In this document: one piece after another, positions 1-64,000 of the stretch
Layout of the letters: each line of letters opens with the position of its first letter
How positions within the stretch are numbered: position 1 is the first letter of the stretch
DNA from: Candidatus Woesearchaeota archaeon
GTDB taxonomy: Archaea; Nanobdellota; Nanobdellia; Woesearchaeales; 21-14-0-10-32-9
Assembly (NCBI GenBank): GCA_020854775.1
Contig: JAHKLZ010000044.1
Location: 6,415 to 70,414, forward strand
Length of the DNA stretch: 64,000 nt
Direction: 5' to 3'
Notes under the pieces: generated by a model
The model's input: the letters and a program-made list of their open reading frames with translations, nothing else
The model's database searches: none
What the model was told of the DNA's origin: nothing
Made by a program: the position numbers and the translations under genes

Positions 1-482
1 TTATTAATCCAACAGGGAAATTCGTCATAGGCGGACCAGTAGGAGATGCTGGATTAACAGGAAGAAAAATAATAGTAGACACATATGGTGGAATGGGGCG
101 ACACGGAGGAGGAGCATTCTCAGGAAAAGATCCTAGCAAAGTAGATAGGAGCGCCGCGTACATGGCTAGATACATAGCGAAAAACTTAGTAGCTTCTGAA
201 CTGTGTGAAAAATGCGAAGTACAAATAAGCTACGCGATTGGTGTAAAAGAACCAACAAGTATTTTAGTAGATACATTTAATACAGGAAAATTAAGTGAAA
301 AACAATTTGATAAATTAGTAAGAAATGTTTTTGATTTAACCCCTCAAGGAATAATAAAAACGCTGGATTTGAAAAAACCAATATATTCAAAAACATCTGT
401 TTATGGACATTTTGGCCGAGATTTTTCTTGGGAAAAAACAGATAAAGCTCAAATATTAAAAGAAAAGGCAAAGGATTTATAA
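1..482 (+). CDS. metK: S-adenosylmethionine synthetase, bacterial/eukaryotic MetK type, 3' part (5' end outside window)
   Basis: Frame 3 is open from pos 3 ([30 protein letters not shown]). It runs into the listed [39 protein letters not shown] and DRSAAY are MetK signature blocks. Stop TAA at 480-482. Confidence 0.9.
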
Positions 483-505
483 ACAATTAATCAATTCTTT
501 TCTTT

Positions 506-913
506 ATGAATTATGAAGATATGTTGGGGAAAGCAAGAGAAGTTCTTCCTGAAAAAGTTAATACCACATCTAGATTCGAAGTTCCAAAAGTAAAAGGAAG
601 AATAGAAGGAAATAAAACAGTAATAAGTAATTTTTTTCAAATAGCAGACACGATAGGAAGAAAACCCCAACACTTACTAAAATATGTTTTAAAAGAATTA
701 GCAACACCAGGAAATTTAAAAAATCAAACAGTTGTTTTCGGATCTAAAATACCAGCTACTAAAATAAATGAGAAAATAAGTAGTTATGTTGATGAATTTG
801 TTTTCTGTAAAGAATGTAATGGTCCTGATACTAAAATGGTAAAAGAAGGAGATATATATTACATAAAGTGTCAAGCTTGTGGAGCTCGTCATAGTTTTTA
901 TTCTAAAATATGA
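506..913 (+). CDS. translation initiation factor aIF-2 beta subunit
   Basis: 135 aa. Has the eIF2-beta/eIF5 type core (RFEVPK...GNKTVISNF..IA..L.R.P.HLLKY) and a C-terminal C4 zinc ribbon CKECNGPDT...CQACGA. Confidence 0.85.
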   Translation: MNYEDMLGKAREVLPEKVNTTSRFEVPKVKGRIEGNKTVISNFFQIADTIGRKPQHLLKYVLKELATPGNLKNQTVVFGSKIPATKINEKISSYVDEFVFCKECNGPDTKMVKEGDIYYIKCQACGARHSFYSKI

Positions 914-1005
914 TTTTTAATCAAATAAATTTTTTGATTATGTTTGAAATAATTTTTTTGAAAATTTTAATTTAATAAATATTTATTAAAAAAAAAGCAG
1001 AAGGA

Positions 1006-1029
1006 CTGACCCGTTGATTTCTCATAGAA
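1006..1029 (-). promoter_or_regulatory. ORB-like (origin recognition box-like) element, left copy
   Basis: The minus strand reads TTCTATGAGAAATCAACGGGTCAG. It is 16/24 identical to the right copy and in inverted orientation. It is one of only two G/C-containing islands in the region. Confidence 0.5.
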
Positions 1030-1200
1030 AAAAAATTAAGAAAAAAAGTTTTTATGTTTTGATGATGAATATTTTATTTTAATATTAAAATTAAATTTGT
1101 TTTTGAATATTTTTTATAATAAATATTAATGATATAATATATTAAAATGTTGTATTTAAATTATTATTTTTAAATATTTATGTTTAAATGATATTTTTTT

Positions 1201-1231
1201 ATATTATATTTTTTTATATTATATTTTTTTT
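1201..1231. repeat. tandem 15/16-nt A/T repeat (ATATTATATTTTTTT x2) within the A/T-only region
   Basis: Direct reading: atattatattttttt atattatatttttttt. Similar TATTATATTTATTATTA-type repeats continue to about 1310. Confidence 0.8.
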
Positions 1232-1493
1232 AATTTTGATTTTGTATTAATTAATAATTTTTTGATATTATATTTATTATTATTATTTATATTATATTTA
1301 TTATTATATTAAATGTTATTTATATTTTATATTATAAAAAAAAAATAGATAAAAAAACAAAACAATTATTTTCTATATTGAAATTAATTATGTTGTTATT
1401 AATTTATTATTATATTATATATAATTAAATTATTTTTATTATTATATATATTAAATACAAATTATTAATTATTAATTAAACATTTTCTAAAAA

Positions 1494-1545
1494 TCAAAAA
1501 ATTAAAAATTAAAAATTAAAAAATTGAAATCAAAAAATCAAAACC
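1494..1545. repeat. tandem 7-8 nt A-tract repeat (TYAAAAA(A) x7)
   Basis: tcaaaaaa ttaaaaa ttaaaaa ttaaaaaa ttgaaa tcaaaaaa tcaaaacc, read directly. Confidence 0.8.
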
Positions 1546-1761
1546 AATTCTTATTCAAATAAAAAAATAATTTTAGACGATAAAAAACAAAATTTAATGA
1601 ATAACACATAATTAATTATATTAAATAATTTTTACAATACATTTACAACATTATTTATAAAAAAGTTCAACATAAAATTCAAAAAATCTTCAGAATCAAC
1701 AAAAAATTATTAATAAAAATCAAATAAAAATAAAACAAAAATCATTTTTTTAATAAATAAA

Positions 1762-1785
1762 TTCCATAGGAAATGAAGGGGAGGG
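1762..1785 (+). promoter_or_regulatory. ORB-like element, right copy
   Basis: TTCCATAGGAAATGAAGGGGAGGG. A TTCCA..GGAA dyad is followed by GAAATGAA and a G-string, as in ORB boxes described for Pyrococcus/Sulfolobus origins (recalled from memory). Extra CTTTCCAA half-sites lie at 1793-1800 and 1865-1872. Confidence 0.55.
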
Positions 1786-1880
1786 CTACAACCTTTCCAA
1801 TACATAATAAAATAAACATATCAAATCAATAAAACTCTTCTAAAACAATATTTTACAACAAATACTTTCCAAAAGAAAAA

Positions 1881-1890
1881 TATTTATAAA
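1881..1890 (+). promoter_or_regulatory. TATA box of cdc6 (leaderless mRNA predicted)
   Basis: TATTTATAAA ends 22 nt before the ATG at 1913. There is no Shine-Dalgarno in between. Confidence 0.6.
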
Positions 1891-1912
1891 ACCTCCATTT
1901 CTTCTGGAATTA

Positions 1913-3130
1913 ATGGTACAAAACAATTTAAACAATTTCTTCGAAAAATTCCTAAAAAAAGAAAACTTATTTCAAAACAAAAAAGTATTACAATCAACAT
2001 ATATACCAGGAGAAATAACACACAGAGACGAACAAATCAACATAATAGCAAATATACTAGCACCAGCACTAAAAGGAGAAAAACCATCAAACTTATTCAT
2101 TTACGGAAAAACAGGAACAGGAAAAACACTAGTAGCAAAATACGTAGCAGAACAAATGGAGAATATATCAAAAGAAAAAGGACTACCACTACAAATATTT
2201 TATTTAAACTGCAAATTAAAAAAAATAGCAGACACAGAATACAGAATGATAGCGGAACTATCAAGATTCTTCGGAAAAGCAGTACCAACAACAGGACTAC
2301 CAACAGACGAAGTATACAACATATTCTTTCAAGCACTAGACAGCGAAGAAAAAATAATAATAATAATAATGGATGAAATAGACCAACTAGTAAACAAAGC
2401 AGGCGACGAAATAATATACAATTTAACAAGAATAAACTCAGAACTAAAAAAATCACAACTAAGCATAATAGGAATAAGCAACGACTTAATGTTCGCAAAC
2501 AACTTAGACCCAAGAGTAAAATCATCACTATCAGAAGAAGAAATAGTATTCCCACCATACAACGCATTACAAATACAAGACATACTAAGAAGAAGAACAG
2601 AAATAGCATTCAAAGAAGGAACAATAGAAGAAGGAGTAATACAAAAATGCGCAGCATACGCGGCTAGAGAACACGGAGATGCAAGAAGAGCACTAGAACT
2701 ACTAAGAGTAGCAGGAGAACTAGCAGAAAGAAAAGACAAAACCATAGTAAAAATAGAAGATATAGACGCAGCAGAAGATAAAATAGAAAGAGATAGAATA
2801 ACAGACATGGTAAAAAAACACCCAAAACAATTCCAAGCAACACTATACTCAATACTATCACTAGGAACAGACAAAAAATCAGAAATCCTAACAGGAGACG
2901 TATACGAATTATACAAAGAATTATGCAACAAAATAGGACTAAGACCACTAACACAAAGAAGAGTATCAGACATACTAGCAGAATTAGATATGCTAGGAAT
3001 AATAAATAGCAAAGTAATAAGTAAAGGACGCTTCGGAAGAACAAGAGAAATAACACTATCACTACCAAAAACAATAGAGAAAAAAGTATTATTAATATTA
3101 GAAGAAGAATTAGACATAAAAACAAATTAA
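1913..3130 (+). CDS. cdc6: Orc1/Cdc6 replication initiator
   Basis: 405 aa. AAA+ Walker A GKTGTGKT, Walker B IIIIMDEID, and a C-terminal winged-helix region (RRVSDILAELDMLGII). Confidence 0.95.
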   Translation: MVQNNLNNFFEKFLKKENLFQNKKVLQSTYIPGEITHRDEQINIIANILAPALKGEKPSNLFIYGKTGTGKTLVAKYVAEQMENISKEKGLPLQIFYLNCKLKKIADTEYRMIAELSRFFGKAVPTTGLPTDEVYNIFFQALDSEEKIIIIIMDEIDQLVNKAGDEIIYNLTRINSELKKSQLSIIGISNDLMFANNLDPRVKSSLSEEEIVFPPYNALQIQDILRRRTEIAFKEGTIEEGVIQKCAAYAAREHGDARRALELLRVAGELAERKDKTIVKIEDIDAAEDKIERDRITDMVKKHPKQFQATLYSILSLGTDKKSEILTGDVYELYKELCNKIGLRPLTQRRVSDILAELDMLGIINSKVISKGRFGRTREITLSLPKTIEKKVLLILEEELDIKTN

Positions 3131-3160
3131 CCAATTTTTTTATAAAAAACATGATAAAAA

Positions 3161-4666
3161 ATGAAAGAATCAACAATAAATTTTCTAAACGAAAAACAAA
3201 TACTAGTAAGCCCAGACATATTAGATAAAAATTATGATGAAGAATTCATAAAAAAAATAATAGAAACAAAAAAACCAGAATTCTTAGATGAAGAAACAAT
3301 ACAAAAATACATAGAAGAAAACAAAAATAAAAACAATACAAAAGTAAACATAATAAAATCATATGATAAAGAACCAAAAAAAAGAACATTCCAAGACTTC
3401 GTATCAGTATTCAACAACAGATTCAAAAAATTATCAGAATTACTAAAAAACAGAAAAGAACTAGATAGCACAACATCAATATCAAGATTAAACACAAAAA
3501 ACCAAAATGATAAAACAGCAATAATAGGAATGATTCTAGATAAACAACTAACAAAAAACAACAACATAATATTAACACTAGAAGACACAACAGGAACCTG
3601 CAACGCAATAATAAGAAAAACAGATGATGAAAAAGAAATATATGAAACAGCAGAAAACATAGTTCTAGACGAAGTAATAGGAATAACAGGAACATACCTA
3701 AACAAAGCAATATTCGTAGATAAAATAATATTTCCAGATATACCACTCAATAAAGAATTAAAAAAACAAAAAGAAGAAGAATACGCAATAATGATAGGCG
3801 ACACACATTTCGGATCAAACCACTTCATGAAAGAAGATTTTGAAAGATTCATAAAATGGATAAATCAAGAACTAGGAAACGAAGAACAAAAAAAAATAGC
3901 ATCAAAAGTAAAATACGCAATACTAACAGGAGACATAGTAGAAGGAGTAGGAATATACCCTAATCAAGAAAAAGATTTAGATATACTAAACATAGTAGAA
4001 CAATACGAAGAAGCAGCACGTTGGTTAAAAAAAATACCAGAACACATACAAATAATAACACAATCAGGAAATCACGACGCAGGAAGATTATCAGAACCAC
4101 AAGAAGCACCATTTAAAGACATGGCAAAACCATTATGGGACTTACCAAACATAACACTAGTATCAAATCCAGCATACGTAAACATAGGAAAAACAGAAAC
4201 ATTTCCAGGATTTGATTTATTATTATACCATGGAGGATCACTCATATATTACGCAGATAACATACCAAAAATAAGAGCGGCAGGAGGACAAAAAAAATCA
4301 GATCAAATAATGAAACACTTATTACAAAAAAGACACCTAGCACCAACACATAAATCAACACTATACTTACCAGACGCAGAAGAAGACTTTTTACTAATAG
4401 ATATAGTTCCCGATTTCTTCATAACAGGACACATTCACAGATCAAACATATCAAGCTACAGAAACATAACAATAATAAACGCTTCATGCTGGACAGAAAC
4501 AACAGAAGACCAAATAAAAAGAGGACTAGAACCACTACCAGCAAGAATACCAATAGTGAACTTGAAAACAAGAGATGTAAAAATAATAAATTTTTTATCA
4601 AAAAAATCAAAAGAAAAAGAAAAAGAAGTAACAAAAGAAGTAGAAGAACTAAAAAAATTAAACTAA
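3161..4666 (+). CDS. polB: DNA polymerase D (Pol II) small subunit DP1
   Basis: 501 aa. Calcineurin-like phosphoesterase motifs GDTHFGS, LTGDIVEG, GNHD, GHIH. Its stop lies 1 nt before the polC ATG. Confidence 0.9.
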   Translation: MKESTINFLNEKQILVSPDILDKNYDEEFIKKIIETKKPEFLDEETIQKYIEENKNKNNTKVNIIKSYDKEPKKRTFQDFVSVFNNRFKKLSELLKNRKELDSTTSISRLNTKNQNDKTAIIGMILDKQLTKNNNIILTLEDTTGTCNAIIRKTDDEKEIYETAENIVLDEVIGITGTYLNKAIFVDKIIFPDIPLNKELKKQKEEEYAIMIGDTHFGSNHFMKEDFERFIKWINQELGNEEQKKIASKVKYAILTGDIVEGVGIYPNQEKDLDILNIVEQYEEAARWLKKIPEHIQIITQSGNHDAGRLSEPQEAPFKDMAKPLWDLPNITLVSNPAYVNIGKTETFPGFDLLLYHGGSLIYYADNIPKIRAAGGQKKSDQIMKHLLQKRHLAPTHKSTLYLPDAEEDFLLIDIVPDFFITGHIHRSNISSYRNITIINASCWTETTEDQIKRGLEPLPARIPIVNLKTRDVKIINFLSKKSKEKEKEVTKEVEELKKLN

Positions 4667-4667
4667 A

Positions 4668-7600
4668 ATGATAGCCTCAGAAAAAACCAAGAAATACTTT
4701 GATTCACTAAAAAAAGAATCATTAAAACAATTTCAAATAGCTACGCAAGCAAGAAAAAAAGGCTACGACCCAAAAGAATTCGTAGAAATAAAAATAGCAG
4801 AAAACCTAGCAGAAAGAGTAATAGGACTAATATCAGCAGTAGCACCACAAATAGCAGATACTGACGCGATAAAAAGAATAATAGAACTAGAAGAACAATA
4901 CCAACCACTAGATTGGAGAGTAGCACTAAAAATAGCACATGAAATAAGTGAAGAAAAATTTTGCACGTTTAAAGACAAAAAAGAAGCAATAGAAATAGGA
5001 ATAAGAACAGGATTTGCATACGTAACACTAGGAGTAGTATCTGCGCCACTAGAAGGATTCACATCATTAGAAATAAAAAACAGAAAAGACGGAAAAGAAT
5101 ACTTTTGCTTAAATTACGCAGGACCAATAAGAGCAGCAGGAGGAACAGCAGCAGCAGTATCAGTAATAATCGCGGACTACGTAAGAAAAAAATTAGGATA
5201 CGCAGTTTATGATCCAACAGAAAAAGAAGTTCAAAGATGCCACGCAGAATTAGAAGATTATCACGAATACATAACTAATTTACAATATTTTCCATCAAAA
5301 GAAGAATCAGAATTCTTACTAAAAAATTTACCAGTAGAAATATCAGGAGACCCATCAGAAAAATATGAAATATCAAGCGCTTTACTAAAAGATTTACCAA
5401 GAATACCAACCAACAAATTAAGAAGTGGATATTGCTTAATACACAGTTCTTGCATTCCACTAAAAGGACCAAAACTTTGGGCAAAAATAAAAAAATGGAA
5501 AGAAGAAATGAACATGGAACACTGGGAATTCATGGAAGAATTCTTAAAAATACAAACAAAAACAAAATCAAAATCAACAAAAAAAACAACAACAAATACA
5601 GGATTAACACCGGATTACACATACATATCAGACTTAGTAGGAGGAAGACCAGTACTAGGACACCCTCTTAGAAATGGAGGATTCAGACTAAGATATGGAC
5701 GCTCAAGAATATCAGGATTCTCAGGACAATCAATACACCCCGCAACAATGATATTATCAAACAACTTCGTAGCAACAGGAACACAACTAAAAGTAGAAAG
5801 ACCAGGAAAAGCAGCAGCGTTTACACCTTGTGACACAATAGAAGGACCAATAATAAAAACAGTTAATGGTGACGTAATAAAAATAAGAACAGAAAACGAA
5901 GCAAAACAACATAAAAAAGAAACACAAGAAATATTATACTTAGGAGATGTATTAATAAATTACGGAGACTTCTTTGACAGAGCACACAAATTAGTACCAG
6001 CAGGTTATTGCGAAGAAATATGGATACAAGAACTAGAAAAAGAAATAAAAAATCATAACGTAGAAGAATTAATCAAAAAATTAAACATAGAAAAAGAAGA
6101 ATTTGAACAATTATTCAAAAACCCATTAAAGAAAAAACCAACACTGAAACAAGCATTAACAATATCCAAAATAACAAACATACCATTACACCCAGAATAC
6201 TTATATTATTGGGAATCAATAAAAAAAGAAGAACTAACAGAACTAATAGCTTGGTTTAAAAAAGCAAGAAGAGATGAAAACAGAATAATTCTAAGAAAAA
6301 ACCAAGCAAAAAGACACCTAGAAATAATAGGCGTACCACATCAATTCATAAAAAACGAATTCGTAGTAATACAAAATGAAGACGCGGAACTACTAAACAT
6401 TTTTTTAACACACAAAGAACCAGAAGAAGAACTAAAAAAAGAATTAGAACAATCAAAAACAATAACAGATTTCTTAACAAAAAAAACAAACATACAACTA
6501 AGAGATAAATGCGGAACATTCATAGGAGCAAGAATGGGAAGACCAGAAAAAGCAAAAATGAGAAAACTAACAGGTAGTCCACACGCATTATTCCCAGTAG
6601 GAGATCAAGGAGGAAGACTAAGAAGTTTTCAATCAGCACTAGAATCAGGAACAATAATAGCGGACGTAGAAATGAGACACTGCCAAAAATGTAACAAAAA
6701 CACACCACTAAAAATATGTGAAACTTGCGAAGAAAAAACCCAAGACATAGAAAAAGAAGAAGAAAACAAATACTCAAGCAGAAAAGTAAAAATAGATATA
6801 AAAACAATATTCGAAGAACTAAAAAAGAAACTAGGAACAAACATAATACCTGATTTAATAAAAGGAGTAAGAGGATTAGCAAACAAAGAACACGTACCAG
6901 AACACTTAATAAAAGGAATACTAAGAGCAAAACATAACTTATCAGTAAACAAAGACGGCACAGTAAGATACGATTGTTCAGAACTACCAATAACACATTT
7001 CAAACCATTAGAAATAGGAACAAGCATACAAAAATTAAAAGAATTAGGATATGATTTAGACATAAATGGAGAACCAATACAAAAAGAAGACCAAATAATA
7101 GAACTAAAAGTACAAGACATATTATTACCTTGTTGCCCAGATTCACCAGAAGAACCAGCAGATGAAATACTGTATAGAACAACAAAATTCGTAGATGAAA
7201 CATTACAAAAATTATACGGACAAGAATCATTTTACAACTTAGAAAAAAAAGAAGACTTAATAGGACACCTAACAATAGGATTAGCACCACACACATCAGC
7301 AGGAATAGTAACAAGAATAATAGGTTTCTCAAAAACACAAGGATTTCTAGCACACCCATACGTACACGCAGCGATGAGAAGAGACTGCGACGGAGACGAA
7401 TCATGCATACTACTATTATTAGACGCGTTCCTAAACTTCTCAAAACTATACTTACCAAGCTCAAGAGGAAGCACAATGGATGCGCCACTAGTACTAACAT
7501 CAGTAATACTACCCGCGGAAGTAGATGACATGGTATTCAACATGGACATAACAAACAAGTATCCTCTAGAATTATACGAAGCAGCGAATAATCTAAAAAT

Positions 7601-8186
7601 GCCATTCGACGTAAAAATAAAAAAAGTATCAGACGTAATGGGAACAAACGAACAATACGAAGGATTCATGTTTACTCACGAAACAACAAACCTAAACGCA
7701 GGAGTATTATGCTCAGCATACAAATTATTACCTAGCATGCAAGAAAAAGTACAACAACAAATGGACATAGCAGAAAAAATCAGAGCGGTAGACGTATCAG
7801 ACGTAGCCAGACTAGTAATAGAAAAACACTTCATACGCGACACAAAAGGAAACCTAAGAAAATTCTCAACACAAGAATTCAGATGTGTGAATTGCAACGA
7901 AAAATACAGAAGACCCCCCCTAACAGGGAAATGCACACAATGCGCAGGAAAAATAATATTCACAATAAGTCAAGGAAGCATAATAAAATACTTAGAACTA
8001 AGCATGATGCTAGGAGAAAAATACCAAGTTAGTCCATACATAAAACAAACACTAGAACTAACAAAAAGAAGAATAGAAGGAGTATTCGGAAAAGAAAAAG
8101 AAAAACAAACAGGACTAGGAGACTGGATAACACAACAAGAAGAAATCAAAGAAGAAACAGACGAAGAACTAGAAGCACTATTCTAA
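4668..8186 (+). CDS. polC: DNA polymerase D (Pol II) large subunit DP2
   Basis: 1172 aa. Conserved DP2 blocks NYAGPIRAAGGTAAA, HPATMILSNNFVATGTQLKVERPGKAA, LAPHTSAGIV, MRRDCDGDE. Cys4 modules CQKCNK..CETC and CVNCNEKY..CTQC. No intein-sized insertion. Confidence 0.95.
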   Translation: MIASEKTKKYFDSLKKESLKQFQIATQARKKGYDPKEFVEIKIAENLAERVIGLISAVAPQIADTDAIKRIIELEEQYQPLDWRVALKIAHEISEEKFCTFKDKKEAIEIGIRTGFAYVTLGVVSAPLEGFTSLEIKNRKDGKEYFCLNYAGPIRAAGGTAAAVSVIIADYVRKKLGYAVYDPTEKEVQRCHAELEDYHEYITNLQYFPSKEESEFLLKNLPVEISGDPSEKYEISSALLKDLPRIPTNKLRSGYCLIHSSCIPLKGPKLWAKIKKWKEEMNMEHWEFMEEFLKIQTKTKSKSTKKTTTNTGLTPDYTYISDLVGGRPVLGHPLRNGGFRLRYGRSRISGFSGQSIHPATMILSNNFVATGTQLKVERPGKAAAFTPCDTIEGPIIKTVNGDVIKIRTENEAKQHKKETQEILYLGDVLINYGDFFDRAHKLVPAGYCEEIWIQELEKEIKNHNVEELIKKLNIEKEEFEQLFKNPLKKKPTLKQALTISKITNIPLHPEYLYYWESIKKEELTELIAWFKKARRDENRIILRKNQAKRHLEIIGVPHQFIKNEFVVIQNEDAELLNIFLTHKEPEEELKKELEQSKTITDFLTKKTNIQLRDKCGTFIGARMGRPEKAKMRKLTGSPHALFPVGDQGGRLRSFQSALESGTIIADVEMRHCQKCNKNTPLKICETCEEKTQDIEKEEENKYSSRKVKIDIKTIFEELKKKLGTNIIPDLIKGVRGLANKEHVPEHLIKGILRAKHNLSVNKDGTVRYDCSELPITHFKPLEIGTSIQKLKELGYDLDINGEPIQKEDQIIELKVQDILLPCCPDSPEEPADEILYRTTKFVDETLQKLYGQESFYNLEKKEDLIGHLTIGLAPHTSAGIVTRIIGFSKTQGFLAHPYVHAAMRRDCDGDESCILLLLDAFLNFSKLYLPSSRGSTMDAPLVLTSVILPAEVDDMVFNMDITNKYPLELYEAANNLKMPFDVKIKKVSDVMGTNEQYEGFMFTHETTNLNAGVLCSAYKLLPSMQEKVQQQMDIAEKIRAVDVSDVARLVIEKHFIRDTKGNLRKFSTQEFRCVNCNEKYRRPPLTGKCTQCAGKIIFTISQGSIIKYLELSMMLGEKYQVSPYIKQTLELTKRRIEGVFGKEKEKQTGLGDWITQQEEIKEETDEELEALF

Positions 8187-8189
8187 AAA

Positions 8190-9869
8190 CTAAACAATTC
8201 TTTCCTCAATAATTTTACTAACCAAATCAATATTTAACTCAAACAAAGAAACACCATGCTCCAAATCATAATACCTAAGAACATCAAGAGAAACCTCACC
8301 TATAAAACCAACACATAACCACTTATCATTATGCTTAACCTTTACTTCAGCACTCCTACCACTAATAAAAAAATTAAAAGACTTAGCCTCAAATTTCAAA
8401 TCCAAATCAAATAAAGAACCCAACAACTCCAAACGTTGCTTAGCCCAAGTATAACTAGCACTATCAGAACAAATCGCAACACACAAATCATTATTTTCCT
8501 CAACAACACCCTTAACTTTTCTAAAAACCCTACCAACCTCAAATAATCTCTGAGGATACTCATTCATCTTATTACTTTTAAAAGTCTTCAAAACACTAGG
8601 AACTAAGAATTCACGAAGAGAATCAAACTCAGAAGACGTAGGATTCTTAATACTTAAAACATTATTAAAACCTAAAAATTTTTGATCATCAAATTTAACC
8701 AAAGAATAACTAACAACTTCAACTAAACCATCACCAACAAGAACATCTCTAACTTTATCCTGAACCTTTTCTTTAAAAATCTCTTTACCAACAGAAAAAG
8801 AACCACTCATAACACCTTCAACTTTATCAAAACCATAAGCAATACAAACATCTTCAACGACATCAACAGGATGAATAACATCAGCCCTATAACAAGGAAC
8901 CAAAACATCAACAAACTTACCAGACTTATTCTTAATACCAAAACCCATCTTTTCAACCAAACCAATAAGAACATCATCTTTAAGATCCAAACCAAGATAT
9001 TTCCTAAGATAATCAAACTCAACCCTTAAAACATCAGGACTAAAATCAGGAGTAACCCTAACAACACCCTCTTTTTTATAATTAATATTAACCTCAAAAA
9101 TATCCCCCCCCATATCAGCAAGAGCACAACCAATAATGTTCAAAGCCTTACTAACAACACCAAAATCATGACCAGAACACTCAACAAAAACATGCCTAGT
9201 ATCAACACCGACAGTACCAGTATTCCTAGAATTAAGAATAGGAGGAACACTCATAACACTATCATTAGAATCAGTAAATAAAGGAAAAACTTTTTCATCC
9301 CTTAATAAATGAGCATACTCCTTACCAGCCTTAGTACTCTTAAGCAAATCAAAACCATTCATCTCCTTAGTCTCACCCAAAGGAACAAACCTAATTTTAT
9401 CAGGACTCAAAGCCTTATAATGAATAGGAAAAACAATATTCTCAAAAGGATAAACACCAATCGCGCACTTCTTCCTGTTTCTACCAAAAGTAACATGAAG
9501 CTTCTCTTGAAGATTAATAATATTATTAAGAACAGACTCATCAATACTAAGATTCTTAGCAACCAAACAAGCAGTAAAAGGCCTAACACCCGAAACAGAT
9601 TTATCCACAACAACCTCAAAATCACTTTTATTCACAACATAAGACTTAAGACCCTTAGAAAAACCAAGAAAAGTCTTCAAAGCCCTAGCAAAACCCTCCT
9701 CAGATAACAAATCAGGCCTATTAGGAAAAATCTCAACAACAATATCTTTCTTATTAACTTCTTCCAAATCAGTACCAAGATAACTAATGTGCTTACTCAA
9801 AGAAACATCATCAACTTTCCTACCAAGAATATTTAATACACGATCCTTACTAAAAACAACACTAGGCAT
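8190..9869 (-). CDS. pheT: phenylalanyl-tRNA synthetase beta subunit (archaeal type)
   Basis: 559 aa. The N-terminal block ...FPNRPDLLSEEGFARAL is typical of archaeal PheRS beta. Lies in an operon with pheS. Confidence 0.85.
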   Translation of the reverse strand: MPSVVFSKDRVLNILGRKVDDVSLSKHISYLGTDLEEVNKKDIVVEIFPNRPDLLSEEGFARALKTFLGFSKGLKSYVVNKSDFEVVVDKSVSGVRPFTACLVAKNLSIDESVLNNIINLQEKLHVTFGRNRKKCAIGVYPFENIVFPIHYKALSPDKIRFVPLGETKEMNGFDLLKSTKAGKEYAHLLRDEKVFPLFTDSNDSVMSVPPILNSRNTGTVGVDTRHVFVECSGHDFGVVSKALNIIGCALADMGGDIFEVNINYKKEGVVRVTPDFSPDVLRVEFDYLRKYLGLDLKDDVLIGLVEKMGFGIKNKSGKFVDVLVPCYRADVIHPVDVVEDVCIAYGFDKVEGVMSGSFSVGKEIFKEKVQDKVRDVLVGDGLVEVVSYSLVKFDDQKFLGFNNVLSIKNPTSSEFDSLREFLVPSVLKTFKSNKMNEYPQRLFEVGRVFRKVKGVVEENNDLCVAICSDSASYTWAKQRLELLGSLFDLDLKFEAKSFNFFISGRSAEVKVKHNDKWLCVGFIGEVSLDVLRYYDLEHGVSLFELNIDLVSKIIEERIV

Positions 9870-10625
9870 TTACTCAAACACCCTCTTCTTAGATTTTTTA
9901 ACATTCTTCTTAACAACTCTACCAGAAGACTTTTTCTTTAAAGTTTTCTTAGCATCCTTAATAATAATTTTCCAATCCTGCTTCTCCTCCCTAGACAACA
10001 AATCCTTATCAAGCTCAGACAAATGCTTACCTTTATCTTCAGCTTTTTTAACCAAATCAAAAATCTTCTTAACAGCTTCCTTAGGAGTAACAGCACCATA
10101 AACAAATTCAGTCTTACGCTCATCAAAATACTTATCAGAAATCTCCTCAGCCATACCCCCACTAGTCGTAAGAGCAACAATAGGTTTACTCATCATATAA
10201 CCATAAGTAGCCTCATTAAGAGTACCTGCACCACCCTGAACAATGATAGCACCATCACAACTATTCAAATTAATACTATTACGACTCCAACCAATACCAG
10301 TAGCAACAACGATATCAGCATAATTATTAACCTTACTCATACTCTCCCAAGGAACAATAGCCAATGTAACCCCTCCTTCTTTCTTAGCACCCTTAAGAGC
10401 AGCCTCCATAACACCCAAACCACCACCAGTTAAAGTAACAGCCTTACGCTTAGCAATCTCCTGACCAACCTCAAAAGCCATATTATAACCCCTAACAGAA
10501 CAAATAACCTCACTAGAACCAAGAACCGCGATTTGCAAAGGACGCTTAGACTTCTTCACAACACTATTAATGTACTTAACCTTATCATAATCCATACTTT
10601 TTTCAACTTTAACTTTCTTCATCAT
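9870..10625 (-). CDS. LOG/TIGR00725-like Rossmann protein (SLOG superfamily) with Lys-rich C-terminal tail
   Basis: Motifs TGGGLGVMEAALKGA and QGGAGTLNE match the LOG family GGGxGxM and PGGxGTxxE. The last ~60 aa are K-rich. Its stop abuts the pheT start codon (9869/9870). Confidence 0.7.
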   Translation of the reverse strand: MMKKVKVEKSMDYDKVKYINSVVKKSKRPLQIAVLGSSEVICSVRGYNMAFEVGQEIAKRKAVTLTGGGLGVMEAALKGAKKEGGVTLAIVPWESMSKVNNYADIVVATGIGWSRNSINLNSCDGAIIVQGGAGTLNEATYGYMMSKPIVALTTSGGMAEEISDKYFDERKTEFVYGAVTPKEAVKKIFDLVKKAEDKGKHLSELDKDLLSREEKQDWKIIIKDAKKTLKKKSSGRVVKKNVKKSKKRVFE

Positions 10626-10634
10626 CTCACCTTC

Positions 10635-12149
10635 TTACTTAATAAAAACCTTAATTTTTTTCAAATACTCCAAATCATTTTTATAAATATCACGAATATC
10701 AGTAATATCATAATATTTAGAAATAATACGCTCCATACCAAGACCCCAAGCAAGAACAGGACACTCAAAACCAAGCAAAGTCTTAGTAACTTCAGGTCTC
10801 ATAATACCAGCACCACCCATCTCAACCCACTGCTTCTTAACAGGATTATACGCATCAACCTCAGCACTAGGCTCAGTATAAGGAAAATGAGCAGGTCTAA
10901 TCCTAACATCAGAAAAACCCATCTTCTTAAAAAACTCTTTCAAATAACCCTTAAGCTTAGGCAAATCACCATCAGGATCAACAACAATACCCTCAACCTG
11001 ATAAAACTCAAATAAATGTTTCCAATCCAAAGCCTCATTCCTAAAATTCTTACCAATAACAAAAAACTTCTTAGGCAAATCCTCCTTCTTCAATTCAGAA
11101 AATTTAATTGCGCTCAACACAGTAGTATGAGTCCTAAGAACCAAATCTTCAGAAACATCCTTAGAAAAAGAACCACCCCAACCCTTACTACCAGTATCAC
11201 CACCACTGACATGAACACTTTTAACCTTATCAAAAAAAACCTTACTCACAGAACGCTTACCATCAAGATAAAAAGTATCTTGCATCTCCCTAGCAGGATG
11301 ATCCTGAGGAACAAACAAAGCATCCAAATTCCAAAACGCGTTCTGAACCTGATCACCATCCATTTCCTCAAAACCAAGTTCTAACCAAATGCTCTTAATA
11401 TAATATCTAGCCTCATTAACGAAGTGCTTCCTACCAACACTAACACTAGGAACATCACCACTAACATCGTATTTCTTAAAAGAATAATCCTTTCCACTTT
11501 TAATGACACTAGAAGTAACTTTTTCCTCAAAATTTTGATCAAACTTATCAGACTCACAAACCTTTTTACCTTCCTCAGTTACACTAGCAAACCACTCACT
11601 CTTCTTATCCTTAACAATAACATCTTTACGTTTTAAAAGATTATTAACAAGAACAACTTCTTGCTTACTCAAAGAATCCTCATTCAAAGGCAATTTCTTC
11701 AACAAATCTTCTTCTAAAAAACCAGATTTAAGCTTATTAACACCAATATTAGTAATAGAAAAATACAAAACATCCTTTTTATCAATAGAAATAAAACCAT
11801 CCTTCTTTAACAACCCAGTACAAGCATTAATTTCTTCCCTAGAAATAACCTTACTTAAATCACCAATACTAACCTCGTCCTTATCAACCAAAGTCTTAAG
11901 AAATAAATGCTCAGGCAAACCCTTAGAAACATAAATCAAACCATTTTTACCAAGAACTAAAACATTAACATCTTTCTTCTCCAAAACAACCAAATCCTTA
12001 TTAGACAACCATTGCAAACTACGCATAACAACAATTTCCTTTAAACCAGTATTCTCAACAATATCTAACAAAGAAGATTTCTTCTTAACAAAACGCAAAA
12101 CCTTCTTCTCAGAAGCACTAAGACCCTCTATAACTTCGCTAAAATTCAT
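10635..12149 (-). CDS. pheS: phenylalanyl-tRNA synthetase alpha subunit
   Basis: 504 aa. Class II motifs FRNEALDWKHLFEFYQVEG, GGAGIMRPEV, WGLGMERI. N-terminal winged-helix repeats. Confidence 0.9.
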   Translation of the reverse strand: MNFSEVIEGLSASEKKVLRFVKKKSSLLDIVENTGLKEIVVMRSLQWLSNKDLVVLEKKDVNVLVLGKNGLIYVSKGLPEHLFLKTLVDKDEVSIGDLSKVISREEINACTGLLKKDGFISIDKKDVLYFSITNIGVNKLKSGFLEEDLLKKLPLNEDSLSKQEVVLVNNLLKRKDVIVKDKKSEWFASVTEEGKKVCESDKFDQNFEEKVTSSVIKSGKDYSFKKYDVSGDVPSVSVGRKHFVNEARYYIKSIWLELGFEEMDGDQVQNAFWNLDALFVPQDHPAREMQDTFYLDGKRSVSKVFFDKVKSVHVSGGDTGSKGWGGSFSKDVSEDLVLRTHTTVLSAIKFSELKKEDLPKKFFVIGKNFRNEALDWKHLFEFYQVEGIVVDPDGDLPKLKGYLKEFFKKMGFSDVRIRPAHFPYTEPSAEVDAYNPVKKQWVEMGGAGIMRPEVTKTLLGFECPVLAWGLGMERIISKYYDITDIRDIYKNDLEYLKKIKVFIK

Positions 12150-12198
12150 AACCCATCAAACCATCAATAATTAAAAAAAAATAAAAAAGAAAAAAAAA

Positions 12199-13011
12199 TT
12201 ATTTTTTAATTTTTATTTCCTTCATGCCCTTCCAAGCAATCTCGAACAAATTATCAATAGTCGCAGAGAAAAAAGGAGAATTAATCCAAATACCTAAATC
12301 ATACGTAGGATGAATCTCCTTATCATCCATAATCATAAAAATAATTTCACGACCATCAACAACGATGAAACGAGCATTAGCATCAGTATGTCTAACCTCG
12401 GCAACGCCCTTAAGCTCCAGAGCAGCATTCTCAGTTTCCTTATTCATACTAGTAGCAATCCTAATAGAAACACCTCGCTTCTTAAGTTGTTCAAAAACAG
12501 GCTTAAGACCCTCAACTTTCCTAAGAAAACCTTGAGACGTAGTCATAATAGAAACGGAACTCTCAGCATTCCTAATAGTCATATCGATATGATTATACAA
12601 ATTATGTCTTCCTTTCAAAGAAGCAGATAAATCAGCAGGCTCCACTAATTCCACGCCTTGAGTATGCAAAGAATTAAGTTCATCAACTAAATCAGTATTC
12701 TTAGATTCATCTAATAACTTAATGTGCTGATCAGCTTCAGATTTAATATTTTTTTTAACACGCTCTAAAACTTCTTTAGGAGGAACAGCAATATACTTAA
12801 TAGGCTTACCAATCTTCATAACCACGAAACCCTTCTTTTCAAGAGTTTCAAGAACATCATAACTCCTACTTCTAGGAACATTCGCAATATCAGACAACTC
12901 ACCAGCAGTACTAACACCACGAGAAAGAAGAGCAGTCCAAATCTTTACTTCATACAAATTAAGCGAAAAATACCGTCTTAGTTTATTTAAAAATTCATCT
13001 TTTACTATCAT
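12199..13011 (-). CDS. TrmB-family transcriptional regulator (paralog 1)
   Basis: N-terminal wHTH YEVKIWTALLSRGVSTAGELSDIANVPRSRSYDVLETLEKKGFV plus the TrmB C-terminal domain. The ORF is open to 13035 (TTG). The ATG at 13011 sits 9 nt after AGGGGGT and aligns with the paralog start, so it is preferred. Confidence 0.8.
   Translation of the reverse strand: MIVKDEFLNKLRRYFSLNLYEVKIWTALLSRGVSTAGELSDIANVPRSRSYDVLETLEKKGFVVMKIGKPIKYIAVPPKEVLERVKKNIKSEADQHIKLLDESKNTDLVDELNSLHTQGVELVEPADLSASLKGRHNLYNHIDMTIRNAESSVSIMTTSQGFLRKVEGLKPVFEQLKKRGVSIRIATSMNKETENAALELKGVAEVRHTDANARFIVVDGREIIFMIMDDKEIHPTYDLGIWINSPFFSATIDNLFEIAWKGMKEIKIKK
12777..12810. repeat. 34-nt exact DNA repeat shared with TrmB paralog 2 (copy at 60897-60930)
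   Basis: taggaggaacagcaatatacttaataggcttacc occurs at both loci. A second 23-nt exact match lies at 12908-12930 and 61028-61050, at the same offset of 48120 nt. Confidence 0.9.
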
Positions 13012-13231
13012 TTTCATCATACCCCCTAGGGACAAGCCCCCCTCTTTTTATAACATATAATTCACTACTACTTTATATAATTTTGTTTTTTTTTACTATT
13101 CACTAATCGTGCTTCTGTGTTGATTACTACACAGTGTCGTTTTTTTGTAATTTATAATAAGTGGTGTTTTTCCTTAAAATAAATAAAAAACCTTAGTAAG
13201 TTTTATTTACTAAAACGTATTTGTACAAATA

Positions 13232-14272
13232 ATGGATATAATAAAACACGATTACAAAACAGGAGAAGCAACCATAAGAATAACAGATGAAGAAGACTTA
13301 TGGCACTTAAGCCACTTAATAGAACCAGAAGACTTAGTTAAAGGACAAACTGAAAGAAAAATAAAAATAGGGTCTGAAGACAACTTCAAAGTAGTCAGAA
13401 AAAAAGTATATCTCAAATTAGAAACAGAAAAAACAGAATACGTACCAGAAAATAATTCACTAAGAATACTAGGGCCTATAAAAGAAGGCCCAGATGACGT
13501 ATCTCTAGGAAGCTATCATTCTTTCAATCTGGAAATAAATGATATAATAACACTAACAAAAAAAACATGGTCAAATTACCAAATAAAAAGATTAAAAGAA
13601 TCAACAATACCAAGAAAAAAAAGCTTACTAACAATATTTGACAGAGAAGAAGCAATAATAGGAATACTAACACAAAAAGGATTCGAGAAACTAACAGAAA
13701 TAAAAGGAGACGTCAAGAAAAAAATAGAAAATTCATCAGGCTCAGACTCTTTTTTCAAAGAACTAGCAAAAACAATACACGAATACAAAGAAAGATTAAA
13801 AACAGACAGAATAATATTAGGAAGCCCCGCGTTTTGGAAAGAATACGTATTAAAAGAATTACCAGAAGAAACAAGAAAAAAAACAATGACTTGCACAATA
13901 TCAAACGTTTCAGAAACATCCATAAAAGAATTATTAAAAAGTCCCGAATTAGGAAAAACACTAGATGATGATAGATCCGCACTAGAAGAAAAACACATAG
14001 AAGAATTAATGAAAGCAATAAGCGAAGAAAAAGCATTCTACGGAATAAAAGAAGCAACAGAAAAAATAAATCTAGGAGCAACATCACAAGTAATAATATC
14101 AGAGAAATTCCTAAAAGAATCAAGAGATAAAGGAAATTACAAAGAAATAGACAAATTACTAAGAACAGCCGAAGGAACAAACTCAGAAGTAATAATAATA
14201 ACACAAAAAGAACCAATAACTAAAATAGACGGATTAGGCGGAATAGCAGGAATTCTAAGATGGAAAATATGA
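13232..14272 (+). CDS. pelA: Pelota/Dom34 ribosome rescue factor
   Basis: 346 aa. The N-terminal MDIIKHDYKTGEATIRITDEEDLWHLSHLIEPEDLV is typical of Pelota. The remainder is eRF1-like. Confidence 0.85.
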   Translation: MDIIKHDYKTGEATIRITDEEDLWHLSHLIEPEDLVKGQTERKIKIGSEDNFKVVRKKVYLKLETEKTEYVPENNSLRILGPIKEGPDDVSLGSYHSFNLEINDIITLTKKTWSNYQIKRLKESTIPRKKSLLTIFDREEAIIGILTQKGFEKLTEIKGDVKKKIENSSGSDSFFKELAKTIHEYKERLKTDRIILGSPAFWKEYVLKELPEETRKKTMTCTISNVSETSIKELLKSPELGKTLDDDRSALEEKHIEELMKAISEEKAFYGIKEATEKINLGATSQVIISEKFLKESRDKGNYKEIDKLLRTAEGTNSEVIIITQKEPITKIDGLGGIAGILRWKI

Positions 14273-14273
14273 G

Positions 14274-15134
14274 ATGAAAAAAGTGAAAATAACAGAAGAA
14301 ACATTCATAGAAATAACTAACAAGAAAGAACTAAGAGGAATAAACAAAGAAATAATAAGAAAAATAATACAAGAACACAAAAAACAAAATGAAACAACAC
14401 ACAAAAAATTAGAACAAAATAATTATAACAAAAAATCAAAAGAATACTTAACACTAAAAAAATACGTAAGAAAAAGACTAAGAGAATTACATGGAGTATT
14501 TCAAAAAAACAAACTAAGCCCAAAAAAGCAAGAAGACTTACTAAAAAACAAAGATTTTAATTTTCACTCAGAAAAAACTCAAAAATTCTTAAAATCACAC
14601 CGCTCAACAAAAGAAAGACTAAACAATTATGAAACACTCTACACAGAACTAGAAAAAGAAAAACCAATAACTACTCTAGCAGACCTAGGATGCGGACTAA
14701 ACCCTTTATCATATTCATTACTAAAAAAACTAAGAAATTGTTTTTGCACAGACATAAACGAAGAAGAAATAAATTTTTTGAACAAATACTTTGAAAAAAC
14801 ACCATTCAAAGGAGAAGCACAAACACTAGACTTAACAAAAGAAGAAACACTAAAAATAATAAACAACAAAACAAAAAAAACAACTCATTGCTTCTTATTC
14901 AAAGTATTAGACGGACTAGAATCAATACAAAAAAACATATCAAAAACAATAATAAAAAACATAAACTCAGAAACAATAATAATATCATTCTCAAAAACAA
15001 CAATAAGCGGAAAAAAAATAACATCAGAAAGAAAATGGTTCAAAAAAATACTCGACGAACAAAAACAACAAGGAACAAAAATAACCTTTATTAACCTAGG
15101 AAACGAAGAATACCATATATTAAACAAACCATAA
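14274..15134 (+). CDS. FmrO/ArmA/Rmt-like 16S rRNA (guanine-N7) methyltransferase homolog
   Basis: LKSHRSTKERL (HxSTxER block) followed by ADLGCGLNPLSY (SAM pocket), then TDINEEEINFL, FLFKVLDGLE, IISFSKTTISGKK, LGNEEYHIL. These are colinear with ArmA/RmtB-type aminoglycoside-resistance methyltransferases as I recall them. The ATG lies 1 nt after the pelota stop. Confidence 0.65.
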   Translation: MKKVKITEETFIEITNKKELRGINKEIIRKIIQEHKKQNETTHKKLEQNNYNKKSKEYLTLKKYVRKRLRELHGVFQKNKLSPKKQEDLLKNKDFNFHSEKTQKFLKSHRSTKERLNNYETLYTELEKEKPITTLADLGCGLNPLSYSLLKKLRNCFCTDINEEEINFLNKYFEKTPFKGEAQTLDLTKEETLKIINNKTKKTTHCFLFKVLDGLESIQKNISKTIIKNINSETIIISFSKTTISGKKITSERKWFKKILDEQKQQGTKITFINLGNEEYHILNKP

Positions 15135-15187
15135 AAAAAACAATTTTATCTAAAACTTTTTAAATAAACTAATCTTTTAATTCGTTA

Positions 15188-15206
15188 ATTCTGCAAAAAG
15201 CAGAAT
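15188..15206 (+). promoter_or_regulatory. perfect 7-bp hairpin in the 5' leader of the TRAM gene
   Basis: ATTCTGC-AAAAA-GCAGAAT lies between the TATA-like TTTTAAATAAA (15158-15168) and the AGGTGA Shine-Dalgarno/ATG at 15230. Confidence 0.5.
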
Positions 15207-15229
15207 CTTGAAATAGGTGAAATAAAAAA

Positions 15230-15802
15230 ATGAATGACAGATTTGAAAATAGGTCTAGGTACGGACACAACGACAGACAAAGATTCTCCCCACCAGTAAG
15301 AGTGGACGAAGAATTAGACGTCAAAATAGAAGCTGTAGGCGAAAAAGGAGACGGAGTAGCTAAAAAAAACGGTTTCGTTTTGTTTGTTCCAAACGTTAAA
15401 GAAGGAGACTACGTACGCGTAAAAGTCACAAGAGTTCTAAAAAAAGTAGGATTCGCAGAAGTAGTAGGCGAAGCACAAACACCAGAACCAGAAACTCATC
15501 AAGAAGAAAGAAGAGAAAAACCAAGAGAAGAACCTGAAGAAGAATTCCAACCATCAGAAGATGACTCAGAAGATTTCGGAGAAGACCCTGACCAAGGAAA
15601 TTCAGAAGATTTCTCAGAAGAACCTGAAGCTCCTGAAGTTGATGAGGAACCTAAGCAGGAAGATTCAGAACCTGAAGCTGAAACTCCTGAAGAAAAACCT
15701 GAACACGAAGTTTCCGATGAGGAACCTAAGCAGGAAGAAGATTCAGAACCTGAACAAGAAGACTCAGAAGATTTCTCAGAAGAACCTGAAGAAAAAAAAT
15801 AA
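15230..15802 (+). CDS. TRAM-domain RNA-binding protein with long acidic repeat tail
   Basis: The TRAM core is ELDVKIEAVGEKGDGVAKKNGFVLFVPNVKEGDYVRVKVTRVLKKVGFAEVV. The C-terminal ~110 aa are E/D/P/S-rich with repeated SEDFSEEPE and DEEPKQE(E)DSEPE units. Confidence 0.8.
   Translation: MNDRFENRSRYGHNDRQRFSPPVRVDEELDVKIEAVGEKGDGVAKKNGFVLFVPNVKEGDYVRVKVTRVLKKVGFAEVVGEAQTPEPETHQEERREKPREEPEEEFQPSEDDSEDFGEDPDQGNSEDFSEEPEAPEVDEEPKQEDSEPEAETPEEKPEHEVSDEEPKQEEDSEPEQEDSEDFSEEPEEKK
15602..15791 (+). repeat. in-frame direct repeats inside the TRAM acidic tail
   Basis: 28-nt exact copies tcagaagatttctcagaagaacctgaag at 15602-15629 and 15764-15791. 23-nt copies gatgaggaacctaagcaggaaga at 15641-15663 and 15716-15738. 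Confidence 0.85.
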
Positions 15803-15879
15803 ATCTCAAAATAACCTTTTTTCTTTTTTTTCTTTTTTAAAAATGATAAATTTTTAAACATCTATACATTTATGAATTT

Positions 15880-16764
15880 ATGGACTTTTTAAAAAAATAT
15901 GAATTAATGGGCGAAACATTCAATCCTGAAAAAACAAAACAAAAAAAAGCCCTAAGAATAAACACACTAAAAATAACAGAACAAGAACTAATAAAAAGAC
16001 TCACAAAGAAAAAAGTAAAACTAGAAAAAATAAAATTCTTAAAACACGGATATTTTTACGAAGCAGACTTCTCATTAGCAAGCACACAAGAATACTTACA
16101 AGGATACTTTTACATACAAGACGCAGCAGCACAAACACCAGCAGAAGTACTAAACCCTGAACAGGAAGAAATAATACTAGATATGGCTGCGTCACCAGGA
16201 GGAAAATGCACCCAAATAGCACAACTAATGAAAAACAAAGGAATAATAATAGCACTCGAAGAAAACAAATCAAGAATGCAAAGCCTAATTAACAACATAG
16301 AACGATTAAGCGTAACAAACACAACAATATTCAAAAAAGACGCCAGATTCTCACAAGACCTAGGAATACAATTCGACAAAATATTACTAGACGCGCCATG
16401 CGGAGGAAACTTCTGCGTAGAAAAAGATTACTTCAAAAAAAGAACACAACAAGACCTAGATTCAAAATCAAGAACACAAAAAGAATTACTAAGATCAGCT
16501 TATTTATCCCTAAAAAAAGAAGGAATACTAATATATAGCACGTGTTCATTAGAACCAGAAGAAAATGAATTAGTGATAGATTGGTTCTTAAAAGAATTCA
16601 AAGAAATGAAAATAGTAGAAACAAATTTAAATATAGGAAGCCCAGGAATAACAGAATACAAAAATTTAAAGTTAAATAAAGACTTAAAATTAACGAAGAG
16701 ATTCTGGCCACACCAAACAAACACGGACGGATTCTTCGTCGCGAGGCTAAAAAAATGGGTATGA
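15880..16764 (+). CDS. NOL1/NOP2/Sun-family RNA (cytosine-C5) methyltransferase
   Basis: SAM motif DMAASPGGKC. Catalytic Cys motifs DAPCGG and YSTCSLEPEENE. Confidence 0.85.
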   Translation: MDFLKKYELMGETFNPEKTKQKKALRINTLKITEQELIKRLTKKKVKLEKIKFLKHGYFYEADFSLASTQEYLQGYFYIQDAAAQTPAEVLNPEQEEIILDMAASPGGKCTQIAQLMKNKGIIIALEENKSRMQSLINNIERLSVTNTTIFKKDARFSQDLGIQFDKILLDAPCGGNFCVEKDYFKKRTQQDLDSKSRTQKELLRSAYLSLKKEGILIYSTCSLEPEENELVIDWFLKEFKEMKIVETNLNIGSPGITEYKNLKLNKDLKLTKRFWPHQTNTDGFFVARLKKWV

Positions 16765-17231
16765 TATCATCAATACTAAGATTATTCGGTTTTTTATCAT
16801 CATTCATAGGAACACTAATATTCGCAACTATATTCTACTTCACACTCGGAGAAACGTACGCATACACAATAGCGATAGGTTTGATAATAATATCTTTTTT
16901 CCTACTAATAACAAGAGTAAGTTTCAGAAAAAGAATAGCACTAAAATCATTCGCGAGACAAAAAGGAATGACAAGACAACACGCAAGACTTTTTTCAAAT
17001 AAAGTCCAAAACAAATACTTATCAGGACACATAAGCAGATCATTCTTAATAGGAACAACACTATTCACTTATAATCCTGTATTGTTAATACCAACAACCA
17101 TATTCTGCGCTTTAGTAATACTAGAAATAATGAGAACAAGACCCATAAATTTAACAAAAGTAATTCTAAGCTCAATACTAGGAACAGCTTCAGGAGTAAC
17201 AGCAATAATTATTTCGAAATTCTTACTCTAA
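16755..17231 (+). CDS. membrane protein, unknown function
   Basis: Four predicted hydrophobic helices. The start overlaps the NOP2 stop. An alternative ATGA-overlap start lies at 16761. Confidence 0.5.
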   Translation: MGMISSILRLFGFLSSFIGTLIFATIFYFTLGETYAYTIAIGLIIISFFLLITRVSFRKRIALKSFARQKGMTRQHARLFSNKVQNKYLSGHISRSFLIGTTLFTYNPVLLIPTTIFCALVILEIMRTRPINLTKVILSSILGTASGVTAIIISKFLL

Positions 17232-17306
17232 AACCTTTTTTTATCCGAAATTTTCTTAGCAATTATTATTTTGTAGTTGTACTTTAACAAAAACAGGTGA
17301 TAAAAA

Positions 17307-17519
17307 ATGGGATTAACCAACAAGAAAGAAGAACAACTAAGGCAAATGCCTTTAATAAAAAATAAAATAAGCAAAAGCAAAGATGGCAGATTCCTAATAC
17401 ATAGGACTGAACTAATAAACATTAAACCAATGGCTTATTACGAAGCAATTCTAAAAAACAACGAACAAATATTAGAAGAAACTGATGAAGACTTAAAAAC
17501 ATTAGTAGAACAAAACTAA
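17307..17519 (+). CDS. small hypothetical protein (70 aa)
   Basis: ORF preceded by AGGTGA 8 nt upstream. No recognisable motif. Confidence 0.4.
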   Translation: MGLTNKKEEQLRQMPLIKNKISKSKDGRFLIHRTELINIKPMAYYEAILKNNEQILEETDEDLKTLVEQN

Positions 17520-17589
17520 TAAATTTTTTTACTTTTTTATTTTTTTTAAAAAAAATAAATTTATATACTCATAAAACAAAGAAAATAAC

Positions 17590-18123
17590 ATGCGTTACTT
17601 CCTTGCAATTCCTTTACCAGAAGAAATCAAACAAAAACTACATTCTTTAAACACAGAAATATCAAAAATAAAAGGAACAAGATTAGTAAGCCCTGATAAT
17701 ATGCATTTAACTTTATTATTTCTAGGGGAAAACGGAGCAAAAAACAAAATAGACCAATTAAAAAAAATAAAATTTGAACCATTCAAAATAAAAACTTCAA
17801 ATATAGTATTATTTCCTGACGAATTAAGAATAAGACTTGTTTGGATAGAACTACAAAAATCTAAAGATTTAGAAAATTTACAACAAAAAATATCAAAAAT
17901 ATTTGATTTAAACAAAGAATACAAACCACACATAACTTTGGCGAGAATAAAAAAATTAACAAAAGAAGATAAAAAAGAATTAATAAAAATAATCAAAGAA
18001 ATTAATCTAAAAGAATTAAATATTAAAGTTAACAACTTCAAATTATATGGTAGTGAATTAACTGTGTTAGGGCCTGTTCATCGCGTAATAGAATACTTCG
18101 AATCAAACACCACTAAAAAGTAA
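17590..18123 (+). CDS. thpR: 2H phosphoesterase (LigT/ThpR, RNA 2',3'-cyclic phosphodiesterase / 2'-5' RNA ligase)
   Basis: Two HxTx motifs, NMHLTLLFLG and KPHITLARI, at the spacing typical of LigT. 177 aa. Confidence 0.8.
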   Translation: MRYFLAIPLPEEIKQKLHSLNTEISKIKGTRLVSPDNMHLTLLFLGENGAKNKIDQLKKIKFEPFKIKTSNIVLFPDELRIRLVWIELQKSKDLENLQQKISKIFDLNKEYKPHITLARIKKLTKEDKKELIKIIKEINLKELNIKVNNFKLYGSELTVLGPVHRVIEYFESNTTKK

Positions 18124-18167
18124 CAAAAAATAATAAATTTTATAAATTGTTGTGATTTTACAAATTC

Positions 18168-18533
18168 ATGATAGAAAAATTCATCGCTAAACATTATGAA
18201 ACATACATATCCTTAAAAAATATAAACAGGAAAAAAGTAATACAAAAAGAAATACCAGTAGCTTTCAATAAAGTTTTACAAGGATACTTCTCAGACAGCG
18301 AAGAAATAAAATTCAAAAAAATAGAACAAGAACAAACCAAAGTACTACTAAGCTCAATATATGCAGATAACACAAAAGAATTATTACAACTTCTAAAAAA
18401 TAACGAAATAAACACGGAAACAACACAAACGAAAATAGTAACATACCAATCAAAAAACCATTTTTACCACGTTCTAATCTCGAAACAAAATAATTCAAGC
18501 AAAATATACTGTCAAGGAAAAGAAAAAATATAA
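18168..18533 (+). CDS. hypothetical protein (121 aa)
   Basis: ORF only. No recognisable motif. Confidence 0.35.
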   Translation: MIEKFIAKHYETYISLKNINRKKVIQKEIPVAFNKVLQGYFSDSEEIKFKKIEQEQTKVLLSSIYADNTKELLQLLKNNEINTETTQTKIVTYQSKNHFYHVLISKQNNSSKIYCQGKEKI

Positions 18534-18565
18534 AAATAAACTCACTGGACAATTACGCTCTCAAC

Positions 18566-18578
18566 ATATTTAAATAAA
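18566..18578 (+). promoter_or_regulatory. TATA box for the PC4-like/radA transcription unit
   Basis: ATATTTAAATAAA lies about 95 nt upstream of the ATG at 18675. The leader is unusually G/C-containing. Confidence 0.45.
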
Positions 18579-18674
18579 GAAGTATTACCAAGTCTTAGAA
18601 CCCGTCATCTGGAGCCCTAGCAGCTCATAACAAAGGATGATTTGAAATAAAACGCGAAAGCAAGGGTGATAAAC

Positions 18675-18998
18675 ATGGATAAAAAATTAGACGAAGCCGG
18701 AAGGCCAGATATGAACGTACCAAGCGTACAAGACATAATGGGAAAAAAACTACCTGAAAAAAAATTCAGAGCAGGCCCAGTTTCTGCAACAATATGGGTG
18801 AACCACGGCAAAGACCAAGAAGGAAAAGAAACAACCTACAAAACAATATCTTTTGAAAGAAGCTACATGGATAAAGAAGGCAACTGGCAAACAACCAACA
18901 GCCTAAGAACAACAGACTTACCAAAAGCAGTACTAGTTCTAAACAAAGCATACGAATACTTATCACTAACAGACGGAGAACAACACGACGAAGATTAA
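18675..18998 (+). CDS. PC4/YdbC-like single-stranded DNA-binding protein (predicted)
   Basis: VSATIWVNHGKDQEGKETTYKTISFERSYMDKEGNWQTTNSLRTTDLPKAVLVLNKAYEYL parallels the PC4 core (..[25 protein letters not shown]..L...I..A). The ORF track starts at GTG 18666. The ATG at 18675 sits 5 nt after AGGGTGA and is preferred. Confidence 0.55.
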   Translation: MDKKLDEAGRPDMNVPSVQDIMGKKLPEKKFRAGPVSATIWVNHGKDQEGKETTYKTISFERSYMDKEGNWQTTNSLRTTDLPKAVLVLNKAYEYLSLTDGEQHDED

Positions 18999-19009
18999 AG
19001 GAGAAAAAA

Positions 19010-19963
19010 ATGGCAAAATCAGAAAAAAAAGAAAAAGAAATAAACGTGATGGACCTACCAGGAGTAGGAGCAGCAACAGCAGAAAAACTAGCATCAGCAG
19101 GATTTGACGACTTACTAAGCATAGCAGTAGCAAGCATAGGAACACTAACAGACGCAGCAGGAGTATCCGAAGCAGTAGCAAGAAAAATAATACAAGCTGC
19201 ACGCGACGGACTAGACATGGGATTCCAATCAGGAACAGACATGCTAAATAAAAGAAACAAAGTAATAAAAATAAAATCAGGCAGTGAAAACATAGACAAC
19301 ATGTTATCAGGAGGATTTGAATCAGGAGCAATAACCGAATGCTTCGGACAATACGGATCAGGAAAAACACAAATAGGACACGTCCTAGCAGTAAGCTGTC
19401 AAAAAGACGATTCAGAAGCAATAGCAGTATACATAGACACAGAAAACACATTCAGACCAGAAAGAATAACACAATTCGCTGAAGGATTCGGATTAGACCC
19501 AGAAAAAGTATTAGGAAACATAAAAGTAGCAAGAGCATTCAACTCAGACCACCAAATGCTACTAGCAGAAAAAGTAGAAGACCTAATAAAAGAAGGAAAC
19601 AAAGTAAAAATAGTAATAGTAGATTCTTTAACAGCACACTTCAGAGCAGAATTCGTAGGAAGAGGAACATTAGCAGACAGACAACAAAAACTAAACAAAC
19701 ACATGCACGTCCTAGCACTACTAGCAGACAAACACAACTTATGCGTGTACGTAACTAACCAAGTAATGGCAAAACCAGACGCGTTTTTCGGAGACCCAAC
19801 AGAAGCAATAGGAGGACACATAGTAGGACACAACAGTACATTCAGAATATATCTACGAAGAGGAAAGAAAAACACAAGAGTCGCAAAACTAGTAGACTCA
19901 CCTAATCTACCAGACGCAGAATGCATCTTTAACGTAACAGAAAACAGACTAGAAGACGCATAA
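19010..19963 (+). CDS. radA: DNA repair and recombination protein RadA
   Basis: 317 aa. N-terminal HhH domain (LPGVGAATAEKLASAGF), Walker A GQYGSGKTQ, Walker B VIVDSL. AGGAG Shine-Dalgarno upstream. Confidence 0.95.
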   Translation: MAKSEKKEKEINVMDLPGVGAATAEKLASAGFDDLLSIAVASIGTLTDAAGVSEAVARKIIQAARDGLDMGFQSGTDMLNKRNKVIKIKSGSENIDNMLSGGFESGAITECFGQYGSGKTQIGHVLAVSCQKDDSEAIAVYIDTENTFRPERITQFAEGFGLDPEKVLGNIKVARAFNSDHQMLLAEKVEDLIKEGNKVKIVIVDSLTAHFRAEFVGRGTLADRQQKLNKHMHVLALLADKHNLCVYVTNQVMAKPDAFFGDPTEAIGGHIVGHNSTFRIYLRRGKKNTRVAKLVDSPNLPDAECIFNVTENRLEDA

Positions 19964-20024
19964 AACCTTTTTTTATTTTTTTTTCAATAATATTTAAATT
20001 AAATCAAACATTTCTAAAATAAAG

Positions 20025-20351
20025 ATGATATCAATAATAACTTTAGTAATAATATTATTCTTAATAAGTTGGTTAATATCAGCAATAATAATACACTTAT
20101 CAGCGAGCATACTAGGAAAAAGAAAAGGATTCTGGACAGCAATGGTAACAGCACTAATAGGATCAATAATATACACAACAAGTTACTACTTCATACAAAA
20201 CAATTTACTATCATCAACAATAGCAGGACTAACATGGCTAATAATACTAAAAACACTATACAAAACAAGATGGATAAGAACAGCACTAATAGCACTAACA
20301 ATATGGATACTAAACACAATAACAAGCATATTCCTACCAATGCTATTCTAA
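20025..20351 (+). CDS. small membrane protein (3 TM)
   Basis: 108 aa, hydrophobic throughout. Confidence 0.45.
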   Translation: MISIITLVIILFLISWLISAIIIHLSASILGKRKGFWTAMVTALIGSIIYTTSYYFIQNNLLSSTIAGLTWLIILKTLYKTRWIRTALIALTIWILNTITSIFLPMLF

Positions 20352-20411
20352 TTTTTGTTATTAACAAGTTATTACTTATGTTTATATTCTAATAAAAATA
20401 TTACAAAACAA

Positions 20412-21491
20412 ATGGAAAAACCATTCGAACTAGGAAAAGAATCATTTAACATAAAAGACTTCAAATCATTCACACTAGTAGCAGACATAGGAGGAGAAAA
20501 CTCATACTTCGCCATAACAGGAAGCATAACAAAAAAAGAATTCAAAATAATAATGAAACAACACATAAAAACAACAGAAATAAAAGAACTGCCAAAAATA
20601 ATAAACAACCTACTAGAAGAAGCACACAAACTATTCAAAATAGAAATATCCATAGCGGTAATCGCAGGAGCAGGAGCAGTATCAAAAGACAGACACAACA
20701 TAAAACTAACATCTAACAACCTAGAAATAAACATAGAAAATCTAAGAAAACACACAATGCTAAAAGACTACATACTATTAAATAATTTCGAAGCAGAAGG
20801 ATACGGATTAGACTTCATAAACAAAAAAAAGATATCAAGAATAGGAAGAACAGACATAAAATCACAAATAACAACATCAGCAATACTAGGCGCGGGCCAC
20901 GGACTAGGAGCAAGCATAACATACTACGACACAACAAAACACCTAAAAATACCAATACCATCAGAAGCAGGCCACATGTCACTACCAGTAGAAATATACT
21001 TCGACCTAGAATTCATAAATTACATAAGAGAAGAATTCTTCGCAGGAACAAACGTACCAATAAGCGCCGAATACGCAGTATCAGGAAAAGGAGTATGCCT
21101 AATATATGACTTCCTAATAACAAAAAAAATATACGGAGAACCATTACAAAACCTTAAAAAAACAAAAGAAGAAGAAAAAGTAAAAAAAATATTCGAACTA
21201 AAAGAAGACATATACTGCAAAAGAGCAATAGAACTATTTGTATCATACTACGCAAAAACAGCAAGAAACCTAGCAATAGCAACACAACCATACTCAGGAT
21301 TATTCCTAACAGGAAAAGTAGCACTAGCAGCAAAAACAACAATTCACGAATACTTCATGAAAGACTTCTTAAACAGCCCAACACACAAAGAAACACTAGA
21401 AAAAATACCAATATTACTAGCAGACGACGAAGAACTAACACTGTTCGGAGCAACAAACGTAGCAACCAACTTCTCAAAAGAATTCCTATAA
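20412..21491 (+). CDS. glk: glucokinase, bacterial Glk family (ASKHA fold)
   Basis: Colinear with E. coli Glk blocks: LVADIGGENSYFAI (phosphate-1), NNFEAEGYGL, ILGAGHGLGAS, SEAGHMSLP (cf. GEGGHVDF), SAEYAVSGKGV, GLFLTGKVA. The ORF is open from TTG 20355. ATG 20412 is preferred. Confidence 0.75.
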   Translation: MEKPFELGKESFNIKDFKSFTLVADIGGENSYFAITGSITKKEFKIIMKQHIKTTEIKELPKIINNLLEEAHKLFKIEISIAVIAGAGAVSKDRHNIKLTSNNLEINIENLRKHTMLKDYILLNNFEAEGYGLDFINKKKISRIGRTDIKSQITTSAILGAGHGLGASITYYDTTKHLKIPIPSEAGHMSLPVEIYFDLEFINYIREEFFAGTNVPISAEYAVSGKGVCLIYDFLITKKIYGEPLQNLKKTKEEEKVKKIFELKEDIYCKRAIELFVSYYAKTARNLAIATQPYSGLFLTGKVALAAKTTIHEYFMKDFLNSPTHKETLEKIPILLADDEELTLFGATNVATNFSKEFL

Positions 21492-21495
21492 AAAA

Positions 21496-22203
21496 TCAAA
21501 GAAAATCAATCTTAGTAAATTTACCATCCTTAACGTACCTATCAGCTTCCTGAAAAACAATATTCTTATTATCAGACAACAAAACCTCAGTAAAAAAATC
21601 AAAATCAGGATACTTTTCCAAAGACGAAGCATCACTCAACTTAATAAACACGTTATGACCCTCCCTATTCTCTTTAACCAAATCACCAGATAAACCCGTA
21701 GCAAGAAAAAAGAAACCCACAACGTGATGAGTCAACTCACCAGAATCCTCATCAACAGTCCTATAATTAGTAACCAACTTCAACTCAACATTCTCAGCAC
21801 TAAGACCAGTCTCCTCAAAAAACTCTTCACGAGCCTGCCTAGGAAGAGAATGACCATACTCAACTTTACCCCCAGGAATACCAACAAAATTCATAAAAGG
21901 CTGCTTCTTTCTTTTATTAACCAAAATCAAATCATTAACCTCATCATAACCAAGAACAAAAACACAAGTAATAGGCTTCCTCTTTTCCTCAATAACCACA
22001 CCATCCATAGAACTAATAACTTGAACACCCTTACTAGTCAAACAATACTTATCATCATTCTTAACAACAAGATTTTCTTTCTGCAACAACTTCAAATGAT
22101 AATCAAACTTATTAGAAGGAAAAGCCTTATCAAGAATCTCATTAAAACGCAAAGACTCATTATACATAAACTTCCTCAAAATATGCTTCCTAATATCACT
22201 CAT
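21496..22203 (-). CDS. Nudix hydrolase with N-terminal winged-helix domain
   Basis: Nudix box GIPGGKVEYGHSLPRQAREEFFEETGL. N-terminal wHTH-like ~70 aa. Confidence 0.8.
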   Translation of the reverse strand: MSDIRKHILRKFMYNESLRFNEILDKAFPSNKFDYHLKLLQKENLVVKNDDKYCLTSKGVQVISSMDGVVIEEKRKPITCVFVLGYDEVNDLILVNKRKKQPFMNFVGIPGGKVEYGHSLPRQAREEFFEETGLSAENVELKLVTNYRTVDEDSGELTHHVVGFFFLATGLSGDLVKENREGHNVFIKLSDASSLEKYPDFDFFTEVLLSDNKNIVFQEADRYVKDGKFTKIDFL

Positions 22204-22259
22204 AAAAAAAAGAAATACTAACCTTTATATAAATATTTAAGTCATAAAAAATTGACCAA

Positions 22260-23354
22260 TCAAAACTTAAAAGAAATCTCCTTAGTCTTCTTATTCAAAG
22301 AAACAAAACGCTTATTCTTCCTCATTTCCCTCTCCAAAACATCCAAACCATCCTTAGAACGCACACTATTAGCAAAATTCAACAACTTATCAAAATCTTG
22401 ATAATTACTATAAATAAACTCACCCTTCTCCTTATTCTCAGAAATAGACTGCTCTAAATTCTTAATCATACGCTCCTGAATATCAACCAAAGAATCGGTT
22501 TTCTCCTTTTTCTTCAAAGAAACAACACTCTTATTCTCAATATCTTTTTTTAACAAATTAAAAGAATCAACAGCCTCACTAATACTATTAAAAAAAACAC
22601 CTTTCTTAGTCTTCATAACAACAGGAAAAACAACATCACCAAAAACAAAAGGCTTCAAATCCTCAGAAAAAAAATCAACAATCGCACCCTTAATCTTACC
22701 AGCATCAACCAAGTTTATAACAGTTTTATCCTTATCAATCCCTGCACGAACAAGAATCTCCTCAGAAAAAACACCACCAAAACCAAAACCAGAAGCCATA
22801 CTCTTAACCAAGTTCCTATCAGAAGAATTAACCAAACTAACAATGTCATCAACACCAACACTCAAAGGATTTAACAAAGCAGGAGGAAAAACATAAGGCT
22901 TCCTAGCCTGAACCAACCTATCCTTAAATCTTTGACGATCCTTAGAATTAATAACCAACAAAGAACCATCCTCATCTTCCCTACAAAGAATAACATTACC
23001 AGGCTTAAACAACTCAACAATCAAAAAATAAAAACCATCCTTCTTAGAAAACTTAAAAACAAGAATCCTCTCAAAATCCCTCTGCTCAACAGACTCAATC
23101 CTCGCATTAGACAAATACTTACGAAGAAACATACAAAAACCAGGAGGACTAACAGGAGCATCAAAATCTTGATTAGTCAAACAAATAAGACTAGGAACAC
23201 AAATTCTCAAATTAAACTTAGAACCATCATTATAAATCCTAAAAATAATATTATCCTTATCTAACTGATAAACCTTCTCTACCTTACCACCCTTCAAAAC
23301 CTGCAATTCCTTAGATAAAAAAAACAACAAAGTAGATGATATTTCAAACGCCAT
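22260..23354 (-). CDS. NFACT-N domain protein (FbpA/RqcH/Rqc2-like), short form lacking NFACT-R
   Basis: 364 aa. The N-terminal region is NFACT-N like (..LQVLKGGKVEKVYQLDKDNIIFRI..), followed by an HhH-like GFGFGGVFSEEILVRAGI and a coiled coil. It ends before any DUF814/NFACT-R region. Confidence 0.6.
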   Translation of the reverse strand: MAFEISSTLLFFLSKELQVLKGGKVEKVYQLDKDNIIFRIYNDGSKFNLRICVPSLICLTNQDFDAPVSPPGFCMFLRKYLSNARIESVEQRDFERILVFKFSKKDGFYFLIVELFKPGNVILCREDEDGSLLVINSKDRQRFKDRLVQARKPYVFPPALLNPLSVGVDDIVSLVNSSDRNLVKSMASGFGFGGVFSEEILVRAGIDKDKTVINLVDAGKIKGAIVDFFSEDLKPFVFGDVVFPVVMKTKKGVFFNSISEAVDSFNLLKKDIENKSVVSLKKKEKTDSLVDIQERMIKNLEQSISENKEKGEFIYSNYQDFDKLLNFANSVRSKDGLDVLEREMRKNKRFVSLNKKTKEISFKF

Positions 23355-23400
23355 AAAACAACAAATACTTTTTTCATTAAAAAATTATCGAATAAACAAA

Positions 23401-24057
23401 TCAAAAAAAACGATGACGCAACATATTAAACAAAATCTTAACACCATCCAAAGGAGTAGTACCCTTATGAGCATCATGATAAATAGTTCTAATCTTAACC
23501 TCAGAAAACTTCAAACCATGCTTAGAAGCCCTAGCAATCATCTCACTCTCCATACCATAATCAGAAGAAAACCACCTAATCTTTTTATAAGCATCAGAAG
23601 AAAAACACCTAAAACCAGACTGAGTATCCCTAACACTCATAGAAAACAAGAATTTAGAAACACGCGTAAGAAAAATATTCCCCAAACGCATCGTAAAAGG
23701 CATATCTCTACCAAATTCCCGAAAACCAAAAACAACATCATTACCCTTCAAAGCAGAAACAAACTTCTTAATATCCTTAGCTTCATGCTGACCATCACTA
23801 TCCATCAAAACAATAACACGAGCACCTTTACTAACAGCAAAATCACAACCAGTCCTCGTCGCAGCACCCTTACCAAGATTAACTCTATGCCTCAAAACAA
23901 CAACACCGGCACTAAGAGCCTCATCAACACTAGAATCAAAACTACCATCATCAACATAAACAATATTCAAAAAACCCTCTTCCTTAACAGACTCAACAAC
24001 TTTCTTAACGTGCTTCTCCTCATTAAAACCAGGAAGTACAACAAAAACCTTATCCAT
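23401..24057 (-). CDS. family 2 glycosyltransferase (dolichyl-phosphate sugar transferase-like)
   Basis: VVLPGFNEEKHV, VYVDDGSFDSS, LMDSDGQH motifs. The ORF is open to 24105. The ATG at 24057 (MDKVFVVLP) is preferred. Confidence 0.8.
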   Translation of the reverse strand: MDKVFVVLPGFNEEKHVKKVVESVKEEGFLNIVYVDDGSFDSSVDEALSAGVVVLRHRVNLGKGAATRTGCDFAVSKGARVIVLMDSDGQHEAKDIKKFVSALKGNDVVFGFREFGRDMPFTMRLGNIFLTRVSKFLFSMSVRDTQSGFRCFSSDAYKKIRWFSSDYGMESEMIARASKHGLKFSEVKIRTIYHDAHKGTTPLDGVKILFNMLRHRFF

Positions 24058-24128
24058 AAACAAACAATAAATACTAAACGTTTTAAAGCTTTTTGATAAC
24101 AACAAAAAAATAAAAAAACATGAAAATC

Positions 24129-24136
24129 TTTATAAA
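24129..24136 (+). promoter_or_regulatory. TATA box of 5S rRNA gene
   Basis: TTTATAAA ends about 22 nt upstream of the predicted 5S 5' end. Confidence 0.55.
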
Positions 24137-24157
24137 TCAAAATGTATTCCTAAATAA

Positions 24158-24272
24158 TAGACGGTCAAAGCTACGTGGATATACCCGTTCTCGTTTCGAA
24201 CACGGAAGTCAAGCACGTATACGTTCCGGCGCGTACTGCCTTCAAGGGTGGGAGACCCGGAAAGCTGTCTAC
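24158..24272 (+). rRNA. rrf: 5S ribosomal RNA (stand-alone, not linked to 16S/23S in this window)
   Basis: Terminal helix AGACGG / CTGTCT. Internal CCCGTTCTCGTTTCGAACACGGAAGTCAAGC and GTACTGCC..GGGAGACC blocks match 5S loops B/C and E. It is a G/C-rich island in an AT-rich spacer. Confidence 0.85.
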
Positions 24273-24324
24273 CTTTCTAAGCACAAACTAAATATTTAAA
24301 TAATCACACCAATACTAATAAGAA

Positions 24325-24720
24325 GTGGCAAAACCAAAAAGAAAAAAAATACACGAAGCACTATACTACCTAACAGTATTAATAACAATAATATTCATAT
24401 CAGCCATGCTATTCTTCATAAGCCCAATACTATTCTTCGGACACTATTTCTACGTATACATAGTACTAATGACAATAGGAGTAACACTAGGCGCATTCCT
24501 AAAAGGATTCCTAAAAGACCTAGACGAACTAACACACAAACATCACGCAGGACTAATAATAATAGTACTAATAGCAGCAATGCTCAACTTTGTATCCTTA
24601 ACAACAGCACTAACAATACACATAAACAAATCAATACATTTCTCAATACTAAGCGCGCTAATATTCACAATAAGCTTTTTAATACCTTACGCTTACCACT
24701 ACTACAAAAAAGAGCGATAA
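24325..24720 (+). CDS. membrane protein (4 TM), unknown function
   Basis: ORF with a GTG start. Hydrophobic helices. Start uncertain. Confidence 0.45.
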   Translation: MAKPKRKKIHEALYYLTVLITIIFISAMLFFISPILFFGHYFYVYIVLMTIGVTLGAFLKGFLKDLDELTHKHHAGLIIIVLIAAMLNFVSLTTALTIHINKSIHFSILSALIFTISFLIPYAYHYYKKER

Positions 24721-24723
24721 AAA

Positions 24724-25125
24724 ATGAACTTAAACATAATGGACTGGACTGAAACATATCTCAAATACAAAGACACAGTTCAAAGAAAAATAACAAAAAT
24801 AACAAAAAACCCAGAAAAAGAAGAACTAATCTGCGAACTAAAAGACGGTACAATACACACATACATATGCAAAGACAACTTAGAAGACAAAGACACACAA
24901 AAAATAAAAAACAACAGAGTATCCTGCTTAAACACAAAAAAAAATGTTGATTGGGTAATAAAAAACTGGCAAGAAATAAAAAACACAGACACAATATTCT
25001 TATTCGCAAACCCCAAAAAAGCAATGCACTGGTCATTAAATCCAAAACTACACGACAGAATAACAGACAAAACAGCCCTAAAACAAGGATTAAAAACATT
25101 ACTAGAATCAATACCGGAAATTTAA
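24724..25125 (+). CDS. hypothetical protein (133 aa)
   Basis: ORF only. Lies immediately upstream of radB. Confidence 0.4.
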   Translation: MNLNIMDWTETYLKYKDTVQRKITKITKNPEKEELICELKDGTIHTYICKDNLEDKDTQKIKNNRVSCLNTKKNVDWVIKNWQEIKNTDTIFLFANPKKAMHWSLNPKLHDRITDKTALKQGLKTLLESIPEI

Positions 25126-25174
25126 ACCAAAAAAACAACCCAAAATTAATAAAACAAATAATATTTCTAAACAT

Positions 25175-25861
25175 ATGACTTCGCAAGAAACAAAAATAAG
25201 CACAGGATCCGACATAATGGACTGGCTACTAGAAGGAGGATACGAAAACGAAGTAATCACAACCATATACGGACCACCAGGAACAGGAAAAACAAATTTT
25301 TGCTTACTATGCATGGTAAATAATTACAACAAAAAAATAATATACGTAGACACAGAAGGATCATTCTCAATATCAAGAATAAAACAACTAGCAGACAACT
25401 ACGAAGAAATACTAAAAAAAATAATAGTACTAACACCAACAAATTTCGAAGAACAAAAAAAAGTATTCGAAAAACTAAAAAACCTAGTAACAGACAAAAT
25501 AGGACTAATAATAATAGACAGCATAGCCATGCTATACAGACTAGAAATAGGAATAACGAAAGACATATTTAAAGTAAACAGAGACCTAGGAGTACAACTA
25601 GTAAACCTAATACAAATAGCAAGAAAATTCAAAATACCAGTAATAATAACAAACCAAGTCTACGCCGACTTTGAAGACAAAAACAAAATAAACATGGTCG
25701 GAGGAGACATACTAAGATACGCAAGCAAATGCCTAATAGAACTACAAAGAACAGACACAGAAAAAAAAGCGATCCTTAGAAAACACAGAAGCCTACCAGA
25801 AGGAAAAGAAATCAAATTCACAATAAAAGACACAGGAATTTACGAAGCAGAAAACGAATAA
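25175..25861 (+). CDS. radB: RadB recombinase paralog
   Basis: 228 aa. RecA-like core without the HhH N-domain. Walker A GPPGTGKT, Walker B LIIIDSI. Confidence 0.8.
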   Translation: MTSQETKISTGSDIMDWLLEGGYENEVITTIYGPPGTGKTNFCLLCMVNNYNKKIIYVDTEGSFSISRIKQLADNYEEILKKIIVLTPTNFEEQKKVFEKLKNLVTDKIGLIIIDSIAMLYRLEIGITKDIFKVNRDLGVQLVNLIQIARKFKIPVIITNQVYADFEDKNKINMVGGDILRYASKCLIELQRTDTEKKAILRKHRSLPEGKEIKFTIKDTGIYEAENE

Positions 25862-25879
25862 AAAAAAGAAAAAAAATAA

Positions 25880-26491
25880 TCATTCATCAGCAAAATCAAC
25901 AACGTTATACTTAAAATCTTCAGGCTTAATCAAACCCTTTTTCTCAGTATATAATTTCGCTAACAAATAAAAAACTAAACCAAGACTCTTCTTACCCTTA
26001 TTATTACAAGGAACAACAAAATCAATATTGTTAGTTTGATTATTAGTATCACACAAAGCAATAACAGGCAAACCAATCTTAATAGCATCTTCAACAGCGT
26101 TCTTATCAGGCCAAGAATCAGCAACTAAAACAATCTTAGCCTCAATAAAATTCTTCAAAGAAGGATTAGTCAAAACCCCAGGAGGATACCTCCCAGCAAA
26201 ATGCTTAGTACCAGTAATCTGAGAAAACAACTTCACAGCTTTCCAACCAGTCTCACGCCTACAAACAACTAATATGTCCTCAGGAGCATAATTAGAAAGA
26301 AGATTAGCAGCCAACTTAATCCTTTCATCAATCTTCTGAACATTCAATACAGACAAACCATCAGGCCTAGTCTTATAAATAAAATTATCCATGTACTTAG
26401 TCCTAAACTTAGTCCCAATATGAATACCAGACTTCAAGTACTCATCATTAGGAATCAATAAAGCTTCATCACTCATTTTAACATCCTCCAA
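25880..26491 (-). CDS. rps2: 30S ribosomal protein uS2
   Basis: 203 aa. LLIPNDEYLKSGIHIGT... and the VIALCDTN block are typical of uS2. Confidence 0.9.
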   Translation of the reverse strand: MEDVKMSDEALLIPNDEYLKSGIHIGTKFRTKYMDNFIYKTRPDGLSVLNVQKIDERIKLAANLLSNYAPEDILVVCRRETGWKAVKLFSQITGTKHFAGRYPPGVLTNPSLKNFIEAKIVLVADSWPDKNAVEDAIKIGLPVIALCDTNNQTNNIDFVVPCNNKGKKSLGLVFYLLAKLYTEKKGLIKPEDFKYNVVDFADE

Positions 26492-26623
26492 AACAAACCC
26501 CTAAGAATAAATCCGTGAATATTTTTTACCTCACACGGCATTCTCGAAACAAACAAGTCTCAAGGTCGGTTTTAAACACAGAAATAAACACGCATTTATA
26601 AATATTATTCTTAAAAAAAGAAT

Positions 26624-27709
26624 TTAATCAAGCCAAGAATCAGGCTTCTTAAGCTTCTCAGGCAAATAATCACTAACAACAAAGTTCAAACCATGCTTCG
26701 CCAAAGCTTGCTGCTCAGCCCTCTTACCATTCTTCATAAGCTTAGACAAAGCATCCTGCCAAGACTTATGAGCATGAACAAAAGGATCATTCTTAATACC
26801 ATCCTTAATACGTTTAATATCAACATCCTTCAAAGGATGAGTAGGCAACTTATAATCAGCAATATCATCAGGAGTAATACCTAAAAATTTTGCACGAGGA
26901 ACACAAAAAAACTCATTAATATGAGCAGCATTACCACTACCCACCTTTAAAGTCCTATAAATATTCAAATAACCATAAGGATCACCATCAGTGAAAACAA
27001 ACACATCAAGATCAGCATCATCACTCAACCTACGAATAAAACGCCGACAAGCACGAGTAGGAACACCACCCATACTAACAATTATACAATTAGCAGTCCT
27101 CCAAAAACCATGCTTATTCAAACGCTCAAACATACCATTAGTTTCAATAACAATCATACTCTTCGCCTTCGTTTCAAAACGCAAATGCTCAACATCACTA
27201 GGAATAGAATAAGCACCACTACCAAACCTAGTACAATCAATACGTAACTCCTCACCACTATTAGGATCCTTATCAATAACAACTAATTCACCAGCAACAC
27301 TACCACCATGCTCATCTGCAATAAAACCAAGCTGTTCCCTATTAACCGAAAACATAGCCTCAATATCATCCATCACGGCGTCAGACTCATTTTGCTCCTT
27401 AAAACGAGCCTCATCCCAATTCTTACTAACATAATAAGCTTCCCTCTTAGTAGCAATGTCCTCAGTCTCAATCAAACTCTTAGACAAAGACATCACGCGA
27501 AGAGTCTGAGCAAAAGTCTTAACAGTATTAGCAGTAAGAGTTCTCTTCTTCATCAAACCCTTAAGCTCAAAAAAACCATCATTCTTATTATAAATAACAT
27601 TATTAAGACTACGAACAGGAGCCTCAAGCTCAGCCTTATTACCCTTAAGAACATCATCCTTAAGCTTATCAGCAGAAGACTTAATCTTTTTAAGAGCATC
27701 ATTCATCAT
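26624..27709 (-). CDS. top6A: DNA topoisomerase VI subunit A (Spo11 homolog)
   Basis: Catalytic Tyr region REAYYVSKNW. Toprim motifs IVIETNGMF and FTDGDPYG. The ORF is open to 27778, but the ATG at 27709 overlaps the top6B stop by 11 nt and removes a hydrophobic artefactual N-terminus. Confidence 0.9.
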   Translation of the reverse strand: MMNDALKKIKSSADKLKDDVLKGNKAELEAPVRSLNNVIYNKNDGFFELKGLMKKRTLTANTVKTFAQTLRVMSLSKSLIETEDIATKREAYYVSKNWDEARFKEQNESDAVMDDIEAMFSVNREQLGFIADEHGGSVAGELVVIDKDPNSGEELRIDCTRFGSGAYSIPSDVEHLRFETKAKSMIVIETNGMFERLNKHGFWRTANCIIVSMGGVPTRACRRFIRRLSDDADLDVFVFTDGDPYGYLNIYRTLKVGSGNAAHINEFFCVPRAKFLGITPDDIADYKLPTHPLKDVDIKRIKDGIKNDPFVHAHKSWQDALSKLMKNGKRAEQQALAKHGLNFVVSDYLPEKLKKPDSWLD

Positions 27710-29414
27710 TATCACCATCACTATCTTTACCAATACTAGCAAGATCCTCATCATAATCCAAGTTCTTAGAAGGATCAAACTTCAAATCCTCAACTTTACC
27801 ACGAGTCTTCTCTAAAGTCTCACGAAGCTTATCCTCAAAAGAAACCTTATCAAAATCACCAATAATCTCAAAAATAGCATCACTAATATGAGGAATATAA
27901 GTCTCAATGTAACTACGCTTTTTCAACTCATCCCCCACGCGTTTCTTCTTATTAACATATTTACCAAGACTCCTACCAAGCTCCTGAATACACAACTTAA
28001 TCTCCTTAATAAGTTCAGGATAATGAGCAATAGCCTCCTTAGCCTCACTAGTAAAAGGAACCCAAACACTAGCAACATGAATAACCAAAACAACAGGACC
28101 TTGAGGCATATTCCTACCAGACTGCTGCAAACCATACTGACGCCAAGAAGTACTAGTAACAGCTTCACTAATAGCACAAGCCCCTTGCTGATACAACAAA
28201 GGAACACGATTAGCAAACCTCATCAAATTAAGAGAACCCTCTTTAGGAATCAAACCACCATAAGCAATAGAACCCTCAATAAGAAAAGGATTACCTCTGT
28301 AAACCTGAGGAGAACGACTAACACTAGCATAAAACTCAGCATTAACCTCCTTCTTCAAACCTTTTTCAAGAAGCTCAGAACCAATAGGCACAACACAATC
28401 AGTAGGAGGCATCATAATCTTAGTATCCCTAATGGCCTTAACAAGCTTCTCAGCATGATCACGAGACATCTTAGAAGGCTTATCTTTACTAAGAATAGCA
28501 GCATTCTCAAGAATAGACTCAGCAACACTAGAACTCACACGAGAAAAATCACTCATCAAAAAACTCTTAACAGTTTTTTCTTTAGTAACAGAAAGCATCT
28601 TAATCATCATCCCTACTTCAACGCCATAAGGATGAGGCTTAATCTCCTTAGGCTGAACAGGCTTATCATCAGTAACCCTAACCAACAATAACTGATCACC
28701 CTTAGGAGGCTGATAAATAATAGTAACATGAGGATTAATAATAGCTGTTTCCTTCAAATACTCATCCACGCTTTGAGCACCCTTCATATAAGAAGACTCC
28801 AACTCCATCTCCACGCGAGTACCATGATCCTTATGCCAATCCCTAACAGAATCCACCAAGATCTCAGGTTCATTCTTCTGCGTATTAATCTTCAACTCAT
28901 AGTAATGAGCAGGCTCATCAGGATGAATCTTACTAACAATCTTAGTAGCTTTACCAGTAGTAAGCTGAGAATACATAACAGCGGCACTAATACCAATACC
29001 TTGCTGACCACGCTGCATCTTCAATTTATGAAACTTACTCCCATAAAGAAGCTTCGCAAAAATCTTAGGAATCTGAGCCTTAACAATACCAGGACCATTA
29101 TCCTCAACGACGACGCGATATTTATCATTGCCAAGATCAATAATCTCAACAATAATCTCAGGAAGAATATCAGATTCTTCACAAGCATCAATACTATTAT
29201 CAACAGCTTCCTTAATAGTAGTAAGAAGAGCCTTACGCTTATTATCAAAACCTAACAAATGACGATTCTTTTCAAAGAATTCAGCGATACTAATATCGCG
29301 TTGAGCCTTAGCCAACTCATGAGCTTTAGCAGTGGCAGAACCATTACTCCGAGGAACGCCAGTATCATTATTAGTAAAATTTGAAAGAGAAACATCCTTT
29401 TCCATGAATAACAA
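27699..29414 (-). CDS. top6B: DNA topoisomerase VI subunit B
   Basis: GHKL/Bergerat motifs EAVDNSIDA, VEDNGPGI, GQQGIGISA. 571 aa with an acidic C-terminus. Confidence 0.9.
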   Translation of the reverse strand: MLFMEKDVSLSNFTNNDTGVPRSNGSATAKAHELAKAQRDISIAEFFEKNRHLLGFDNKRKALLTTIKEAVDNSIDACEESDILPEIIVEIIDLGNDKYRVVVEDNGPGIVKAQIPKIFAKLLYGSKFHKLKMQRGQQGIGISAAVMYSQLTTGKATKIVSKIHPDEPAHYYELKINTQKNEPEILVDSVRDWHKDHGTRVEMELESSYMKGAQSVDEYLKETAIINPHVTIIYQPPKGDQLLLVRVTDDKPVQPKEIKPHPYGVEVGMMIKMLSVTKEKTVKSFLMSDFSRVSSSVAESILENAAILSKDKPSKMSRDHAEKLVKAIRDTKIMMPPTDCVVPIGSELLEKGLKKEVNAEFYASVSRSPQVYRGNPFLIEGSIAYGGLIPKEGSLNLMRFANRVPLLYQQGACAISEAVTSTSWRQYGLQQSGRNMPQGPVVLVIHVASVWVPFTSEAKEAIAHYPELIKEIKLCIQELGRSLGKYVNKKKRVGDELKKRSYIETYIPHISDAIFEIIGDFDKVSFEDKLRETLEKTRGKVEDLKFDPSKNLDYDEDLASIGKDSDGDNDE

Positions 29415-29469
29415 GAAACCAATAAACCCTTAATAAAGCTTACGAAAAAAAAATAAAAAAAATAAATTA

Positions 29470-29697
29470 CTAAAAACTCCTAGTTGGCTTATTCTTAGCA
29501 AAACAATCTCTACAATAAACAGGCCTATCACCTGACGGCTTAAAAGGAACTTCACATTCTGCCTGACAACCTGCACACACAGCTTTATGCATTTCTCTAG
29601 GACCACCAAAAGGTCTTGATGAACCACCTTGTCTGTTATTAAATCCGCCTTGTCTTCCAAAGCCAGAATCTCTTCTGTTATTATTTTCTCTTCTCAT
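29470..29697 (-). CDS. small RG-rich protein with CxxC-x17-CxxC zinc ribbon
   Basis: N-terminal RRDSGFGRQGGFNNRQGGSSRPFGG, then CAGC-(17 aa incl. VPFKPSGDRPVY)-CRDC. The spacing was counted directly. Confidence 0.65.
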   Translation of the reverse strand: MRRENNNRRDSGFGRQGGFNNRQGGSSRPFGGPREMHKAVCAGCQAECEVPFKPSGDRPVYCRDCFAKNKPTRSF

Positions 29698-29827
29698 TTT
29701 ATTACTAACCTTCCTTCACTTTTAGAAACCGACAAAAAAATCAAAAATTTTTGAAACAAGTCCCTAAACAAGTAGAATAAGAGTTCTATTTATAAAATGT
29801 GTTAGAAAAAAAAACAAAAAAATAATA

Positions 29828-30256
29828 TTATTTAGAATCACTCCAAGCAGCAACACCAATCATAACCAAACCCACAAAAGGTATCAAGAACAACAAAGCC
29901 CACCATCCAGGTCTCTTAATTTTTTTAAACAAATACCACATCCAAACAATAACCATTACTTGAAAAGCAACACTGGCAAGAACATTAACATAAGGAATAA
30001 ACATCCCTATGATTAACAACCAAGGCCACCAATGTAAACCAGAAGCTTGATAAGCAATAATTAAAGGACCGACAAAAGGAATCCAAGCAAGTTCAGGCGA
30101 CTTCAATTTAGCTTTTCTACCAATAGCCATATAAGCAAAACCAAGATAAACATAAAAAGCCAAACCAATAATTATAGCAACAAAAATCAAACCAGCCAAA
30201 AGCGCAAAAACACCCTCAGCACCTCCATTAATAAATAATTCATCCATAATAAACAT
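29828..30256 (-). CDS. membrane protein (4 TM)
   Basis: 142 aa, hydrophobic. The RPGWWALLFLIPFVGLV motif resembles DUF805-type proteins (weak). Confidence 0.45.
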   Translation of the reverse strand: MFIMDELFINGGAEGVFALLAGLIFVAIIIGLAFYVYLGFAYMAIGRKAKLKSPELAWIPFVGPLIIAYQASGLHWWPWLLIIGMFIPYVNVLASVAFQVMVIVWMWYLFKKIKRPGWWALLFLIPFVGLVMIGVAAWSDSK

Positions 30257-30355
30257 CCTTCTTAAAGTAATAAAGATAAAAAATTATATAAACTTTTTTA
30301 AAATAATTATCAATCAGGAAAAGTTTTTAAAAAACAAAAAAAATCATAACATAAA

Positions 30356-31438
30356 ATGAAAATAATAGATCCTTGGGGAAGCACACTACCATCTGATTAC
30401 ACAAAAATCATGAAAGACTTCGGATTAGAACAATTCTCAAAAAACATGTTCCCAAAACCAAACAGGGCAATGAGAAGAGAAGTAATATTCGCAGGAAGAG
30501 ACCTAAAAATAATAAGTGACTGCATAAAAAACAAGAAACCATTCTACGCACTAACAGGAATAATGCCTTCAAACGAACAAATACACCTAGGAAACAAATT
30601 AGTAGTAGAAAACTTAAGATACTTTCAAGACCAAGGAGCAACAGTATACATATTAATAGCGGACCTAGAATCAATGGTAACAAGAGGAATAACACTAGAA
30701 GAAGCCAAAAAAAGAGCATTAAATTTTCACGTGCCTGCATACATAGCATTAGGATTAGATCCCAAAAAAACATTTTTTTATTTTCAATCAGAAAACATAG
30801 AAGTAGTAAAACTAGGATTTGAATTTGCACAAAAAATAACACTCAATGAATTCAAAGGACTATACGGAGTAGCAGAACCGGGAAGAATAATGGCTGCAGT
30901 AACACAAGCAGGCGACATATTATTTCCACAACTAAAACAGAAAATGCCTGGAATAATACCTGTAGGCATAGACCAAGATCCTCACATAAGACTAACAAGA
31001 GACATAGTTTCCAGATTCAAAAAATACAAATTCTTCGCGCCATCATCACTATACAACAAATTCACACCATCCTTAGATGGGGACTTAAAAATGAGTAAAT
31101 CAAAACCAGAATATGCAATTAGTTTACCAGAAGATCTAAAAACAGTAAAAAAGAAAATAATGCGCGCATTAAGCGGAGGAAGAGACACATTAGAAGAACA
31201 CAGAAAACTTGGAGCTATAATAGAAAAAGATATGTGCTTCGAATTACTAAAACAACACTTAATAGAAGATGATGAAGAATTACAAAAAATATACGAAGAA
31301 TACAAATCAGGAAGAATGCTCTCAGGAGAATTAAAACAACTAACATATGAAAAAATGGAAGAATTCATGAATAATTTTAACCAAAAACTAGAAAAAGCAA
31401 GAAAAGAAATAAACACGCTAAATTTTATAAAGTTTTAA
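30356..31438 (+). CDS. trpS: tryptophanyl-tRNA synthetase (archaeal/eukaryotic type; TyrRS not fully excluded)
   Basis: Class I motifs QIHLGN (HIGH-like) and KMSKS. N-terminal DPWGS..DY.KIMKDFGLE block as in archaeal TrpRS. 360 aa. Confidence 0.7.
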   Translation: MKIIDPWGSTLPSDYTKIMKDFGLEQFSKNMFPKPNRAMRREVIFAGRDLKIISDCIKNKKPFYALTGIMPSNEQIHLGNKLVVENLRYFQDQGATVYILIADLESMVTRGITLEEAKKRALNFHVPAYIALGLDPKKTFFYFQSENIEVVKLGFEFAQKITLNEFKGLYGVAEPGRIMAAVTQAGDILFPQLKQKMPGIIPVGIDQDPHIRLTRDIVSRFKKYKFFAPSSLYNKFTPSLDGDLKMSKSKPEYAISLPEDLKTVKKKIMRALSGGRDTLEEHRKLGAIIEKDMCFELLKQHLIEDDEELQKIYEEYKSGRMLSGELKQLTYEKMEEFMNNFNQKLEKARKEINTLNFIKF

Positions 31439-31477
31439 ATAAAACAAAAAAAACAATACTAATAAGTAAAAAAAGAG

Positions 31478-32086
31478 GTGTTCGCGTTGAAAAAAATAAG
31501 AGATAATTGGGCTCCGTTAAGTGCAGGATTCATGTTAACAAGCATACTAGGATTTTTCATATCAATATGGTTAATAATGGACTTATCCGCGACGTGGGGA
31601 TTCACTATGACTTTATTCTTCGTAATAATGTTTATATCATCAATGATAAGCATGACAAAAGCAGAACCAATACCTGAACACATGCAACACCTAGCAATAC
31701 ACGAACCAAAAAAAGCATATGAGCCATTCACAAAAAAACTAAAACCAGAACAACCAACAAATAAAATAAGATGGTACGAACCACTATATTACGCGTACAT
31801 ATTATTCTGGATATACTACTTAATACATTACTTCGCAGGCACCATAGATTACACACATTTCAACTTAGCAATAATATTCTTCACATTAACAATATACTTC
31901 GCGATAGTATTCATAATAGATGCTTTTTCAAAAGAATCCATACCAACATGGGAACAAGTAATGTTTGCAATAATAATCATAATAACATCAGGATACGGAG
32001 CAATATTTTTCCCTATAGCACCAATAGGAACAATGATATATTATGCACACACAAAAATACTAGAAAGAAGTCACTTAACCAAGTAA
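31478..32086 (+). CDS. membrane protein, unknown function
   Basis: GTG start directly within AGAGGTG. An alternative TTG start lies at 31487. Five or six hydrophobic helices. The 3' end overlaps the convergent NMD3 gene by 16 nt. Confidence 0.45.
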   Translation: MFALKKIRDNWAPLSAGFMLTSILGFFISIWLIMDLSATWGFTMTLFFVIMFISSMISMTKAEPIPEHMQHLAIHEPKKAYEPFTKKLKPEQPTNKIRWYEPLYYAYILFWIYYLIHYFAGTIDYTHFNLAIIFFTLTIYFAIVFIIDAFSKESIPTWEQVMFAIIIIITSGYGAIFFPIAPIGTMIYYAHTKILERSHLTK

Positions 32087-33027
32087 GCAACACCTTCATG
32101 TTCAACCAAAAAAACAGAATCGTCTTTACCAACAACAATATTTAAAGGATTAAGAACCTCAACTACTTCATAAGAATTCTTACTCAAAACACTAACAGGA
32201 TGAGTGCTAATAACAGAGGTCTTCTGCTTCTTAAGAATTTCATATTTATGAAAATCAACAGGATTATACTTCAAAGAAAATTTCTTACCAGTTCTCAAAT
32301 TAATACACCTATTAAACTTACCTAGATTATTAATAAAAATTAAATCATCAATAAACACAACAACATCAAATTTCTTAAAAGGAGGAATATGAACAACAAC
32401 ATTAACTCTGAACAATTCTTTACTACTAATTTTATCCTGCGTAAATAACTGAGCATTAGAATCCATAAAAGCACCGTATTCCTCAACAATTTTCTCAGCG
32501 ACTCTACCAAGAAACTTCTTACTAACAAAATAATAATCAACACTATCTTTCTTATCAATTATTTTATTAACGTAAACTTCACTCATAGAATCAATCAAAT
32601 TATTAACAAAAATCTTAACGCTTTTATCAGCATTTCTTAACTGAAGGATACCTTCAAAATAATTAGAACCAACCTTACTAAAACCAGGAGAAGAAGTAAT
32701 CTCAACACTAACAGGAATAACAAATTCATTATCATCAACAAGAACAACAACATCAAAATCCTTCTTCATACCAGTTTTACCGATAATATCATCATACTCA
32801 TCCAGACCCTTCAAAACACGCACTTTTTTCTTTAAAGATTTACTAACAACTAATTCAGAAACCTTTCTTAAATCATCAAAAAAAGACCATTTACCTTTAA
32901 AAAAATATTTACCACTAGGACAAAGCTTAATATTAATAGGCTTAAATTCCAAAGTAACAGGATCACAATCATTACAAAACACTCCCTTACTAATACTAAT
33001 TCCACACTTAGGACAAAACTTATTCAT
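32071..33027 (-). CDS. NMD3-family protein (archaeal 50S-binding NMD3 homolog)
   Basis: N-terminal CPKCG..CNDC zinc cluster and the YFEGILQLR block characteristic of NMD3. The ORF is open to 33207, but the first 60 codons are hydrophobic read-through across the promoter. The ATG at 33027 is preferred. Confidence 0.7.
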   Translation of the reverse strand: MNKFCPKCGISISKGVFCNDCDPVTLEFKPINIKLCPSGKYFFKGKWSFFDDLRKVSELVVSKSLKKKVRVLKGLDEYDDIIGKTGMKKDFDVVVLVDDNEFVIPVSVEITSSPGFSKVGSNYFEGILQLRNADKSVKIFVNNLIDSMSEVYVNKIIDKKDSVDYYFVSKKFLGRVAEKIVEEYGAFMDSNAQLFTQDKISSKELFRVNVVVHIPPFKKFDVVVFIDDLIFINNLGKFNRCINLRTGKKFSLKYNPVDFHKYEILKKQKTSVISTHPVSVLSKNSYEVVEVLNPLNIVVGKDDSVFLVEHEGVAYLVK

Positions 33028-33050
33028 AATAACACAGAAATATAAAAGAA

Positions 33051-33059
33051 TATATAAAT
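33051..33059. promoter_or_regulatory. single shared TATA element between divergent NMD3 and signal peptidase genes
   Basis: TATATAAAT reads TTTATATA on the other strand. Its centre at 33055 is 28 nt from both the ATG at 33027 (minus) and the ATG at 33083 (plus). Confidence 0.5.
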
Positions 33060-33082
33060 GTAACACGGATTCAATACTAAAG

Positions 33083-33733
33083 ATGAAAAAGAAAAAACCT
33101 AAACGAGACACAATACCACAAAAAATATGGTACTTCATATGGCATGACGACTCAATAATAAGTTGGATAGTAAACGTAATACTGGCTTTCTTAATAGTAA
33201 AATTCATATTTTACCCTGGACTAAGCATAATTACGGGAACACCACTTCCCTTAGTAGCAGTAATAAGTCCTAGCATGGAACACCGCGTCTCAACAGAAAC
33301 AAGCACTCCCATAATATGCGGAGGACCAACAGACAAACAAGGAAAATTAAACTTAGAAGATTGGTGGATTGAATGTGGGAGCTGGTACGAAATAAACACA
33401 GAAATAACACTACAAGACTTTGAAAAGTTTCCACTAAAAAATGGTTTTAACAAAGGAGATATAATACTTCTAAGAGGAACAAAAAAATTAAGTGTAGGCG
33501 ACATAATAGTATTCGAATCAAAAAAACCATACCCTATAATACACAGAATAATAGAAAAAAACGAAATGATAAAAACAAAAGGAGATAATAACGCAGGACT
33601 AATAATGGACTCGGAACTAAACGAAGAAAACATAACAAGAGACTTAATAATAGGAAAAGCATACGCAAGAATACCTTACTTAGGATATGTAAAGATATGG
33701 TTCACCAACTTCATAAACTTATTTATTAACTAA
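33083..33733 (+). CDS. signal peptidase I, archaeal/eukaryotic Sec11 type (S26B)
   Basis: N-terminal TM helix. Catalytic Ser box VISPSMEH, the GDIIVF box and the KGDNN box. Confidence 0.85.
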   Translation: MKKKKPKRDTIPQKIWYFIWHDDSIISWIVNVILAFLIVKFIFYPGLSIITGTPLPLVAVISPSMEHRVSTETSTPIICGGPTDKQGKLNLEDWWIECGSWYEINTEITLQDFEKFPLKNGFNKGDIILLRGTKKLSVGDIIVFESKKPYPIIHRIIEKNEMIKTKGDNNAGLIMDSELNEENITRDLIIGKAYARIPYLGYVKIWFTNFINLFIN

Positions 33734-33754
33734 AAGTCTACAACAAAAAAAGAA

Positions 33755-33828
33755 GGGGTCGTGGTCTAGCTTGGTATGATACGTGCCCGGGGCGCACGTG
33801 ATCGGGGGTTCAAATCCTCCCGACCCCA
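33755..33828 (+). tRNA. tRNA-Pro (anticodon GGG) with C at position 33
   Basis: Acceptor GGGGTCG/CGACCCC, A73, D-loop AGCTTGGTA. Anticodon stem CGTGC/GCACG with loop CCGGGGC. T-arm GGGGG-TTCAAAT-CCTCC. CCA is not encoded. Confidence 0.85.
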
Positions 33829-33877
33829 TAAAAAAAGATGACAAAATATAAAAACTCATACCACAAAAACATTATTT

Positions 33878-35140
33878 ATGAACAATAAAGAATCAGAACA
33901 CTTATTATATCAAGAAATAGAAAAAGAAACAAACACAGAAAATAAAAAAAATAAATTATTACAAATAAACGAAAAAATAAAATCAAGAGTATTTTTAAGA
34001 CTTCACGTAACAACACAAAAAGAAATACTATTCTTACTAAAAAAAGAAGAAATACTAGATTTACTAAAATACATGGATCCTGACGAAGTAACAGATGTCT
34101 TACAAAGAGTATCAGAAGAAACAAAAAGAAAAAAAATATTAGAAGAATTACAAGAAGAAACAAAACACAAAGTAGAATTCTTATTAAGATTCCACCCAGA
34201 AACAGCAGCAGGGCTGATGAGCTTAGATTATGTAGTAGCATCAAGCAAACAAACACTATTAACCGTTAACAAATTAGTAGTAAAACACGAAAAAAGAACA
34301 GGAAAATTCCCAACAATATTAGTAGAAGAAAACGGAGAAATAATAGGGGAACTACCAGGACACTTCTTAACAACAAAAAAACCAAAAGAAAAAATAAAAA
34401 ATCACTTAATAAAAATACACACAACCAAATATGACGAGTCACAACAAGAAGTAATAAAAAAATTCAGAGAAACAAGACACGATAAAATAATAGTGATGGA
34501 CGACACTGACTTCGTACTAGGAATAATTTATTCAGACGACATACTAAGACTAATACAAGATGAACCAGACAAAAGCCTATATTCATTCGCAGGACTAAAA
34601 AGAGAAGAAACAATCAACGACACAATAAAAGAAAAAGTAAAATACAGATACAAATGGCTAATAGTAAGCCTAATAGCATCCTTCGTCGTAGCAGCAACAA
34701 TAATACCCTTCGAAAAAACAATAGAAAACATGGTACTACTAGCAATATACTTACCAATCGTAGCAATGATGGGAGGAAATGCAGCGACACAAACACTAGC
34801 AGTAGTAATAAGAGGACTAACACTAAATCAAATCAATTCCAAAAACGCCAAAAAAATAATACTAAAAGAAATAACCGCGGGAATAATAAACGGAATGATA
34901 GTAGGAATAATAGTAGGAATAATATCAGCAATACTAAACCAAACAATCATGTTCGGCGTAGTAATAGGACTAGCAATGATATTCAACTTATTCATCGCAG
35001 GATTATTTGGCTCACTAATACCATTAATAATAAAAAAATTAGGAAAAGACCCCGCGTCATCCGCAATAATGTTCATCATCACAGCAACAGACATATTCGG
35101 ATTCTTCTCATTCCTAGGATTAGCGACAATATTACTATGA
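33878..35140 (+). CDS. mgtE: magnesium transporter MgtE
   Basis: 420 aa. MgtE N-domain, CBS pair, and a C-terminal TM domain with GGNAATQTLAVVIRGL and DPASSAIMFIITATDIFGFFSFLGLA. Confidence 0.9.
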   Translation: MNNKESEHLLYQEIEKETNTENKKNKLLQINEKIKSRVFLRLHVTTQKEILFLLKKEEILDLLKYMDPDEVTDVLQRVSEETKRKKILEELQEETKHKVEFLLRFHPETAAGLMSLDYVVASSKQTLLTVNKLVVKHEKRTGKFPTILVEENGEIIGELPGHFLTTKKPKEKIKNHLIKIHTTKYDESQQEVIKKFRETRHDKIIVMDDTDFVLGIIYSDDILRLIQDEPDKSLYSFAGLKREETINDTIKEKVKYRYKWLIVSLIASFVVAATIIPFEKTIENMVLLAIYLPIVAMMGGNAATQTLAVVIRGLTLNQINSKNAKKIILKEITAGIINGMIVGIIVGIISAILNQTIMFGVVIGLAMIFNLFIAGLFGSLIPLIIKKLGKDPASSAIMFIITATDIFGFFSFLGLATILL

Positions 35141-35144
35141 AAAA

Positions 35145-37037
35145 TTACTTAAGACGAACCACTTCTAAATTCCTAGGAGCATCAGTTTCAATCCTGAACT
35201 GCTTATGAATAGAACTCGCCAAATCAGTACAACGACTACTCTCGCCATGATTCACCAAAACACGCTTAGGCCTAGGATTAAGCTTCTGCAAGAAACTCAT
35301 CAATTCACGACGATCAGCGTGACCCGAAATCTCGATCTTAAGAACTTCCATCTTAATATTAAGAACTTCCTCTCTTTGACCTTCACGGAAAATAATTTCA
35401 CGTTCACCACGTTGAATCCTACGACCAAGAGTACCCTCGCCCTGATAACAACTAAAAACTAAGCTATGACGCTTATCACCACCAAGCTGTTTCAAATACT
35501 CAACAGAAGGACCTCCTTGAAGCATACCACTAGTAGCAAGAATAACACAAGAACCCTCTTCCTCAATGATATAAGTTCTTTCCTTAGAACTACCAACTTG
35601 CTTAATTTTCTCATTCAAAAAAGGATTATTCTCCCTATGAAAAACTTGTTGCCTAATAGTACTATTCAAATACTCAGGATACGCGGTGTGAATAGCAGTA
35701 ATATCCCAAACCATACCATCAATATAAATAGGAATACTAGGAATAACCCCGTCCTGAACAAGCTTCTCAACCATTACAATGATTTCTTGACCACGACCAG
35801 TACCAAGAGTGGGAATCAAAACCTTACCCCCTCGCTTAACAGTATCAACAATAATTTGCTCCAAAATCTTATCCTGATCACGAATAGAAGCAGCAATATT
35901 ATCTCTACCACCATAAGTCGCTTCTACCATAACAGTCTCTAAACGAGGAAACTGAGTAGCCGCAGGACTCAACAAACGAGTCTTCGCAAACTTAATATCT
36001 CCTGTATAAAGCAAATTATGCAAACCATTACCAATATGAATATGAACCATGGCACTACCAAGAGTATGACCTGCATTATATAAAGTAATCCTTACATCAG
36101 GAGTAATATCCGTAACTTCTTCATAATCCAAAGAAATACTATGTTTAACCATTTCTTTAACTTCATCACTAGTATAAATAGGATCCTTACCCTCGCCGCG
36201 CTGAATTTTTACAACATCCAACTGAAGCAAACTCATAATGTCGCGAGTAGGATGCGTACAATAAACAGGACCACGATAACCAAACTTAAACAAATAAGGA
36301 ACAAGACCAGAATGATCAACATGAGCGTGACTAACAATAATCGCGTCTAACTCAGAAATCTTAAGCTCAGGAGCCTCAAGAAAAGGATAAGCCTCATCCT
36401 GAGAAGAAACATCAATACCACAATCCAACAAAACTCTGGACTCAGGCGTTTGAAGAAGCATACAACTCCTACCAACCTGCCGACCACCACCTAAATAACT
36501 AATACGAATCCACTGATTTCTCTTCTCACGAATCCAACCATTATAAATACGCTCACCAGTTTTATGTAAAAACTTCCGACGGTAATCACTATTCTGATAA
36601 AGAACAGAACGAATATTCTCAATGATTTGACTTCTAATCAAAGGATTCCTCTTAATAACAGGAACCCAAAAAGTCTCAGCTTTAATCCTATGCAAATATT
36701 CACCATTTTTACCTATAGCCAAACCAGGCCTTTCAGCTTCAACAATAACAACAGAACGCTGAGGATCAAACAAAACCTGATCAACCGCGGCCTCTTCCCC
36801 AATAATATCCCTAATGATTTTCTCAGCTTTTTCCTGATCAATACAAAGCTCAGGATCAGGCCTCAACTCAATACGTTTCTTAATCTTATTAACAATACTC
36901 TTAATAATACTAACACCATCAAAAACAAAATCTTTGTTCTTAGTATACAAAACAATATTAGCACCCTCAAAAACAGCATCACTAATCTTCCCATCCGGGA
37001 TATCCTTAAGGATTTCTTTTAAAATATCTGTAGTCAA
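35145..37037 (-). CDS. aCPSF1 (KH-KH-metallo-beta-lactamase-beta-CASP ribonuclease; archaeal termination factor FttA family)
   Basis: 630 aa. Two N-terminal KH domains (GLAIGKNGEY), MBL motif SHAHVDHSG, and beta-CASP with C-terminal HGE. Confidence 0.9.
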   Translation of the reverse strand: MTTDILKEILKDIPDGKISDAVFEGANIVLYTKNKDFVFDGVSIIKSIVNKIKKRIELRPDPELCIDQEKAEKIIRDIIGEEAAVDQVLFDPQRSVVIVEAERPGLAIGKNGEYLHRIKAETFWVPVIKRNPLIRSQIIENIRSVLYQNSDYRRKFLHKTGERIYNGWIREKRNQWIRISYLGGGRQVGRSCMLLQTPESRVLLDCGIDVSSQDEAYPFLEAPELKISELDAIIVSHAHVDHSGLVPYLFKFGYRGPVYCTHPTRDIMSLLQLDVVKIQRGEGKDPIYTSDEVKEMVKHSISLDYEEVTDITPDVRITLYNAGHTLGSAMVHIHIGNGLHNLLYTGDIKFAKTRLLSPAATQFPRLETVMVEATYGGRDNIAASIRDQDKILEQIIVDTVKRGGKVLIPTLGTGRGQEIIVMVEKLVQDGVIPSIPIYIDGMVWDITAIHTAYPEYLNSTIRQQVFHRENNPFLNEKIKQVGSSKERTYIIEEEGSCVILATSGMLQGGPSVEYLKQLGGDKRHSLVFSCYQGEGTLGRRIQRGEREIIFREGQREEVLNIKMEVLKIEISGHADRRELMSFLQKLNPRPKRVLVNHGESSRCTDLASSIHKQFRIETDAPRNLEVVRLK

Positions 37038-37132
37038 TAGAATTACCTCTCAAAAAATTTTTTTTTCATTTATATGTTGTTCCATTATTTTTTATAAAAT
37101 TATTTTATTAAAAAAAATTAAAATAAAAACAA

Positions 37133-37786
37133 TTAGTTCAAAGAACCACTAATCATTTTGTTATGCTTCTTAATGCCATCTTTACCAATAACAAAAACAT
37201 CCACTCCTTCCCCACTAGCAGAATCTCTTTGAAGAGCAGCATTAATCGCACGATAAGCAAGAGAAACACCATTCTCAACACTTAAATCAGACTGCCACGC
37301 ATCCTCTAATAAACCCATAGCGAAAGTAGAACCAGAACCTGAAGCTAAATAACCCTTAGCTTTACTATTACTGTTAACGCCGGTTAAAGCACCATCTGGA
37401 TAAATATCATAAAGCTGAAAACCATTTTCAACATCATAACCACCAAACAAGAAATGACAAACACCGCCAAAACCGCCGTAACTACGAATATTACTGTAAT
37501 TAAAATTAGCCAATAAATTAGCAGCTTCCTTCACATTAGGCTTTCTATTAGTACGAACTTCTTTAAGCTTAAGCTCAGCCTTCAAATATTTAACCAATAA
37601 CTGAATATCAGAAACAGTACCAGCAGTAGTCAAAGCCATATTAGGCATAATCTCAATAACTTTTTCAATATCCTTATTAGCAATTAAATGACCAGCAGTA
37701 GCTCTCTTATCAGCAGCTAAAACTACTGCGTCCTTACAAATAATACCGATGGTTGTTGTACCTGTCTTAAGATTTTCTCCCGTCAT
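37133..37786 (-). CDS. psmB: proteasome beta subunit
   Basis: Propeptide MTGENLKTG followed by TTTIGI (Thr1 nucleophile). 217 aa. Confidence 0.9.
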   Translation of the reverse strand: MTGENLKTGTTTIGIICKDAVVLAADKRATAGHLIANKDIEKVIEIMPNMALTTAGTVSDIQLLVKYLKAELKLKEVRTNRKPNVKEAANLLANFNYSNIRSYGGFGGVCHFLFGGYDVENGFQLYDIYPDGALTGVNSNSKAKGYLASGSGSTFAMGLLEDAWQSDLSVENGVSLAYRAINAALQRDSASGEGVDVFVIGKDGIKKHNKMISGSLN

Positions 37787-38001
37787 AATTTCATTACCTC
37801 AAAAAATTTTTTTTCTTTTTTTGTTTTGATTATCCTTACGAACAATATGTCATGCTTTGCTTTTGTTATTAGAACCTTTTTTCTCCAGGTCTAAAAGAAA
37901 CACAAATAAAATAATTTTCCAACCCTTAAAACAAAAGATAGCGGGGCTTTATTTAAATAATTTTTGAATTTTAAATAAAAATCAAGAAAAAATACAAATA
38001 A

Positions 38002-38769
38002 TCACTCCGCAGAAACCAATCCTTTTTTTAATTTAGCCAAACAAATAGTAATATCCTCAAAATGAGCTTCCTGCTCTAAATCAATTCTGCGCTGAGTATC
38101 CAAATATAAAAGAGGAATAAAAGTATAAATCTTCTCTTCTTTATCCTCTGATTTTAATAATTGAGAAAATTGAACGTGCTTAACAGTTTCTAAAGTTTTC
38201 TGAATCTTCTTATACAAATCATTAATTACAACAGTCATATCTTTATCTTTCTTAGGAACCTTAACTTTTTTAGCAACATTACTTAACTTTCTTATATGGC
38301 GTTTCTGATCACCCTCAAGAGCTTTTTCTAAAGCTTCCACTAAGTCATAAACAGAAACTTTTCGTTTCCTAGGTTGAGGAGTCCTATACTTCAAAACAGG
38401 TTTTTCTTTTTGAACAACAACATCAAAAGAAGAATCATCCAAAAAATCCAGAACATCATCGTCTTGAGGAGTAATAAGATTATTTAAAAACACAATGTCT
38501 TCTTTAAGAAGCTTATCAGATTTAATTTTCAAAAAGAAAGCGGCGGCAAGAATAATTTTACCAGATAAACGAAAATCCATTTTCTTCATTTCTTTAAGTA
38601 AAGAAACAAATTTCTCAGCTAAAACAGAAACATCAACATCCCAAGGATCCATTTTTTCAGTCTTAATCAAATCATAAATAATATCTTGCCAAGTAATCTC
38701 GTCTTTATCAAATAACATCTCAAAAATGTCATGTTCCTTATTTCCTGGTGTGACGGGGGCCTCAATCAT
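38002..38769 (-). CDS. scpA: segregation and condensation protein A (ScpA kleisin)
   Basis: 255 aa. The N-terminal block LFDKDEITWQDIIYDLIKTEKMDPWDVDVSVLAEKFVSLLKEMK is typical of ScpA. C-terminal winged helix. Confidence 0.75.
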   Translation of the reverse strand: MIEAPVTPGNKEHDIFEMLFDKDEITWQDIIYDLIKTEKMDPWDVDVSVLAEKFVSLLKEMKKMDFRLSGKIILAAAFFLKIKSDKLLKEDIVFLNNLITPQDDDVLDFLDDSSFDVVVQKEKPVLKYRTPQPRKRKVSVYDLVEALEKALEGDQKRHIRKLSNVAKKVKVPKKDKDMTVVINDLYKKIQKTLETVKHVQFSQLLKSEDKEEKIYTFIPLLYLDTQRRIDLEQEAHFEDITICLAKLKKGLVSAE

Positions 38770-38855
38770 GGTATATCAAAAAGCTATACTAATATATAAA
38801 CATTACTCTTAAGATACTTAATCTCAAGAAAAAAGATGAAAAAAACACAAAAAAA

Positions 38856-38982
38856 TGGTGCGGAGTGCAGGATTCGAACCTGCGTAAGCACTAAGCTAAC
38901 AGGTATCCTATCATTCATCACCAAAAAGGTTCATCATACCTGATCCTAAGCCTGTCCCGTTTGACCACTCCGGCAACTCCGC
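38856..38982 (-). tRNA. tRNA-Leu (anticodon TAG) with 40-nt intron; CCA encoded
   Basis: Acceptor GCGGAGT/ACTCCGC, A73, CCA. Anticodon stem ACAGG/CCTGT with loop CTTAGG[intron]A. Long variable arm TAGCTTAGTGCTTAC. T-arm GCAGG-TTCGAAT-CCTGC. A T5 run follows. Confidence 0.85.
38905..38944 (-). other. tRNA-Leu(TAG) intron at canonical 37/38 position
   Basis: ATCAGGTATGATGAACCTTTTTGGTGATGAATGATAGGAT. Contains two UGAUGAA repeats 16 nt apart. Confidence 0.75.
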
Positions 38983-39073
38983 GCAACAAAAAGAACCACC
39001 AAGATATTTAAAAAACTTTCCTTCACCCACCAAAAACAAAAAACCTTTAAATACAAAAAATACAAAAACAAAC

Positions 39074-39616
39074 ATGGCAATACCAAAAAACGCAAAAAAA
39101 GTATTTCAAGGAATAATGTTCGACGTATACCAATGGGAACAAGAACAATTTAACGGTACAACCAAAACATTCGAAGCAATAAAAAGAAAAGAAAGCGTAC
39201 AAATAATAGCAACAAAAAACAACAAAATAATATTACTAGAAGAAGAACAACCATTCACAGGAAAATTCTTAGCACTACCAGGAGGAGTATGCGAAACAAA
39301 CAACCCAGAAGAAGACGCGAAACGAGAATTACAAGAAGAAACAGGACTCACAACAAAAAAATTTAAATTATGGAAAAAAACAAGATTCTCAACAAAAATA
39401 GAATGGAACACATACTATTATACAGCAAAAAACTGCGAAAAAACACACCAAACCCAATTAGACGCAGGAGAAAAAATAACAGTTCACGAACTAAACTTTG
39501 AAGAATTCATAAAAAAAGTAATATCAGAAGAATTCAGAAACAAAGAATTCAAATACATGATACTACAAATGATGCACGAACACAAATTAGAAGAATTCAA
39601 ACAACAAATATTCTAA
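39074..39616 (+). CDS. Nudix hydrolase
   Basis: Nudix box LPGGVCETNNPEEDAKRELQEETGL. 180 aa. Confidence 0.8.
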   Translation: MAIPKNAKKVFQGIMFDVYQWEQEQFNGTTKTFEAIKRKESVQIIATKNNKIILLEEEQPFTGKFLALPGGVCETNNPEEDAKRELQEETGLTTKKFKLWKKTRFSTKIEWNTYYYTAKNCEKTHQTQLDAGEKITVHELNFEEFIKKVISEEFRNKEFKYMILQMMHEHKLEEFKQQIF

Positions 39617-39661
39617 AAACACAGACAACTTTTAAAAAAGAACAAGTATTCCTTAAAAACA

Positions 39662-40201
39662 ATGGAATACAGCCTAGAATTAAAAATCCCAAAAGAAAGA
39701 GTCGCAGTTCTAATAGGAAAAAACGGAGAAACAAAAAAAGAATTAGAAGACTACACACAAGCAAAAATAGATATTGACTCAAAAGAAGGTGACGTAAAAA
39801 TAACAGGTCTTGACTCCTTAAAAATGTACTCAGCAAAAGAAGTAATAAGAGCAATAGGAAGAGGATTTAACCCAGAAATAGCAAAACTACTATTCAAACA
39901 AGATTACATACTAGAAATAATATCACTACTAGACTACGTAAAACACAAAGGACACTTCGAACGAATAAAAGGACGAGTAATAGGAGCAAACGGCAAATCC
40001 AGAGAAACAATAGAAAACCTAACCCTAACATATATATCAGTGTACGGAAAAACAATAGGAATCTTAGGAAGAGCAGAAGACGTAATAATAAGCAAAAAAG
40101 CAGTCGAAAACTTACTATTAGGAAGTCCACACGCAAACGTATATAAATGGCTAGAAAAAAACAGAAGAAACATGAAAGAAAAAGAAGCCCTAAACTGGTA
40201 A
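39662..40201 (+). CDS. KH-domain RNA-binding protein (archaeal Dim2/Pno1-like)
   Basis: Two KH modules (VAVLIGKNGETKKELE and KGRVIGANGKSRETIE). 179 aa. Near the RIO kinase, as is common in archaea. Confidence 0.75.
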   Translation: MEYSLELKIPKERVAVLIGKNGETKKELEDYTQAKIDIDSKEGDVKITGLDSLKMYSAKEVIRAIGRGFNPEIAKLLFKQDYILEIISLLDYVKHKGHFERIKGRVIGANGKSRETIENLTLTYISVYGKTIGILGRAEDVIISKKAVENLLLGSPHANVYKWLEKNRRNMKEKEALNW

Positions 40202-40202
40202 A

Positions 40203-40658
40203 CTAATACAAGAAAGAATCACTATACTCCTCAATAATATAATTCTCTAAAACACGACTACAAAAAAAAGACTCAATCTCATCCAAATCCTCACAATAAA
40301 AACCATTCTTAATCTCTTCCAAATAACAAGCTTCCTTCAAAGAAATCTCCCGTAAAGACAAACAAGAATCATCAACAACATCAACACTAGGCACAACAAC
40401 AGAAGAATCATCAACAGAAACACCAGAAAAATCATTATAAATCAACAACAAACTAAGAGACAAAACAACAATTAACAAAACAACAACAATCAAACCAGTC
40501 CTCAAAACCTTCCTCTTAAAACCATAAACCTCAGAAATAACACGATCAACATCCGCACGATCCCAACCATTAAGAAGCAAACCCTGCTTCAAACGAGAAG
40601 GATCCTCACCACGAATAGCCTGCTCCTTAACAAATTTCTTTAAAGTATTATAAGACAA
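40203..40658 (-). CDS. single-pass membrane protein, unknown function
   Basis: A cytoplasmic N-domain, one TM (LIVVVLLIVVLSLSLLLI), and a Cys-containing extracellular domain. Confidence 0.45.
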   Translation of the reverse strand: MSYNTLKKFVKEQAIRGEDPSRLKQGLLLNGWDRADVDRVISEVYGFKRKVLRTGLIVVVLLIVVLSLSLLLIYNDFSGVSVDDSSVVVPSVDVVDDSCLSLREISLKEACYLEEIKNGFYCEDLDEIESFFCSRVLENYIIEEYSDSFLY

Positions 40659-40722
40659 AAAAATTCCACCTCAACAAAAACAATAACACCTACTTTTTTT
40701 AAACTTTTCCCAAAAAAAACAA

Positions 40723-41463
40723 TTACTTCTTATTCTTCTCAACCAAAAACTTATCAATAACACGCTTCACAACAACATCCTCATCAATACTCAAAGAACG
40801 AAAAGCCCTAAAAACATTCTTCAAATCCCTACGAAGCAACTCCTCAGAATCCCTATCATTCAAAACAGTAGCCTGACTAAAATCAATAAAAACAGGATTC
40901 TCCTCAAAATTAAGAATATTAAAATCAGACAAATCACCATGAACCAAACCAACCTCTAACAAACCAATAACACCTTCAATAACCTTATCAAAAAAAGCCA
41001 TAGCATCAACAGGAAAAGAATCCTTCAACATAGGAGAAGGAACACCATCACCACCAATAAAATCCATAACAATAACATTATCCCTAAAAACAATAGGAGA
41101 AGGAACTCTAACCTTAGAACGAGCAACCAACAAATTACGATACTCACGCTGAACCCAACTAAAAACAACCTTACGCTTCTGATTCTCCAAACCAACAAAA
41201 CGAGGATCAGACCTAATATAAGAATACATCTTATTAAAATTACAATTCTCCAAACGATAAATCTTCACAGCAACCAAAGAACCATCCTCGCGAGAAGCCA
41301 AAAAAACATTAGCCTCCTTACCAAGAGCAACAGGCTGAGTCAACTCCACAAAATAACCCTGATTAGACAAATCAAAAATAACCCGATTAGTAAAAGAATC
41401 AAAAACATTCTTAAAAATCTTCCACTCCTCACGACCCTTACGAGACTTACGAACCATAACCAA
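40723..41463 (-). CDS. RIO-type serine/threonine kinase (Rio1-like, no N-terminal wHTH)
   Basis: GKEANVF, VAVKIYR, LVHGDLSDFNIL, IDFSQA motifs. 246 aa. Confidence 0.85.
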   Translation of the reverse strand: MVMVRKSRKGREEWKIFKNVFDSFTNRVIFDLSNQGYFVELTQPVALGKEANVFLASREDGSLVAVKIYRLENCNFNKMYSYIRSDPRFVGLENQKRKVVFSWVQREYRNLLVARSKVRVPSPIVFRDNVIVMDFIGGDGVPSPMLKDSFPVDAMAFFDKVIEGVIGLLEVGLVHGDLSDFNILNFEENPVFIDFSQATVLNDRDSEELLRRDLKNVFRAFRSLSIDEDVVVKRVIDKFLVEKNKK

Positions 41464-41608
41464 AGAAAAACAAACAAGTATAAAAAAGATACTAAAAAAA
41501 AATAAACATATTTAAAAAAAACCAGAGTCTACCACATAATACACCACGAATACACACACGAAAATCAAAGTATTTTCGGTCGCGTTCGTTTCACTTACAA
41601 GCGTTCCT

Positions 41609-41691
41609 GCCACGATCGCATAACCTGGTATTGCGCTGGCCTTGAGAGCCAGTTCCTTCGGGAGTTCCCGGTTCGAATCCGGGTCGTGGCG
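41609..41691 (+). tRNA. tRNA-Ser (anticodon TGA)
   Basis: Acceptor GCCACGA/TCGTGGC, G73. Anticodon stem CTGGC/GCCAG with loop CTTGAGA. Long variable arm TTCCTTCGGGAGTT. T-arm CCCGG-TTCGAAT-CCGGG. Confidence 0.9.
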
Positions 41692-41693
41692 CC

Positions 41694-41700
41694 TTTTTTT
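41694..41700 (+). terminator. oligo-T terminator after tRNA-Ser
   Basis: A T7 run begins 3 nt after the discriminator base. Confidence 0.5.
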
Positions 41701-41744
41701 CTTAACAAAACCTTTATATACTTACACACAAGATAAATTTTCAT

Positions 41745-43040
41745 ATGCGCTTAGAATTTCACGGCGCCGCGAGAGAAGTGGGACGTAGTTGCATAGAACT
41801 AACAACTACGCAAGGCAGTAGGTTCTTATTAGATATAGGTATCAAATTCGGAGAACACGGCTTAATTTTTCCTGAAAAAGTATTAGATGTTCCACACATA
41901 GACGGAACATTCATAACGCACGCACACCTAGATCATTCAGGAGGATTACCTTTATTCGAACATAAACAATTACACGGACCAATATTCTGCACAGCACAAA
42001 CATTATCAGCAACAAAAATACTACTAAGAGACTCATACAAAGTAGCAAGAATAAAACACTTACACCCAGCATATAACAATTCAGACCTTAAAGAAGTACA
42101 AAAAGATGCACAAATAATAGATTTTGATAAATGGTACAATCAAAAAGACATAAAATTCATGTTTCTAAACGCAGGACACATACCAGGAAGCGCGATGATA
42201 CTAATAGAAGCAGACAACAAAAGATTACTATACACAGGAGATTTTAACAATAGAGACACAGCCTTAATGGAACATGAAATAATAAACCCTGTTTTAAAAG
42301 AAAAACAATTAGATGTACTAATAACCGAATCAACTTACGGACACAGAGAATTACCAAATAATAAAGAATTAGAAACAAAATTCATAGAATCAATAAAACA
42401 AACACTAGCAAAAGGAGGATCAATAATAATCCCAACCTTCGCACTAGGAAGAGCACAACAAATACTAATAATGTTAGCAAAAGCAGAACTTAATACCAAA
42501 ATATATTTTGACGGATTATGCAATAAACTAACACGACAAATATTAGAATCACCTTCAAAGTACTTAAGAAACAAAGAAATATTAAACGACGCGTTTTACA
42601 ACGAAGTAGAATGGATACATTCTGAAAAAAGAAGAAAAGACGCAATGAAAAACCAAGGAATATTCATAACAACTTCAGGAATGATACAAGGAGGACCTGT
42701 GATGAGTTACATAAAAGAAATGTGGCATGATGAAAAAAACAAAATAATATTAATGGGTTTTCAATGTAAAAGAACGAACGGAAGACACTTAATAGACGAA
42801 GGATACATATATTTAGACGGGTGGAAAACGTACGTAAAATGCGAAGTTGAAAAATACGATTTTTCAGGACATACAGATCATCACGGAATACGAAGATTAG
42901 TAACAGAATTAAAACCTAAACACGTGTTTTTTCAACATGGAGATGAAGAATCAGTATTATGCTTAAAAGAATGGGCTGATAAAGAAGTAGGAGGAAACAA
43001 CTACGCACCAAAAGTTACAGAACAACACGAAATACAATAA
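41745..43040 (+). CDS. beta-CASP metallo-beta-lactamase ribonuclease (aCPSF2-like)
   Basis: 431 aa. THAHLDHSGG, ESTYG, beta-CASP and C-terminal HGDE motifs. No KH domains. Confidence 0.85.
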   Translation: MRLEFHGAAREVGRSCIELTTTQGSRFLLDIGIKFGEHGLIFPEKVLDVPHIDGTFITHAHLDHSGGLPLFEHKQLHGPIFCTAQTLSATKILLRDSYKVARIKHLHPAYNNSDLKEVQKDAQIIDFDKWYNQKDIKFMFLNAGHIPGSAMILIEADNKRLLYTGDFNNRDTALMEHEIINPVLKEKQLDVLITESTYGHRELPNNKELETKFIESIKQTLAKGGSIIIPTFALGRAQQILIMLAKAELNTKIYFDGLCNKLTRQILESPSKYLRNKEILNDAFYNEVEWIHSEKRRKDAMKNQGIFITTSGMIQGGPVMSYIKEMWHDEKNKIILMGFQCKRTNGRHLIDEGYIYLDGWKTYVKCEVEKYDFSGHTDHHGIRRLVTELKPKHVFFQHGDEESVLCLKEWADKEVGGNNYAPKVTEQHEIQ

Positions 43041-43082
43041 AAAAGCATTTTAACACGAGCAAAAACAACAAAAAAACTTTTT

Positions 43083-43098
43083 ACTCCTCGCGAAGAGT
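43083..43098. promoter_or_regulatory. 16-nt imperfect palindrome upstream of the Q/N-rich gene cluster
   Basis: ACTCCTCGCGAAGAGT has one mismatch and is a G/C island. It lies about 15 nt upstream of the TATA-like GATTTAAAAAC. Confidence 0.35.
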
Positions 43099-43174
43099 GT
43101 AAAAGATTTAAAAACAAAGAGAATAATCGAATAGTATACGCGAAAAAAAGATTAAATAAAAAGAGGTAAAATTA

Positions 43175-43987
43175 ATGTTTGATTTCTTACATAAGAAAAA
43201 AGAAGAGTCTAATAAAACAGAAGACCCTGAAAACCAACCAAAAAACAAAGATTTTAGCTCACAAGGATTTAAAGCACCACCAAAACCACCAGTAATCAAT
43301 CAAAACAATCAACAACCACCACAATCAAGTCTTGACCAGTCAAATCAAAACATGATGCAACAAGAACAACAAACAAACCAATCAAGCCCACAACAATTTA
43401 ACAATCAACAACCATTTCAACAACCAATTCCTGATAAACCAAATCAAAACATGATGCAACAAGAACAACAACCACAAGAACCAACAATAAACAAAGAACA
43501 AAAAGAAAATCAAGAAGTATCATTCGAAATACCAGACTTCACAGAAGAAGAACTAGACTTAAGCATAGATCTAAGCGAAGAACAAGAAAAACCAAAATAT
43601 AAAGAAATAGAAGAACAAAAAACAGTATTAATAAACGAACAAGAAGAATCAGATGACGAATTACCAGAATTTGAAATAGAAGAACAACAATACGAAGAAG
43701 AACCATTCGACGAAGACCCAACAGAACAGCAACCAAAAGAAAAAGAAGAACTACCTATATTTAAAGTAACAACAGAAAATAATTATAGGTTCATATCCAA
43801 AAAAGAATACAAACAAATACTATCATCAGTAATGCTAACAAGAAAAGAAACACAATTAATGAGAGATAAACAAACAGAATTCCCAAAAATAGACGTGATG
43901 ATAAAAAGACAATTCCAAGACGCAGAAAAAGACATGAACACAATACGAGAAAGTCTAATAAACACAGACAAAATATTATTCGAATAA
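43175..43987 (+). CDS. Q/N/P-rich, then acidic, low-complexity protein with conserved C-terminal ~80-aa domain
   Basis: 270 aa. Residues ~30-110 are Q/N/P-rich (NQNMMQQEQQ occurs twice) and ~115-190 are E/D-rich. The C-terminal FISKKEYKQILSSV..R.K block resembles the start of the next ORF. AGAGGT Shine-Dalgarno upstream. Confidence 0.6.
   Translation: MFDFLHKKKEESNKTEDPENQPKNKDFSSQGFKAPPKPPVINQNNQQPPQSSLDQSNQNMMQQEQQTNQSSPQQFNNQQPFQQPIPDKPNQNMMQQEQQPQEPTINKEQKENQEVSFEIPDFTEEELDLSIDLSEEQEKPKYKEIEEQKTVLINEQEESDDELPEFEIEEQQYEEEPFDEDPTEQQPKEKEELPIFKVTTENNYRFISKKEYKQILSSVMLTRKETQLMRDKQTEFPKIDVMIKRQFQDAEKDMNTIRESLINTDKILFE
43341..43470 (+). repeat. 31-nt exact in-frame direct repeat, copies 99 nt apart
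   Basis: caaatcaaaacatgatgcaacaagaacaaca at 43341-43371 and 43440-43470. Confidence 0.9.
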
Positions 43988-44002
43988 AAAAAAGGTGAAA
44001 AA

Positions 44003-44221
44003 ATGGAAGAAAAATCCTTATTTATAAAACTAGAAAAATACAAAGAAGTCAACGACTTATTCCACAGAATAGAAAGAACAAAAGAACAAACTAGACAAAA
44101 AATAGAATTAATGAAAAAACTAATGATAAAAGAAAAATCACTACTAGAAGACTTCGAAGAATCACTAAACAGAGCAGACACATACATGGAAGACGCAAGA
44201 AGACTACTAGACAAAGAATAA
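44003..44221 (+). CDS. small coiled-coil protein (72 aa)
   Basis: AAAGGTGA Shine-Dalgarno upstream. SLFIKLEKYKEVNDLFHRIERTKEQTRQK resembles the C-terminal domain of the upstream gene. Confidence 0.55.
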   Translation: MEEKSLFIKLEKYKEVNDLFHRIERTKEQTRQKIELMKKLMIKEKSLLEDFEESLNRADTYMEDARRLLDKE

Positions 44222-44225
44222 AAAA

Positions 44226-44639
44226 ATGGGATACTATTACGAAATAAAAAAACCAGAAGAATTCAGATATAGTGTAATCAGCAGTATAAAAGAATGCTTA
44301 TTATTACAAGGAGAACACGAAAAATTAGTACTAATAAGACAAGCAAAAAAAGACTTGTTTAATGAAATAACAAAATCATCAAAAGAACTAGAAGAACTAA
44401 CAAAAGCACTAGAACAAATACTAACACCAGACGAACTAACACAAGGAATAAAACAATCAATAGAAAGAGAACAAAGAACAACAAAAAAAGAATACGACTA
44501 CGAAGAAACAATCAAACCAAAAAAAATAAACGAAGAACTAAAAAGAAACATAACAAAAACAAGAACCCTAGACTTATTAGACTTCGAATACACACTACAA
44601 AACATAGAAAAAAAATTAGCAGACATAAAAAGAAACTAA
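44226..44639 (+). CDS. coiled-coil protein (137 aa)
   Basis: Starts 4 nt after the preceding stop. Predicted helical/coiled-coil. No recognisable family. Confidence 0.5.
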   Translation: MGYYYEIKKPEEFRYSVISSIKECLLLQGEHEKLVLIRQAKKDLFNEITKSSKELEELTKALEQILTPDELTQGIKQSIEREQRTTKKEYDYEETIKPKKINEELKRNITKTRTLDLLDFEYTLQNIEKKLADIKRN

Positions 44640-44694
44640 AAAAATTCTAAGAATAAAAATTTATAAACAAAAAACAACTCCTAAAAAAAAATAC

Positions 44695-44894
44695 GCGGGG
44701 GTAGCAAAGCCTGGTCAAATGCGCTAGACTCAAGTAACTAAAATAATAATAACTTGAGTGAAGAGTCCAAAAAAAGACAATGAAAAAAAAAGCAACAAGC
44801 TTTATTCCACTAAGAAAAAATTTTGCTAACAAGCAAAAAGTTTGAGGAATCTAGTCCCTTAGTGGGTTCGAGGGTTCGAATCCCTTCCCCCGCA
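44695..44894 (+). tRNA. tRNA-Leu (anticodon CAA) with ~114-nt intron
   Basis: Acceptor GCGGGGG/CCCCCGC, A73. Anticodon stem CTAGA (44724-28)/TCTAG (44850-54) with loop CTCAAG[intron]A. Variable arm TCCCTTAGTGGGTTC. T-arm GAGGG-TTCGAAT-CCCTT. TATA ATTTATAAAC at 44659-44668. Confidence 0.85.
44735..44848 (+). other. tRNA-Leu(CAA) intron (position 37/38)
   Basis: A-rich 114 nt. Its 3' end TTGAG (44842-46) can pair with the anticodon-loop CTCAA. Its 5' part ACTTGAGT (44752-59) can alternatively pair with ACTCAAGT (44728-35). Confidence 0.7.
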
Positions 44895-45086
44895 CCTTTA
44901 TTCTAAAAGTGCTCCTTCAGTTATTCGAACGTGCTCAAAAATACACATAATAATTAATCTAACATAATAAAAACAGCACTAAAAACATACAAAACCTTTT
45001 TAAATCAACTAGTATTTCCAAGAATTTAACGAAATCAAAAAACAAAAACTGATTCGTAGAAAAACAGGACCTGAAAAGAGGTTTTT

Positions 45087-45104
45087 GAAATCACAAGTGA
45101 TTTC
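45087..45104 (+). promoter_or_regulatory. 8-bp perfect inverted repeat in the leader of the uL3 operon
   Basis: GAAATCAC-AA-GTGATTTC. GAAATCA also occurs at 45031 and 45141. A second hairpin TCAGC-CAATA-GCTGA lies at 45145-45159. TATA-like TTTTTAAATC at 44997-45006. Confidence 0.45.
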
Positions 45105-45186
45105 TACACAAAAACTTCAACAATAGGCCCATTAAAAAAAGAAATCAGCCAATAGCTGAAAAAAAACATAAGAGAATTAGACTAAA

Positions 45187-46185
45187 ATGGCAAAAAAAGG
45201 AAGACCAAGATATGGAAGTATGGGTGTATGGCCAAGAAAAAGAGCAGCACGCCCCTATGCTAGAATAAGATCCTTTCCAGAAATAAAAGAAGCCAAACCA
45301 CTATTTTTCCCAGCATACAAAGCAGGAATGACAAGAATAGGCGTACTAGGAATGGACAAAAACAAAACAAACTTTGGAATAGAAGAATCACAAGCAGTAA
45401 CAATCCTTGAATGCCCACCAATAAAAATCGCGAGCATGAGATTATACAAAAAATCCAACAACAAAAAAATAGTATCAACACAAATCAATTTCAAAACAGA
45501 TAAAGAATTATCAAGAAAAATATCAAAAATAAACGAAGAAAAAATATCATCTTCTAAAGACTTAGAATCAATAAAAATAGAAGATTACTCAGACCTAACA
45601 GTTCAAGCATACACGATGCCTAAACAAGCAGAACTGAAAAAAACACCAGAACTATTCGAATTAGAATTAGGCGGATCAATACAAGAAAAATTAGAATTTG
45701 TAAAAAATAAAATAGACAAAACAATAACGGTAAACGAAGTACTAAAAGAAGGACAATTAATAGATGCACATGGAGTAACCAGAGGAAAAGGATTCCAAGG
45801 ACCAGTAAAAAGATTCGGCATAGGATTAAAGAATCATAAATCTGAAAAAGGACAAAGAGCACCAGGATCCGTAGGAAGCTGGATAGGACAAGCACACGTA
45901 GCTCACAGAGTTGCAAGAGCAGGACAAACAGGTTACCACGTAAGAACACAACATAACAATCTAATAATGAAAATAAGTGACAAACCAGACGAAATAAATC
46001 CTAAAGGAGGATTCATAAATTACGGATTAGTAAAAGCACCGTACATAATGATAAAAGGTTCACTTCAAGGTCATAAGAAAAGACTATTATTCTTAGCAGA
46101 ACCAATAAGGAAACCATCAAGAAAAATAAATTTCACAACAGACATGATAAAATATGTGAGTAAAGAATCACATCAAGGAAGATAA
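45187..46185 (+). CDS. rpl3: 50S ribosomal protein uL3
   Basis: MAKKGRPRYGSMGVWPRKRA... 332 aa. First gene of the conserved cluster. Confidence 0.95.
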   Translation: MAKKGRPRYGSMGVWPRKRAARPYARIRSFPEIKEAKPLFFPAYKAGMTRIGVLGMDKNKTNFGIEESQAVTILECPPIKIASMRLYKKSNNKKIVSTQINFKTDKELSRKISKINEEKISSSKDLESIKIEDYSDLTVQAYTMPKQAELKKTPELFELELGGSIQEKLEFVKNKIDKTITVNEVLKEGQLIDAHGVTRGKGFQGPVKRFGIGLKNHKSEKGQRAPGSVGSWIGQAHVAHRVARAGQTGYHVRTQHNNLIMKISDKPDEINPKGGFINYGLVKAPYIMIKGSLQGHKKRLLFLAEPIRKPSRKINFTTDMIKYVSKESHQGR

Positions 46186-46196
46186 AGGGATTAGTA

Positions 46197-47105
46197 ATGG
46201 AACTCAAAATACTAAACAAAGAAGCGAAAGAAACAAGCAAAATAAAATTGCCTGATCAATTCAAAGAACAAGTAAGAACAGATCTAGTAAAAAGAGCAGT
46301 ACTAGTAATACAAGCAAGTAATAGACAAAGATACGGAGCTAGTCCAGAAGCAGGTAAAAGAGCATCTGCATATGTATCAAAAAGAAGAAGAGCATACAAA
46401 ACCACGTATGGAATAGGACAATCAAGAACACCAAGAAAAGTATTATCAAGAAGCGGAACCAGAATGAACTGGGTAGGAGCATTCGTACCACAAACAGTAG
46501 GAGGAAGAAGAGCACACCCACCAAAAGCATCAAAGATATGGACTCAGAAAATAAACACAACAGAAAACAGAAAAGCAATCAGAAGCGCATTATCCGCAAC
46601 AATGATTCCAGAATTAGTAAAAGCAAGAGGACACATAATACCTCAAACATACCCTTTCGCAATATCAGACGAATACAACACAATAAACAAAACATCAGAA
46701 TTAAAAAAATCACTAAAAACATTAGGACTAATTGAAGACATAGAAAGAGCAACAACAAAAAAAGTAAGAGCTGGAAAAGGTAAAGCAAGAGGAAGAAAAC
46801 ACAGAACAAAAAAAAGCATACTGTTCGTAGTATCACAAGACTCAGAATTAACAAAATCAGCAAGAAACCTGCCAGGATGTGAAGTAATCAAAGTTAAAGA
46901 ACTAAACGCAGAAATATTAGCACCAGGAACAGTACCAGGAAGATTAACACTATTCACAGAATCCGCACTAAAAAAAATAAAAGAAGACTCACTATTTATG
47001 AAAACAACAAAATCAACAAAAGAAGAAAAAACAGAAACAAAAAAAACAATCACTAAGAAAACAACTAAGAAAGTAACAAAAAAAGAATCAGGAGATAAAA
47101 AATGA
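46197..47105 (+). CDS. rpl4: 50S ribosomal protein uL4 with K/T-rich C-terminal extension
   Basis: Conserved uL4 core (RQRYGASPEAGKR..SRGTRMNWVGAFVPQTVGGRRAHPP). The tail is ..KTTKSTKEEKTETKKTITKKTTKKVTKKESGDKK. Confidence 0.95.
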   Translation: MELKILNKEAKETSKIKLPDQFKEQVRTDLVKRAVLVIQASNRQRYGASPEAGKRASAYVSKRRRAYKTTYGIGQSRTPRKVLSRSGTRMNWVGAFVPQTVGGRRAHPPKASKIWTQKINTTENRKAIRSALSATMIPELVKARGHIIPQTYPFAISDEYNTINKTSELKKSLKTLGLIEDIERATTKKVRAGKGKARGRKHRTKKSILFVVSQDSELTKSARNLPGCEVIKVKELNAEILAPGTVPGRLTLFTESALKKIKEDSLFMKTTKSTKEEKTETKKTITKKTTKKVTKKESGDKK

Positions 47106-47362
47106 GTAATCACCCAGTAATCAAATACCCATTAGCAACAGAAAAAAGCATAAGACTAATGGAATCAGAAAACAAACTAATCTTCATAGTAGGAACAAGC
47201 GCAAAAAAACCAGAAATAACAAAAGCAATAGAAGATGAATTCAACGTAAAAATAACTAAAGTAAGAACATTAATAGATACAAAAGGAAGAAAAAAAGCAT
47301 ACGTAACATTTTCACCGGAAACACCGGCAATAGACGTAGCAACCAAACTAGGCTTAATGTAA
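47102..47362 (+). CDS. rpl23: 50S ribosomal protein uL23
   Basis: 86 aa. ATGA overlap with rpl4. Conserved position. Confidence 0.9.
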   Translation: MSNHPVIKYPLATEKSIRLMESENKLIFIVGTSAKKPEITKAIEDEFNVKITKVRTLIDTKGRKKAYVTFSPETPAIDVATKLGLM

Positions 47363-47371
47363 GGTTAAAAA

Positions 47372-48073
47372 ATGGGAAAAAACTTAATACAACAAAGACG
47401 TGGAAAAGGCTCCGGAAGATTTAGAGCACCAGATTTCAGGTACAAAGGAGAAATCAAAATGCTAAACAAATCTTCATACACAGTTAAAAACTTAATAAGA
47501 TGCCCAGGACACAGCGCACCACTAATAGAAGCAGAATACGAAGACAAATCAACAAGTCTATTAATAGCCCCAGAAGGCATAGCAATAGGAGACAAAATAG
47601 ATTTAACTTCACAAGAAATAAAACCAGGAAACATAATTCCACTAAAAGATATACCTGAAGGAACCAATATTTTTTGCATAGAACTAAAACCAGGCGACGG
47701 AGGAAAATTCGTTAGAGGATCAGGATCATTCGCAAAAGTTGTAGGTAAAACACCAACAACAATAAGCATATTATTACCATCAAAAAAACAAAAAAACTTC
47801 AATCCAAACTGTAGAGCAATGATAGGCATAGTTGCAGGAGGAGGAAGAGTAGAAAAACCATTACTAAAAGCAGGAAAAAAACATCACATAGCAAAATCAA
47901 AGAACCAATATTACCCTATAGTGTCAGGCTCAGCAATGAACGCAGTAGCACACCCATTCGGTAATAAGAGATCATCAAGAAAATCAAAAGCAAGGCCTGC
48001 ACCAAGAAACGCCCCACCAGGAAGAAACGTGGGAATGATAAGACCAAGAAGGTCAGGAAGAAGAACTAAATGA
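47372..48073 (+). CDS. rpl2: 50S ribosomal protein uL2
   Basis: 233 aa. GKNLIQQRRGKGS.. and the C-terminal GSAMNAVAHPFGN block. Confidence 0.95.
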   Translation: MGKNLIQQRRGKGSGRFRAPDFRYKGEIKMLNKSSYTVKNLIRCPGHSAPLIEAEYEDKSTSLLIAPEGIAIGDKIDLTSQEIKPGNIIPLKDIPEGTNIFCIELKPGDGGKFVRGSGSFAKVVGKTPTTISILLPSKKQKNFNPNCRAMIGIVAGGGRVEKPLLKAGKKHHIAKSKNQYYPIVSGSAMNAVAHPFGNKRSSRKSKARPAPRNAPPGRNVGMIRPRRSGRRTK

Positions 48074-48084
48074 GAGTGTAAAAC

Positions 48085-48465
48085 ATGGCAAAAAAAATAT
48101 TCACATACAGAGGAAAAACATTAGAGGAACTACAAAAACTTTCCATTAATGAAATAGCAGAAATTTTCCCTTCAAAACAAAGAAGAAAAATCAAAAGAGG
48201 ACTATCAGATAACGAAAAAGGATTACTACAAAAACTAAAAACTAAAAACGGAGTTAAAACACACTTAAGAGATATGATAGTGCTTCCTGAAATGATAGGA
48301 AAAACAATCAAAATACACACAGGAAAAGAATTCATACCAATAATAATACAAGAAGAAATGATAGGATACTACCTAGGAGAATTAGCTCAAACAAGAAAAA
48401 GAGTAGCACACACAGGACCAGGAGTAGGAGCAACAAGATCATCCTCAGGAGCAACCAAACGATAA
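48085..48465 (+). CDS. rps19: 30S ribosomal protein uS19
   Basis: 126 aa. The ...IHTGKEFIPI..EMIGYYLGELA block. Confidence 0.95.
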   Translation: MAKKIFTYRGKTLEELQKLSINEIAEIFPSKQRRKIKRGLSDNEKGLLQKLKTKNGVKTHLRDMIVLPEMIGKTIKIHTGKEFIPIIIQEEMIGYYLGELAQTRKRVAHTGPGVGATRSSSGATKR

Positions 48466-48475
48466 AGGTCATAAC

Positions 48476-49105
48476 ATGAAAACAAAATACGCATTTCAAG
48501 GAATGAAAGAGAACATGGCAAAAGCCATATCGAAAGACTTAGGAATATCAACCAAGGTATCAATAGAAATATCAAACTTCCTGAGAGGAAAAAAAACACA
48601 AGAAGCAAAAAGCATACTTGAAAGAGTACTAAAAAAGAAACAAGCAATACCTTTCAAAAGATTCACAGACGGCGTAGGACATAGAAAAGGAGCAAACATC
48701 GCAGCAGGACGATTCCCAGAAAAAGCAAGCGAAGCATTCCTAACAATAATAAAACAATGCGAAGCAAATGCTCAAGCAAAAGGACTATCATCAGATCTAA
48801 GAATAGCACACTTAGTAGCACAAAAAGGAACAAATGCTTTCAGACACGGAAGACAAAGAAGAAGAAGATACAAAAGAACACACCTAGAAATAGTACTGGA
48901 AGAAATGGAAAAAATAACAAAAACAGAATCAAAACCTAAAATAGAAAAACCAACAGAGAATAAAGAAACAAAAATAGTTGAACAAAAACCAGTAAAGAAA
49001 GAAACAACAAATAAAGAAACAAAAACTGAAACTGAGAAACAAGAAAAAACAAAACCTGTCGAATCAAAAATAACAAAAGAAGAAACAACTGAGGAACAAA
49101 AATGA
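48476..49105 (+). CDS. rpl22: 50S ribosomal protein uL22 with ~60-aa K/E/T-rich C-terminal extension
   Basis: A uL22 core of ~150 aa, then KITKTESKPKIEKPTENKETKIVEQKPVKKETTNKETKTETEKQEKTKPVESKITKEETTEEQK. Confidence 0.9.
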   Translation: MKTKYAFQGMKENMAKAISKDLGISTKVSIEISNFLRGKKTQEAKSILERVLKKKQAIPFKRFTDGVGHRKGANIAAGRFPEKASEAFLTIIKQCEANAQAKGLSSDLRIAHLVAQKGTNAFRHGRQRRRRYKRTHLEIVLEEMEKITKTESKPKIEKPTENKETKIVEQKPVKKETTNKETKTETEKQEKTKPVESKITKEETTEEQK

Positions 49106-49881
49106 TAGAAAGAAAATTCGTCTCACAAAACATGAAAGAATTCCTAGTTAAAGATTACTTATTCAAAGAACTAAGCAGAGTAGGATTAAGCAACGTTACA
49201 CTACAAAGAACTCCGCTAGGAGAAAAAGTAATAATATCCGCATCAAGACCAGGACTAGTTGTAGGAAAAGGCGGATCAAACATAGCAAGACTAACAAAAG
49301 AATTACAAACAAGATTCGAATTAGAAAATCCACAAATAGAAATCGAAGAAGTAACTGATCCAAGAGGAAACGCAGCGATAACAGCAGAAATGATAGCGAA
49401 CTCACTAGAAAGATTTGGCTCAGCAAGATTCAAAGGAGTAGGACACAAAGCAATAAGTTCAGTAATAGACTCAGGATCACTAGGAGTAGAAATACTAATA
49501 TCAGGAAAAATACCAAGCAGTAGAGCAAAAACATGGAGATTCTACCAAGGATACCTAAAAAAATGCGGAGACATCGCAGTATCAGGAGTAGATGAATCAA
49601 AACAAGTAGCAAAACTAAAAACAGGCATAGTAGGAATACAAGTAAAAATAATGCCAAACACAACAATACTACCAGATAAGATAACAGTGAAAGACTTAAC
49701 ACAAATACAAGAAGAAACAATAACTGAAGAAGTAAAAGAATCAAAAACTGAAGAAACAAAGGAATCAAAATCAACAAAAGAAGAAACAAAAGAAGAAAAA
49801 ACACCAAAGAAGACGACTAAGAAGACAACAAAAAAATCAACTAAGAAGACCACAAAAAAAGAAGAAGCTGATGAACAATGA
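49102..49881 (+). CDS. rps3: 30S ribosomal protein uS3 with K/T/E-rich C-terminal extension
   Basis: KH domain GLVVGKGGSNI. The tail is ..EETKESKSTKEETKEEKTPKKTTKKTTKKSTKKTTKKEEADEQ. Confidence 0.95.
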   Translation: MIERKFVSQNMKEFLVKDYLFKELSRVGLSNVTLQRTPLGEKVIISASRPGLVVGKGGSNIARLTKELQTRFELENPQIEIEEVTDPRGNAAITAEMIANSLERFGSARFKGVGHKAISSVIDSGSLGVEILISGKIPSSRAKTWRFYQGYLKKCGDIAVSGVDESKQVAKLKTGIVGIQVKIMPNTTILPDKITVKDLTQIQEETITEEVKESKTEETKESKSTKEETKEEKTPKKTTKKTTKKSTKKTTKKEEADEQ

Positions 49882-50078
49882 AAACAAAAGAAATCAGAAA
49901 ATTAAAACCTGAAGAATACGACAAGAAAATGTCAGAAGCTAAAAGAGAACTAATGATACTACAAGGTCAAGCAAAAACAGGAACACCACCAAAGAATCCA
50001 GGTATGATAAAAAAATTAAGAAGAACAATCGCAAAAATGCACACAATAAGAAATGAAAAAAACAAGGAGGAACAATAA
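49878..50078 (+). CDS. rpl29: 50S ribosomal protein uL29
   Basis: 66 aa. Conserved position after rps3. ATGA overlap. Confidence 0.9.
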   Translation: MKTKEIRKLKPEEYDKKMSEAKRELMILQGQAKTGTPPKNPGMIKKLRRTIAKMHTIRNEKNKEEQ

Positions 50079-50082
50079 GTAA

Positions 50083-50388
50083 ATGCCAGAAATCGATCCA
50101 ATCACGGGCCTGCCTAAAGAACTTGGAGTATGGGAAAACATAGCCAAGGAAAACCAAAAGATAACAATAAAAATCATAAAGAAAAAATTCGGCAAAAAAC
50201 ACACAGTCGTAGAAGGAATAAACCAACACGAAGTGGATGTAAAAGAACTTGCCAAAAACTTAAAAAACAGGTTTGCATGCGGAGGAACATCCAAAGGAGG
50301 ATTAATCGAACTTCAAGGTGATCATTCAAGAGAAATCAGAAAAGAACTCATCAAAGAAGGATTCGCACCAGACTCCATAGATTCATAA
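50083..50388 (+). CDS. translation initiation factor aIF1/SUI1
   Basis: 101 aa. The KRFGKKHTVVEGI...LAKNLKNRFACGGT..G.IELQGDH block is typical of SUI1. Confidence 0.9.
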   Translation: MPEIDPITGLPKELGVWENIAKENQKITIKIIKKKFGKKHTVVEGINQHEVDVKELAKNLKNRFACGGTSKGGLIELQGDHSREIRKELIKEGFAPDSIDS

Positions 50389-50389
50389 A

Positions 50390-50635
50390 ATGATAAACAT
50401 CAAAGACGAATTCATCGGAAAAAAAATCAAAATCACGAAATCAACAATGAAGCATCAACAAGGCGTTGAAGGAATCATTGTTAATGAAACAAAAAACACA
50501 TTCACCATCTTAAGCGATGGAAAAGAAAAAAAAATACTAAAAAACAAAAAAGAATTCATGATTGAGGAAACAAAAATAAACGGAAAAAAAATTCAAAAAA
50601 GACCGGAAGAAAGAATCAAAATCAAGGAGAAATAA
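50390..50635 (+). CDS. rnp1: RNase P protein component 1 (Rpp29/Pop4)
   Basis: 81 aa. Sm-like core GKKIKITKSTMKHQQGVEGIIVNETKNTF. In the conserved slot between uL29/SUI1 and uS17. Confidence 0.8.
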   Translation: MINIKDEFIGKKIKITKSTMKHQQGVEGIIVNETKNTFTILSDGKEKKILKNKKEFMIEETKINGKKIQKRPEERIKIKEK

Positions 50636-50636
50636 A

Positions 50637-50912
50637 ATGGATAAAAAAATATCAACAAGAGGAAGAACATTCACAGGAACAGTCATTAGTGATAAAATGA
50701 CAAAAACAGTAACTGTAGAATGGGAAAGAAGAAAATACGTTAAAAAATATGAGAGATACGAAAAAAGAAGAACAAGAATCAAAGCACATAATCCAGAAAC
50801 AATCAACGCAGAAAAAAATGACATAGTAAAAATAGAAGAAACAAGACCAATATCAAAAACTAAAAATTTCGTAGTAACACAAATAATCAAAAAAGCAAAC
50901 ACACAAGAGTGA
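50637..50912 (+). CDS. rps17: 30S ribosomal protein uS17
   Basis: 91 aa. The GTVISDKMTKTVTVE..KY.RYEKR block. Confidence 0.95.
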   Translation: MDKKISTRGRTFTGTVISDKMTKTVTVEWERRKYVKKYERYEKRRTRIKAHNPETINAEKNDIVKIEETRPISKTKNFVVTQIIKKANTQE

Positions 50913-50918
50913 TTAATA

Positions 50919-51320
50919 ATGAAAGCAATTAAAGCAAAAATACCAAAATCCCTACCAACAGGGGCAAGAGTAGAAACCTGTGATAATAGCGGAGCAAAAC
51001 TACTAAAAATATTCTCTGTTAGAGGTCACAAAACAGTAAAAGGAAAAATGCCTTCAGCAAGAGTAGGAGATTTAGTGCACGCATCAGTTGTAAAAGGAAA
51101 ACCAGAAATGAGAAAAACAGTTGTGTTAGCAGTAATAGTAAGACAAAAAAAAGAATACAGAAGAATTGACGGCACAAGAATAAAATTCGAAAGTAACGTA
51201 GCAGTCGTAGTAAAAGATGATAAAGGAAATCCGAAAGGAACAATATTCAAAGGACCAATCGCAAAAGAAGCATGCGAAAGATGGCCAGGAATAGCAAAAG
51301 TAGCAAGTACAATAGTCTGA
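50919..51320 (+). CDS. rpl14: 50S ribosomal protein uL14
   Basis: 133 aa. DNSGAK...VGD.V..SV block. Confidence 0.95.
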   Translation: MKAIKAKIPKSLPTGARVETCDNSGAKLLKIFSVRGHKTVKGKMPSARVGDLVHASVVKGKPEMRKTVVLAVIVRQKKEYRRIDGTRIKFESNVAVVVKDDKGNPKGTIFKGPIAKEACERWPGIAKVASTIV

Positions 51321-51330
51321 GGAAAAAAAA

Positions 51331-51726
51331 ATGAAATCACAATTTTCAAAAACATGGAATTCAAGCGTTCAACCAAGAAAACAAAGAAAATACAGACATA
51401 ACGCTCCAGAAAACGTAAAAAGAAAATTCCTAACAGTTAACCTAGTAAAGGAATTAAGAGATAAACACGGAGCAAGAAACGTAAAAATAAGAAAAGGAGA
51501 CAAAATCAAAGTACTAAGAGGAAACTATTCAGGAAAAACAGGAACAGTAGATAAAGTAGACTTATCAAACCTAAAGGTTTATGTAACAGGAATAGAAATA
51601 TCAAAAAGAGACGGATCAAAAGCAAAAGTGCCAATGAATCCAACAAACTTACAAATAACAGAACTAAAATTAGAAGATAAAAAAAGAAAAGACAAACTAA
51701 CACCAAAAAAAGCAGAGGATAAATAA
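51331..51726 (+). CDS. rpl24: 50S ribosomal protein uL24
   Basis: 131 aa. KOW motif IRKGDKIKVLRGNYSGKTGTV. Confidence 0.95.
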   Translation: MKSQFSKTWNSSVQPRKQRKYRHNAPENVKRKFLTVNLVKELRDKHGARNVKIRKGDKIKVLRGNYSGKTGTVDKVDLSNLKVYVTGIEISKRDGSKAKVPMNPTNLQITELKLEDKKRKDKLTPKKAEDK

Positions 51727-51728
51727 AA

Positions 51729-52424
51729 ATGGTTAAGAATCACATGAAAAGAATCACAGCTCCAAGAACATGGAACGTAGAAAGAAAAACAACTAAATTC
51801 ATAACTAAACCACTACCTGGAGCGCACAAATTAGAACAATCAGTAGCGATTAACACTTTCATGAAAGAACTAACAAAAATAACAAACACAACAAAAGAAA
51901 CAAAATACGTATTAACAAACGACGAAGTTCTGATAAACGGAAAGAGAAAAAGAGATTTCAAAAAACCAGTAGGATTTTTAGACATAATAACAATAAAATC
52001 AACAAATAAAAATTACGTACTAACAATAGATCATAAAGGCGCACTAAAACCAAAAGAAATAAACGAAAAACAAGCAACACAAAGACTACTAAAAATAAAT
52101 GGAAAAACAATACTAGGAAAAGACAAAGTACAACTAAACACGGTGAATGGAGAAAACTTAATAATTAAAGAAAAAGAATCTAAAAATTACAAAGTAGGAG
52201 ATACACTAATAGTAGAAGTATCAACTCTGAAAATATTAGATCATATCCCTTTAAAAGAAAAAGCACTAATATTAGTATATACAGGAAAACATTCAAGCAA
52301 AACAGGAACAATACAAGAAATAAACACAACGACAGTCACAATAAAATCAGATAAAGAAACATTCGAAACAAGCAAAAAATACGTAATCGCAATAAACAAA
52401 GAAAAAATAGCAGAGTATGAATAA
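51729..52424 (+). CDS. rps4e: 30S ribosomal protein eS4
   Basis: 231 aa. The N-terminal HMKRITAPRTW block. Confidence 0.95.
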   Translation: MVKNHMKRITAPRTWNVERKTTKFITKPLPGAHKLEQSVAINTFMKELTKITNTTKETKYVLTNDEVLINGKRKRDFKKPVGFLDIITIKSTNKNYVLTIDHKGALKPKEINEKQATQRLLKINGKTILGKDKVQLNTVNGENLIIKEKESKNYKVGDTLIVEVSTLKILDHIPLKEKALILVYTGKHSSKTGTIQEINTTTVTIKSDKETFETSKKYVIAINKEKIAEYE

Positions 52425-52426
52425 AA

Positions 52427-52942
52427 ATGAACGTCATGAAAAAAATCAAAATAGAGAAAGTCACCCTGAACATAGGAGCAGGAAAAGACCAAAAAGTACT
52501 AGATAAAGCAATAAAGCTCTTAGAAAATATCACAGGAATAAAACCAATAAAAACAACAACAAACAAAAGAATACAATCATGGGGATTAAGACCAGGATTA
52601 CCAATAGGATGCAAAATTACTCTAAGAGGAGAAGAAGCCAAAAAAATGGTTGAAAGAATAATATACGCTAAAGACAACAACTTACAAGAATCATACTTCG
52701 ATGAAGAAGGAAATATAAGCTTCGGAATAAAAGAATACGTAGACATAAAAGACGCAAAATACGACCCAAGCATAGGAATGATGGGATTACAAGCAACAAT
52801 AACATTATCAAGACCAGGATTCAGAGTAAAAACAAGAAGAATAAGACCATCAACACTACCTCCGAATCACAGAATAACAAAAGAAGAAGCAATACAATTC
52901 ATGAAAGACAATTATTCAGTTAAAACAGGTGACGAATTATGA
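52427..52942 (+). CDS. rpl5: 50S ribosomal protein uL5
   Basis: 171 aa. Conserved position and KVTLNIG..G block. Confidence 0.95.
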
Positions 52943-53169
52943 CGACTTCAAATCATACAAAAATGTTGAAACAAATAAGTAATAAGCCTGGAAAAATGGC
53001 TAAATACAATAAATACAACGTATCAAAAAAAAGAGAACAAGGAGAATCAACAAAGAAATGTAAATTATGCGGAAGAACAGGTGGACACATATCCAAATAC
53101 GGATTAAACTTGTGCAGACACTGCTTCAGAGATTACGCAACAGATTTAGGATTTAAAAAATACTCATAA
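52939..53169 (+). CDS. rps14: 30S ribosomal protein uS14 (zinc type)
   Basis: C-terminal [39 protein letters not shown] overlap start at 52939. An alternative ATG at 52996 would give the usual ~57 aa. Confidence 0.9.
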
Positions 53170-53196
53170 AAAAAAACAATAAAGGTGTAAGAAAAA

Positions 53197-53589
53197 ATGT
53201 CATTAAACGATCCATTAGCAAACGTATTGTCCTACATAAACAATTATGAAAAATTAGGAAAAAAAGAAGTTATAACAAAAAATAACTCCAAAGTAATAAG
53301 ACAAGTATTAGAAGTAATGCAAAACGAAGGACTAATAGGTTCATATGAACAAATAGAAGACGGAAAAGGAAAAATCCTAAAAATATACTTAATAGGATCA
53401 CTAAACAAGTGCGGAGTAATAAAACCAAGACACAAAGTAAAAGTAACAGACTACGAAAAATTCGAAAAAAGCTTTTTACCAGCAATGAATTTCGGAGTAT
53501 TAATAGTATCAACAAACAAAGGAATAATGTCAAATAAAGAAGCAAAAGAACAAAACCTAGGAGGAACGTTACTAAGCTTCGCATACTAA
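53197..53589 (+). CDS. rps8: 30S ribosomal protein uS8
   Basis: 130 aa. N-terminal DPLANVLSYINN block. AAAGGTG Shine-Dalgarno upstream. Confidence 0.95.
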   Translation: MSLNDPLANVLSYINNYEKLGKKEVITKNNSKVIRQVLEVMQNEGLIGSYEQIEDGKGKILKIYLIGSLNKCGVIKPRHKVKVTDYEKFEKSFLPAMNFGVLIVSTNKGIMSNKEAKEQNLGGTLLSFAY

Positions 53590-53599
53590 AGGTAAGAAA

Positions 53600-54148
53600 A
53601 TGAAACAAGAAATACTAACAGACACAATGAAAATACCAGAAGGATGCACCTTCACACACAACAAAAAAGAAATGATAATTAGAGGACCAAAAGGAGAAAT
53701 AACAAGAAAACTACCTGATAAAAAAATAATCCTAGAAACAAAAAATGACGAATTAATACTAACGTACAAAAATGCATCAAAAAGAGAAAAAAGAATGATA
53801 TTCACAACTCGTTCACACCTTAGAAACATGTTCAAAGGAGTACAAGAAGGATTCATATACAAATTAAAAATATGCTCAGGACACTTCCCAATGAACGTGT
53901 CACTAAAAAACAACGTGTTAGAAATAAAAAACTTCATAGGAGAAAAAGTACCAAGAACACTAACAATTAAACAAGGAGCAGACGTAAAAATAAACGGAGA
54001 CGAAATAATAGTAGAATCAATAAACAAAGAAATAGCAGGACAAACAGCGGGCTCAATAGAAAAATTAACAAAAAGACCAGGATTCGACAAAAGAATATTC
54101 CAAGACGGAATATACATAACCGAAAAAGACGGTAAAAAACTAAGCTAA
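53600..54148 (+). CDS. rpl6: 50S ribosomal protein uL6
   Basis: 182 aa. Conserved position. Two-domain uL6 pattern. Confidence 0.95.
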   Translation: MKQEILTDTMKIPEGCTFTHNKKEMIIRGPKGEITRKLPDKKIILETKNDELILTYKNASKREKRMIFTTRSHLRNMFKGVQEGFIYKLKICSGHFPMNVSLKNNVLEIKNFIGEKVPRTLTIKQGADVKINGDEIIVESINKEIAGQTAGSIEKLTKRPGFDKRIFQDGIYITEKDGKKLS

Positions 54149-54159
54149 AAGTGATAATC

Positions 54160-54702
54160 ATGAAAAAATTCATCAGAAAAGACACAAACAAGAAAAAAAG
54201 AATAACAGGAACAGGTTGGAGAAAACCAAAAGGAATAACCAACAAGATGAGACTGAACAGAAAAGGACACAGAATAACTGTCAGACCAGGATACGGAACT
54301 CCTAATCAAGAAAAAAACAAAATCCAAGGATTAGAAATAATAACAATAACTAACATACAAGAACTAGAAAATGTTAATCCTAAAACACAATGCATAGTAA
54401 TAGGAAGAACAGGAAAACAAAAAAAATTAGACCTAATAAAAAAAGCAGAAGAACAAAAAATAACAATCATCAATTTAAAAGTTGACAAATTCAAAGAAGC
54501 AACAGAAAAATACTTCGCAGAAAGAAAAAAAGCATCAAAACAAAGAGTTGAAGAACAAAAAAAGAAAGAAGCAGAAGAACAAAAAAAGAAAGAAGACAAA
54601 AAAGAAGACAAAAAAGATGATAAACAAGAAGAAATAAGCGAAGAAGAAAAACAAAAACAAGAAAAAAAAGAAAAAGACAAAATACTCACCAAAAACAAAT
54701 AA
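54160..54702 (+). CDS. rpl32e: 50S ribosomal protein eL32 with K/E-rich C-terminal extension
   Basis: The core is ...WRKPKGITNKMR..KGH. The tail is KKASKQRVEEQKKKEAEEQKKKEDKKEDKKDDKQEE... The ORF track starts at GTG 54151. The ATG at 54160 after GTGAT is preferred. Confidence 0.9.
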   Translation: MKKFIRKDTNKKKRITGTGWRKPKGITNKMRLNRKGHRITVRPGYGTPNQEKNKIQGLEIITITNIQELENVNPKTQCIVIGRTGKQKKLDLIKKAEEQKITIINLKVDKFKEATEKYFAERKKASKQRVEEQKKKEAEEQKKKEDKKEDKKDDKQEEISEEEKQKQEKKEKDKILTKNK

Positions 54703-54715
54703 AGGTTAAAGAAAA

Positions 54716-55249
54716 ATGAAAATACAAAAAAGATTAGCATCACAAGTCCTTGACGTATCACAAAAAAGAGTAAAATTTGATACTCAAAGACTAGCAGACA
54801 TAAAAGAAGCAATCACCAAGACAGACATAAGACAATTAGTCTCAGAAAAAGCAATAACTAAAGTCCAAGAAAAAGGAGTATCAAGAGGAAGAGCAAGAAA
54901 AATAAAAACCCAAAAATCCAAAGGACTAAGAAAAGGACCAGGATCAAGACAAGGAAAATCAACAGCTAGATTACCAAGAAAAGAATCATGGATGAATAAA
55001 ATAAGAAGTCAAAGAAAATTCCTAACAGAACTAAAAGAAAAACAACTAATATCACTAAAAACATACAGAAACATATACATGAAATGCAAAGGAGGCTTTT
55101 TTAGAAGCACAAGACATATCAAATTGTATTTAGAAGAACACAAATTGTTTCAAAAAAAAGAAACGAAACAAACAGATAATAAAACAGAAAAAGAAACAAA
55201 GACAGTAAAAAAAACAACTAAGAAAACAACAAATAAAACCAAGAAGTGA
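54716..55249 (+). CDS. rpl19e: 50S ribosomal protein eL19 with K/T-rich tail
   Basis: The N-terminal block is QKRLASQVLDVSQKRVKFD. The tail is ..KTEKETKTVKKTTKKTTNKTKK. Confidence 0.95.
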   Translation: MKIQKRLASQVLDVSQKRVKFDTQRLADIKEAITKTDIRQLVSEKAITKVQEKGVSRGRARKIKTQKSKGLRKGPGSRQGKSTARLPRKESWMNKIRSQRKFLTELKEKQLISLKTYRNIYMKCKGGFFRSTRHIKLYLEEHKLFQKKETKQTDNKTEKETKTVKKTTKKTTNKTKK

Positions 55250-55255
55250 TGATTT

Positions 55256-55771
55256 ATGAGTTCAACAACGAAATACACAGTTAAATACAGAAGAAAAAGA
55301 GAAGGTAGAACAAACTACAAAAAAAGATTAAACCTACTCAAAGGAAAAACAGACAGATTAATATTAAGAAAAACAAACACAAAAATAATATTACAAATAG
55401 TAAGATATGAATCCGAAGGAGATAAAGTACTAATAACAACTAACTCCTCAGAACTAAGAAAACACGGATGGAAACACTCTTGCAAAAACGTACCAGCAGC
55501 TTACTTAGCAGGATTAATATTAGCTAAAAAAGCAAAAGAGAAAAAAATCAAAAAAGCAATCCTAGATTTAGGATTAGAAACTCCACTAAAAGGATCAAGA
55601 CTATTCTCCGCATTAAAAGGAGTTACAGAAGGAGGATTAGAAATACCAGTTAACGAAGAAATATATCCAAACGAAGAAAGATTAAAAGGAGAACACATCG
55701 CATCATACTTAGAAAAACACAAAACAATAACACAAGACTTTGAGAAAATCAAAGAAAAAATCAAAGAGTGA
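55256..55771 (+). CDS. rpl18: 50S ribosomal protein uL18
   Basis: 171 aa. RRKREGRTNYKKR block. Confidence 0.95.
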   Translation: MSSTTKYTVKYRRKREGRTNYKKRLNLLKGKTDRLILRKTNTKIILQIVRYESEGDKVLITTNSSELRKHGWKHSCKNVPAAYLAGLILAKKAKEKKIKKAILDLGLETPLKGSRLFSALKGVTEGGLEIPVNEEIYPNEERLKGEHIASYLEKHKTITQDFEKIKEKIKE

Positions 55772-55776
55772 TAATC

Positions 55777-56583
55777 ATGCCAGAACAAAAATCAAAGAAA
55801 AAAACAATAAATAAAAAACAAGAAAGAGAAGAAGACTTACCATTACTAGAACCTGTCAACGAGGAACAAACCAAAATAGAAGTCATACCTCCAACAGAAT
55901 GGACACCAAAAACAGAACTAGGAAAAAAAGTACAAACAGGACAAATCACAAGTATGGATGAAATACTAGAATCAGGACAAGCAATAATGGAACCAGAAAT
56001 AGTAGATTCATTACTACAACTAGAATCAGAATTATTACTCATAGGACAAGCCAAAGGAAAATTCGGAGGCGGACAAAGAAGAATATTCAGGCAAACACAG
56101 AAAAAAACAAGAGAAGGAAACAAACCAAAATTTACAACATTAGCAGTAATAGGAAACAAAAACGGATACGTAGGAATAGGAATAGGAAAAAGCAAAGAAA
56201 CAGTACCAGCAAGAGAAAAAGCAATAAAAAACGCTAAATTAAACGTATTCAAAATCGCAAGAGGAAGCGGAAGCTGGGAATCAGACTCCAAAGAACCAAA
56301 TTCAATACCATTCGCAGTAACAGGAAAATGCGGAAGCGTAGAACTAACACTAATGCCAGCACCAAAAGGAAAAGGACTATGTGTAGAAAAAGAATGCGCA
56401 AAAATATTAGCATTAGCAGGAATACAAGATGTATGGTCAAAATCATTCGGGCAAACAAAGAATAAAATAAATATGATAACAGCGTGTGAAAAAGCACTAA
56501 AAGAATTAACAAAAATGAAAACAAGACCACACGACATAGAAGCACTATCAATGATAAAAGGATCAAAGGTGACTGAACAATGA
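55777..56583 (+). CDS. rps5: 30S ribosomal protein uS5
   Basis: Has the uS5 dsRBD and C-domain (..VIGNKNGYVGIGIGKSKE..AI.NAK). The ATG at 55777 after GTGAT is preferred over GTG 55768. Confidence 0.95.
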   Translation: MPEQKSKKKTINKKQEREEDLPLLEPVNEEQTKIEVIPPTEWTPKTELGKKVQTGQITSMDEILESGQAIMEPEIVDSLLQLESELLLIGQAKGKFGGGQRRIFRQTQKKTREGNKPKFTTLAVIGNKNGYVGIGIGKSKETVPAREKAIKNAKLNVFKIARGSGSWESDSKEPNSIPFAVTGKCGSVELTLMPAPKGKGLCVEKECAKILALAGIQDVWSKSFGQTKNKINMITACEKALKELTKMKTRPHDIEALSMIKGSKVTEQ

Positions 56584-56948
56584 GTAACGAAAAAAAAGAA
56601 AAAATAGCAGTCATCCTAGTAAGAGGATTAGTAGAATTAAGACAAGAAATAAAAGACACGCTAAGAATGTTAAACTTACAAAAAAAGAACGCGTGCGTAA
56701 TCTTAGAAGACAACCCAGTTAACAAAGGAATGCTAAAAAAAGTAGAAAACTACGTAACGTATGGAACAGTAACAGAAGAAACATTAAAATTACTAAAAGA
56801 AAAAAGACCAACAGCAAAAAAATTCTACTCATTACACCCACCAAGAGGCGGATTCGAAAGAAAAGGAATAAAAAAACCATTCCATTTGAAAGGCGCACTA
56901 GGAAACAGAAAAGAAAAAATGAATGATTTAATCAAAAAAATGTTATAA
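56580..56948 (+). CDS. rpl30: 50S ribosomal protein uL30
   Basis: 122 aa. IAVILVRGLVELRQEIKDTLRMLNL block. Confidence 0.95.
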   Translation: MSNEKKEKIAVILVRGLVELRQEIKDTLRMLNLQKKNACVILEDNPVNKGMLKKVENYVTYGTVTEETLKLLKEKRPTAKKFYSLHPPRGGFERKGIKKPFHLKGALGNRKEKMNDLIKKML

Positions 56949-56959
56949 AGGTTATAAAG

Positions 56960-57409
56960 ATGACACATAATAAAAGAAAAAAAAACAGTAGACAACGCGG
57001 AGAATGGACCCACGGATGGGGCGCTAAGAAAAAACACAGAGGCGCAGGACACAGAGGAGGAAGAGGAAACGCAGGCTCCGGAAAAAGAGGAGACGCAAAA
57101 AAACCTAGCTACTGGAAAGACGAAAAATACTTCGGAAAAAACGGATTCGTATCAATAAATAAAATAGAAATAAAAGCAATAGGAATATCACACCTAGACT
57201 CAATAATTGATACGCTAATAAAAACAGGAAAAGCCACAATTAATCAAGACACAATATCAATAAACTTAAAAGACATAAAATACCAAAAACTACTAGGAAC
57301 AGGAAACACACAAAGAAAACTAGAAATAACAACGGAAATGGCATCACCAAAAGCAATAGAAAAAATACAAAAAGCAGGCGGAAACATAAACCTGCCAAAA
57401 CAAGAATAA
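56960..57409 (+). CDS. rpl15: 50S ribosomal protein uL15
   Basis: 149 aa. G/R-rich N-terminus (HRGAGHRGGRGNAGSGKRG). Confidence 0.95.
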   Translation: MTHNKRKKNSRQRGEWTHGWGAKKKHRGAGHRGGRGNAGSGKRGDAKKPSYWKDEKYFGKNGFVSINKIEIKAIGISHLDSIIDTLIKTGKATINQDTISINLKDIKYQKLLGTGNTQRKLEITTEMASPKAIEKIQKAGGNINLPKQE

Positions 57410-57419
57410 GTGCAAAAAA

Positions 57420-58754
57420 ATGGGCGTCCTAGACACAATACTAAGTTACATACCAGAAGTAAAACCGCCAACACAAAAAAAACTATCATTCAACGCAAAA
57501 CTTAAATGGACAGGAATTGTACTAGCGTTATACTTCTTACTAGGACTCATACCACTATACGGATTAGAAGCAAATGCACTCGAACAATTCGAATTCTTAA
57601 GCACAGTACTAGGAGCAAGCTTCGGAAGCCTAATAACACTAGGTATAGGACCAATAGTAACAGCATCCATCATTCTACAACTACTAAAAGGAGCAGGAAT
57701 AATAAACATAGACTTAACAAAACAAGACGGAAAAAGAAAATTCCAAGGAATACAAAAACTATTAGCAATAATTTTTGTAGTAGTAGAAGCATTTATATTC
57801 GTATTTTTAGGAGGACTAACAGCACAAGCAGGAATAAGCCCACTAATACTAGTAGGACAAATAACACTAGGAGGACTATTCATAATACTAATGGATGAAA
57901 TAGTAAGCAAATACGGATTCGGATCAGGTGTCAGCTTATTCATCGCAGCAGGAGTCAGCCAACAAATATTCATACAACTATTCAGCCCATACCCATTCGA
58001 TAATCCCGCAGGAATGATACCAATAATATTCATCACTTTGTTCAATCCACAAACATCACTAGATGCACTGTATTTCCCAGTCGCAAGAGTAATCGCGACG
58101 CTAACAGTATTCTTTTTCGTAGTATATGTACAATCAATGAAAGTAGAAATACCACTAAGCTTCGGAAAAGTATCAGGACACGGAGTAAGATGGCCACTAA
58201 ACTTTCTATACGCAAACGTATTACCAATAATATTAGTATCCGCGTTGCTAGCAAACATGCAAATACTTGCCAACTTACTAGAAAGTAGAGGACAACAAGC
58301 ATTAGCAGGAATAGTAGCATGGACCACCGCGCCACCATTCTTAGAATCATTAATAGCAAGCAACATGACTTGGTTAATAATAGCACAATCACTAACATAC
58401 ATACTCGTTTACGTAATAGGAGCAACAATATTCAGCGTTTTCTGGGTACAAACATCAGGACTAGACGCGGCGAGCCAAGCAAAACAAATGGTTAGTTCAG
58501 GACTACAAATACCAGGATTTAGAAGAGACCCACGCGTATTAGAAAGATTACTAAAAAGATACATAGGACCACTAACGATCATGGGAGGAATAGCCATAGG
58601 ACTACTAGCAAGCGTAGCGGATCTAACACAAGCAATAGGGAGCGGAACAGGGATACTATTAGCAGTCATGATAATATACAAATTATACGAAGACATCGCG
58701 AAACAACACTTATACGACATGAACCCAACGATGAGAAAATTCATATCATTCTAA
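57420..58754 (+). CDS. secY: preprotein translocase subunit SecY
   Basis: 444 aa, 10 TM. Conserved position after rpl15. Confidence 0.95.
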   Translation: MGVLDTILSYIPEVKPPTQKKLSFNAKLKWTGIVLALYFLLGLIPLYGLEANALEQFEFLSTVLGASFGSLITLGIGPIVTASIILQLLKGAGIINIDLTKQDGKRKFQGIQKLLAIIFVVVEAFIFVFLGGLTAQAGISPLILVGQITLGGLFIILMDEIVSKYGFGSGVSLFIAAGVSQQIFIQLFSPYPFDNPAGMIPIIFITLFNPQTSLDALYFPVARVIATLTVFFFVVYVQSMKVEIPLSFGKVSGHGVRWPLNFLYANVLPIILVSALLANMQILANLLESRGQQALAGIVAWTTAPPFLESLIASNMTWLIIAQSLTYILVYVIGATIFSVFWVQTSGLDAASQAKQMVSSGLQIPGFRRDPRVLERLLKRYIGPLTIMGGIAIGLLASVADLTQAIGSGTGILLAVMIIYKLYEDIAKQHLYDMNPTMRKFISF

Positions 58755-58824
58755 AAAAAAGGATAAAAAAACAAATATTTAAATAAAGACTTGTGTTATT
58801 AAAAAAGAAGGTGAGTAAATAATA

Positions 58825-59583
58825 ATGGTTTTACAAACAATAATTCAAGGATTCATGGAACTACCTCATTTCTGGATAATATTTATACTATCTTTCATAG
58901 CAACAATAATAACAACAGTAATATACAAATACGCAACAGACCAAAAAAGAATAAAAGAAATAAAATTAAAACTAAAAGAACTAAGAAAAAAAACTAAGGA
59001 TCATCAAAAAGACACAAAAAAAGTAATGGAATTACAAAAAGAAATGATGAGCCTAAACATGGAAATGATGAAGCAATCATTCAAATCAATGCTTTATACA
59101 TTCATACCATTAATAATACTATTCACGTGGATGTCAGCTAATATTGCATACGCTCCAATAAATCCAGGACAAGAATTTACAGTAACAACGCAAATATCAA
59201 ATTCTTACATACACGACTTAAAAGATATAAATCTAACAATAATACCAAGCGGAGAAGTAACAAGAAACGAAGCACACGTTCCAAGAAAAGAAAACAAACG
59301 CGAAATACAATGGAAAATAACAGCGGAAGAAGAAGGAACACACACAATAATAATAGAAAGTCCAACGTTCAAAGAAACCAAAGAAGTACTTATTACCAAC
59401 ACTAAAAAATACGTAAATCCTATAAAAGACATAAAAAACAGCCAACTACTAAAAATAACAGTAGGAAACGAACCAGTAAAACCATTAAAACCAATAGGGC
59501 TAGGATTAAACTGGTTATGGACATATATATTATTATCAGTAGTCTTAAGCACAGGAATAAGGAAACTACTAAAAGTAGCCTAA
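58825..59583 (+). CDS. DUF106/EMC3-TMCO1-like (Oxa1-superfamily, archaeal YidC-like) membrane protein with enlarged extracytoplasmic loop
   Basis: TM1, then a K/E-rich coiled coil (KRIKEIKLKLKELRKKTKDHQKDTKKVMELQKEMMSLNMEMMKQSFK), then TM2, an ~115-aa beta-rich insert and TM3 (LNWLWTYILLSVVLSTGIRKLL). Occupies the conserved slot downstream of secY. Confidence 0.65.
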   Translation: MVLQTIIQGFMELPHFWIIFILSFIATIITTVIYKYATDQKRIKEIKLKLKELRKKTKDHQKDTKKVMELQKEMMSLNMEMMKQSFKSMLYTFIPLIILFTWMSANIAYAPINPGQEFTVTTQISNSYIHDLKDINLTIIPSGEVTRNEAHVPRKENKREIQWKITAEEEGTHTIIIESPTFKETKEVLITNTKKYVNPIKDIKNSQLLKITVGNEPVKPLKPIGLGLNWLWTYILLSVVLSTGIRKLLKVA

Positions 59584-59623
59584 TTCTAAAAAAAATATAA
59601 ACAATAACAAATTACTAATAAAA

Positions 59624-60316
59624 ATGAATCCAAATATAAAACTAGTAGGAACAAGTCATATCTCTCCAGAATCAAAGAAAAAAATAAATAGTGCATTTAA
59701 CGAACACAAACCAGACATAATATGTGTGGAATTAGATAAACAAAGACTACAAGGATTAATAGATAAAAACAGAAAAAGACCAGGAATAAAAGCAATAAAA
59801 CAATTAGGATTCACAGGATACTTATTTGCAATAATCGGAGGATACACACAAAAAAAATTAGGAAACATCACAGGCATGGCTCCAGGAGAAGAAATGCTAC
59901 TGGGAGTAACACTAGCACAAAGAAACAAACTAAGACTAGAACTAATAGATCAAGAAATAACTAAGACACTAAAAAAAATAAGCAAAACACCAATCAAAGA
60001 AAAACTAAAAATAATTCTAGACATAATAAAAGCACCATTTCAAAAAAAACAAAGAATGAAAATAGACATATCAAAAATACCAGAAGAAGAATTCGTAAAA
60101 AAACTAACAAAACAAGTCAAAGAAAGATATCCTTATATTTACAAAGTAATAATCGATGAAAGAAACAAAATAATGGCAAAAAAAATATTCTTACTACAAA
60201 GACAAAACCCAACACAAAGAATACTAGCAATAATAGGAGAAGGACACATAGAAGGAATCATAGAACAACTAAAAAAATTAGAACAAGACAACATAACATA
60301 CATTAAACAAAACTAA
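59624..60316 (+). CDS. TraB/PrgY/GumN-family protein
   Basis: The N-terminal LVGTSHISPESKKKINSAFNEHKPDIICVELD matches the TraB-family GTAHVS..S...V......PD.V.VEL block. The C-terminal block is AIIGEGHIEGI. Confidence 0.75.
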   Translation: MNPNIKLVGTSHISPESKKKINSAFNEHKPDIICVELDKQRLQGLIDKNRKRPGIKAIKQLGFTGYLFAIIGGYTQKKLGNITGMAPGEEMLLGVTLAQRNKLRLELIDQEITKTLKKISKTPIKEKLKIILDIIKAPFQKKQRMKIDISKIPEEEFVKKLTKQVKERYPYIYKVIIDERNKIMAKKIFLLQRQNPTQRILAIIGEGHIEGIIEQLKKLEQDNITYIKQN

Positions 60317-60324
60317 AAAAAAAA

Positions 60325-61128
60325 TTATTTCTTAACTTTTTGCTCAACCAAATTCCAAGACAAATCAAACAATTGAGTCAAAGTCTTAGAAAAGAAAGGA
60401 GTATTCAACCATATACCTACGTCGTAAGTCGGATGAACGTCATCATCACTAGCCATCATGAACATCATTGAAGAATTATCAACAATACAAAATCTTCCAG
60501 CTAAACCAAGATCTTTAATTTCAGAAATCTTTTTAAGCTCTTCAATATCAGCAGTAGTTTTCTTAATAGGCGCAGAAATTTTTATTTCAACACCTCTATC
60601 TTTTGCTTTTCTGAAATGCTTAAGTAAAAAATCAGCTTTTCTTTTAAGACCTTCTTCACTTGTTACAAGAACAACGCTTTTCTCAGCCTCTTTAATCATC
60701 ATTATTAATTGATTATGTAAATTATCTCTACCCTTCAAAGCACCAGTTATATCACTAGGCTCAACTAATTCAACACCTTTCTCATGAAGCGAAGTCAAAT
60801 CATTAAGAATATCAGTACCTCTTATTTCCTCTAATAACTTCACGTTTCTATCAGCTTCTTCTTTCACGTTCTTTTTAACACGTTCAAGAACTTCTCTAGG
60901 AGGAACAGCAATATACTTAATAGGCTTACCTATTTTCATAACAATAAAACCTTTTTTTTCAAGACTTTCTAAAACATCATAGCTTCTGCTTCTAGGAACA
61001 TTAGAAATATCGGATAATTCACCAGCGGTACTAACACCACGAGAAAGAAGCGCAGTCCAAATCTTCGCTTCATAACTATTAATTCCTAAATCTTTGAGTT
61101 TGTTTAAAAAGTCTTTCTGTACTAACAT
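60325..61128 (-). CDS. TrmB-family transcriptional regulator (paralog 2)
   Basis: 267 aa. Colinear with paralog 1 over its full length. The wHTH block is nearly identical (YEAKIWTALLSRGVSTAGELSDISNVPRSRSYDVLESLEKKGF). Confidence 0.8.
   Translation of the reverse strand: MLVQKDFLNKLKDLGINSYEAKIWTALLSRGVSTAGELSDISNVPRSRSYDVLESLEKKGFIVMKIGKPIKYIAVPPREVLERVKKNVKEEADRNVKLLEEIRGTDILNDLTSLHEKGVELVEPSDITGALKGRDNLHNQLIMMIKEAEKSVVLVTSEEGLKRKADFLLKHFRKAKDRGVEIKISAPIKKTTADIEELKKISEIKDLGLAGRFCIVDNSSMMFMMASDDDVHPTYDVGIWLNTPFFSKTLTQLFDLSWNLVEQKVKK
60897..60930. repeat. 34-nt exact DNA repeat shared with TrmB paralog 1 (copy at 12777-12810)
   Basis: Identical string taggaggaacagcaatatacttaataggcttacc. Confidence 0.9.
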
Positions 61129-61265
61129 TAATAATCACCTTGTAAATTTTTACGCCTTAATAGTGAGTAATACCATCTAATTTATAAAGATTTTGATTTT
61201 GTAACTATTAATAAGTGAAGACAAACACGTTATTTAAAGAAAAAAAAGAAAAAAAGAAAAAAAAA

Positions 61266-61640
61266 CTAACTCCTAGACGCCATATAAATATCAAAAAGAC
61301 CAGGACAAACTTCCTCTACCTTCTCATGAAAAAACTGCTCATACAACTCATTACCAATCAACAACTCATTATAACTCAAAGCCTCCTCACGAGTCAAATC
61401 ATACAATTCATTAATCTCAGAGTAACTTTTATAGTCTGCACTTCTACCAGGATAACCATCAAAACTAGCATAATTATCTTGACAAAAAGTCTCAGCAAAA
61501 AAACCACTCAATCTCCTCAACAAAAGAACTTCCTCAGACTCAACAACTTCAACAACGTCATCATCCTGAACAACGTCTCTAGAAGAACAACCAACCAAGA
61601 ACAAAACAAAAACTAAAATCATAAATAAATAATATCTCAC
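61266..61640 (-). CDS. small secreted/lipoprotein-like protein
   Basis: Signal peptide with a lipobox-like LVGC (MRYYLFMILVFVLFLVGCSS), followed by an acidic domain. The overlapping + strand ORF 61215-61616 is judged an antisense artefact. Confidence 0.55.
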   Translation of the reverse strand: MRYYLFMILVFVLFLVGCSSRDVVQDDDVVEVVESEEVLLLRRLSGFFAETFCQDNYASFDGYPGRSADYKSYSEINELYDLTREEALSYNELLIGNELYEQFFHEKVEEVCPGLFDIYMASRS

Positions 61641-61746
61641 CTAAAACACCTCCAAAAAACACATAAAAACAAAAAAGAACAACTAAGTATATAAATCTTA
61701 TTCAAAAAAAGACCAAACAAATAAAAAATAATTAAAGAAAAAAAAA

Positions 61747-62124
61747 TTAATTAGCAGAAGATTCACTCACATCAGAAACAACAGGCTTATCAACCTTAAC
61801 CTTATCATCTTTCTTACTAACTTTTTTAGACTCAACAACCTTCTTAACCTTAACTCTCTTAACTCTAGGCTCAGGCTTCTTAGACTTAGGCTCAAAAAAA
61901 CCCAAACCAAGATCAGAAAAAACCTTCTTAACCTCATCCCTAGAAGCACCCTTCTTAACCTTAACAACCTTATCTAAAGGCTCCAAATGAAGAATATTAC
62001 ACTTCTTACGACGAGTCTCACCATCAATCAAAACATAATTACCATCAAGGACATCAACAACAACACAAGTCTTATTAGCATCCCTACCAGCAATTTTCAA
62101 ACATAATCTACCAATTTCCATCAT
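61747..62124 (-). CDS. rpl14e: 50S ribosomal protein eL14 with K/V-rich C-terminal extension
   Basis: KOW-like N-terminus IGRLCLKIAGRDANKTCVVVDVLD. The tail is KKPEPRVKRVKVKKVVESKKVSKKDDKVKVDKP... Confidence 0.85.
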   Translation of the reverse strand: MMEIGRLCLKIAGRDANKTCVVVDVLDGNYVLIDGETRRKKCNILHLEPLDKVVKVKKGASRDEVKKVFSDLGLGFFEPKSKKPEPRVKRVKVKKVVESKKVSKKDDKVKVDKPVVSDVSESSAN

Positions 62125-62179
62125 TTTTACTTCCTCCGAACCTTAGAAAACAATTAAGCGTCACCACCTAATCAAAGGT

Positions 62180-62452
62180 TCACAATTCTTTACTTCTAGC
62201 TCTCTTCTTTAACTCTTGCCTACCAGCTTTAGAAGAAAGGACTCCTCCAAAAGGTCTCTGAGGTCTCTTCTCAGTCTTAGCCAAATTCCTCATCTTAACA
62301 GGCAACTCTCTAGGAACACCCTTAAGCTTCTCACCAGTAACAGGACAACTACCAACTTTAGGCTTTCTCCTATCATAAACAGTCTTAGTCCCATTAATAG
62401 TCCTAACTTGCCTCCTAGCAAAAGTTCTTGATTTAGTTTTACTTTGCGTCAT
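62180..62452 (-). CDS. rpl34e: 50S ribosomal protein eL34
   Basis: MTQSKTKSRTFARRQVRTINGTKTVYDRRKPKVGSCPVTGEKLKGV. The upstream in-frame ATG (62476) lies inside the TATA box, so the ATG at 62452 is preferred. Confidence 0.85.
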   Translation of the reverse strand: MTQSKTKSRTFARRQVRTINGTKTVYDRRKPKVGSCPVTGEKLKGVPRELPVKMRNLAKTEKRPQRPFGGVLSSKAGRQELKKRARSKEL

Positions 62453-62474
62453 AAAAAAACAGAAAAGATTAACC

Positions 62475-62484
62475 ATTTATAAAT
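62475..62484 (-). promoter_or_regulatory. TATA box of the eL34-eL14 unit (leaderless)
   Basis: The minus strand reads ATTTATAAAT, ending 22 nt upstream of the ATG at 62452. Confidence 0.55.
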
Positions 62485-62673
62485 CTTATTCAAAAAAATA
62501 ACCAAAAAAAACAAAGAATAATAAAACATAACAAAACAACAAAAAAATAAAAGAAAACACTTATAAATAAACTTGCTTTTTCTCCTCTAATAACAAACAC
62601 ATTTTTTAATCATTTAAAAAATAAACAAAAATACTCTGAAAAACAACAAAAAATAACCAAAAAAGGTGCGCCG

Positions 62674-64000
62674 ATGACCCAAAACGAAAAAAATCACGAA
62701 AACAATGAAGAAAAACCAATCGCAGACAAAATAATAAACCAAGTCATAGAAGACGAAATGAAAAACGCGTACCTAGATTATTCTATGTCAGTAATAGTAG
62801 GAAGAGCACTACCAGACGTAAGAGACGGACTAAAACCAGTACACAGAAGAATACTATACGCAATGAACGACTTAGGAATAAAATGGAATTCACCATACAA
62901 AAAATGCGCAAGAATCGTAGGGGAAACCCTAGGTAAATACCACCCACACGGAGACAGCGCAGTATACGATTCACTAGTAAGAATGGCACAACCATTCTCA
63001 CTAAGATACATGCTAATACAAGGACAAGGAAACTTCGGATCAGTAGACGGAGACAGCGCAGCAGCCATGCGTTACACAGAAGCAAGAATGGCAAAAATAT
63101 CAGAAGAACTACTACAAGACATAGACAAAGAAACAGTGAAATTCGTAGAAAACTTCGACGGAAGCCTAACAGAACCAAACGTACTACCAAGCAAAATACC
63201 AAACCTACTAATAAACGGAAGCACAGGAATCGCGGTAGGAATGGCAACTAACATACCACCTCATAACCTAAAAGAAACATGCTCAGCAGTAATCGCACTA
63301 ATAGACAATCCAGACATCACAACACAAGAAATATTAGAACACGTTCAAGGACCAGACTTCCCAACAGGAGGAATAATACAAGGCAGAAACGGATACTTGC
63401 AAGCAGCAACAACAGGAAGAGGAAAAGTAACAACGAAAGCAAGAATCCAAGAAGAAGAAACCAAAAAAAACGCACGACTAGTAATAACAGAAATACCATA
63501 CATGGTAAATAAATCAAACTTAATAATACAAATCGCGGACTTAGTAAAAGAAAAAATAATAGAAGGAATATCAGATTTAAGAGATGAATCAGACAGAAAA
63601 GGAATGCGCATAGTAATAGAACTAAAAAAAGACGCAAACATAGAAGTAATAAAAAACTTATTATACAAACACTCAAGATTACAAGAAACATTCGGAATAA
63701 TATTCCTAGCACTAATAAATAACCAACCAAGAATATTCACACTAAAAGGATTATTAGAAGAATTTGTCAGTCACAGAAAAGAAGTAGTAACTCTAAGAAC
63801 AAAATATGACTTAAAAAAAGCAGAAGATAAAGCACACGTCCTAGAAGGATTACTAATAGCTCTGAATAACATAGACGAAGCAATAGAAATAGTAAAAAAT
63901 TCATCATCAGCATCAGACGCAAAACAATCACTAATAACAAGATTTGAATTAACAGAAATACAAAGCCAAGCAATACTGGACATGAAATTACAAAAAATTG
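62674..64000 (+). CDS. gyrA: DNA gyrase subunit A, N-terminal part (3' end outside window)
   Basis: Open frame from the ATG at 62674 (AGGTG 5 nt upstream) to the window end. [55 protein letters not shown] and [10 protein letters not shown] (catalytic Tyr) blocks. Not in the ORF track because it has no stop in the window. Confidence 0.95.

Follow-up and report, generated by a model that had tools for sequence, protein, structure and literature searches.

The 64,000 nt of Woesearchaeales DNA analysed here (the window) carry, near their left end, a non-coding gap that is almost empty of G and C and that stops immediately before an orc1/cdc6 initiator gene. Is this gap a chromosomal replication origin, and if so, how do forks leave it? 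A literature search on DPANN origins turned up one skew-based call (in a Diapherotrite), none for Woesearchaeota, and no experimental mapping. The sequence features collected in Table 1 make it quite probable that the gap is an Orc1/Cdc6-dependent chromosomal origin of the oriC1 type in this DPANN archaeon. The architecture itself is already known, being that of a canonical origin with origin recognition boxes (ORBs), a DNA unwinding element (DUE) and Orc1; the novel part would be an asymmetric mode of replication, to which strand composition points.

Table 1. Features of the candidate origin and the adjoining genes (window coordinates)
Feature	Position	Strand	Remarks
aIF2-beta gene, left flank	506–913	+	third-position skew falls to about zero here
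Candidate origin region, intergenic, aIF2-beta to orc1/cdc6	914–1912	.	999 nt, 11.8% G+C
Distal degenerate ORB TTCTATGAGAAATCAACGGGTC	1008–1029	-	PWM 13.0 bits, weak
A/T-rich inter-ORB spacer, presumed DUE	1030–1761	.	732 nt, 8% G+C
Degenerate 15-nt T-rich tandem repeats TTTATATTATATTTT	1183–1330	.	about 10 copies; TRF score 102; repeat families D1, D2
Strand-composition switch	1330–1400	.	cumulative change point ~1337 (about 1340)
A-tract repeats TAAAAAT	1488–1543	.	5 to 7.6 copies; right half of spacer
Proximal ORB TTCCATAGGAAATGAAGGGGAG	1762–1783	+	PWM 33.8 bits; 151 nt upstream of cdc6 ATG
cdc6 promoter block, 45-nt, strongly conserved	1867–1909	.	nearly invariant in 11 close relatives
Mini-ORB half TTCCAAAAGAA	1867–1877	+	promoter block
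TATA box of cdc6 TTTATAAA	1883–1890		promoter block
Inverted mini-ORB TTCCAGAAGAAA	1898–1909	-	between TATA box and ATG; PWM 15.8 bits
orc1/cdc6 initiator gene, Orc1-1 type	1913–3130	+	405 aa; Pfam Cdc6_C, Cdc6_lid, AAA
DNA polymerase D small subunit (DP1)	3161–4666	+	Pfam
DNA polymerase D large subunit (DP2)	4668–8186	+	Pfam

An earlier reading of the window from its letters and open reading frames (the sequence-only reading) had singled out this gap as the longest non-coding stretch and as nearly free of G and C, and both points hold: with ORFs counted from 70 aa upward, no other gap is as long (the runner-up has 547 nt at 31% G+C), its G+C content lies far below the 32.3% of the window as a whole, and the window's three longest G/C-free runs (62, 50 and 47 nt) all fall within it. 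A search of the gap for RNA genes and ORFs found no Rfam family, tRNA or plausible small ORF. The tandem A/T repeats and A-tract repeats that had been placed at 1201–1310 and 1494–1545 are present, with 15-nt and 7-nt units, respectively, and the limits given in Table 1; the former, on the left side of the spacer, are possibly no more than low-complexity DNA. The inter-ORB spacers of relatives have medians of 355 nt and 15% G+C.

ORBs were located with a 22-nt position weight matrix (PWM) that was built from relatives only and used at a threshold of 13 bits. Only three positions in the window reach this value, all of them inside the gap, and the contig from -6414 to 64000 holds only five such matches; a tandem ORB pair, at L001 4635–4656 and 4721–4742, lies upstream of TBP-MCM, genes that are found to the left of the gap at a distance of 3.8–6.5 kb (-4629 to -1936). 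The order across the gap is inverted ORB, A/T spacer, ORB, promoter ORB. The proximal ORB agrees with the clade consensus TTCCATAGGAAATGAAGGGGTG at 21 of 22 positions, and shares 14 of 16 positions with the Pyrococcus ORB core TTCCA-NN-GGAAATGAA as it occurs in P. furiosus ORB1, an oligonucleotide of which binds Cdc6/Orc1 in gel shifts (PMC1904270); the sequence-only reading was thus right to call this box ORB-like. The distal ORB is degenerate, and its minus-strand match of at least 13 bits had no equal in 20,000 shuffled versions of the gap. Both sites have their dyad ends toward the A/T core, and their G-strings point outward, that of the proximal ORB toward cdc6, so that inverted ORBs bracket the spacer as in oriC1-type origins and as had been proposed for a core of about 730 nt; the boxes of the window end in GGGG(T/A)G. 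The G/C-richest 24-mers of the gap lie at about 1762–1785 and about 993–1029, and the two inverted 24-mers share 16 of 24 positions. The sequence-only reading overlooked a third site, the conserved mini-ORB pair that surrounds the cdc6 TATA box in the promoter block. Of two further half-sites, the one at 1865 falls within this strongly conserved block; the one at 1793, though real, is not shared by relatives, and it was dropped as a functional site.

This layout recurs across a comparison set of 80 species-level Woesearchaeales relatives (GTDB species representatives), in agreement with the prediction that the boxes should be conserved. Of 68 relatives, 63 have a plus-strand proximal ORB between -60 and -270, and 48 of 52 have an inverted distal ORB, the distal sites having had no part in the building of the PWM; the distal ORB of the window has the same position and strand as those of the relatives. 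ORB matches occur in the relatives' gaps at a density of 2.16 per kb and elsewhere at 0.046 per kb, a 47-fold difference. In a footprint alignment of 11 close relatives (A2) the ORB blocks, including the proximal ORB, are invariant, the promoter block is nearly so, and the remaining sequence varies freely. A minus-strand ORB lies at -60 to 0 in 30 of 78 relatives, and the arrangement of the promoter block suggests that the cdc6 mRNA is leaderless and that Orc1 represses its own synthesis there.

The genes to the right of the gap were also identified correctly by the sequence-only reading, Pfam confirming cdc6 followed by both PolD subunits (Table 1). The best solved-structure matches of the initiator are Sulfolobus solfataricus Cdc6-1 (2QBY_A, E=8e-108) and Aeropyrum pernix ORC1 (2V1U, E=3e-99), so that it is nearest in sequence to the DNA-bound initiator structures (2QBY, 2V1U) of the Sulfolobus oriC1 and A. 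pernix oriC1 systems. An ORB/DUE/ORB layout is described for the oriC1 replicator-initiator pair (PMC4010727, PMC5333045). The genomes of Sulfolobus and Aeropyrum have several origins and weak skew, unlike the window, and in them binding and firing have been demonstrated, whereas the Woesearchaeales locus is a candidate origin defined by its sequence. The gene order oriC-cdc6-dp1-dp2 is documented in Pyrococcus (P. abyssi and P. furiosus) (PMC2643942) and is reproduced here, as had been claimed, and the Pyrococcus oriC likewise has inverted long ORBs around A/T-rich DNA, accompanied by weaker mini-ORBs. The two nevertheless differ in several respects. Core and G-string are contiguous here (GAAGGGG), whereas in Pyrococcus the G-string lies a further 5 nt off (GAAACTCTGGGGGG); the spacer here is far longer and purer in A/T; and the second ORB cluster lies upstream of TBP-MCM and not in the PolD small-subunit gene, where (3161–4666) a search for a Thermococcales-type cluster found no match of at least 13 bits. 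In haloarchaeal oriC1 the G-run at the outer end of the ORB is recognised and functionally required (PMC4010727); it has been called a halophile-specific extension, yet a short G-string is present here in a genome of ~32% G+C. Taken together, the ORB match, the conserved layout, the Orc1-1-type initiator and the Pyrococcus synteny support the oriC-like architecture that the sequence-only reading had seen.

Strand composition changes abruptly inside the spacer. Left of the switch T exceeds A and the sole G/C bases are G, and to its right A exceeds T and C is far above G, so that AT and GC skew both change sign near 1340. A flip from G+T-rich to A+C-rich within the spacer is found in 35 of 45 relatives (p=2e-7), and the third-codon-position A+C skew rises across the cdc6 gap in 42 of 46 (mean jump +0.205); at same-orientation control gaps the jump is about 0 (p about 1e-4 versus the cdc6 gap). 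The origin-proximal component of the skew weakens as one moves away from the gap to either side (p=0.0017 and p=0.0014). Codon usage of cdc6 and polD is a weakened candidate cause of the jump, since the effect survives the exclusion of cdc6 and the control gaps are flat; the mirror effect is seen in the left-flank genes, which are not the same in every lineage. Two relatives, L050 and L032, have a sharp skew reversal at the gap and a gradual return within the polD large-subunit gene, and because the sign shifts gradually and this gene is intact, a recent inversion is ruled out as the source of the opposite-sign zone. The ori-cdc6-polD segment as a whole has the opposite orientation in close relatives. 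Use of this cassette inversion as a natural experiment on fork direction was rejected, as synonymous sites are saturated between the genomes; the segments are therefore at equilibrium with their present regime, and their history is unreadable.

Farther from the gap the two flanks agree in the sign of the skew. The left flank regains the skew sign of the right flank gradually over about 5 kb, which gives the profile the form of a sawtooth, and the plus strand of MCM and TBP is as A+C-rich as that of the genes to the right of the gap; apart from the sawtooth, a single skew sign holds from -5200 to 64000. Four-fold sites in the window are 79–85% A on the plus strand regardless of gene orientation (AT skew 0.79–0.89), and genes encoded on the minus strand have 85% T at such sites. 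The left flank is limited to 6.4 kb by the end of the 111,766-bp contig in a repeat, and an exact-match scan of metagenome contigs for a leftward extension found only a 160-nt, 97%-identical repeat (L103) followed by divergence. One skew sign likewise prevails over 10 kb to each side in L021, L076, L082, L085 and L050, and reaches +39 kb in L100/L106, and the orientation-balanced skew 2.5–10 kb away is equal on the two sides in relatives (r=0.66). The sign of this background relative to cdc6 varies, L020 and L029 being G+T-rich and L021, L086 and L100 A+C-rich. Relatives that differ in background sign share their local gene order.

The skew extremum that the sequence-only reading had named as a test of the origin was thus found in part: there is a sharp and conserved switch in the spacer, but no change of sign between the far flanks, which agree beyond ~5 kb. 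The locus therefore lacks the plain V-shaped extremum that marks a symmetric bidirectional origin; with skew this strong, the sign should reverse fully at an origin of the classical bidirectional kind. Myllykallio and colleagues reportedly observed in 2000 a bacterial-type skew reversal at oriC in Pyrococcus, whereas the flanks in the window keep one sign. A parallel lies outside cellular chromosomes, in Galdieria and vertebrate mitochondrial DNA and in ColE1/R6K-type plasmids, where the composition of one strand is extreme in genes of either orientation. For the mitochondrial DNA of Galdieria, a GC skew of 0.74 was read as a sign of unidirectional or rolling-circle replication (PMC4316638). 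Those are small organellar or plasmid replicons that lack an Orc1/MCM origin, however, whereas the candidate described here is the chromosome of an archaeal cell, on which the single-sign skew covers about 70 kb (in relatives plus or minus 10 kb and up to +39 kb).

As to which strand is leading, the A+C-rich strand carries 66% of the coding sequence right of the gap, and the ribosomal-protein operon is on that strand and co-oriented with cdc6 in the window and in two relatives, which were sampled 17–39 kb from their origins. The correlation between the strand component of the skew and gene-strand bias in 71 segments of relatives has the right sign but is not significant (r=0.12–0.18), and so the orientation of the ribosomal-protein operon in the three genomes was used for polarity instead. 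In bacteria, Pyrococcus and eukaryotes the canonical polarity is opposite to that of the A+C-rich leading strand proposed here.

We propose that the Orc1-1-type protein encoded next to the gap binds, as its family would predict, the strong proximal ORB and the weaker inverted distal ORB, with their G-strings outward, and that the spacer between them serves as unwinding element and MCM loading site. Synthesis would diverge near 1340, where the switch is observed, and Orc1 bound to the mini-ORB pair around the cdc6 TATA box would repress its own leaderless transcript. Rightward forks would copy cdc6, polD and at least 62 kb in the same direction as most genes and the ribosomal-protein operon, the leading strand becoming A+C-rich, and a leftward fork, to judge by composition, would contribute over the first 4–5 kb or less only. 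Because the left flank beyond ~5 kb shares the sign of the right flank, replication appears strongly asymmetric and possibly effectively unidirectional. That in some Woesearchaeales, this one included, replication from a canonical ORB/DUE/Orc1 origin is in effect unidirectional, with the loss of one fork within 5 kb or less, is a tentative extension of this that we consider possible but on balance doubtful. The surviving fork would then travel round the whole genome, in a direction that differs between close relatives, and the ORB pair upstream of TBP-MCM may act as a second switch point in relatives. The asymmetry would also need a very strong strand-specific mutational bias, the presumed leading strand being A+C-rich with ~80–85% A at four-fold sites; such a bias might arise if damaged template bases (uracil, 8-oxoG) were copied by PolD in leading-strand synthesis and a uracil-sensing PolB worked on the lagging strand. 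With such a bias combined with a unidirectional mode, this would to our knowledge be the most strand-asymmetric cellular DNA.

Could the ORBs be nothing but operators through which Orc1 regulates cdc6 and TBP-MCM, at an origin that is dormant or dispensable? Forks would then start at another origin or by recombination-dependent initiation and cross the locus one way, which would account for the single skew sign of the two flanks, here and in relatives, and for the way that sign varies with respect to cdc6 between close relatives whose local gene order is the same. ORBs also occupy promoter positions, between TATA box and start codon at cdc6 and, as a tandem pair, upstream of TBP, which suits such a role, and Thermococcus kodakarensis provides a precedent in that its ORB/cdc6 origin is present yet dispensable (PMC5663688), so that a canonical origin can exist without driving replication of the chromosome. 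Origin-independent replication of the T. kodakarensis type, however, would not be expected to leave a sharp switch and a strong asymmetry, both of which are seen here, nor should a purely regulatory site yield a sharp conserved composition switch in the spacer, and a promoter does not need 0.2–1.3 kb of A/T-only DNA between inverted ORBs. In L050, moreover, the skew beside the gap is fully reversed (+0.77 versus a background of -0.55), which implies that the site acts in essentially every cycle. Operators alone are thus an unlikely account of the locus.

Under the canonical polarity, with a G+T-rich leading strand, forks would converge at the sharp switch. The gap could then be a terminus or an Orc1-bound fork barrier, with initiation in a diffuse zone a few kb aside, or replication could be unidirectional and leftward, the first few kb being composition-inverted because leading-strand synthesis starts late. 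A spectrum of single-strand damage marks the leading-strand sequence in bacteria, eukaryotes and mitochondria. The four-fold sites in the window show what looks like a spectrum of this kind (C to T, G to T) on the minus strand, a marking also treated in the discussion of the Galdieria data (PMC4316638), and the geometry of the sawtooth fits, its sharp edge lying at the gap and its gradual edge 2–5 kb off. But this polarity requires initiation away from the ORB/DUE, in a diffuse zone that would lie in different genes in each relative (polD in L050, MCM to aIF2-beta here), and it places the ribosomal-protein operon, cdc6, polD and the 66% of coding sequence head-on to the forks, as it also would in two relatives. 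We know of no terminus-type function of ORB clusters. Fixed convergence at the gap therefore seems improbable, somewhat more so than a purely regulatory role, and the preferred reading remains initiation within the gap with an A+C-rich leading strand.

If the asymmetric reading of this origin is true, whether archaeal replication is always bidirectional becomes testable with existing metagenome reads, and so do the assignment of a polymerase to each strand and the cause of the skew polarity. An asymmetry so extreme and orientation-independent, with a sawtooth at the origin, amounts to a natural mutational record of fork direction; a literature search turned up no prior reports of strand asymmetry in Woesearchaeota or DPANN or of unidirectional archaeal replication. 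The comparison also supplies a clade-wide, sequence-defined model of the origin (consensus ORB, site spacing, promoter operator and the ORB pair upstream of TBP-MCM), which is useful because these organisms cannot be cultured alone.

There is next to no chance that the gap is a fortuitous low-complexity A/T spacer with accidental G/C islands or an assembly artefact: although assemblies often break in such DNA, and the gap is indeed where 14 partial contigs from other samples stop, all 14 show 0 differences from its sequence, the 999 nt are the same in three independent assemblies, and the shuffles, the scarcity of PWM matches over 70 kb and the layout kept in 80 species refute it. Assemblies of these genomes break systematically at the A/T-rich origin region, an observation that should be of practical help in closing them.

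The presumed origin lies between the genes for aIF2-beta and Orc1/Cdc6, and the two PolD subunit genes follow the latter. The window corresponds to a 111,766-bp metagenomic contig (ena:ERZ27252308:k141_240921, here L001) from its position 6415, with 6 mismatches in 13 kb, and this contig extends the left flank of this genome to 6.4 kb. The nearest homologs of its Cdc6 protein are annotated as Candidatus Woesearchaeota or Nanoarchaeia (DPANN archaea). MetK, next to the presumed origin, we take to be a bacterial-type enzyme. The sequence of the gap is identical in three independent assemblies and agrees base for base with 14 shorter contigs that end within it, which rules out an assembly artefact. 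Contig breaks upstream of cdc6 recur in the clade, many relatives ending a few hundred bases 5′ of the gene (for example, a 538-kb relative contig ends 276 nt upstream of it). The source contig starts in a 160-nt repeat (L001 1-160) at which three assemblies stop; this repeat sits inside a gene with a weak Peptidase_S74 match and has a 97% identical copy in a 19.7-kb contig from the same sample (L103, Ga0334884_1003055).

Features of the locus and of the remaining window (window coordinates unless L001 is named; negative values lie to the left of the window)
Feature	Position	Strand	Remarks
TBP and MCM	-4629 to -1936	-	3.8-6.5 kb left of gap, on source contig
Tandem perfect ORBs	L001 4635-4656, 4721-4742 (window -1779 to -1672)	-	30.1 and 37.4 bits
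MetK C-terminus	to 482		domains S-AdoMet_synt_N, _M, _C matched
aIF2-beta	506-913		
Gap	914-1912		999 nt
Distal ORB	1029	-	13.0 bits
Proximal ORB	1762	+	33.8 bits, 21/22 identical to consensus
Conserved 45-nt block	1867-1909		
Promoter-proximal ORB	1909	-	15.8 bits
Orc1/Cdc6	1913-3130		
PolD small subunit	3161-4666		
PolD large subunit	4668-8186		
PheRS beta, SLOG protein, PheRS alpha	after PolD large subunit	opposite	
5S rRNA gene	24157-24273	+	Rfam 62.5 bits, within 309-nt gap
G/C-free run	37084-37129		46 nt, fourth longest in window; short gap between ORFs 36690-37022 and 37133-37786
tRNA match	38859-38982	-	124 nt, Rfam

Close relatives have the gene order TrmB, PheRS alpha, SLOG, PheRS beta / ori, cdc6, polD / aIF2-beta, p113, two ORBs, TBP, MCM. 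Compared with five of their loci (L020, L021, L025, L029 and L086), the ori-cdc6-polDS-polDL segment of the window (914-8186) is inverted against both flanks, its junctions being aIF2-beta / ori cdc6 polD / PheRS-beta instead of PheRS-beta / ori cdc6 polD / aIF2-beta. Synonymous sites are saturated, so this inversion is useless for inferring direction.

The cdc6 loci of 80 species-level GTDB representatives (Cdc6 64-88% identical; hereafter the relatives) carry a recurrent box, TTCCAyAGGAAAT-N-AAGGGGTG, on the cdc6 strand about 75-250 nt 5′ of the ATG. A 22-nt weight matrix was built from 34 relatives with this box, the window being left out (consensus TTCCATAGGAAATGAAGGGGTG), and a scan of contig positions -6414 to 64000 gave five matches of at least 13 bits in total, two of which are perfect copies outside the window. 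Block shuffles had a mean maximum of 10.4 bits, and shuffles of the gap reached 13 bits on the minus strand in 0 of 20,000 trials; by its sequence the left (distal) box reads as a degenerate yet non-random ORB copy. The sequence-only reading had likened the right (proximal) box to archaeal ORBs, and its matrix score and near-identity to the consensus confirm the likeness, as does its core, which matches P. furiosus ORB1 at 14 of 16 positions; the ORB1 oligonucleotide (reverse complement GTTCCAGTGGAAATGAAACTCTGGGGGG) is bound by Cdc6/Orc1 in gel-shift assays, a binding for which the TTCC and GAA motifs are important (PMC1904270).

Conservation of the two boxes in related genomes, on which that reading had made its call depend, is borne out. 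The proximal plus-strand ORB is present in 63 of the 68 relatives with sufficient upstream sequence, a count with some circularity, since the matrix was derived from 34 of them, and the distal opposite-strand ORB, which is independent of the matrix, is present in 48 of 52 (-180 to -1284, median -467). The proposed orientation, dyads toward the spacer and G-strings outward, is seen in every case across the relatives. A third site, on the minus strand and no more than 60 nt from the ATG, occurs in 30 of 78, and the relatives' density of ORB matches is 2.16 per kb in the gap versus 0.046 per kb in the remaining 1.1 Mb. The gap itself is, as had been described, the longest non-coding stretch and very poor in G+C (11.8% versus 32.3% for the window); the next longest inter-ORF interval is 547 nt and of ordinary composition, and the window's three longest runs free of G and C all lie within the gap. 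The two inverted 24-mers (16/24 identical) are its G/C-richest spots, both kinds of repeat described (A/T tandem and A-tract) are present, and no Rfam family, tRNA or credible ORF was found in it. The inter-ORB spacer (732 nt, 8% G+C) is at the long, A/T-pure extreme of the range in the relatives (median 355 nt, 15% G+C).

The initiator, of 405 aa, shows the domain make-up of Orc1/Cdc6 (AAA+, lid and winged helix). Among solved structures it matches best two Orc1-1-type proteins crystallized on ORB DNA, S. solfataricus Cdc6-1 (2QBY_A, E=8e-108) and A. pernix ORC1 (2V1U, E=3e-99); the Cdc6-3 type scores much lower. In its gene order (origin, cdc6, dp1, dp2) the locus agrees with the origin island of Pyrococcus abyssi (PMC2643942), the synteny with Pyrococcus having been pointed out in the sequence-only reading. 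Reviews define archaeal origins as an ORB-flanked A/T-rich DUE beside an initiator gene (PMC4010727, PMC5333045), and the gap appears to match an oriC1-type origin on every sequence-level criterion. The oriC-like reading is thus supported by the ORBs, their conserved layout, the Orc1-1-type initiator and the synteny, and a canonical ORB/DUE/Orc1 origin is now defined across a whole DPANN order. That the gap is a functional replication origin we regard as probable, in spite of the precedent of Thermococcus kodakarensis, in which a canonical ORB/cdc6 origin can be dispensable (PMC5663688).

When the proximal 150-200 nt of 11 close relatives are aligned, two near-invariant islands stand amid freely varying sequence, namely the ORB and a 45-nt block, TTCCAAAAGAA-N5-TTTATAAA-N7-TTTCTTCTGGAA, in which a TATA box lies between inverted mini-ORB halves and which ends 3 nt before the ATG. 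Two further half-sites had been noted near cdc6; the one at 1865 is part of this block, but the one at 1793 is not conserved in the alignment. The TATA-ATG spacing suggests that the cdc6 mRNA is leaderless, and the minus-strand site between TATA box and ATG suggests that cdc6 is autorepressed by Orc1.

Strand composition switches inside the spacer, where AT and GC skew both reverse near position 1340. The stretch 1050-1300 has more T than A, and its sparse G/C bases are exclusively G; in 1400-1900 A is commoner than T and C is much commoner than G, and the cumulative change point falls at 42% of the spacer. On the right, the skews at third codon positions (GC3 and AT3) are at full strength at once in cdc6 (GC3 -0.72, AT3 +0.87); on the left they are about zero in aIF2-beta and return gradually to A+C-rich over about 5 kb, and MCM (GC3 -0.83, AT3 +0.54) has the same A+C-rich sign as the right side. 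The profile is therefore sawtooth-shaped, steep inside the DUE, sloping on one side and of the same background sign on either flank. The skew test that the sequence-only reading had proposed therefore has a two-sided outcome: the sharp sign switch is present, but both flanks have the same sign beyond about 5 kb. MetK (1-482) is far less skewed than the remaining window, which could reflect a position in the transition zone or recent acquisition, and the genes at -6400 to -5500, with nearly no skew, may be recently acquired DNA. The L103 contig that shares the 160-nt repeat is also extremely skewed (GC3 +0.7, AT3 -0.8, genes of both strands).

Across the gap upstream of cdc6, the A+C third-position skew rises in 42 of 46 relatives (mean jump +0.205), compared with 0.00 for same-strand pairs and +0.03 for divergent pairs at control gaps of matching gene orientation (Mann-Whitney p ~1e-4; signed-rank p 2e-8), and the inter-ORB spacer changes from G+T-rich to A+C-rich in 35 of 45 (p=2e-7). 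Because of these jumps and spacer flips, the gap is a conserved, sharp switch point of strand composition, and this is independent support for a replication function. The origin-proximal skew component decays with distance on both sides, even without cdc6 (p=0.0017 and p=0.0014). In two relatives, L050 and L032, the flip at the gap is complete (-0.59 to +0.77 in L050), and the skew returns gradually through zero within the intact polD large-subunit gene, +2000 to +5500 from the cdc6 start; since the sign slides inside an intact gene, an inversion is ruled out as the cause. The gap is not a border between two oppositely skewed replichores. Far-field skew in the relatives was read over +/-10 kb, or up to +39 kb on one side, and at a distance of 2.5-10 kb strongly skewed relatives have equal orientation-balanced skew on both sides of the gap (r=0.66, p=0.003; L021 +0.33/+0.30, L076 +0.49/+0.47, L082 +0.41/+0.41, L073 -0.25/-0.13). 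A more distant relative (L102, a 771-kb contig, ERZ10759729; Cdc6 72% identical, 48% G+C) has skew that mostly tracks gene orientation; the sign of its strand component seems to reverse at cdc6 (-0.26 to the left, +0.26 to the right), which may be the ordinary bidirectional pattern, again with a polarity of A+C-rich away from the origin.

The asymmetry is extreme and independent of gene orientation throughout window 1913-64000 and L001 1200-6400. To the right of the gap, nearly all genes of either coding strand have plus-strand GC3 of -0.4 to -0.9 and AT3 of +0.6 to +0.9; the combined third-position A+C skew on the plus strand amounts to 0.69 in 52 plus-strand genes and to 0.67 in 26 minus-strand genes, and four-fold degenerate sites are 79% A in plus-strand and 85% T in minus-strand genes. 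A comparison is offered by the Galdieria mitochondrial genome, whose GC skew of 0.74 is the highest reported among eukaryotic mitogenomes and was interpreted as unidirectional replication (PMC4316638). The literature searched holds no report of such orientation-independent asymmetry for Woesearchaeota or DPANN, nor does the searchable literature report its combination with a same-sign sawtooth at an origin.

If skew reports fork direction, abrupt steps correspond to fixed sites and gentle slopes to zones in which opposing forks meet. With an A+C-rich leading strand, the gap would be the point of fork divergence, that is, the origin; the rightward fork would copy cdc6, polD and at least 62 kb, and the leftward fork would survive for no more than 4-5 kb before meeting rightward forks. 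In L050 the two sides would swap roles, and the completeness of its reversal beside the gap would require that the site act in essentially every cycle and that the counter-flow fork always be lost within about 5 kb. An arrested fork, its partner circling the chromosome, would account for such loss more readily than another origin at a distance. With a canonical, G+T-rich leading strand, the gap could instead be a fixed convergence point with diffuse initiation a few kb away; this is possible, but the diffuse zone would have to occupy different genes in different genomes, and gene orientation favors the A+C-rich leading strand. On the right side of the gap, the A+C-rich strand carries 66% of the coding sequence and also the 15-kb ribosomal-protein operon, which is co-oriented with cdc6 in the window and two relatives (in the two relatives, SecY lies on the cdc6 contig at a distance of about 27-28 kb). 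On the 538-kb contig, A+C skew from +17 to +39 kb is +0.55 for plus-strand and +0.48 for minus-strand genes. The broader correlation of skew with gene orientation across relatives has the predicted sign and is not significant. The unusual polarity could stem from a division of labor between polymerases, in which PolD, on the leading strand, would pair template uracil or 8-oxoG with A and uracil-sensing PolB would work on the lagging strand, the role assigned to PolB in Thermococcales (PMC13136892).

A reason for caution is the background sign relative to cdc6, which varies among close relatives that share local gene order (G+T-rich in L020 and L029; A+C-rich in L021, L086 and L100). L020, whose Cdc6 is 87-88% identical and whose gene order is ancestral, is skewed the opposite way over cdc6-polD and downstream genes (cdc6 GC3 +0.78, AT3 -0.48), and synonymous positions are wholly re-written from one close relative to another. 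Effectively unidirectional chromosome replication with inverted skew polarity is a tentative proposal that we think somewhat doubtful.

The two perfect ORBs outside the window form a tandem pair with a distance of 86 nt; they lie 3.4 kb to the left of the proximal ORB and about 180-260 nt 5′ of the TBP-MCM genes. At least 11 close relatives have such a pair upstream of TBP; of the 10 relatives that could be tested, 9 show another upward jump of skew at the pair (mean +0.34, p=0.014), a jump that is absent in the present genome. The pair could serve as an additional Orc1 site, as another origin or as a TBP-MCM operator. Elsewhere, the window has no 16S or 23S rRNA gene and its 5S rRNA gene stands alone; the tRNA match, which ARAGORN missed, is probably an intron-containing tRNA gene.

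Follow-up and report, generated by a model that had tools for sequence, protein, structure and literature searches.

An origin-anchored miniature switch of strand composition on a single-polarity chromosome segment of a woesearchaeotal archaeon, with polarity flipping between close relatives

Strand bias is a standard computational marker of replication origins and is also used to check the assemblies of metagenome-recovered genomes. Myllykallio et al. 2000 reportedly found that in Pyrococcus the cumulative skew changes polarity at the origin for the whole replichore. Codon usage is strand-specific in Borrelia burgdorferi and other spirochaetes, where the bias changes sign at the origin and is far less strong than in the DNA described here. 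At the fourfold sites of vertebrate mtDNA, one strand is rich in A+C with very little G, and its partner is rich in G+T. Even in bacteria, it is a matter of debate what determines whether replication-linked mutation bias takes one sign or the other. In archaea with a single origin, the change of cumulative skew polarity at the origin spans the replichore (PMC3269012). Chromosomes of a single polarity are described for CPR Microgenomates (Ca. Chazhemtobacterium Ch65, Collierbacteria, Beckwithbacteria; PMC7143001). In Ch65 one strand carries C>G around the whole closed genome, which was read either as closeness of origin and terminus or as one-directional theta replication (PMC7143001). A literature search found no paper linking Woesearchaeota with skew analysis.

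The stretch analysed here (the window, 64 kb) covers positions 6415-70414 of a 111,766-bp metagenome contig (ENA ERZ27252308 k141_240921) of a DPANN archaeon; related records carry the title Candidatus Woesearchaeota. It presents an origin-anchored miniature switch on a chromosome segment of single polarity, and this polarity flips between close relatives. The arrangement resembles Pyrococcus abyssi oriC-cdc6-DP1-DP2 and Saccharolobus oriC1 in that the putative origin lies directly upstream of cdc6, with the PolD genes next. Unlike the situation in Pyrococcus and other single-origin archaea, the change of polarity lasts 0.4-3 kb only. To our knowledge, the strand bias is stronger than in any well-known bacterium. 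The features of the window are listed in Table 1. Upstream of the spacer lie aIF2-beta, metK, a small gene, TBP and MCM (Pfam assignments). The metK gene (L001:5766-6896 in full) is of the bacterial/eukaryotic type, not the archaeal type.

Table 1. Features of the window; positions are counted from its first nucleotide, ORB stands for origin-recognition box, and L001 is the contig supplying the left flank.
Feature	Position	Strand	Composition, sequence or domain	Remark
metK, 3' part, bacterial-type S-adenosylmethionine synthetase	3-482	+	Pfam S-AdoMet_synt_N/M/C on the full gene in L001	bias weakened
aIF2-beta, spacer neighbour on the distal side	506-913	+	Pfam eIF-5_eIF-2B	strand bias abolished
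Origin-like spacer, no ORF	914-1912		999 bp, 88% A+T; A463 T418 G52 C66	
Distal ORB, degenerate, reverse	1006-1029	-	TTCTATGAGAAATCAACGGGTCAG	7 mismatches to clade consensus TTCCATAGGAAATAAAGGGGTGGG
Distal arm, T-rich, C-free on the + strand	1030-1333		A112 T175 G17 C0	polarity opposite to the rest of the contig
Central palindrome-like element	1371-1383		TTCTATATTGAAA	site of the switch
Proximal arm, A-rich, C>G on the + strand	1441-1761			polarity same as in the 62 kb to the right
Proximal ORB, forward	1762-1785	+	TTCCATAGGAAATGAAGGGGAGGG	2 mismatches to consensus TTCCATAGGAAATAAAGGGGTGGG
Conserved cdc6 promoter block with TATA box	1867-1893	+	TTCCAAAAGAA..ATATTTATAAAACC	read directly
orc1/cdc6 initiator gene	1913-3130	+	Pfam AAA, Cdc6_lid, WHD_Cdc6	strongest strand bias in the region
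PolD small subunit DP1	3161-4666	+	Pfam Metallophos/DNA_pol_E_B	
PolD large subunit DP2	4668-8186	+	Pfam PolC_DP2	
Remaining window	8190-64000		+ strand A+C-rich at silent sites	uniform polarity; genes of both orientations

Judged by its sequence, the spacer has the anatomy of a classical Orc1/Cdc6-type archaeal origin, and initiation would be expected there. Two inverted ORBs flanking an A/T-rich stretch with very few G or C, a conserved palindrome and the genes cdc6-DP1-DP2 directly downstream allow the spacer to be read in this way, and they support the preliminary description, which had called it a replication origin region. In Orc1/Cdc6 archaeal origins inverted ORBs (TCCA..GGAAA dyad, G-string) likewise flank an A/T-rich stretch, and the layout found here is conserved in the relatives; what sets the present spacer apart is an inter-ORB distance of ~730 bp and a central palindrome in one copy, both unusual. 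A reverse ORB occurs at the same position in 8 of 9 relatives (9 of 10 spacers counting the present genome), and a forward ORB lies 105-150 nt upstream of cdc6 in all 10 genomes; here the gene starts 127 nt past it. The central element was matched as TCTATATAGAA or TCTATATGGAA, the palindrome TCTATAT(A/G)GAA, in 8 relatives, and variant forms are found in the present genome and in L013. The distal arm contains T-tract repeats of the TTTTGATTTT type with a 15-nt period, which are mirrored by repeats of the AAAATCAAAA type in the proximal arm. The promoter block also precedes cdc6 in L007-L013. A hidden RNA gene was considered for the spacer and dropped, as an Rfam search gave no match at E<=1 and no tRNA was found in it. 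In L021 the distal ORB is duplicated (L021:9094-9231), the two reverse copies standing 114 nt from each other on either side of an A-rich repeat; the spacer of this relative also includes a run of N at 9693-9792.

A change of sign of the A/T skew inside the spacer had been claimed from hand counts at 1201-1260 (A18 T40 G2 C0) and 1681-1740 (A41 T12 G1 C6), and both counts were reproduced exactly. The flip is real and exceeds chance by shuffling and by Fisher's test, and G/C flips too. Within the spacer, the cumulative A-T curve is lowest at 1333, and an excursion as large as the observed one was reached by 0 of 20,000 shuffles. The stretch 1334-1761 (A236/T151, G10/C31) differs from the distal arm both in A/T (Fisher p about 1e-8 to 2e-8) and in G/C (Fisher p = 4e-8). 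In 7 of 9 genomes (the present one and 6 of 8 relatives) the cumulative curve has its extremum no more than ~70 nt from the palindrome. The distal arm, defined in relatives as the interval from the reverse box to the palindrome, is opposed to the background polarity in 8 of 10 genomes. Among the seven genomes with an A+C-rich or weak background, A/T skew ranges from -0.10 to -0.44 in the distal arm and from +0.17 to +0.32 in the proximal arm. The sense of this local change fits divergent leading strands that are both A+C-rich.

To the right of the spacer, A exceeds T and C exceeds G at the third positions of all ~70 genes when read on the + strand, irrespective of gene orientation. The earlier statement that the + strand is A-rich with C>G for more than 60 kb rightward thus holds in every gene. 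Read on the + strand, third positions amount to A 68%, C 17%, T 9% and G 5% in the 50 plus-strand genes and to A 62%, C 24%, T 12% and G 3% in the 21 minus-strand genes. As the bias is the same for both gene strands, it belongs to the DNA strand and not to transcription or coding. The third positions of cdc6 comprise A305 C68 T21 G11. The fourfold index, (A+C-G-T)/n at fourfold-degenerate sites and always given on the + strand, equals 0.96 for cdc6, 0.91 for DP1, 0.78 for DP2 and 0.96 for pheT. The per-gene third-position bias is flat across 62 kb, and no sign switch was found by gene third positions in the 64-kb window; the sign is uniform, independent of gene strand, over ~70 kb of the 112-kb contig. 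Clearly weaker bias was noted in a few genes far from the origin, at 38002-38769, 60325-61128 and 61215-61616 (third-position A/T skew 0.27-0.34 versus ~0.75), which are possible recent inversions or acquisitions.

This background could be compared with the described cases of strand asymmetry. As in Borrelia burgdorferi, codon choice follows the DNA strand that carries the gene; here the bias does not reverse at the origin. The asymmetry is comparable in strength to that of vertebrate mtDNA, which replicates by strand displacement. In contrast to mtDNA, there is no bias gradient over 62 kb, the drop is limited to the 2-3 kb before the spacer, and the step in bias across the spacer (see below) is opposite in sense to what a displaced G+T-rich strand would predict. 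Rolling-circle and strand-displacement models were set aside by reasoning alone, since they predict a step of the opposite sense. The Ch65-type chromosomes of CPR bacteria are similar in having C>G on one strand over the visible length, whatever the gene orientation. They differ in having bacterial DnaA/DnaB and no A/T disparity, whereas the present DNA comes from an archaeon with Orc1/MCM/PolD and A versus T is the larger term (~65% vs 10% at silent sites). Furthermore, an origin-like spacer with a short reversed arm and a step is visible here, and sister species have mirrored polarity.

The left flank was followed over 6.4 kb of contig beyond the window with the aid of L001 (5 mismatches across the overlap). 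The fourfold index is 0.00 in aIF2-beta (+ strand gene, n=46) and 0.32 in metK (+), against about 0.8-0.96 in neighbouring genes; further leftward, 2-6 kb from the spacer, it equals 0.71 in hyp113, 0.70 in TBP, 0.86 in MCM and 0.76 in DUF5654, all on the - strand. Thus, the gene next to the spacer has lost its bias, the following one retains half of it, and full strength is regained by ~2.5 kb. Third-position A>T on the + strand persists leftward (metK 0.36, aIF2-beta 0.15), so the T>A ascribed earlier to this side has the wrong sign, metK and aIF2-beta being weakened only. The codon count given for metK at 93-482 (35 T-ending, 13 C-ending) is exact; it does not amount to a reversal, since 67 codons end in A. 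A sustained T>A and G>C on the + strand had been expected to continue leftward, but MCM, TBP and two small genes are A+C-rich as on the right. A second replichore of opposite polarity is absent within 6.4 kb leftward, as it is in nine relatives over the 7-10 kb visible. The change of sign is essentially confined to the spacer, save for a weakened zone of ~2 kb.

Cdc6-anchored loci were collected from 16 related genomes; nine of them had both flanks, with 6-10 kb of the distal side visible. A metagenome scan for Cdc6 relatives yielded five loci, with weak bias in most. No sustained reversal of polarity across the spacer was found in the nine relatives with both flanks over the 7-10 kb visible; it is absent in L008, L009, L013, L015, L020, L021, L023 and L029. 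A step in bias was calculated as the fourfold index on the cdc6 side minus that on the distal side. It equals +0.96 in the present genome, +0.94 in L013, +0.71 in L009, +0.43 in L008, +0.36 in L023, +0.28 in L029, +0.27 in L015, +0.11 in L021 and -0.03 in L020. The step is thus never clearly negative, and the weakened side regains its bias over 1-3 kb. There are exceptions to the pattern: L020 and L021 have almost no step, both arms are T-rich in L008, and L012 and L013 are patchy.

The weakening tracks position beside the spacer, not gene identity. The index of pheT is 0.96 here, where the gene lies 6 kb downstream, versus -0.05 in L009 and -0.31 in L013, two genomes in which it directly adjoins the spacer. 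That of cdc6 is 0.96 here versus -0.35 in L008 (background -0.75), and aIF2-beta and metK have the full bias of -0.52 to -0.70 in L008, L020 and L021. Because aIF2-beta, metK, pheT and cdc6 are all fully biased when off the weak side of the spacer, position and not the gene sets the weakening. Recent recombination from a mirror-type relative was considered as the source of the weak bias of metK and aIF2-beta, and it was rejected, as the amino-acid identity of these genes to L020 is not raised. The block comprising the spacer, cdc6, DP1 and DP2 (window 914-8186) is inverted relative to its flanks between the present genome and L008, L009 and L021. The order here is metK, aIF2-beta / block / pheT, LOG, pheS, and that in the relatives is pheS, LOG, pheT / block / aIF2-beta, metK.

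L020, with 92% Cdc6 identity to the present genome and the same gene order between DUF5654 and DP2, has the mirror-image polarity. The + strand of L020 is rich in G+T to the left and to the right of the spacer (MCM -0.70, TBP -0.68, metK -0.61, cdc6 -0.55, DP1 -0.70), and the arms of the spacer are mirrored, with an A-rich distal arm (+0.26) and a T-rich proximal arm (-0.16). L021 (GCA_964462285.1) is of the G+T type too, with a weaker mirrored pattern. L008 likewise belongs to the G+T type, and L009, L013 and L022 share the A+C type of the present genome. The orientation of the ribosomal-protein operon was tried as an indicator of fork direction and dropped, as its sense strand is A+C-rich or G+T-rich by genome, matching cdc6. 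The ribosomal-protein/SecY operon of L021, located on another contig (L028), has the polarity of the L021 cdc6. The sense strands of cdc6 and the ribosomal operon agree in the present genome and in the pairs L022/L024, L009/L025 and L021/L028, and the sign differs among close relatives. Two loci of the 538-kb contig of one relative (ENA ERZ23510489 NODE_4), which begins in the same spacer, share one sign of bias. Since L020 is mirrored at the same gene order, one mutational rule cannot place the point of divergence at the palindrome in both types. Sister species must therefore differ either in the sign of their mutation rule or in geometry (the roles of the palindrome and the distal box).

Two further differences were seen in these genomes. 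The MCM gene contains an intein with a LAGLIDADG endonuclease in L020 (L020:989-4606, 1205 aa) and in L029 (L029:18879-21227, 1132 aa), and the MCM of the present genome (673 aa) is without an intein. Downstream of DP2 in L020 (L020:15637-20464), HIT, HNH, UvrD-like and hypothetical genes replace pheT-LOG-pheS; this island has almost no strand bias and looks like recently acquired DNA.

The composition of the locus could be explained by a genuine Orc1/Cdc6 origin from which the second fork travels no more than a few kb. Replication would then be effectively one-directional, with a leading strand that is probably A+C-rich here; we hold this explanation at about even confidence. The composition switch at the centre of the spacer would be the point where two forks diverge. 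One fork alone, here the one through cdc6-polD, would go on to copy the chromosome; the opposite fork would usually stop near the distal ORB and leak at most ~2-3 kb beyond, and origin and terminus would lie side by side. One-directional replication would account for a strong strand-bound mutation bias that keeps its sign on both sides, with 0.3-0.4 kb reversed and ~2 kb weakened. Read as a map of fork direction, the profile would consist of an abrupt change at the palindrome, a short stretch of opposite direction reaching to the distal box, a tail fading out over 2-3 kb at most and, farther on, the initial direction. That the silent-site bias reports fork direction, that initiation takes place at the palindrome and which fork survives are points that we infer. 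Provided that replication starts at the palindrome and that the fork through cdc6 is the one that persists, the leading strand being synthesized would be A+C-rich in the present genome, contrary to the bacterial G+T rule; a polarity of this kind, put forward already in the preliminary description, is plausible but unproven. Against one-directional replication, the distal side was covered for 6-10 kb, so that a switch may lie farther away, and we know of no mechanism for stopping the minor fork. The mirrored pattern of L020 and L021, their near lack of a step, the two T-rich arms of L008 and the patchiness of L012 and L013 also count against it. The k-mer depth is ~7 on both sides of the spacer in four sludge metagenomes, and at this low depth no step above ~1.2-fold was seen (left vs right, all low: X1 7.1 vs 6.9-7.0; X2 7.0 vs 5.6-6.9; X3 6.5 vs 6.2-8.0); the two halves were measured separately. 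A more specific version could also be proposed, in which there is one Orc1-type origin, one fork is stopped at the neighbouring ORB, the chromosome is copied one way, and either the surviving fork or the sign of the mutation rule was flipped among sisters. This version is more tentative, and we regard it as possible only. A flip of the mutation rule could involve, for example, a different division of labour between polymerases or a different repair of deaminated bases.

Other explanations have to be weighed against one-directional replication from the palindrome. A local reversal of sign in the middle of a spacer bounded by ORBs is what an ordinary two-directional origin with two long replichores and A+C-rich leading strands, as originally suggested, would produce; since the + strand is A+C-rich again within 0.4-3 kb leftward, here and in all relatives examined over the 6-10 kb visible, this model is barely credible. 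Polarity could also be set by the forks of a distant origin, the locus being carried passively and its cdc6 spacer being weak or dormant, with local marks left by occasional firing. Several origins are frequent in archaea (PMC3269012), polarity relative to cdc6 differs at the same synteny (the present genome vs L020; L009 vs L008 and L021), and L020 and L021 are almost without a step, all of which speaks for passive copying. We nevertheless consider it rather unlikely: a fully reversed distal arm implies leftward forks that dominate and yet stop within 0.4-3 kb, for which chance meeting of forks is insufficient, the reversed arm is always distal to the palindrome, and there is no sign change in ~70 kb here or in the 20-kb loci of relatives.

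It could also be supposed that there is no fork signal at all. The arms would then be a functional unwinding design, with strand-specific T/A tracts for loading of the helicase or initiator, and the weak bias of the neighbours would result from recent small inversions. Both arms are indeed built of short mirrored repeats (TTTTGATTTT vs AAAATCAAAA, 15-nt period), an inversion ending at the spacer did happen, that of the spacer-cdc6-DP1-DP2 block, and bias is patchy in L012 and L013. However, the arms swap composition with the polarity type of the genome (L020 and L021 vs the rest), as neutral DNA would, and the sign of the step is the same in all informative genomes. Moreover, the metK/aIF2-beta order is shared with L020, whose silent sites have fully re-equilibrated since the two diverged, so that an old inversion should have relaxed. 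An explanation by design and inversions is therefore unlikely in our opinion. Application of the bacterial rule, with a G+T-rich leading strand, would have the forks run from right to left, with the palindrome as a barrier or terminus and diffuse initiation 0.4-3 kb distally. The sign pattern alone fits such convergence equally well, and under this rule L020 and L021 fit an origin at the palindrome with the main fork through cdc6. Yet replication would have to start diffusely in genes unrelated to one another (aIF2-beta/metK here; pheT/LOG in L009 and L013; cdc6 in L008), the conserved ORB-flanked element would become a terminus, and the cdc6-polD and ribosomal-protein operons would be transcribed head-on to replication here. 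The bacterial rule is accordingly less likely than an origin at the palindrome, and its chance of being correct is slim.

A textbook-looking origin with a miniature switch means that skew-based origin calls and assembly checks would fail in this clade. Species that share gene order and yet have mirrored polarity could serve to test which factors fix the sign of mutation bias linked to replication. If one-directional replication from the palindrome is correct, the locus would represent natural one-directional replication by eukaryote-like machinery (Orc1, MCM, PolD), with a visible zone in which the second fork stops, and it would be the first one-directionally copied chromosome in a cellular archaeon. 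Each flip of polarity would in that case have converted almost all silent sites of the genome to the mirrored set of codons.

Assemblies in this clade often break at the A/T-only origin: the contigs of six relatives (L007, L011, L012, L016, L022 and L030; one of 538 kb) end in or at the cdc6 spacer. In the distal arm of the origin spacer of L010, a relative with weak bias, a (CTT)n-type microsatellite of ~120 nt was found (L010:9426-9545). Three independent assemblies (L001, L002 and L003) all end in the region L001:1-1400, which lies 5.9-7.3 kb left of the spacer. It contains three plus-strand ORFs, one with a weak Peptidase_S74 match, of low or reversed bias (fourfold index -0.37 and 0.06), and is probably DNA of recent acquisition, or a repeat, at which assemblies break.

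Follow-up and report, generated by a model that had tools for sequence, protein, structure and literature searches.

Strand-fixed base composition and two near-complementary codon dialects around a candidate replication origin in a Woesearchaeota archaeon

Introduction

Strand-specific codon and amino-acid usage was reportedly described in the original papers on Borrelia and Treponema. In a survey of 352 chromosomes, Borrelia burgdorferi has a skew value of 0.378 and the maximum is 0.446 (PMC2099444, Table 6), and strong replication skew is also found in Blochmannia, Ehrlichia, Chlamydia and Lawsonia (PMC2099444, PMC2671203, PMC2089121). In the CPR order UBA1400 (Microgenomates Ch65, Collierbacteria, Beckwithbacteria), unidirectional replication has been proposed as the cause of a single-polarity G/C disparity; the closed genomes contain 29.8% C and 15.0% G, with A about equal to T (PMC7143001). 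Pseudoalteromonas chromids also replicate unidirectionally, with a single-polarity skew across the origin as the signature, and 77 of 16,103 large bacterial replicons are predicted to do so (PMC7858055). At one Haloferax origin, the third-position GC skew has inverted polarity (PMC12999951). We found no literature report of a strand-dialect skew in DPANN archaea.

The 64,000-nt stretch analysed here (the window) covers a part of the chromosome close to a candidate replication origin, in an uncultured woesearchaeote, a DPANN archaeon. As in bacteria of the Borrelia burgdorferi/Treponema pallidum type, synonymous skew is owned by the strand, genes fall into two codon-usage classes by strand, and amino acids follow. 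Unlike in those bacteria, the skew is about twice as strong, is dominated by A/T over G/C, occurs in an archaeon, and keeps its polarity at the recognizable origin, such that the leading strand, if this origin is active, would be A+C-rich and not G+T-rich. The window resembles UBA1400 in that one strand is distinct over the whole sequence of an ultra-small uncultured organism, with no polarity reversal and with a lineage-specific distribution within a larger clade. However, those are closed bacterial genomes with a G/C disparity only, whereas here A/T dominates (A 46%, T 22%) in a genome that is not closed; codon and protein effects, which the UBA1400 paper does not treat, are analysed here. 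The single-polarity pattern across the origin is shared with the Pseudoalteromonas chromids, but these are plasmid-derived secondary replicons of modest skew whose replication mode was verified by coverage, whereas the present case is an archaeal main chromosome known from its sequence.

The heavy and light strands of animal mitochondrial DNA offer a further parallel. They oppose A+C to G+T, most strongly at four-fold sites, with a comparable magnitude; inversions re-equilibrate and amino-acid composition is affected (PMC4182315, PMC10730292, PMC2779903). In contrast to mitochondrial DNA, the window is part of a cell's chromosome that encodes an archaeal Orc1/Cdc6-PolD-MCM replisome, shows no clear change in skew away from the origin, and carries many genes on both strands, so that two dialects exist within one translation system.

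Results

Base composition is fixed to the DNA strand

The plus strand of the window contains 0.460 A, 0.217 T, 0.188 C and 0.134 G (AT skew +0.36, GC skew -0.17). The original prediction held that the excess of A over T tracks the DNA strand and not the sense strand, and the third-position, four-fold and component data bear this out for the whole of positions 1913-64000, where the plus strand is A/C-rich at synonymous sites under both gene orientations. The five 60-nt hand counts of bases on which it drew were all exact on recount. At four-fold sites, the plus strand has 0.81-0.88 A and 0.03-0.08 T beneath plus and minus genes alike. Read on the sense strand, these sites are A.812, T.083, C.063 and G.042 in plus genes (n=4347) and T.878, A.034, G.061 and C.027 in minus genes (n=2247), which means that freely evolving codon sites carry about 84% A on one DNA strand irrespective of gene direction. 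The fraction of codons ending in A or C is 0.73-0.94 in all 52 plus genes and 0.02-0.34 in all 21 minus genes, and these ranges are disjoint.

Third-position skews, expressed on the plus strand, were computed for the 57 genes of at least 450 nt in the 70 kb to the right of the origin. Plus genes have a mean AT3 of +0.76 (sd 0.10) and GC3 of -0.53, and minus genes have +0.69 (sd 0.17) and -0.76; none of the 57 changes sign. A change of sign with orientation, which had been named in advance as fatal to the prediction, is not seen. When position 3 is split, the strand component is +0.73 (AT) and -0.65 (GC), whereas the coding or transcription component is just +0.04 and +0.13. At positions 1 (+0.11, -0.08) and 2 (+0.06, -0.11), the strand component keeps these signs. 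Thus, the skew is strand-fixed and concentrated at the least constrained sites. Over the same 70 kb, AT3 stays level away from the origin (slope -0.001 per 10 kb, p=0.88), and GC3 has only a weak trend. Ribosomal-protein genes do not differ from the remaining plus genes in third-position skew. Between plus and minus genes, GC3 differs by 0.24. The strand-fixed composition reaches at least contig position 78,538, 8.1 kb past the window end.

At four-fold sites, the strand component is about 0.87 for A/T and 0.29 for C/G, or about 0.92 overall. This is roughly double the top bacterial value in the survey of 352 chromosomes, although the measures are similar and not identical. The claim that the magnitude lies far above that of Borrelia was therefore sound, and the effect as a whole exceeds what had been estimated.

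Two codon dialects among well-supported genes

Relative synonymous codon usage (RSCU) in plus and minus genes is negatively correlated (r = -0.27), whereas usage of NNx in plus genes and of NN-complement(x) in minus genes correlates at r = +0.94, just as expected of the two near-complementary dialects that had been proposed. For example, Ile is encoded by ATA in 88% of cases in plus genes and by ATT in 90% in minus genes, and the preferred codons are GGA versus GGT for Gly and CCA versus CCT for Pro. The minus dialect, with codons ending in T or G, is used by pheT, a SLOG-domain gene, pheS and trmB (8190-13035), by NUDIX/wHTH, NFACT and GT2 genes (21496-24105), and by the genes for ribosomal protein S2 and Topo VI A and B (25880-29414), all on the minus strand. 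The archaeal ribosomal-protein cluster from L3 to L15 with secY (45187-58754, plus strand) uses the plus dialect, with AT3 of 0.5-0.9.

The minus-strand ORFs are genuine genes, with Pfam matches at E-values of 1e-16 to 1e-59, among them PheRS alpha and beta, Topo VI A and B, FttA, proteasome beta, RIO1, NFACT, NMD3, ScpA and TrmB. Furthermore, separate assemblies of ENA, JGI and Logan samples contain the same DNA at 99.2-100% identity. One gene name had to be changed: the ORF at 4668-8186, previously read as 'polC', encodes DP2, the large subunit of archaeal PolD.

Strand identity shapes protein sequence

Val makes up 4.3% of residues encoded by plus genes and 9.6% of those encoded by minus genes. 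Minus genes are enriched in V, D, S, C, R, F and G and plus genes in Q, T, I and E (chi-square 416, p = 2e-76). The earlier counts for the first 100 residues of pheT (V15, I4) and of 'polC' (V4, I12) were exact, and the strand-dependent proteome that they suggested holds for V, D, S, F and G versus Q, T, I and E; K and N, also named there, are not clearly strand-dependent in this bulk comparison.

Close relatives provide a natural experiment, in that some of their orthologues sit on the strand of opposite composition. In a first set of such opposite-dialect pairs, replacements are directional (E/D 37:6, I/V 28:5, T/S 14:2, N/D 8:0), whereas same-dialect control orthologues tested alongside show symmetric replacements. 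A second set, in which the window copy is A/C-rich in some cases and T/G-rich in others, gives I/V 42:8, K/R 24:6 and T/S 14:1. The strand skew thus acts directionally on protein sequence. Whatever the function of a gene, the orthologue comparisons confirm that the amino-acid bias belongs to the strand and not to the gene.

The skew crosses a candidate origin without reversal

A 1-kb intergenic region (914-1912) with a G+C content of about 14-15% is a candidate replication origin, with an unwinding element and origin recognition boxes (ORBs). A perfect ORB on the plus strand (TTCCATAGGAAATGAAGGGGAGGG, 1762-1785) matches a consensus that recurs in relatives, both upstream of cdc6 (L013, L035, L047; relatives are designated by locus number) and, in several, upstream of tbp. 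A degenerate, inverted ORB-like box on the minus strand (1010-1029) matches the ORB core at 15 of 20 positions, a weak similarity from our own comparison; the two boxes flank an AT-rich stretch. On the plus strand, the left half of the intergenic region (about 901-1400) has T>A and G>C, and the right half (about 1401-1912) has A>T and C>G. The T-rich half is also found upstream of cdc6 in relatives regardless of polarity, and it may be a structural origin feature instead of a local skew reversal.

The orc1/cdc6 gene (1913-3130, plus strand; Pfam AAA, Cdc6_lid, WHD_Cdc6) has AT3 of +0.87 and GC3 of -0.72, and the skew reaches full strength already at the first codon of this gene. Directly to the left of the origin, the 3' part of metK and the eIF2-beta gene (93-913, plus strand) form a zone of weakened skew, with four-fold AT skews of +0.40 and 0.00, respectively, versus about +0.83 elsewhere. 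This zone spans 2-3 kb and occurs on one side only; the MCM, TBP and Lg4784 genes, also left of the origin, are at +0.72 to +0.88. No skew reversal across the cdc6-ORB locus was found on this contig or in the seven strongly or moderately skewed relatives with sequence on both flanks (L029, L032, L045, L057, L039, L145, L147).

With the A/C-rich strand on top, (AT3-GC3)/2 was calculated for the 1.5 kb directly before the origin and for the 1.5 kb directly after it. The values rise from.25 to.79 on this contig, from.08 to.61 in L147, from.08 to.62 in L145, from.39 to.67 in L045 and from.25 to.46 in L057. In L147, cdc6 lies on the low side of the step, and across these five genomes the direction of the step follows compositional polarity and not the genes. 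The step is absent in L029, L032 and L039, and L013 shows no skew dip near cdc6.

Inverted genes adopt the composition of their new strand

Together with the origin and cdc6, the genes for the small (DP1, 3161-4666) and large PolD subunits on the plus strand make up a module whose orientation here is a clean inversion of that in every relative examined, where the order is pheT>[ori]cdc6>DP1>DP2><eIF2b. In the window, the module genes have plus-strand composition (AT3 +0.74 to +0.87), and in the closest relatives they have the opposite (AT3 -0.43 to -0.56 in L013; four-fold AT skew -0.36 to -0.80 in L147), while the collinear flanks keep their polarity in both genomes. Likewise, the block from NMD3 to RIO1 (32071-41463), which includes FttA (35145-37037, minus strand), proteasome beta and ScpA, is collinear with L065 and L066, yet every gene there has the opposite dialect. 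Inverted genes therefore re-equilibrate to the new strand, which indicates a mutational and not a gene-specific cause.

Strand skew is also present in relatives from unrelated studies, and both its polarity relative to cdc6 and its base flavour (A/C versus mainly G) vary between lineages. Among the loci of 137 relatives (about 0.32 Mb with strong skew), we found only one polarity switch. It is a true, gradual switch about 6 kb from cdc6 in L028, and it implies that two-armed replication exists in the group.

Discussion

We consider it fairly probable that these patterns reflect a strand-asymmetric mutation pressure that is linked to replication and acts on a chromosome copied essentially one way. 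The two DNA strands would be under very different pressures, with a net flow of the plus strand toward A and, less strongly, C, and of the minus strand toward T and G. Since such pressure would belong to the strand, each gene would drift to the composition of its own strand, giving two mirror-image dialects and, through codon positions 1 and 2, the amino-acid biases (I, T, K, E, N, Q versus V, S, D, R, F, G). The asymmetry would arise because one strand is copied in one mode, as leading or as lagging strand, across very long tracts, starting from an Orc1/Cdc6-ORB origin at about 1400 that is effectively unidirectional: one fork would copy almost the whole chromosome and the other would be arrested within about 2-3 kb. 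Such an origin would explain the same polarity on both sides, the full skew from the first cdc6 codon and the single short weak zone. The sequence that suggests this activity and fork direction is 78.5 kb of one 111.8-kb contig, so the polarity may reverse elsewhere in the genome. If the origin is correctly assigned, the continuously synthesized strand would be A+C-rich, contrary to the G+T rule that bacteria usually follow. If exposed single-stranded DNA is damaged (C>U, A>Hx, 8-oxoG), the lagging-strand template would become rich in G and T. This pattern implies a fork direction opposite to that suggested by the origin geometry, and it counts against our explanation. So do the lack of a step in L029, L032 and L039 and of a dip in L013, the switch in L028, and the variation of polarity and base flavour among lineages.

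Ordinary bidirectional replication in which the leading/lagging mutation bias is unusually strong is a possible alternative that we regard as rather unlikely. In this scenario the 78 kb would lie within one arm, the cdc6-ORB locus would be inactive or minor, and the reversal would be unsampled, as only part of the genome is represented. The switch in L028 is in its favour, as are the collinear blocks of opposite polarity in L065 and L066, which a block moving between arms would easily produce; in addition, origins are reportedly dispensable in some archaea (10.1101/2023.11.15.567178). However, the sole recognizable origin (cdc6, ORB and AT-rich stretch) is crossed without reversal here and in all seven relatives, the step lies exactly at that locus with a direction that tracks polarity in five genomes, which would not be expected of an inert locus, and the loci of 137 relatives yielded only one switch. 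A strand-specific process other than theta replication is improbable, be it rolling-circle or strand-displacement copying with a long-lived single strand, a mode suggested for animal mitochondria, or else repair or modification that acts on one strand. The sharp step at the origin would fit, as would the opposition of A+C and G+T strands, with G rarest on the A-rich strand and a size like that of the mitochondrial heavy/light asymmetry (PMC4182315); moreover, skew patterns of some bacterial genomes have been read as rolling-circle replication (PMC7111523). Yet AT3 is flat over 70 kb and the GC3 trend weak, and the genes at the locus amount to an ordinary archaeal replisome set (Orc1/Cdc6, PolD, MCM), with no dedicated rolling-circle gene seen.

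Selection or transcription, by mRNA purine loading, translational codon selection or transcription-coupled mutation or repair, might account for the small sense component at position 3 and the GC3 gap between plus and minus genes. As the main cause it is very improbable and is refuted by the strand-fixed third-position, four-fold and component data: the main component keeps its DNA-strand sign, mRNAs of minus genes are pyrimidine-rich at third positions, ribosomal-protein genes are unexceptional, and inverted genes switch dialect. For a chimeric or strand-biased assembly, or miscalled minus-strand genes, we found no supporting point, and the chance of such an artefact is negligible; the independent assemblies, the strong Pfam matches of minus-strand genes and the same phenomenon in relatives from unrelated studies refute it. 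Replication-linked pressure with one-way copying remains our preferred reading.

On the plus strand, tRNA-Pro(GGG) (33755-33828) reads CCU and CCC, the Pro codons of the minus dialect (CCT is 195 of 201 Pro codons in minus genes), and tRNA-Ser(UGA) (41609-41693) reads the plus-dialect codon UCA; on the minus strand, tRNA-Leu(UAG) (38859-38982, with an intron of ~43 nt) reads CUA, also a plus-dialect codon. It is reasonable to infer that a single tRNA pool serves both dialects.

The original prediction also ascribed the many antisense shadow ORFs to skewed composition. There are 151 ORFs of at least 90 aa, and 73 of the 81 that are not genes are antisense. Skewed base composition alone predicts ~10, compared with 3.5 for strand-symmetric sequence, and so contributes while leaving most of the 73 to be explained; the remainder come from codon periodicity combined with the dialects. 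Examples are the minus-strand ORFs at 62783-63983, which are shadows of the 5' part of gyrA (62674-64000, plus strand).

Strand-fixed base composition

The window is composed of 46.0% A, 21.7% T, 18.8% C and 13.4% G. Third-position skews (AT3 and GC3), expressed on the + strand, were calculated for 57 genes of at least 450 nt within the 70 kb to the right of the candidate origin of replication. AT3 is +0.76 for + genes and +0.69 for − genes, in agreement with the original prediction that composition is tied to the DNA strand and not to the sense strand; the corresponding GC3 values are −0.53 and −0.76. The hand counts behind that prediction were all exact on recount. A change of sign with gene orientation was looked for gene by gene and was absent (0 genes show third-position skew of opposite sign), and the observation therefore stands. 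At position 3 the strand part of the skew is +0.73 for AT and −0.65 for GC, and the coding part is +0.04 and +0.13, respectively. Transcription or selection was rejected as the main cause because the sign of the skew stays with the DNA strand and the coding component is small.

The least constrained sites carry the strongest AT skew. The strand component is 0.73 at position 3, 0.11 at position 1 and 0.06 at position 2, and AT skew at four-fold sites reaches 0.81–0.93. Read on the sense strand, four-fold sites are 81% A, 8% T, 6% C and 4% G in + genes, and 3% A, 88% T, 3% C and 6% G in − genes. At these sites one DNA strand is A+C-rich and the other G+T-rich (+ strand: A.81–.88, C.06, T.03–.08, G.03–.04). 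The intergenic skew is lower, at 0.32, and weaker intergenic skew has likewise been reported for bacteria (PMC2099444).

The window occupies positions 6415–70414 of a 111,766-bp metagenomic contig (ENA ERZ27252308 k141_240921). Identical DNA (99.2–100%) is present in independent assemblies of several ENA, JGI and Logan samples, which rules out an assembly artefact. Gene content is archaeal (Orc1/Cdc6, PolD, PheRS, Topo VI, FttA and proteasome beta by Pfam), and the most similar MAGs in the GTDB species collection belong to Woesearchaeota (DPANN), with 76% identity for the PolD large subunit and 88–89% for FttA. The orc1/cdc6 gene (1913–3130; domains Cdc6_lid, WHD_Cdc6 and AAA) is followed by the genes for the small (DP1; 3161–4666) and large (DP2; 4668–8186) subunits of DNA polymerase D, the latter being the gene termed polC in the original prediction. 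Also present are an L3-to-L15-SecY ribosomal cluster, L14e, L34e, a stand-alone 5S rRNA and an intron-containing tRNA. Our set comprises 75 curated genes from which shadow ORFs were taken out; those removed from the minus-strand set lie at 24761–25186, 33211–33633, 44647–44832, 50537–50902, 61215–61616 and 62783–63983. Apart from these, Pfam supports the minus-strand ORFs as real genes, and we rejected the possibility that they are mis-called.

Codon dialects and strand-dependent proteins

The fraction of codons ending in A or C is 0.73–0.94 in every + gene and 0.02–0.34 in every − gene. Relative synonymous codon usage (RSCU) of the two gene sets correlates at r = −0.27 as it stands; complementing the third base changes this to r = +0.94, confirming that two near-complementary codon dialects exist. 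For example, Ile is encoded by ATA in 88% of cases in + genes and by ATT in 90% in − genes, Pro by CCA (355 of 456 codons) in + genes and CCT (195 of 201) in − genes, and Arg by AGA in + genes and AGG or CGT in − genes. Archaeal UNN anticodons read NNA codons and GNN anticodons read NNU and NNC, and therefore the two gene sets draw on largely different tRNA isoacceptors. Both kinds occur in the window: tRNA-Pro(GGG) for the minus dialect, tRNA-Ser(UGA) and tRNA-Leu(UAG) for the plus. The tRNA-Leu(UAG) gene (38859–38982, −) contains a ~43-nt intron and encodes its CCA end; it was found by an Rfam match and missed by ARAGORN. Decoding of ATA in archaea needs an agmatidine-modified tRNA-Ile2, and the prevalence of this codon in + genes predicts unusual tRNA abundances.

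Amino-acid usage differs between the strands as well. When non-ribosomal + and − genes are compared, V makes up 4.3% and 9.6% of residues, respectively, T 6.4% and 3.5%, Q 3.9% and 2.1%, I 10.4% and 6.9%, D 4.6% and 6.9%, and S 5.1% and 7.2%. The overall difference, between sets that contain different genes, gives a chi-square of 416 (p = 2e-76). This result and the directional replacements in opposite-strand orthologues bear out the claim of a strand-dependent proteome, and the V and I counts originally given for pheT and polC were exact.

Orthologues on opposite strands provide a comparison within the same gene families. In the examined relatives whose loci include both genes the order is cdc6>DP1>DP2><eIF2-beta, and in L145 and L147, the loci of the closest relatives that include the upstream side, it is pheT>[origin]cdc6>DP1>DP2><eIF2-beta<metK. 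The [origin-cdc6-DP1-DP2] module (914–8186) is cleanly inverted here relative to the relatives examined (L145, L147 and L013–L029), with one breakpoint lying between eIF2-beta and the AT-rich region and the other inside the 3 bp that separate the PolD large subunit gene from pheT. On the sense strand the genes of the module are A/C-rich here and T/G-rich in L013 and L147, and the collinear flanks have equal polarity in all three. Over 2077 aligned residues, replacements in the module run E/D 37:6, I/V 28:5, T/S 14:2, N/D 8:0 and Y/F 7:1, whereas those in MetK, eIF2-beta, TBP and MCM, controls that use the same dialect in both genomes, are symmetric.

A second comparison is offered by the NMD3-to-RIO1 block (32–44 kb), which is collinear with L065 and L066, where all genes are in the other dialect. 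Replacements between the A/C copy and the T/G copy are I/V 42:8, K/R 24:6, T/S 14:1 and N/D 10:2. The A/C copy is sometimes ours and sometimes the relative's, so the replacement bias is a property of the strand, not of the lineage. These data show a pressure that is fixed to the strand, mutational, and re-equilibrating after inversion. They amount to a clean natural experiment in the action of mutation pressure on proteins, the same families being driven in opposite directions (I vs V, E vs D, T vs S, K vs R) within one cell and after inversions. Phylogenomic analyses of DPANN archaea can be distorted by amino-acid composition that depends on the strand in this way.

Strain polymorphisms were considered as a source of the mutation spectrum. 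The sole divergent strain contig (L010) differs from this contig at 62 positions, with no outgroup, and at third and intergenic sites A/C vs G/T pairs stand at 10:0, a ratio based on few sites and confounded by composition. The approach was dropped on grounds of small numbers, this confounding and the missing outgroup.

A candidate origin without polarity reversal

The orc1/cdc6 gene adjoins a 1-kb stretch of 14–15% G+C (914–1912). Boxes were called there from the origin recognition (ORB) consensus, which we take to be a dyad, TTCC..GGAA, plus a G-run. A perfect box is located at 1762–1785 (TTCCATAGGAAATGAAGGGGAGGG), and an inverted partner at 1010–1029 is degenerate (15/20 match), with an AT-rich stretch between both boxes. 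Throughout the order the consensus is kept upstream of cdc6, and a pair of such boxes is kept upstream of tbp. The adjacent orc1/cdc6 gene, the ORB boxes and the AT-rich element make 914–1912 a candidate Orc1/Cdc6-dependent origin, if it is active. A perfect ORB pair is also found shortly upstream of the TBP gene, at contig positions 4637–4656 (−) and 4723–4742 (−), 1.7 kb left of the window, and such a pair recurs in L013, L014, L015, L021, L022 and L051. It may mark a further Orc1/Cdc6 binding site or a second origin, or serve in tbp regulation. On this contig the pair bounds the zone of weakened skew on its far side.

A two-armed replicon would reverse its skew at the origin. A mirror reversal was sought at gene level on both flanks and was not found, the only change being a weakening over 2–3 kb. 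MCM, TBP and a small gene left of the origin, all on the − strand, have four-fold AT skews of +0.72 to +0.88; the weakened genes are metK (+0.40) and eIF2-beta (0.00) only, in the 2 kb beside the origin, and skew is at full strength from the first codons of cdc6. Polarity is equal on both sides of the cdc6-ORB locus over positions 1–78,538 of the 111,766-bp contig. Nor does polarity reverse across this locus in L029, L032, L045, L057, L039, L145 or L147, in which both flanks were examined.

A step in skew strength does occur at the origin. Taking (AT3−GC3)/2 with the A/C-rich strand on top, the value in the 1.5 kb before and after the origin changes from 0.25 to 0.79 in this contig, from 0.08 to 0.61 in L147, from 0.08 to 0.62 in L145, from 0.39 to 0.67 in L045 and from 0.25 to 0.46 in L057; by the same measure L029, L032 and L039 show no step. 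Since the low side in L147 is the one that carries cdc6, the step tracks polarity, not genes. A true polarity switch is seen in 1 of 137 loci of relatives, L028 (CAYNLP010000019.1, 2000–8000), in which third-position skew falls gradually through the PolD large-subunit gene, reaches zero at eIF2-beta and takes the full opposite value beyond it, ~6 kb from cdc6. A local reversal inside the intergenic region was considered as a true switch and downgraded, as a T-rich stretch lies upstream of cdc6 regardless of the relatives' polarity.

Over 70 kb AT3 shows no gradient with distance from the origin (slope −0.001 per 10 kb, p = 0.88) and so gives no support to a mitochondria-like gradient. GC3 skew declines by ~0.034 per 10 kb (p = 0.003; contig 8,000–78,500), a trend that is confounded with gene content and may reflect the ribosomal cluster, not position.

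Magnitude, distribution and precedents

At four-fold sites the strand component is ~0.87 for A/T, ~0.29 for C/G and ~0.92 combined. To our knowledge, comparable values occur only in animal mitochondria (see PMC4182315), whose strand-displacement type of asymmetry likewise yields A+C-rich and G+T-rich strands at four-fold sites. On a similar four-fold measure, the maximum among 352 bacterial chromosomes is 0.446 (Blochmannia) and the value for Borrelia burgdorferi 0.378 (PMC2099444, Table 6), so the skew is far above that of Borrelia, as had been anticipated. SkewDB puts typical GC skew at ~2.5% (PMC8941118). A 2026 analysis holds that archaeal chromosomes are largely without strand-specific mutational skews (PMC12999951), a recent generalisation contradicted by a skew about twice the strongest among those 352 bacterial chromosomes. 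Forterrea, the sole DPANN genome discussed for skew, has a reported normal peaked pattern (PMC7111523), and full-text literature searches found no earlier report of such skew in Woesearchaeota or DPANN. Replication-type strand asymmetry with strand-specific codon usage is known as a phenomenon; its size here, the dominance of A/T, the archaeal host and the absent reversal at the origin are new.

Strand-fixed third-position skew is present in many, not all, of the Woesearchaeota sampled, and its flavour may be A/C as here, mainly G/C or mainly A/T. Skew is mainly of G over C in L039, L033, L055, L056, L060, L046 and L052 (GC3 up to +0.77, little A/T skew) and mainly A/T, at 50% G+C, in L102 and L110; close relatives such as L016 and L023 have almost no strand skew, and L024 and CP060219.1 are further examples of unskewed Woesearchaeota. 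Polarity relative to cdc6 also differs among relatives. With presence, flavour and polarity all varying, the skew is thus labile and specific to lineages, as in the case of CPR (candidate phyla radiation) bacteria.

Mode of replication

We infer that the strand pressure arises from replication and that the chromosome is copied essentially one way. One fork would be stopped within a few kb of the Orc1/Cdc6 origin, in the weakened zone, and the other would copy the chromosome essentially in one direction. The same explanation has been put forward for the disparity in G/C that some CPR bacteria show (PMC7143001), and one-direction replication is established for some bacterial chromids (PMC7858055). 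Like the single-polarity replicons of CPR UBA1400 and the Pseudoalteromonas chromids, this DNA has equal polarity on both sides of the origin, over 78.5 kb of the 111,766-bp contig. As the chief alternative, the chromosome may have two ordinary arms, with a working origin other than the cdc6-ORB locus. Much of what we observe is shared with two-armed asymmetry of the Borrelia type: synonymous skew keeps its sign on the DNA strand in either gene orientation, skew peaks at the least constrained sites, and the strands differ in codon usage and amino-acid composition. Unlike in that system, polarity does not reverse here at the cdc6-ORB locus.

If the cdc6-ORB site is an active origin, the geometry would make the leading strand the A+C-rich one, the opposite of the bacterial rule, which brings to mind a Haloferax origin at which third-position skew is inverted (PMC12999951). 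This assignment is supported because skew reaches full strength immediately on one flank of the origin while the weak zone lies on the opposite flank, and because the ribosomal operons and 5S rRNA point along the long fork. However, it conflicts with a simple model in which C>T and A>G changes build up on the exposed lagging-strand template, and the fork may therefore run in either direction. For one-way copying in a clade of Woesearchaeota, the full proposal is one that we advance tentatively and judge somewhat more likely to need revision than to hold: the main chromosome would be replicated essentially one way from an Orc1/Cdc6 origin, the second fork coming to a halt inside a few kb; the continuously made strand would be A+C-rich, the reverse of the bacterial rule; the asymmetry would exceed any that we found reported for a cellular chromosome; and one cell would maintain two mirror-image dialects with largely separate tRNA isoacceptors. 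A single-polarity chromosome with a step at its origin bears on how DPANN archaea replicate.

Shadow ORFs and other features

Of 151 ORFs of at least 90 aa, 81 are not genes; 73 of these 81 run antisense to genes. About 10 such ORFs arise in random sequence with this skewed composition, and 3.5 in strand-symmetric sequence of equal G+C. Skewed composition had been put forward as the explanation for the antisense shadow ORFs; the direction of the effect is right, but the account is incomplete, with ~10 predicted vs 81 seen. Codon periodicity combined with the dialects is responsible for most of the excess, and some antisense frames have one stop per 46–58 codons. Long antisense ORFs produced by the dialects mislead gene callers, as with the 81 of 151 here.

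Several other features were observed. A gyrA gene (62674–64000, +; 881 aa, running past the window end) occurs alongside Topo VI A and B (26624–29414, −). A gene with an SLOG/LDcluster4 domain (9870–10625, −) lies between pheS and pheT, an arrangement also found in L145–L148. The S-adenosylmethionine synthetase (window 1–482; contig 5766–6896) is of the bacterial/eukaryotic type (PF00438/PF02772/PF02773), not the archaeal type. Two TrmB-family paralogues (12199–13035, −, and 60325–61128, −) have a common stretch that is ~80% identical, and in the L010 strain contig (SRR10872584) the region of the second is joined to DNA downstream of the first, either by recombination between paralogues or through an assembly chimera. 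The PolD large-subunit gene, uninterrupted in the window, matches in two to three pieces 0.5–1.5 kb apart in L047, L048, L050, L052, L054, L056, L057 and L060–L062, where the interruptions are probably inteins. The left end of the contig (positions 1–1400) carries small genes with no strand skew or reverse skew and one weak Peptidase_S74 match; it is probably recently acquired or mobile DNA, because several independent assemblies end there.
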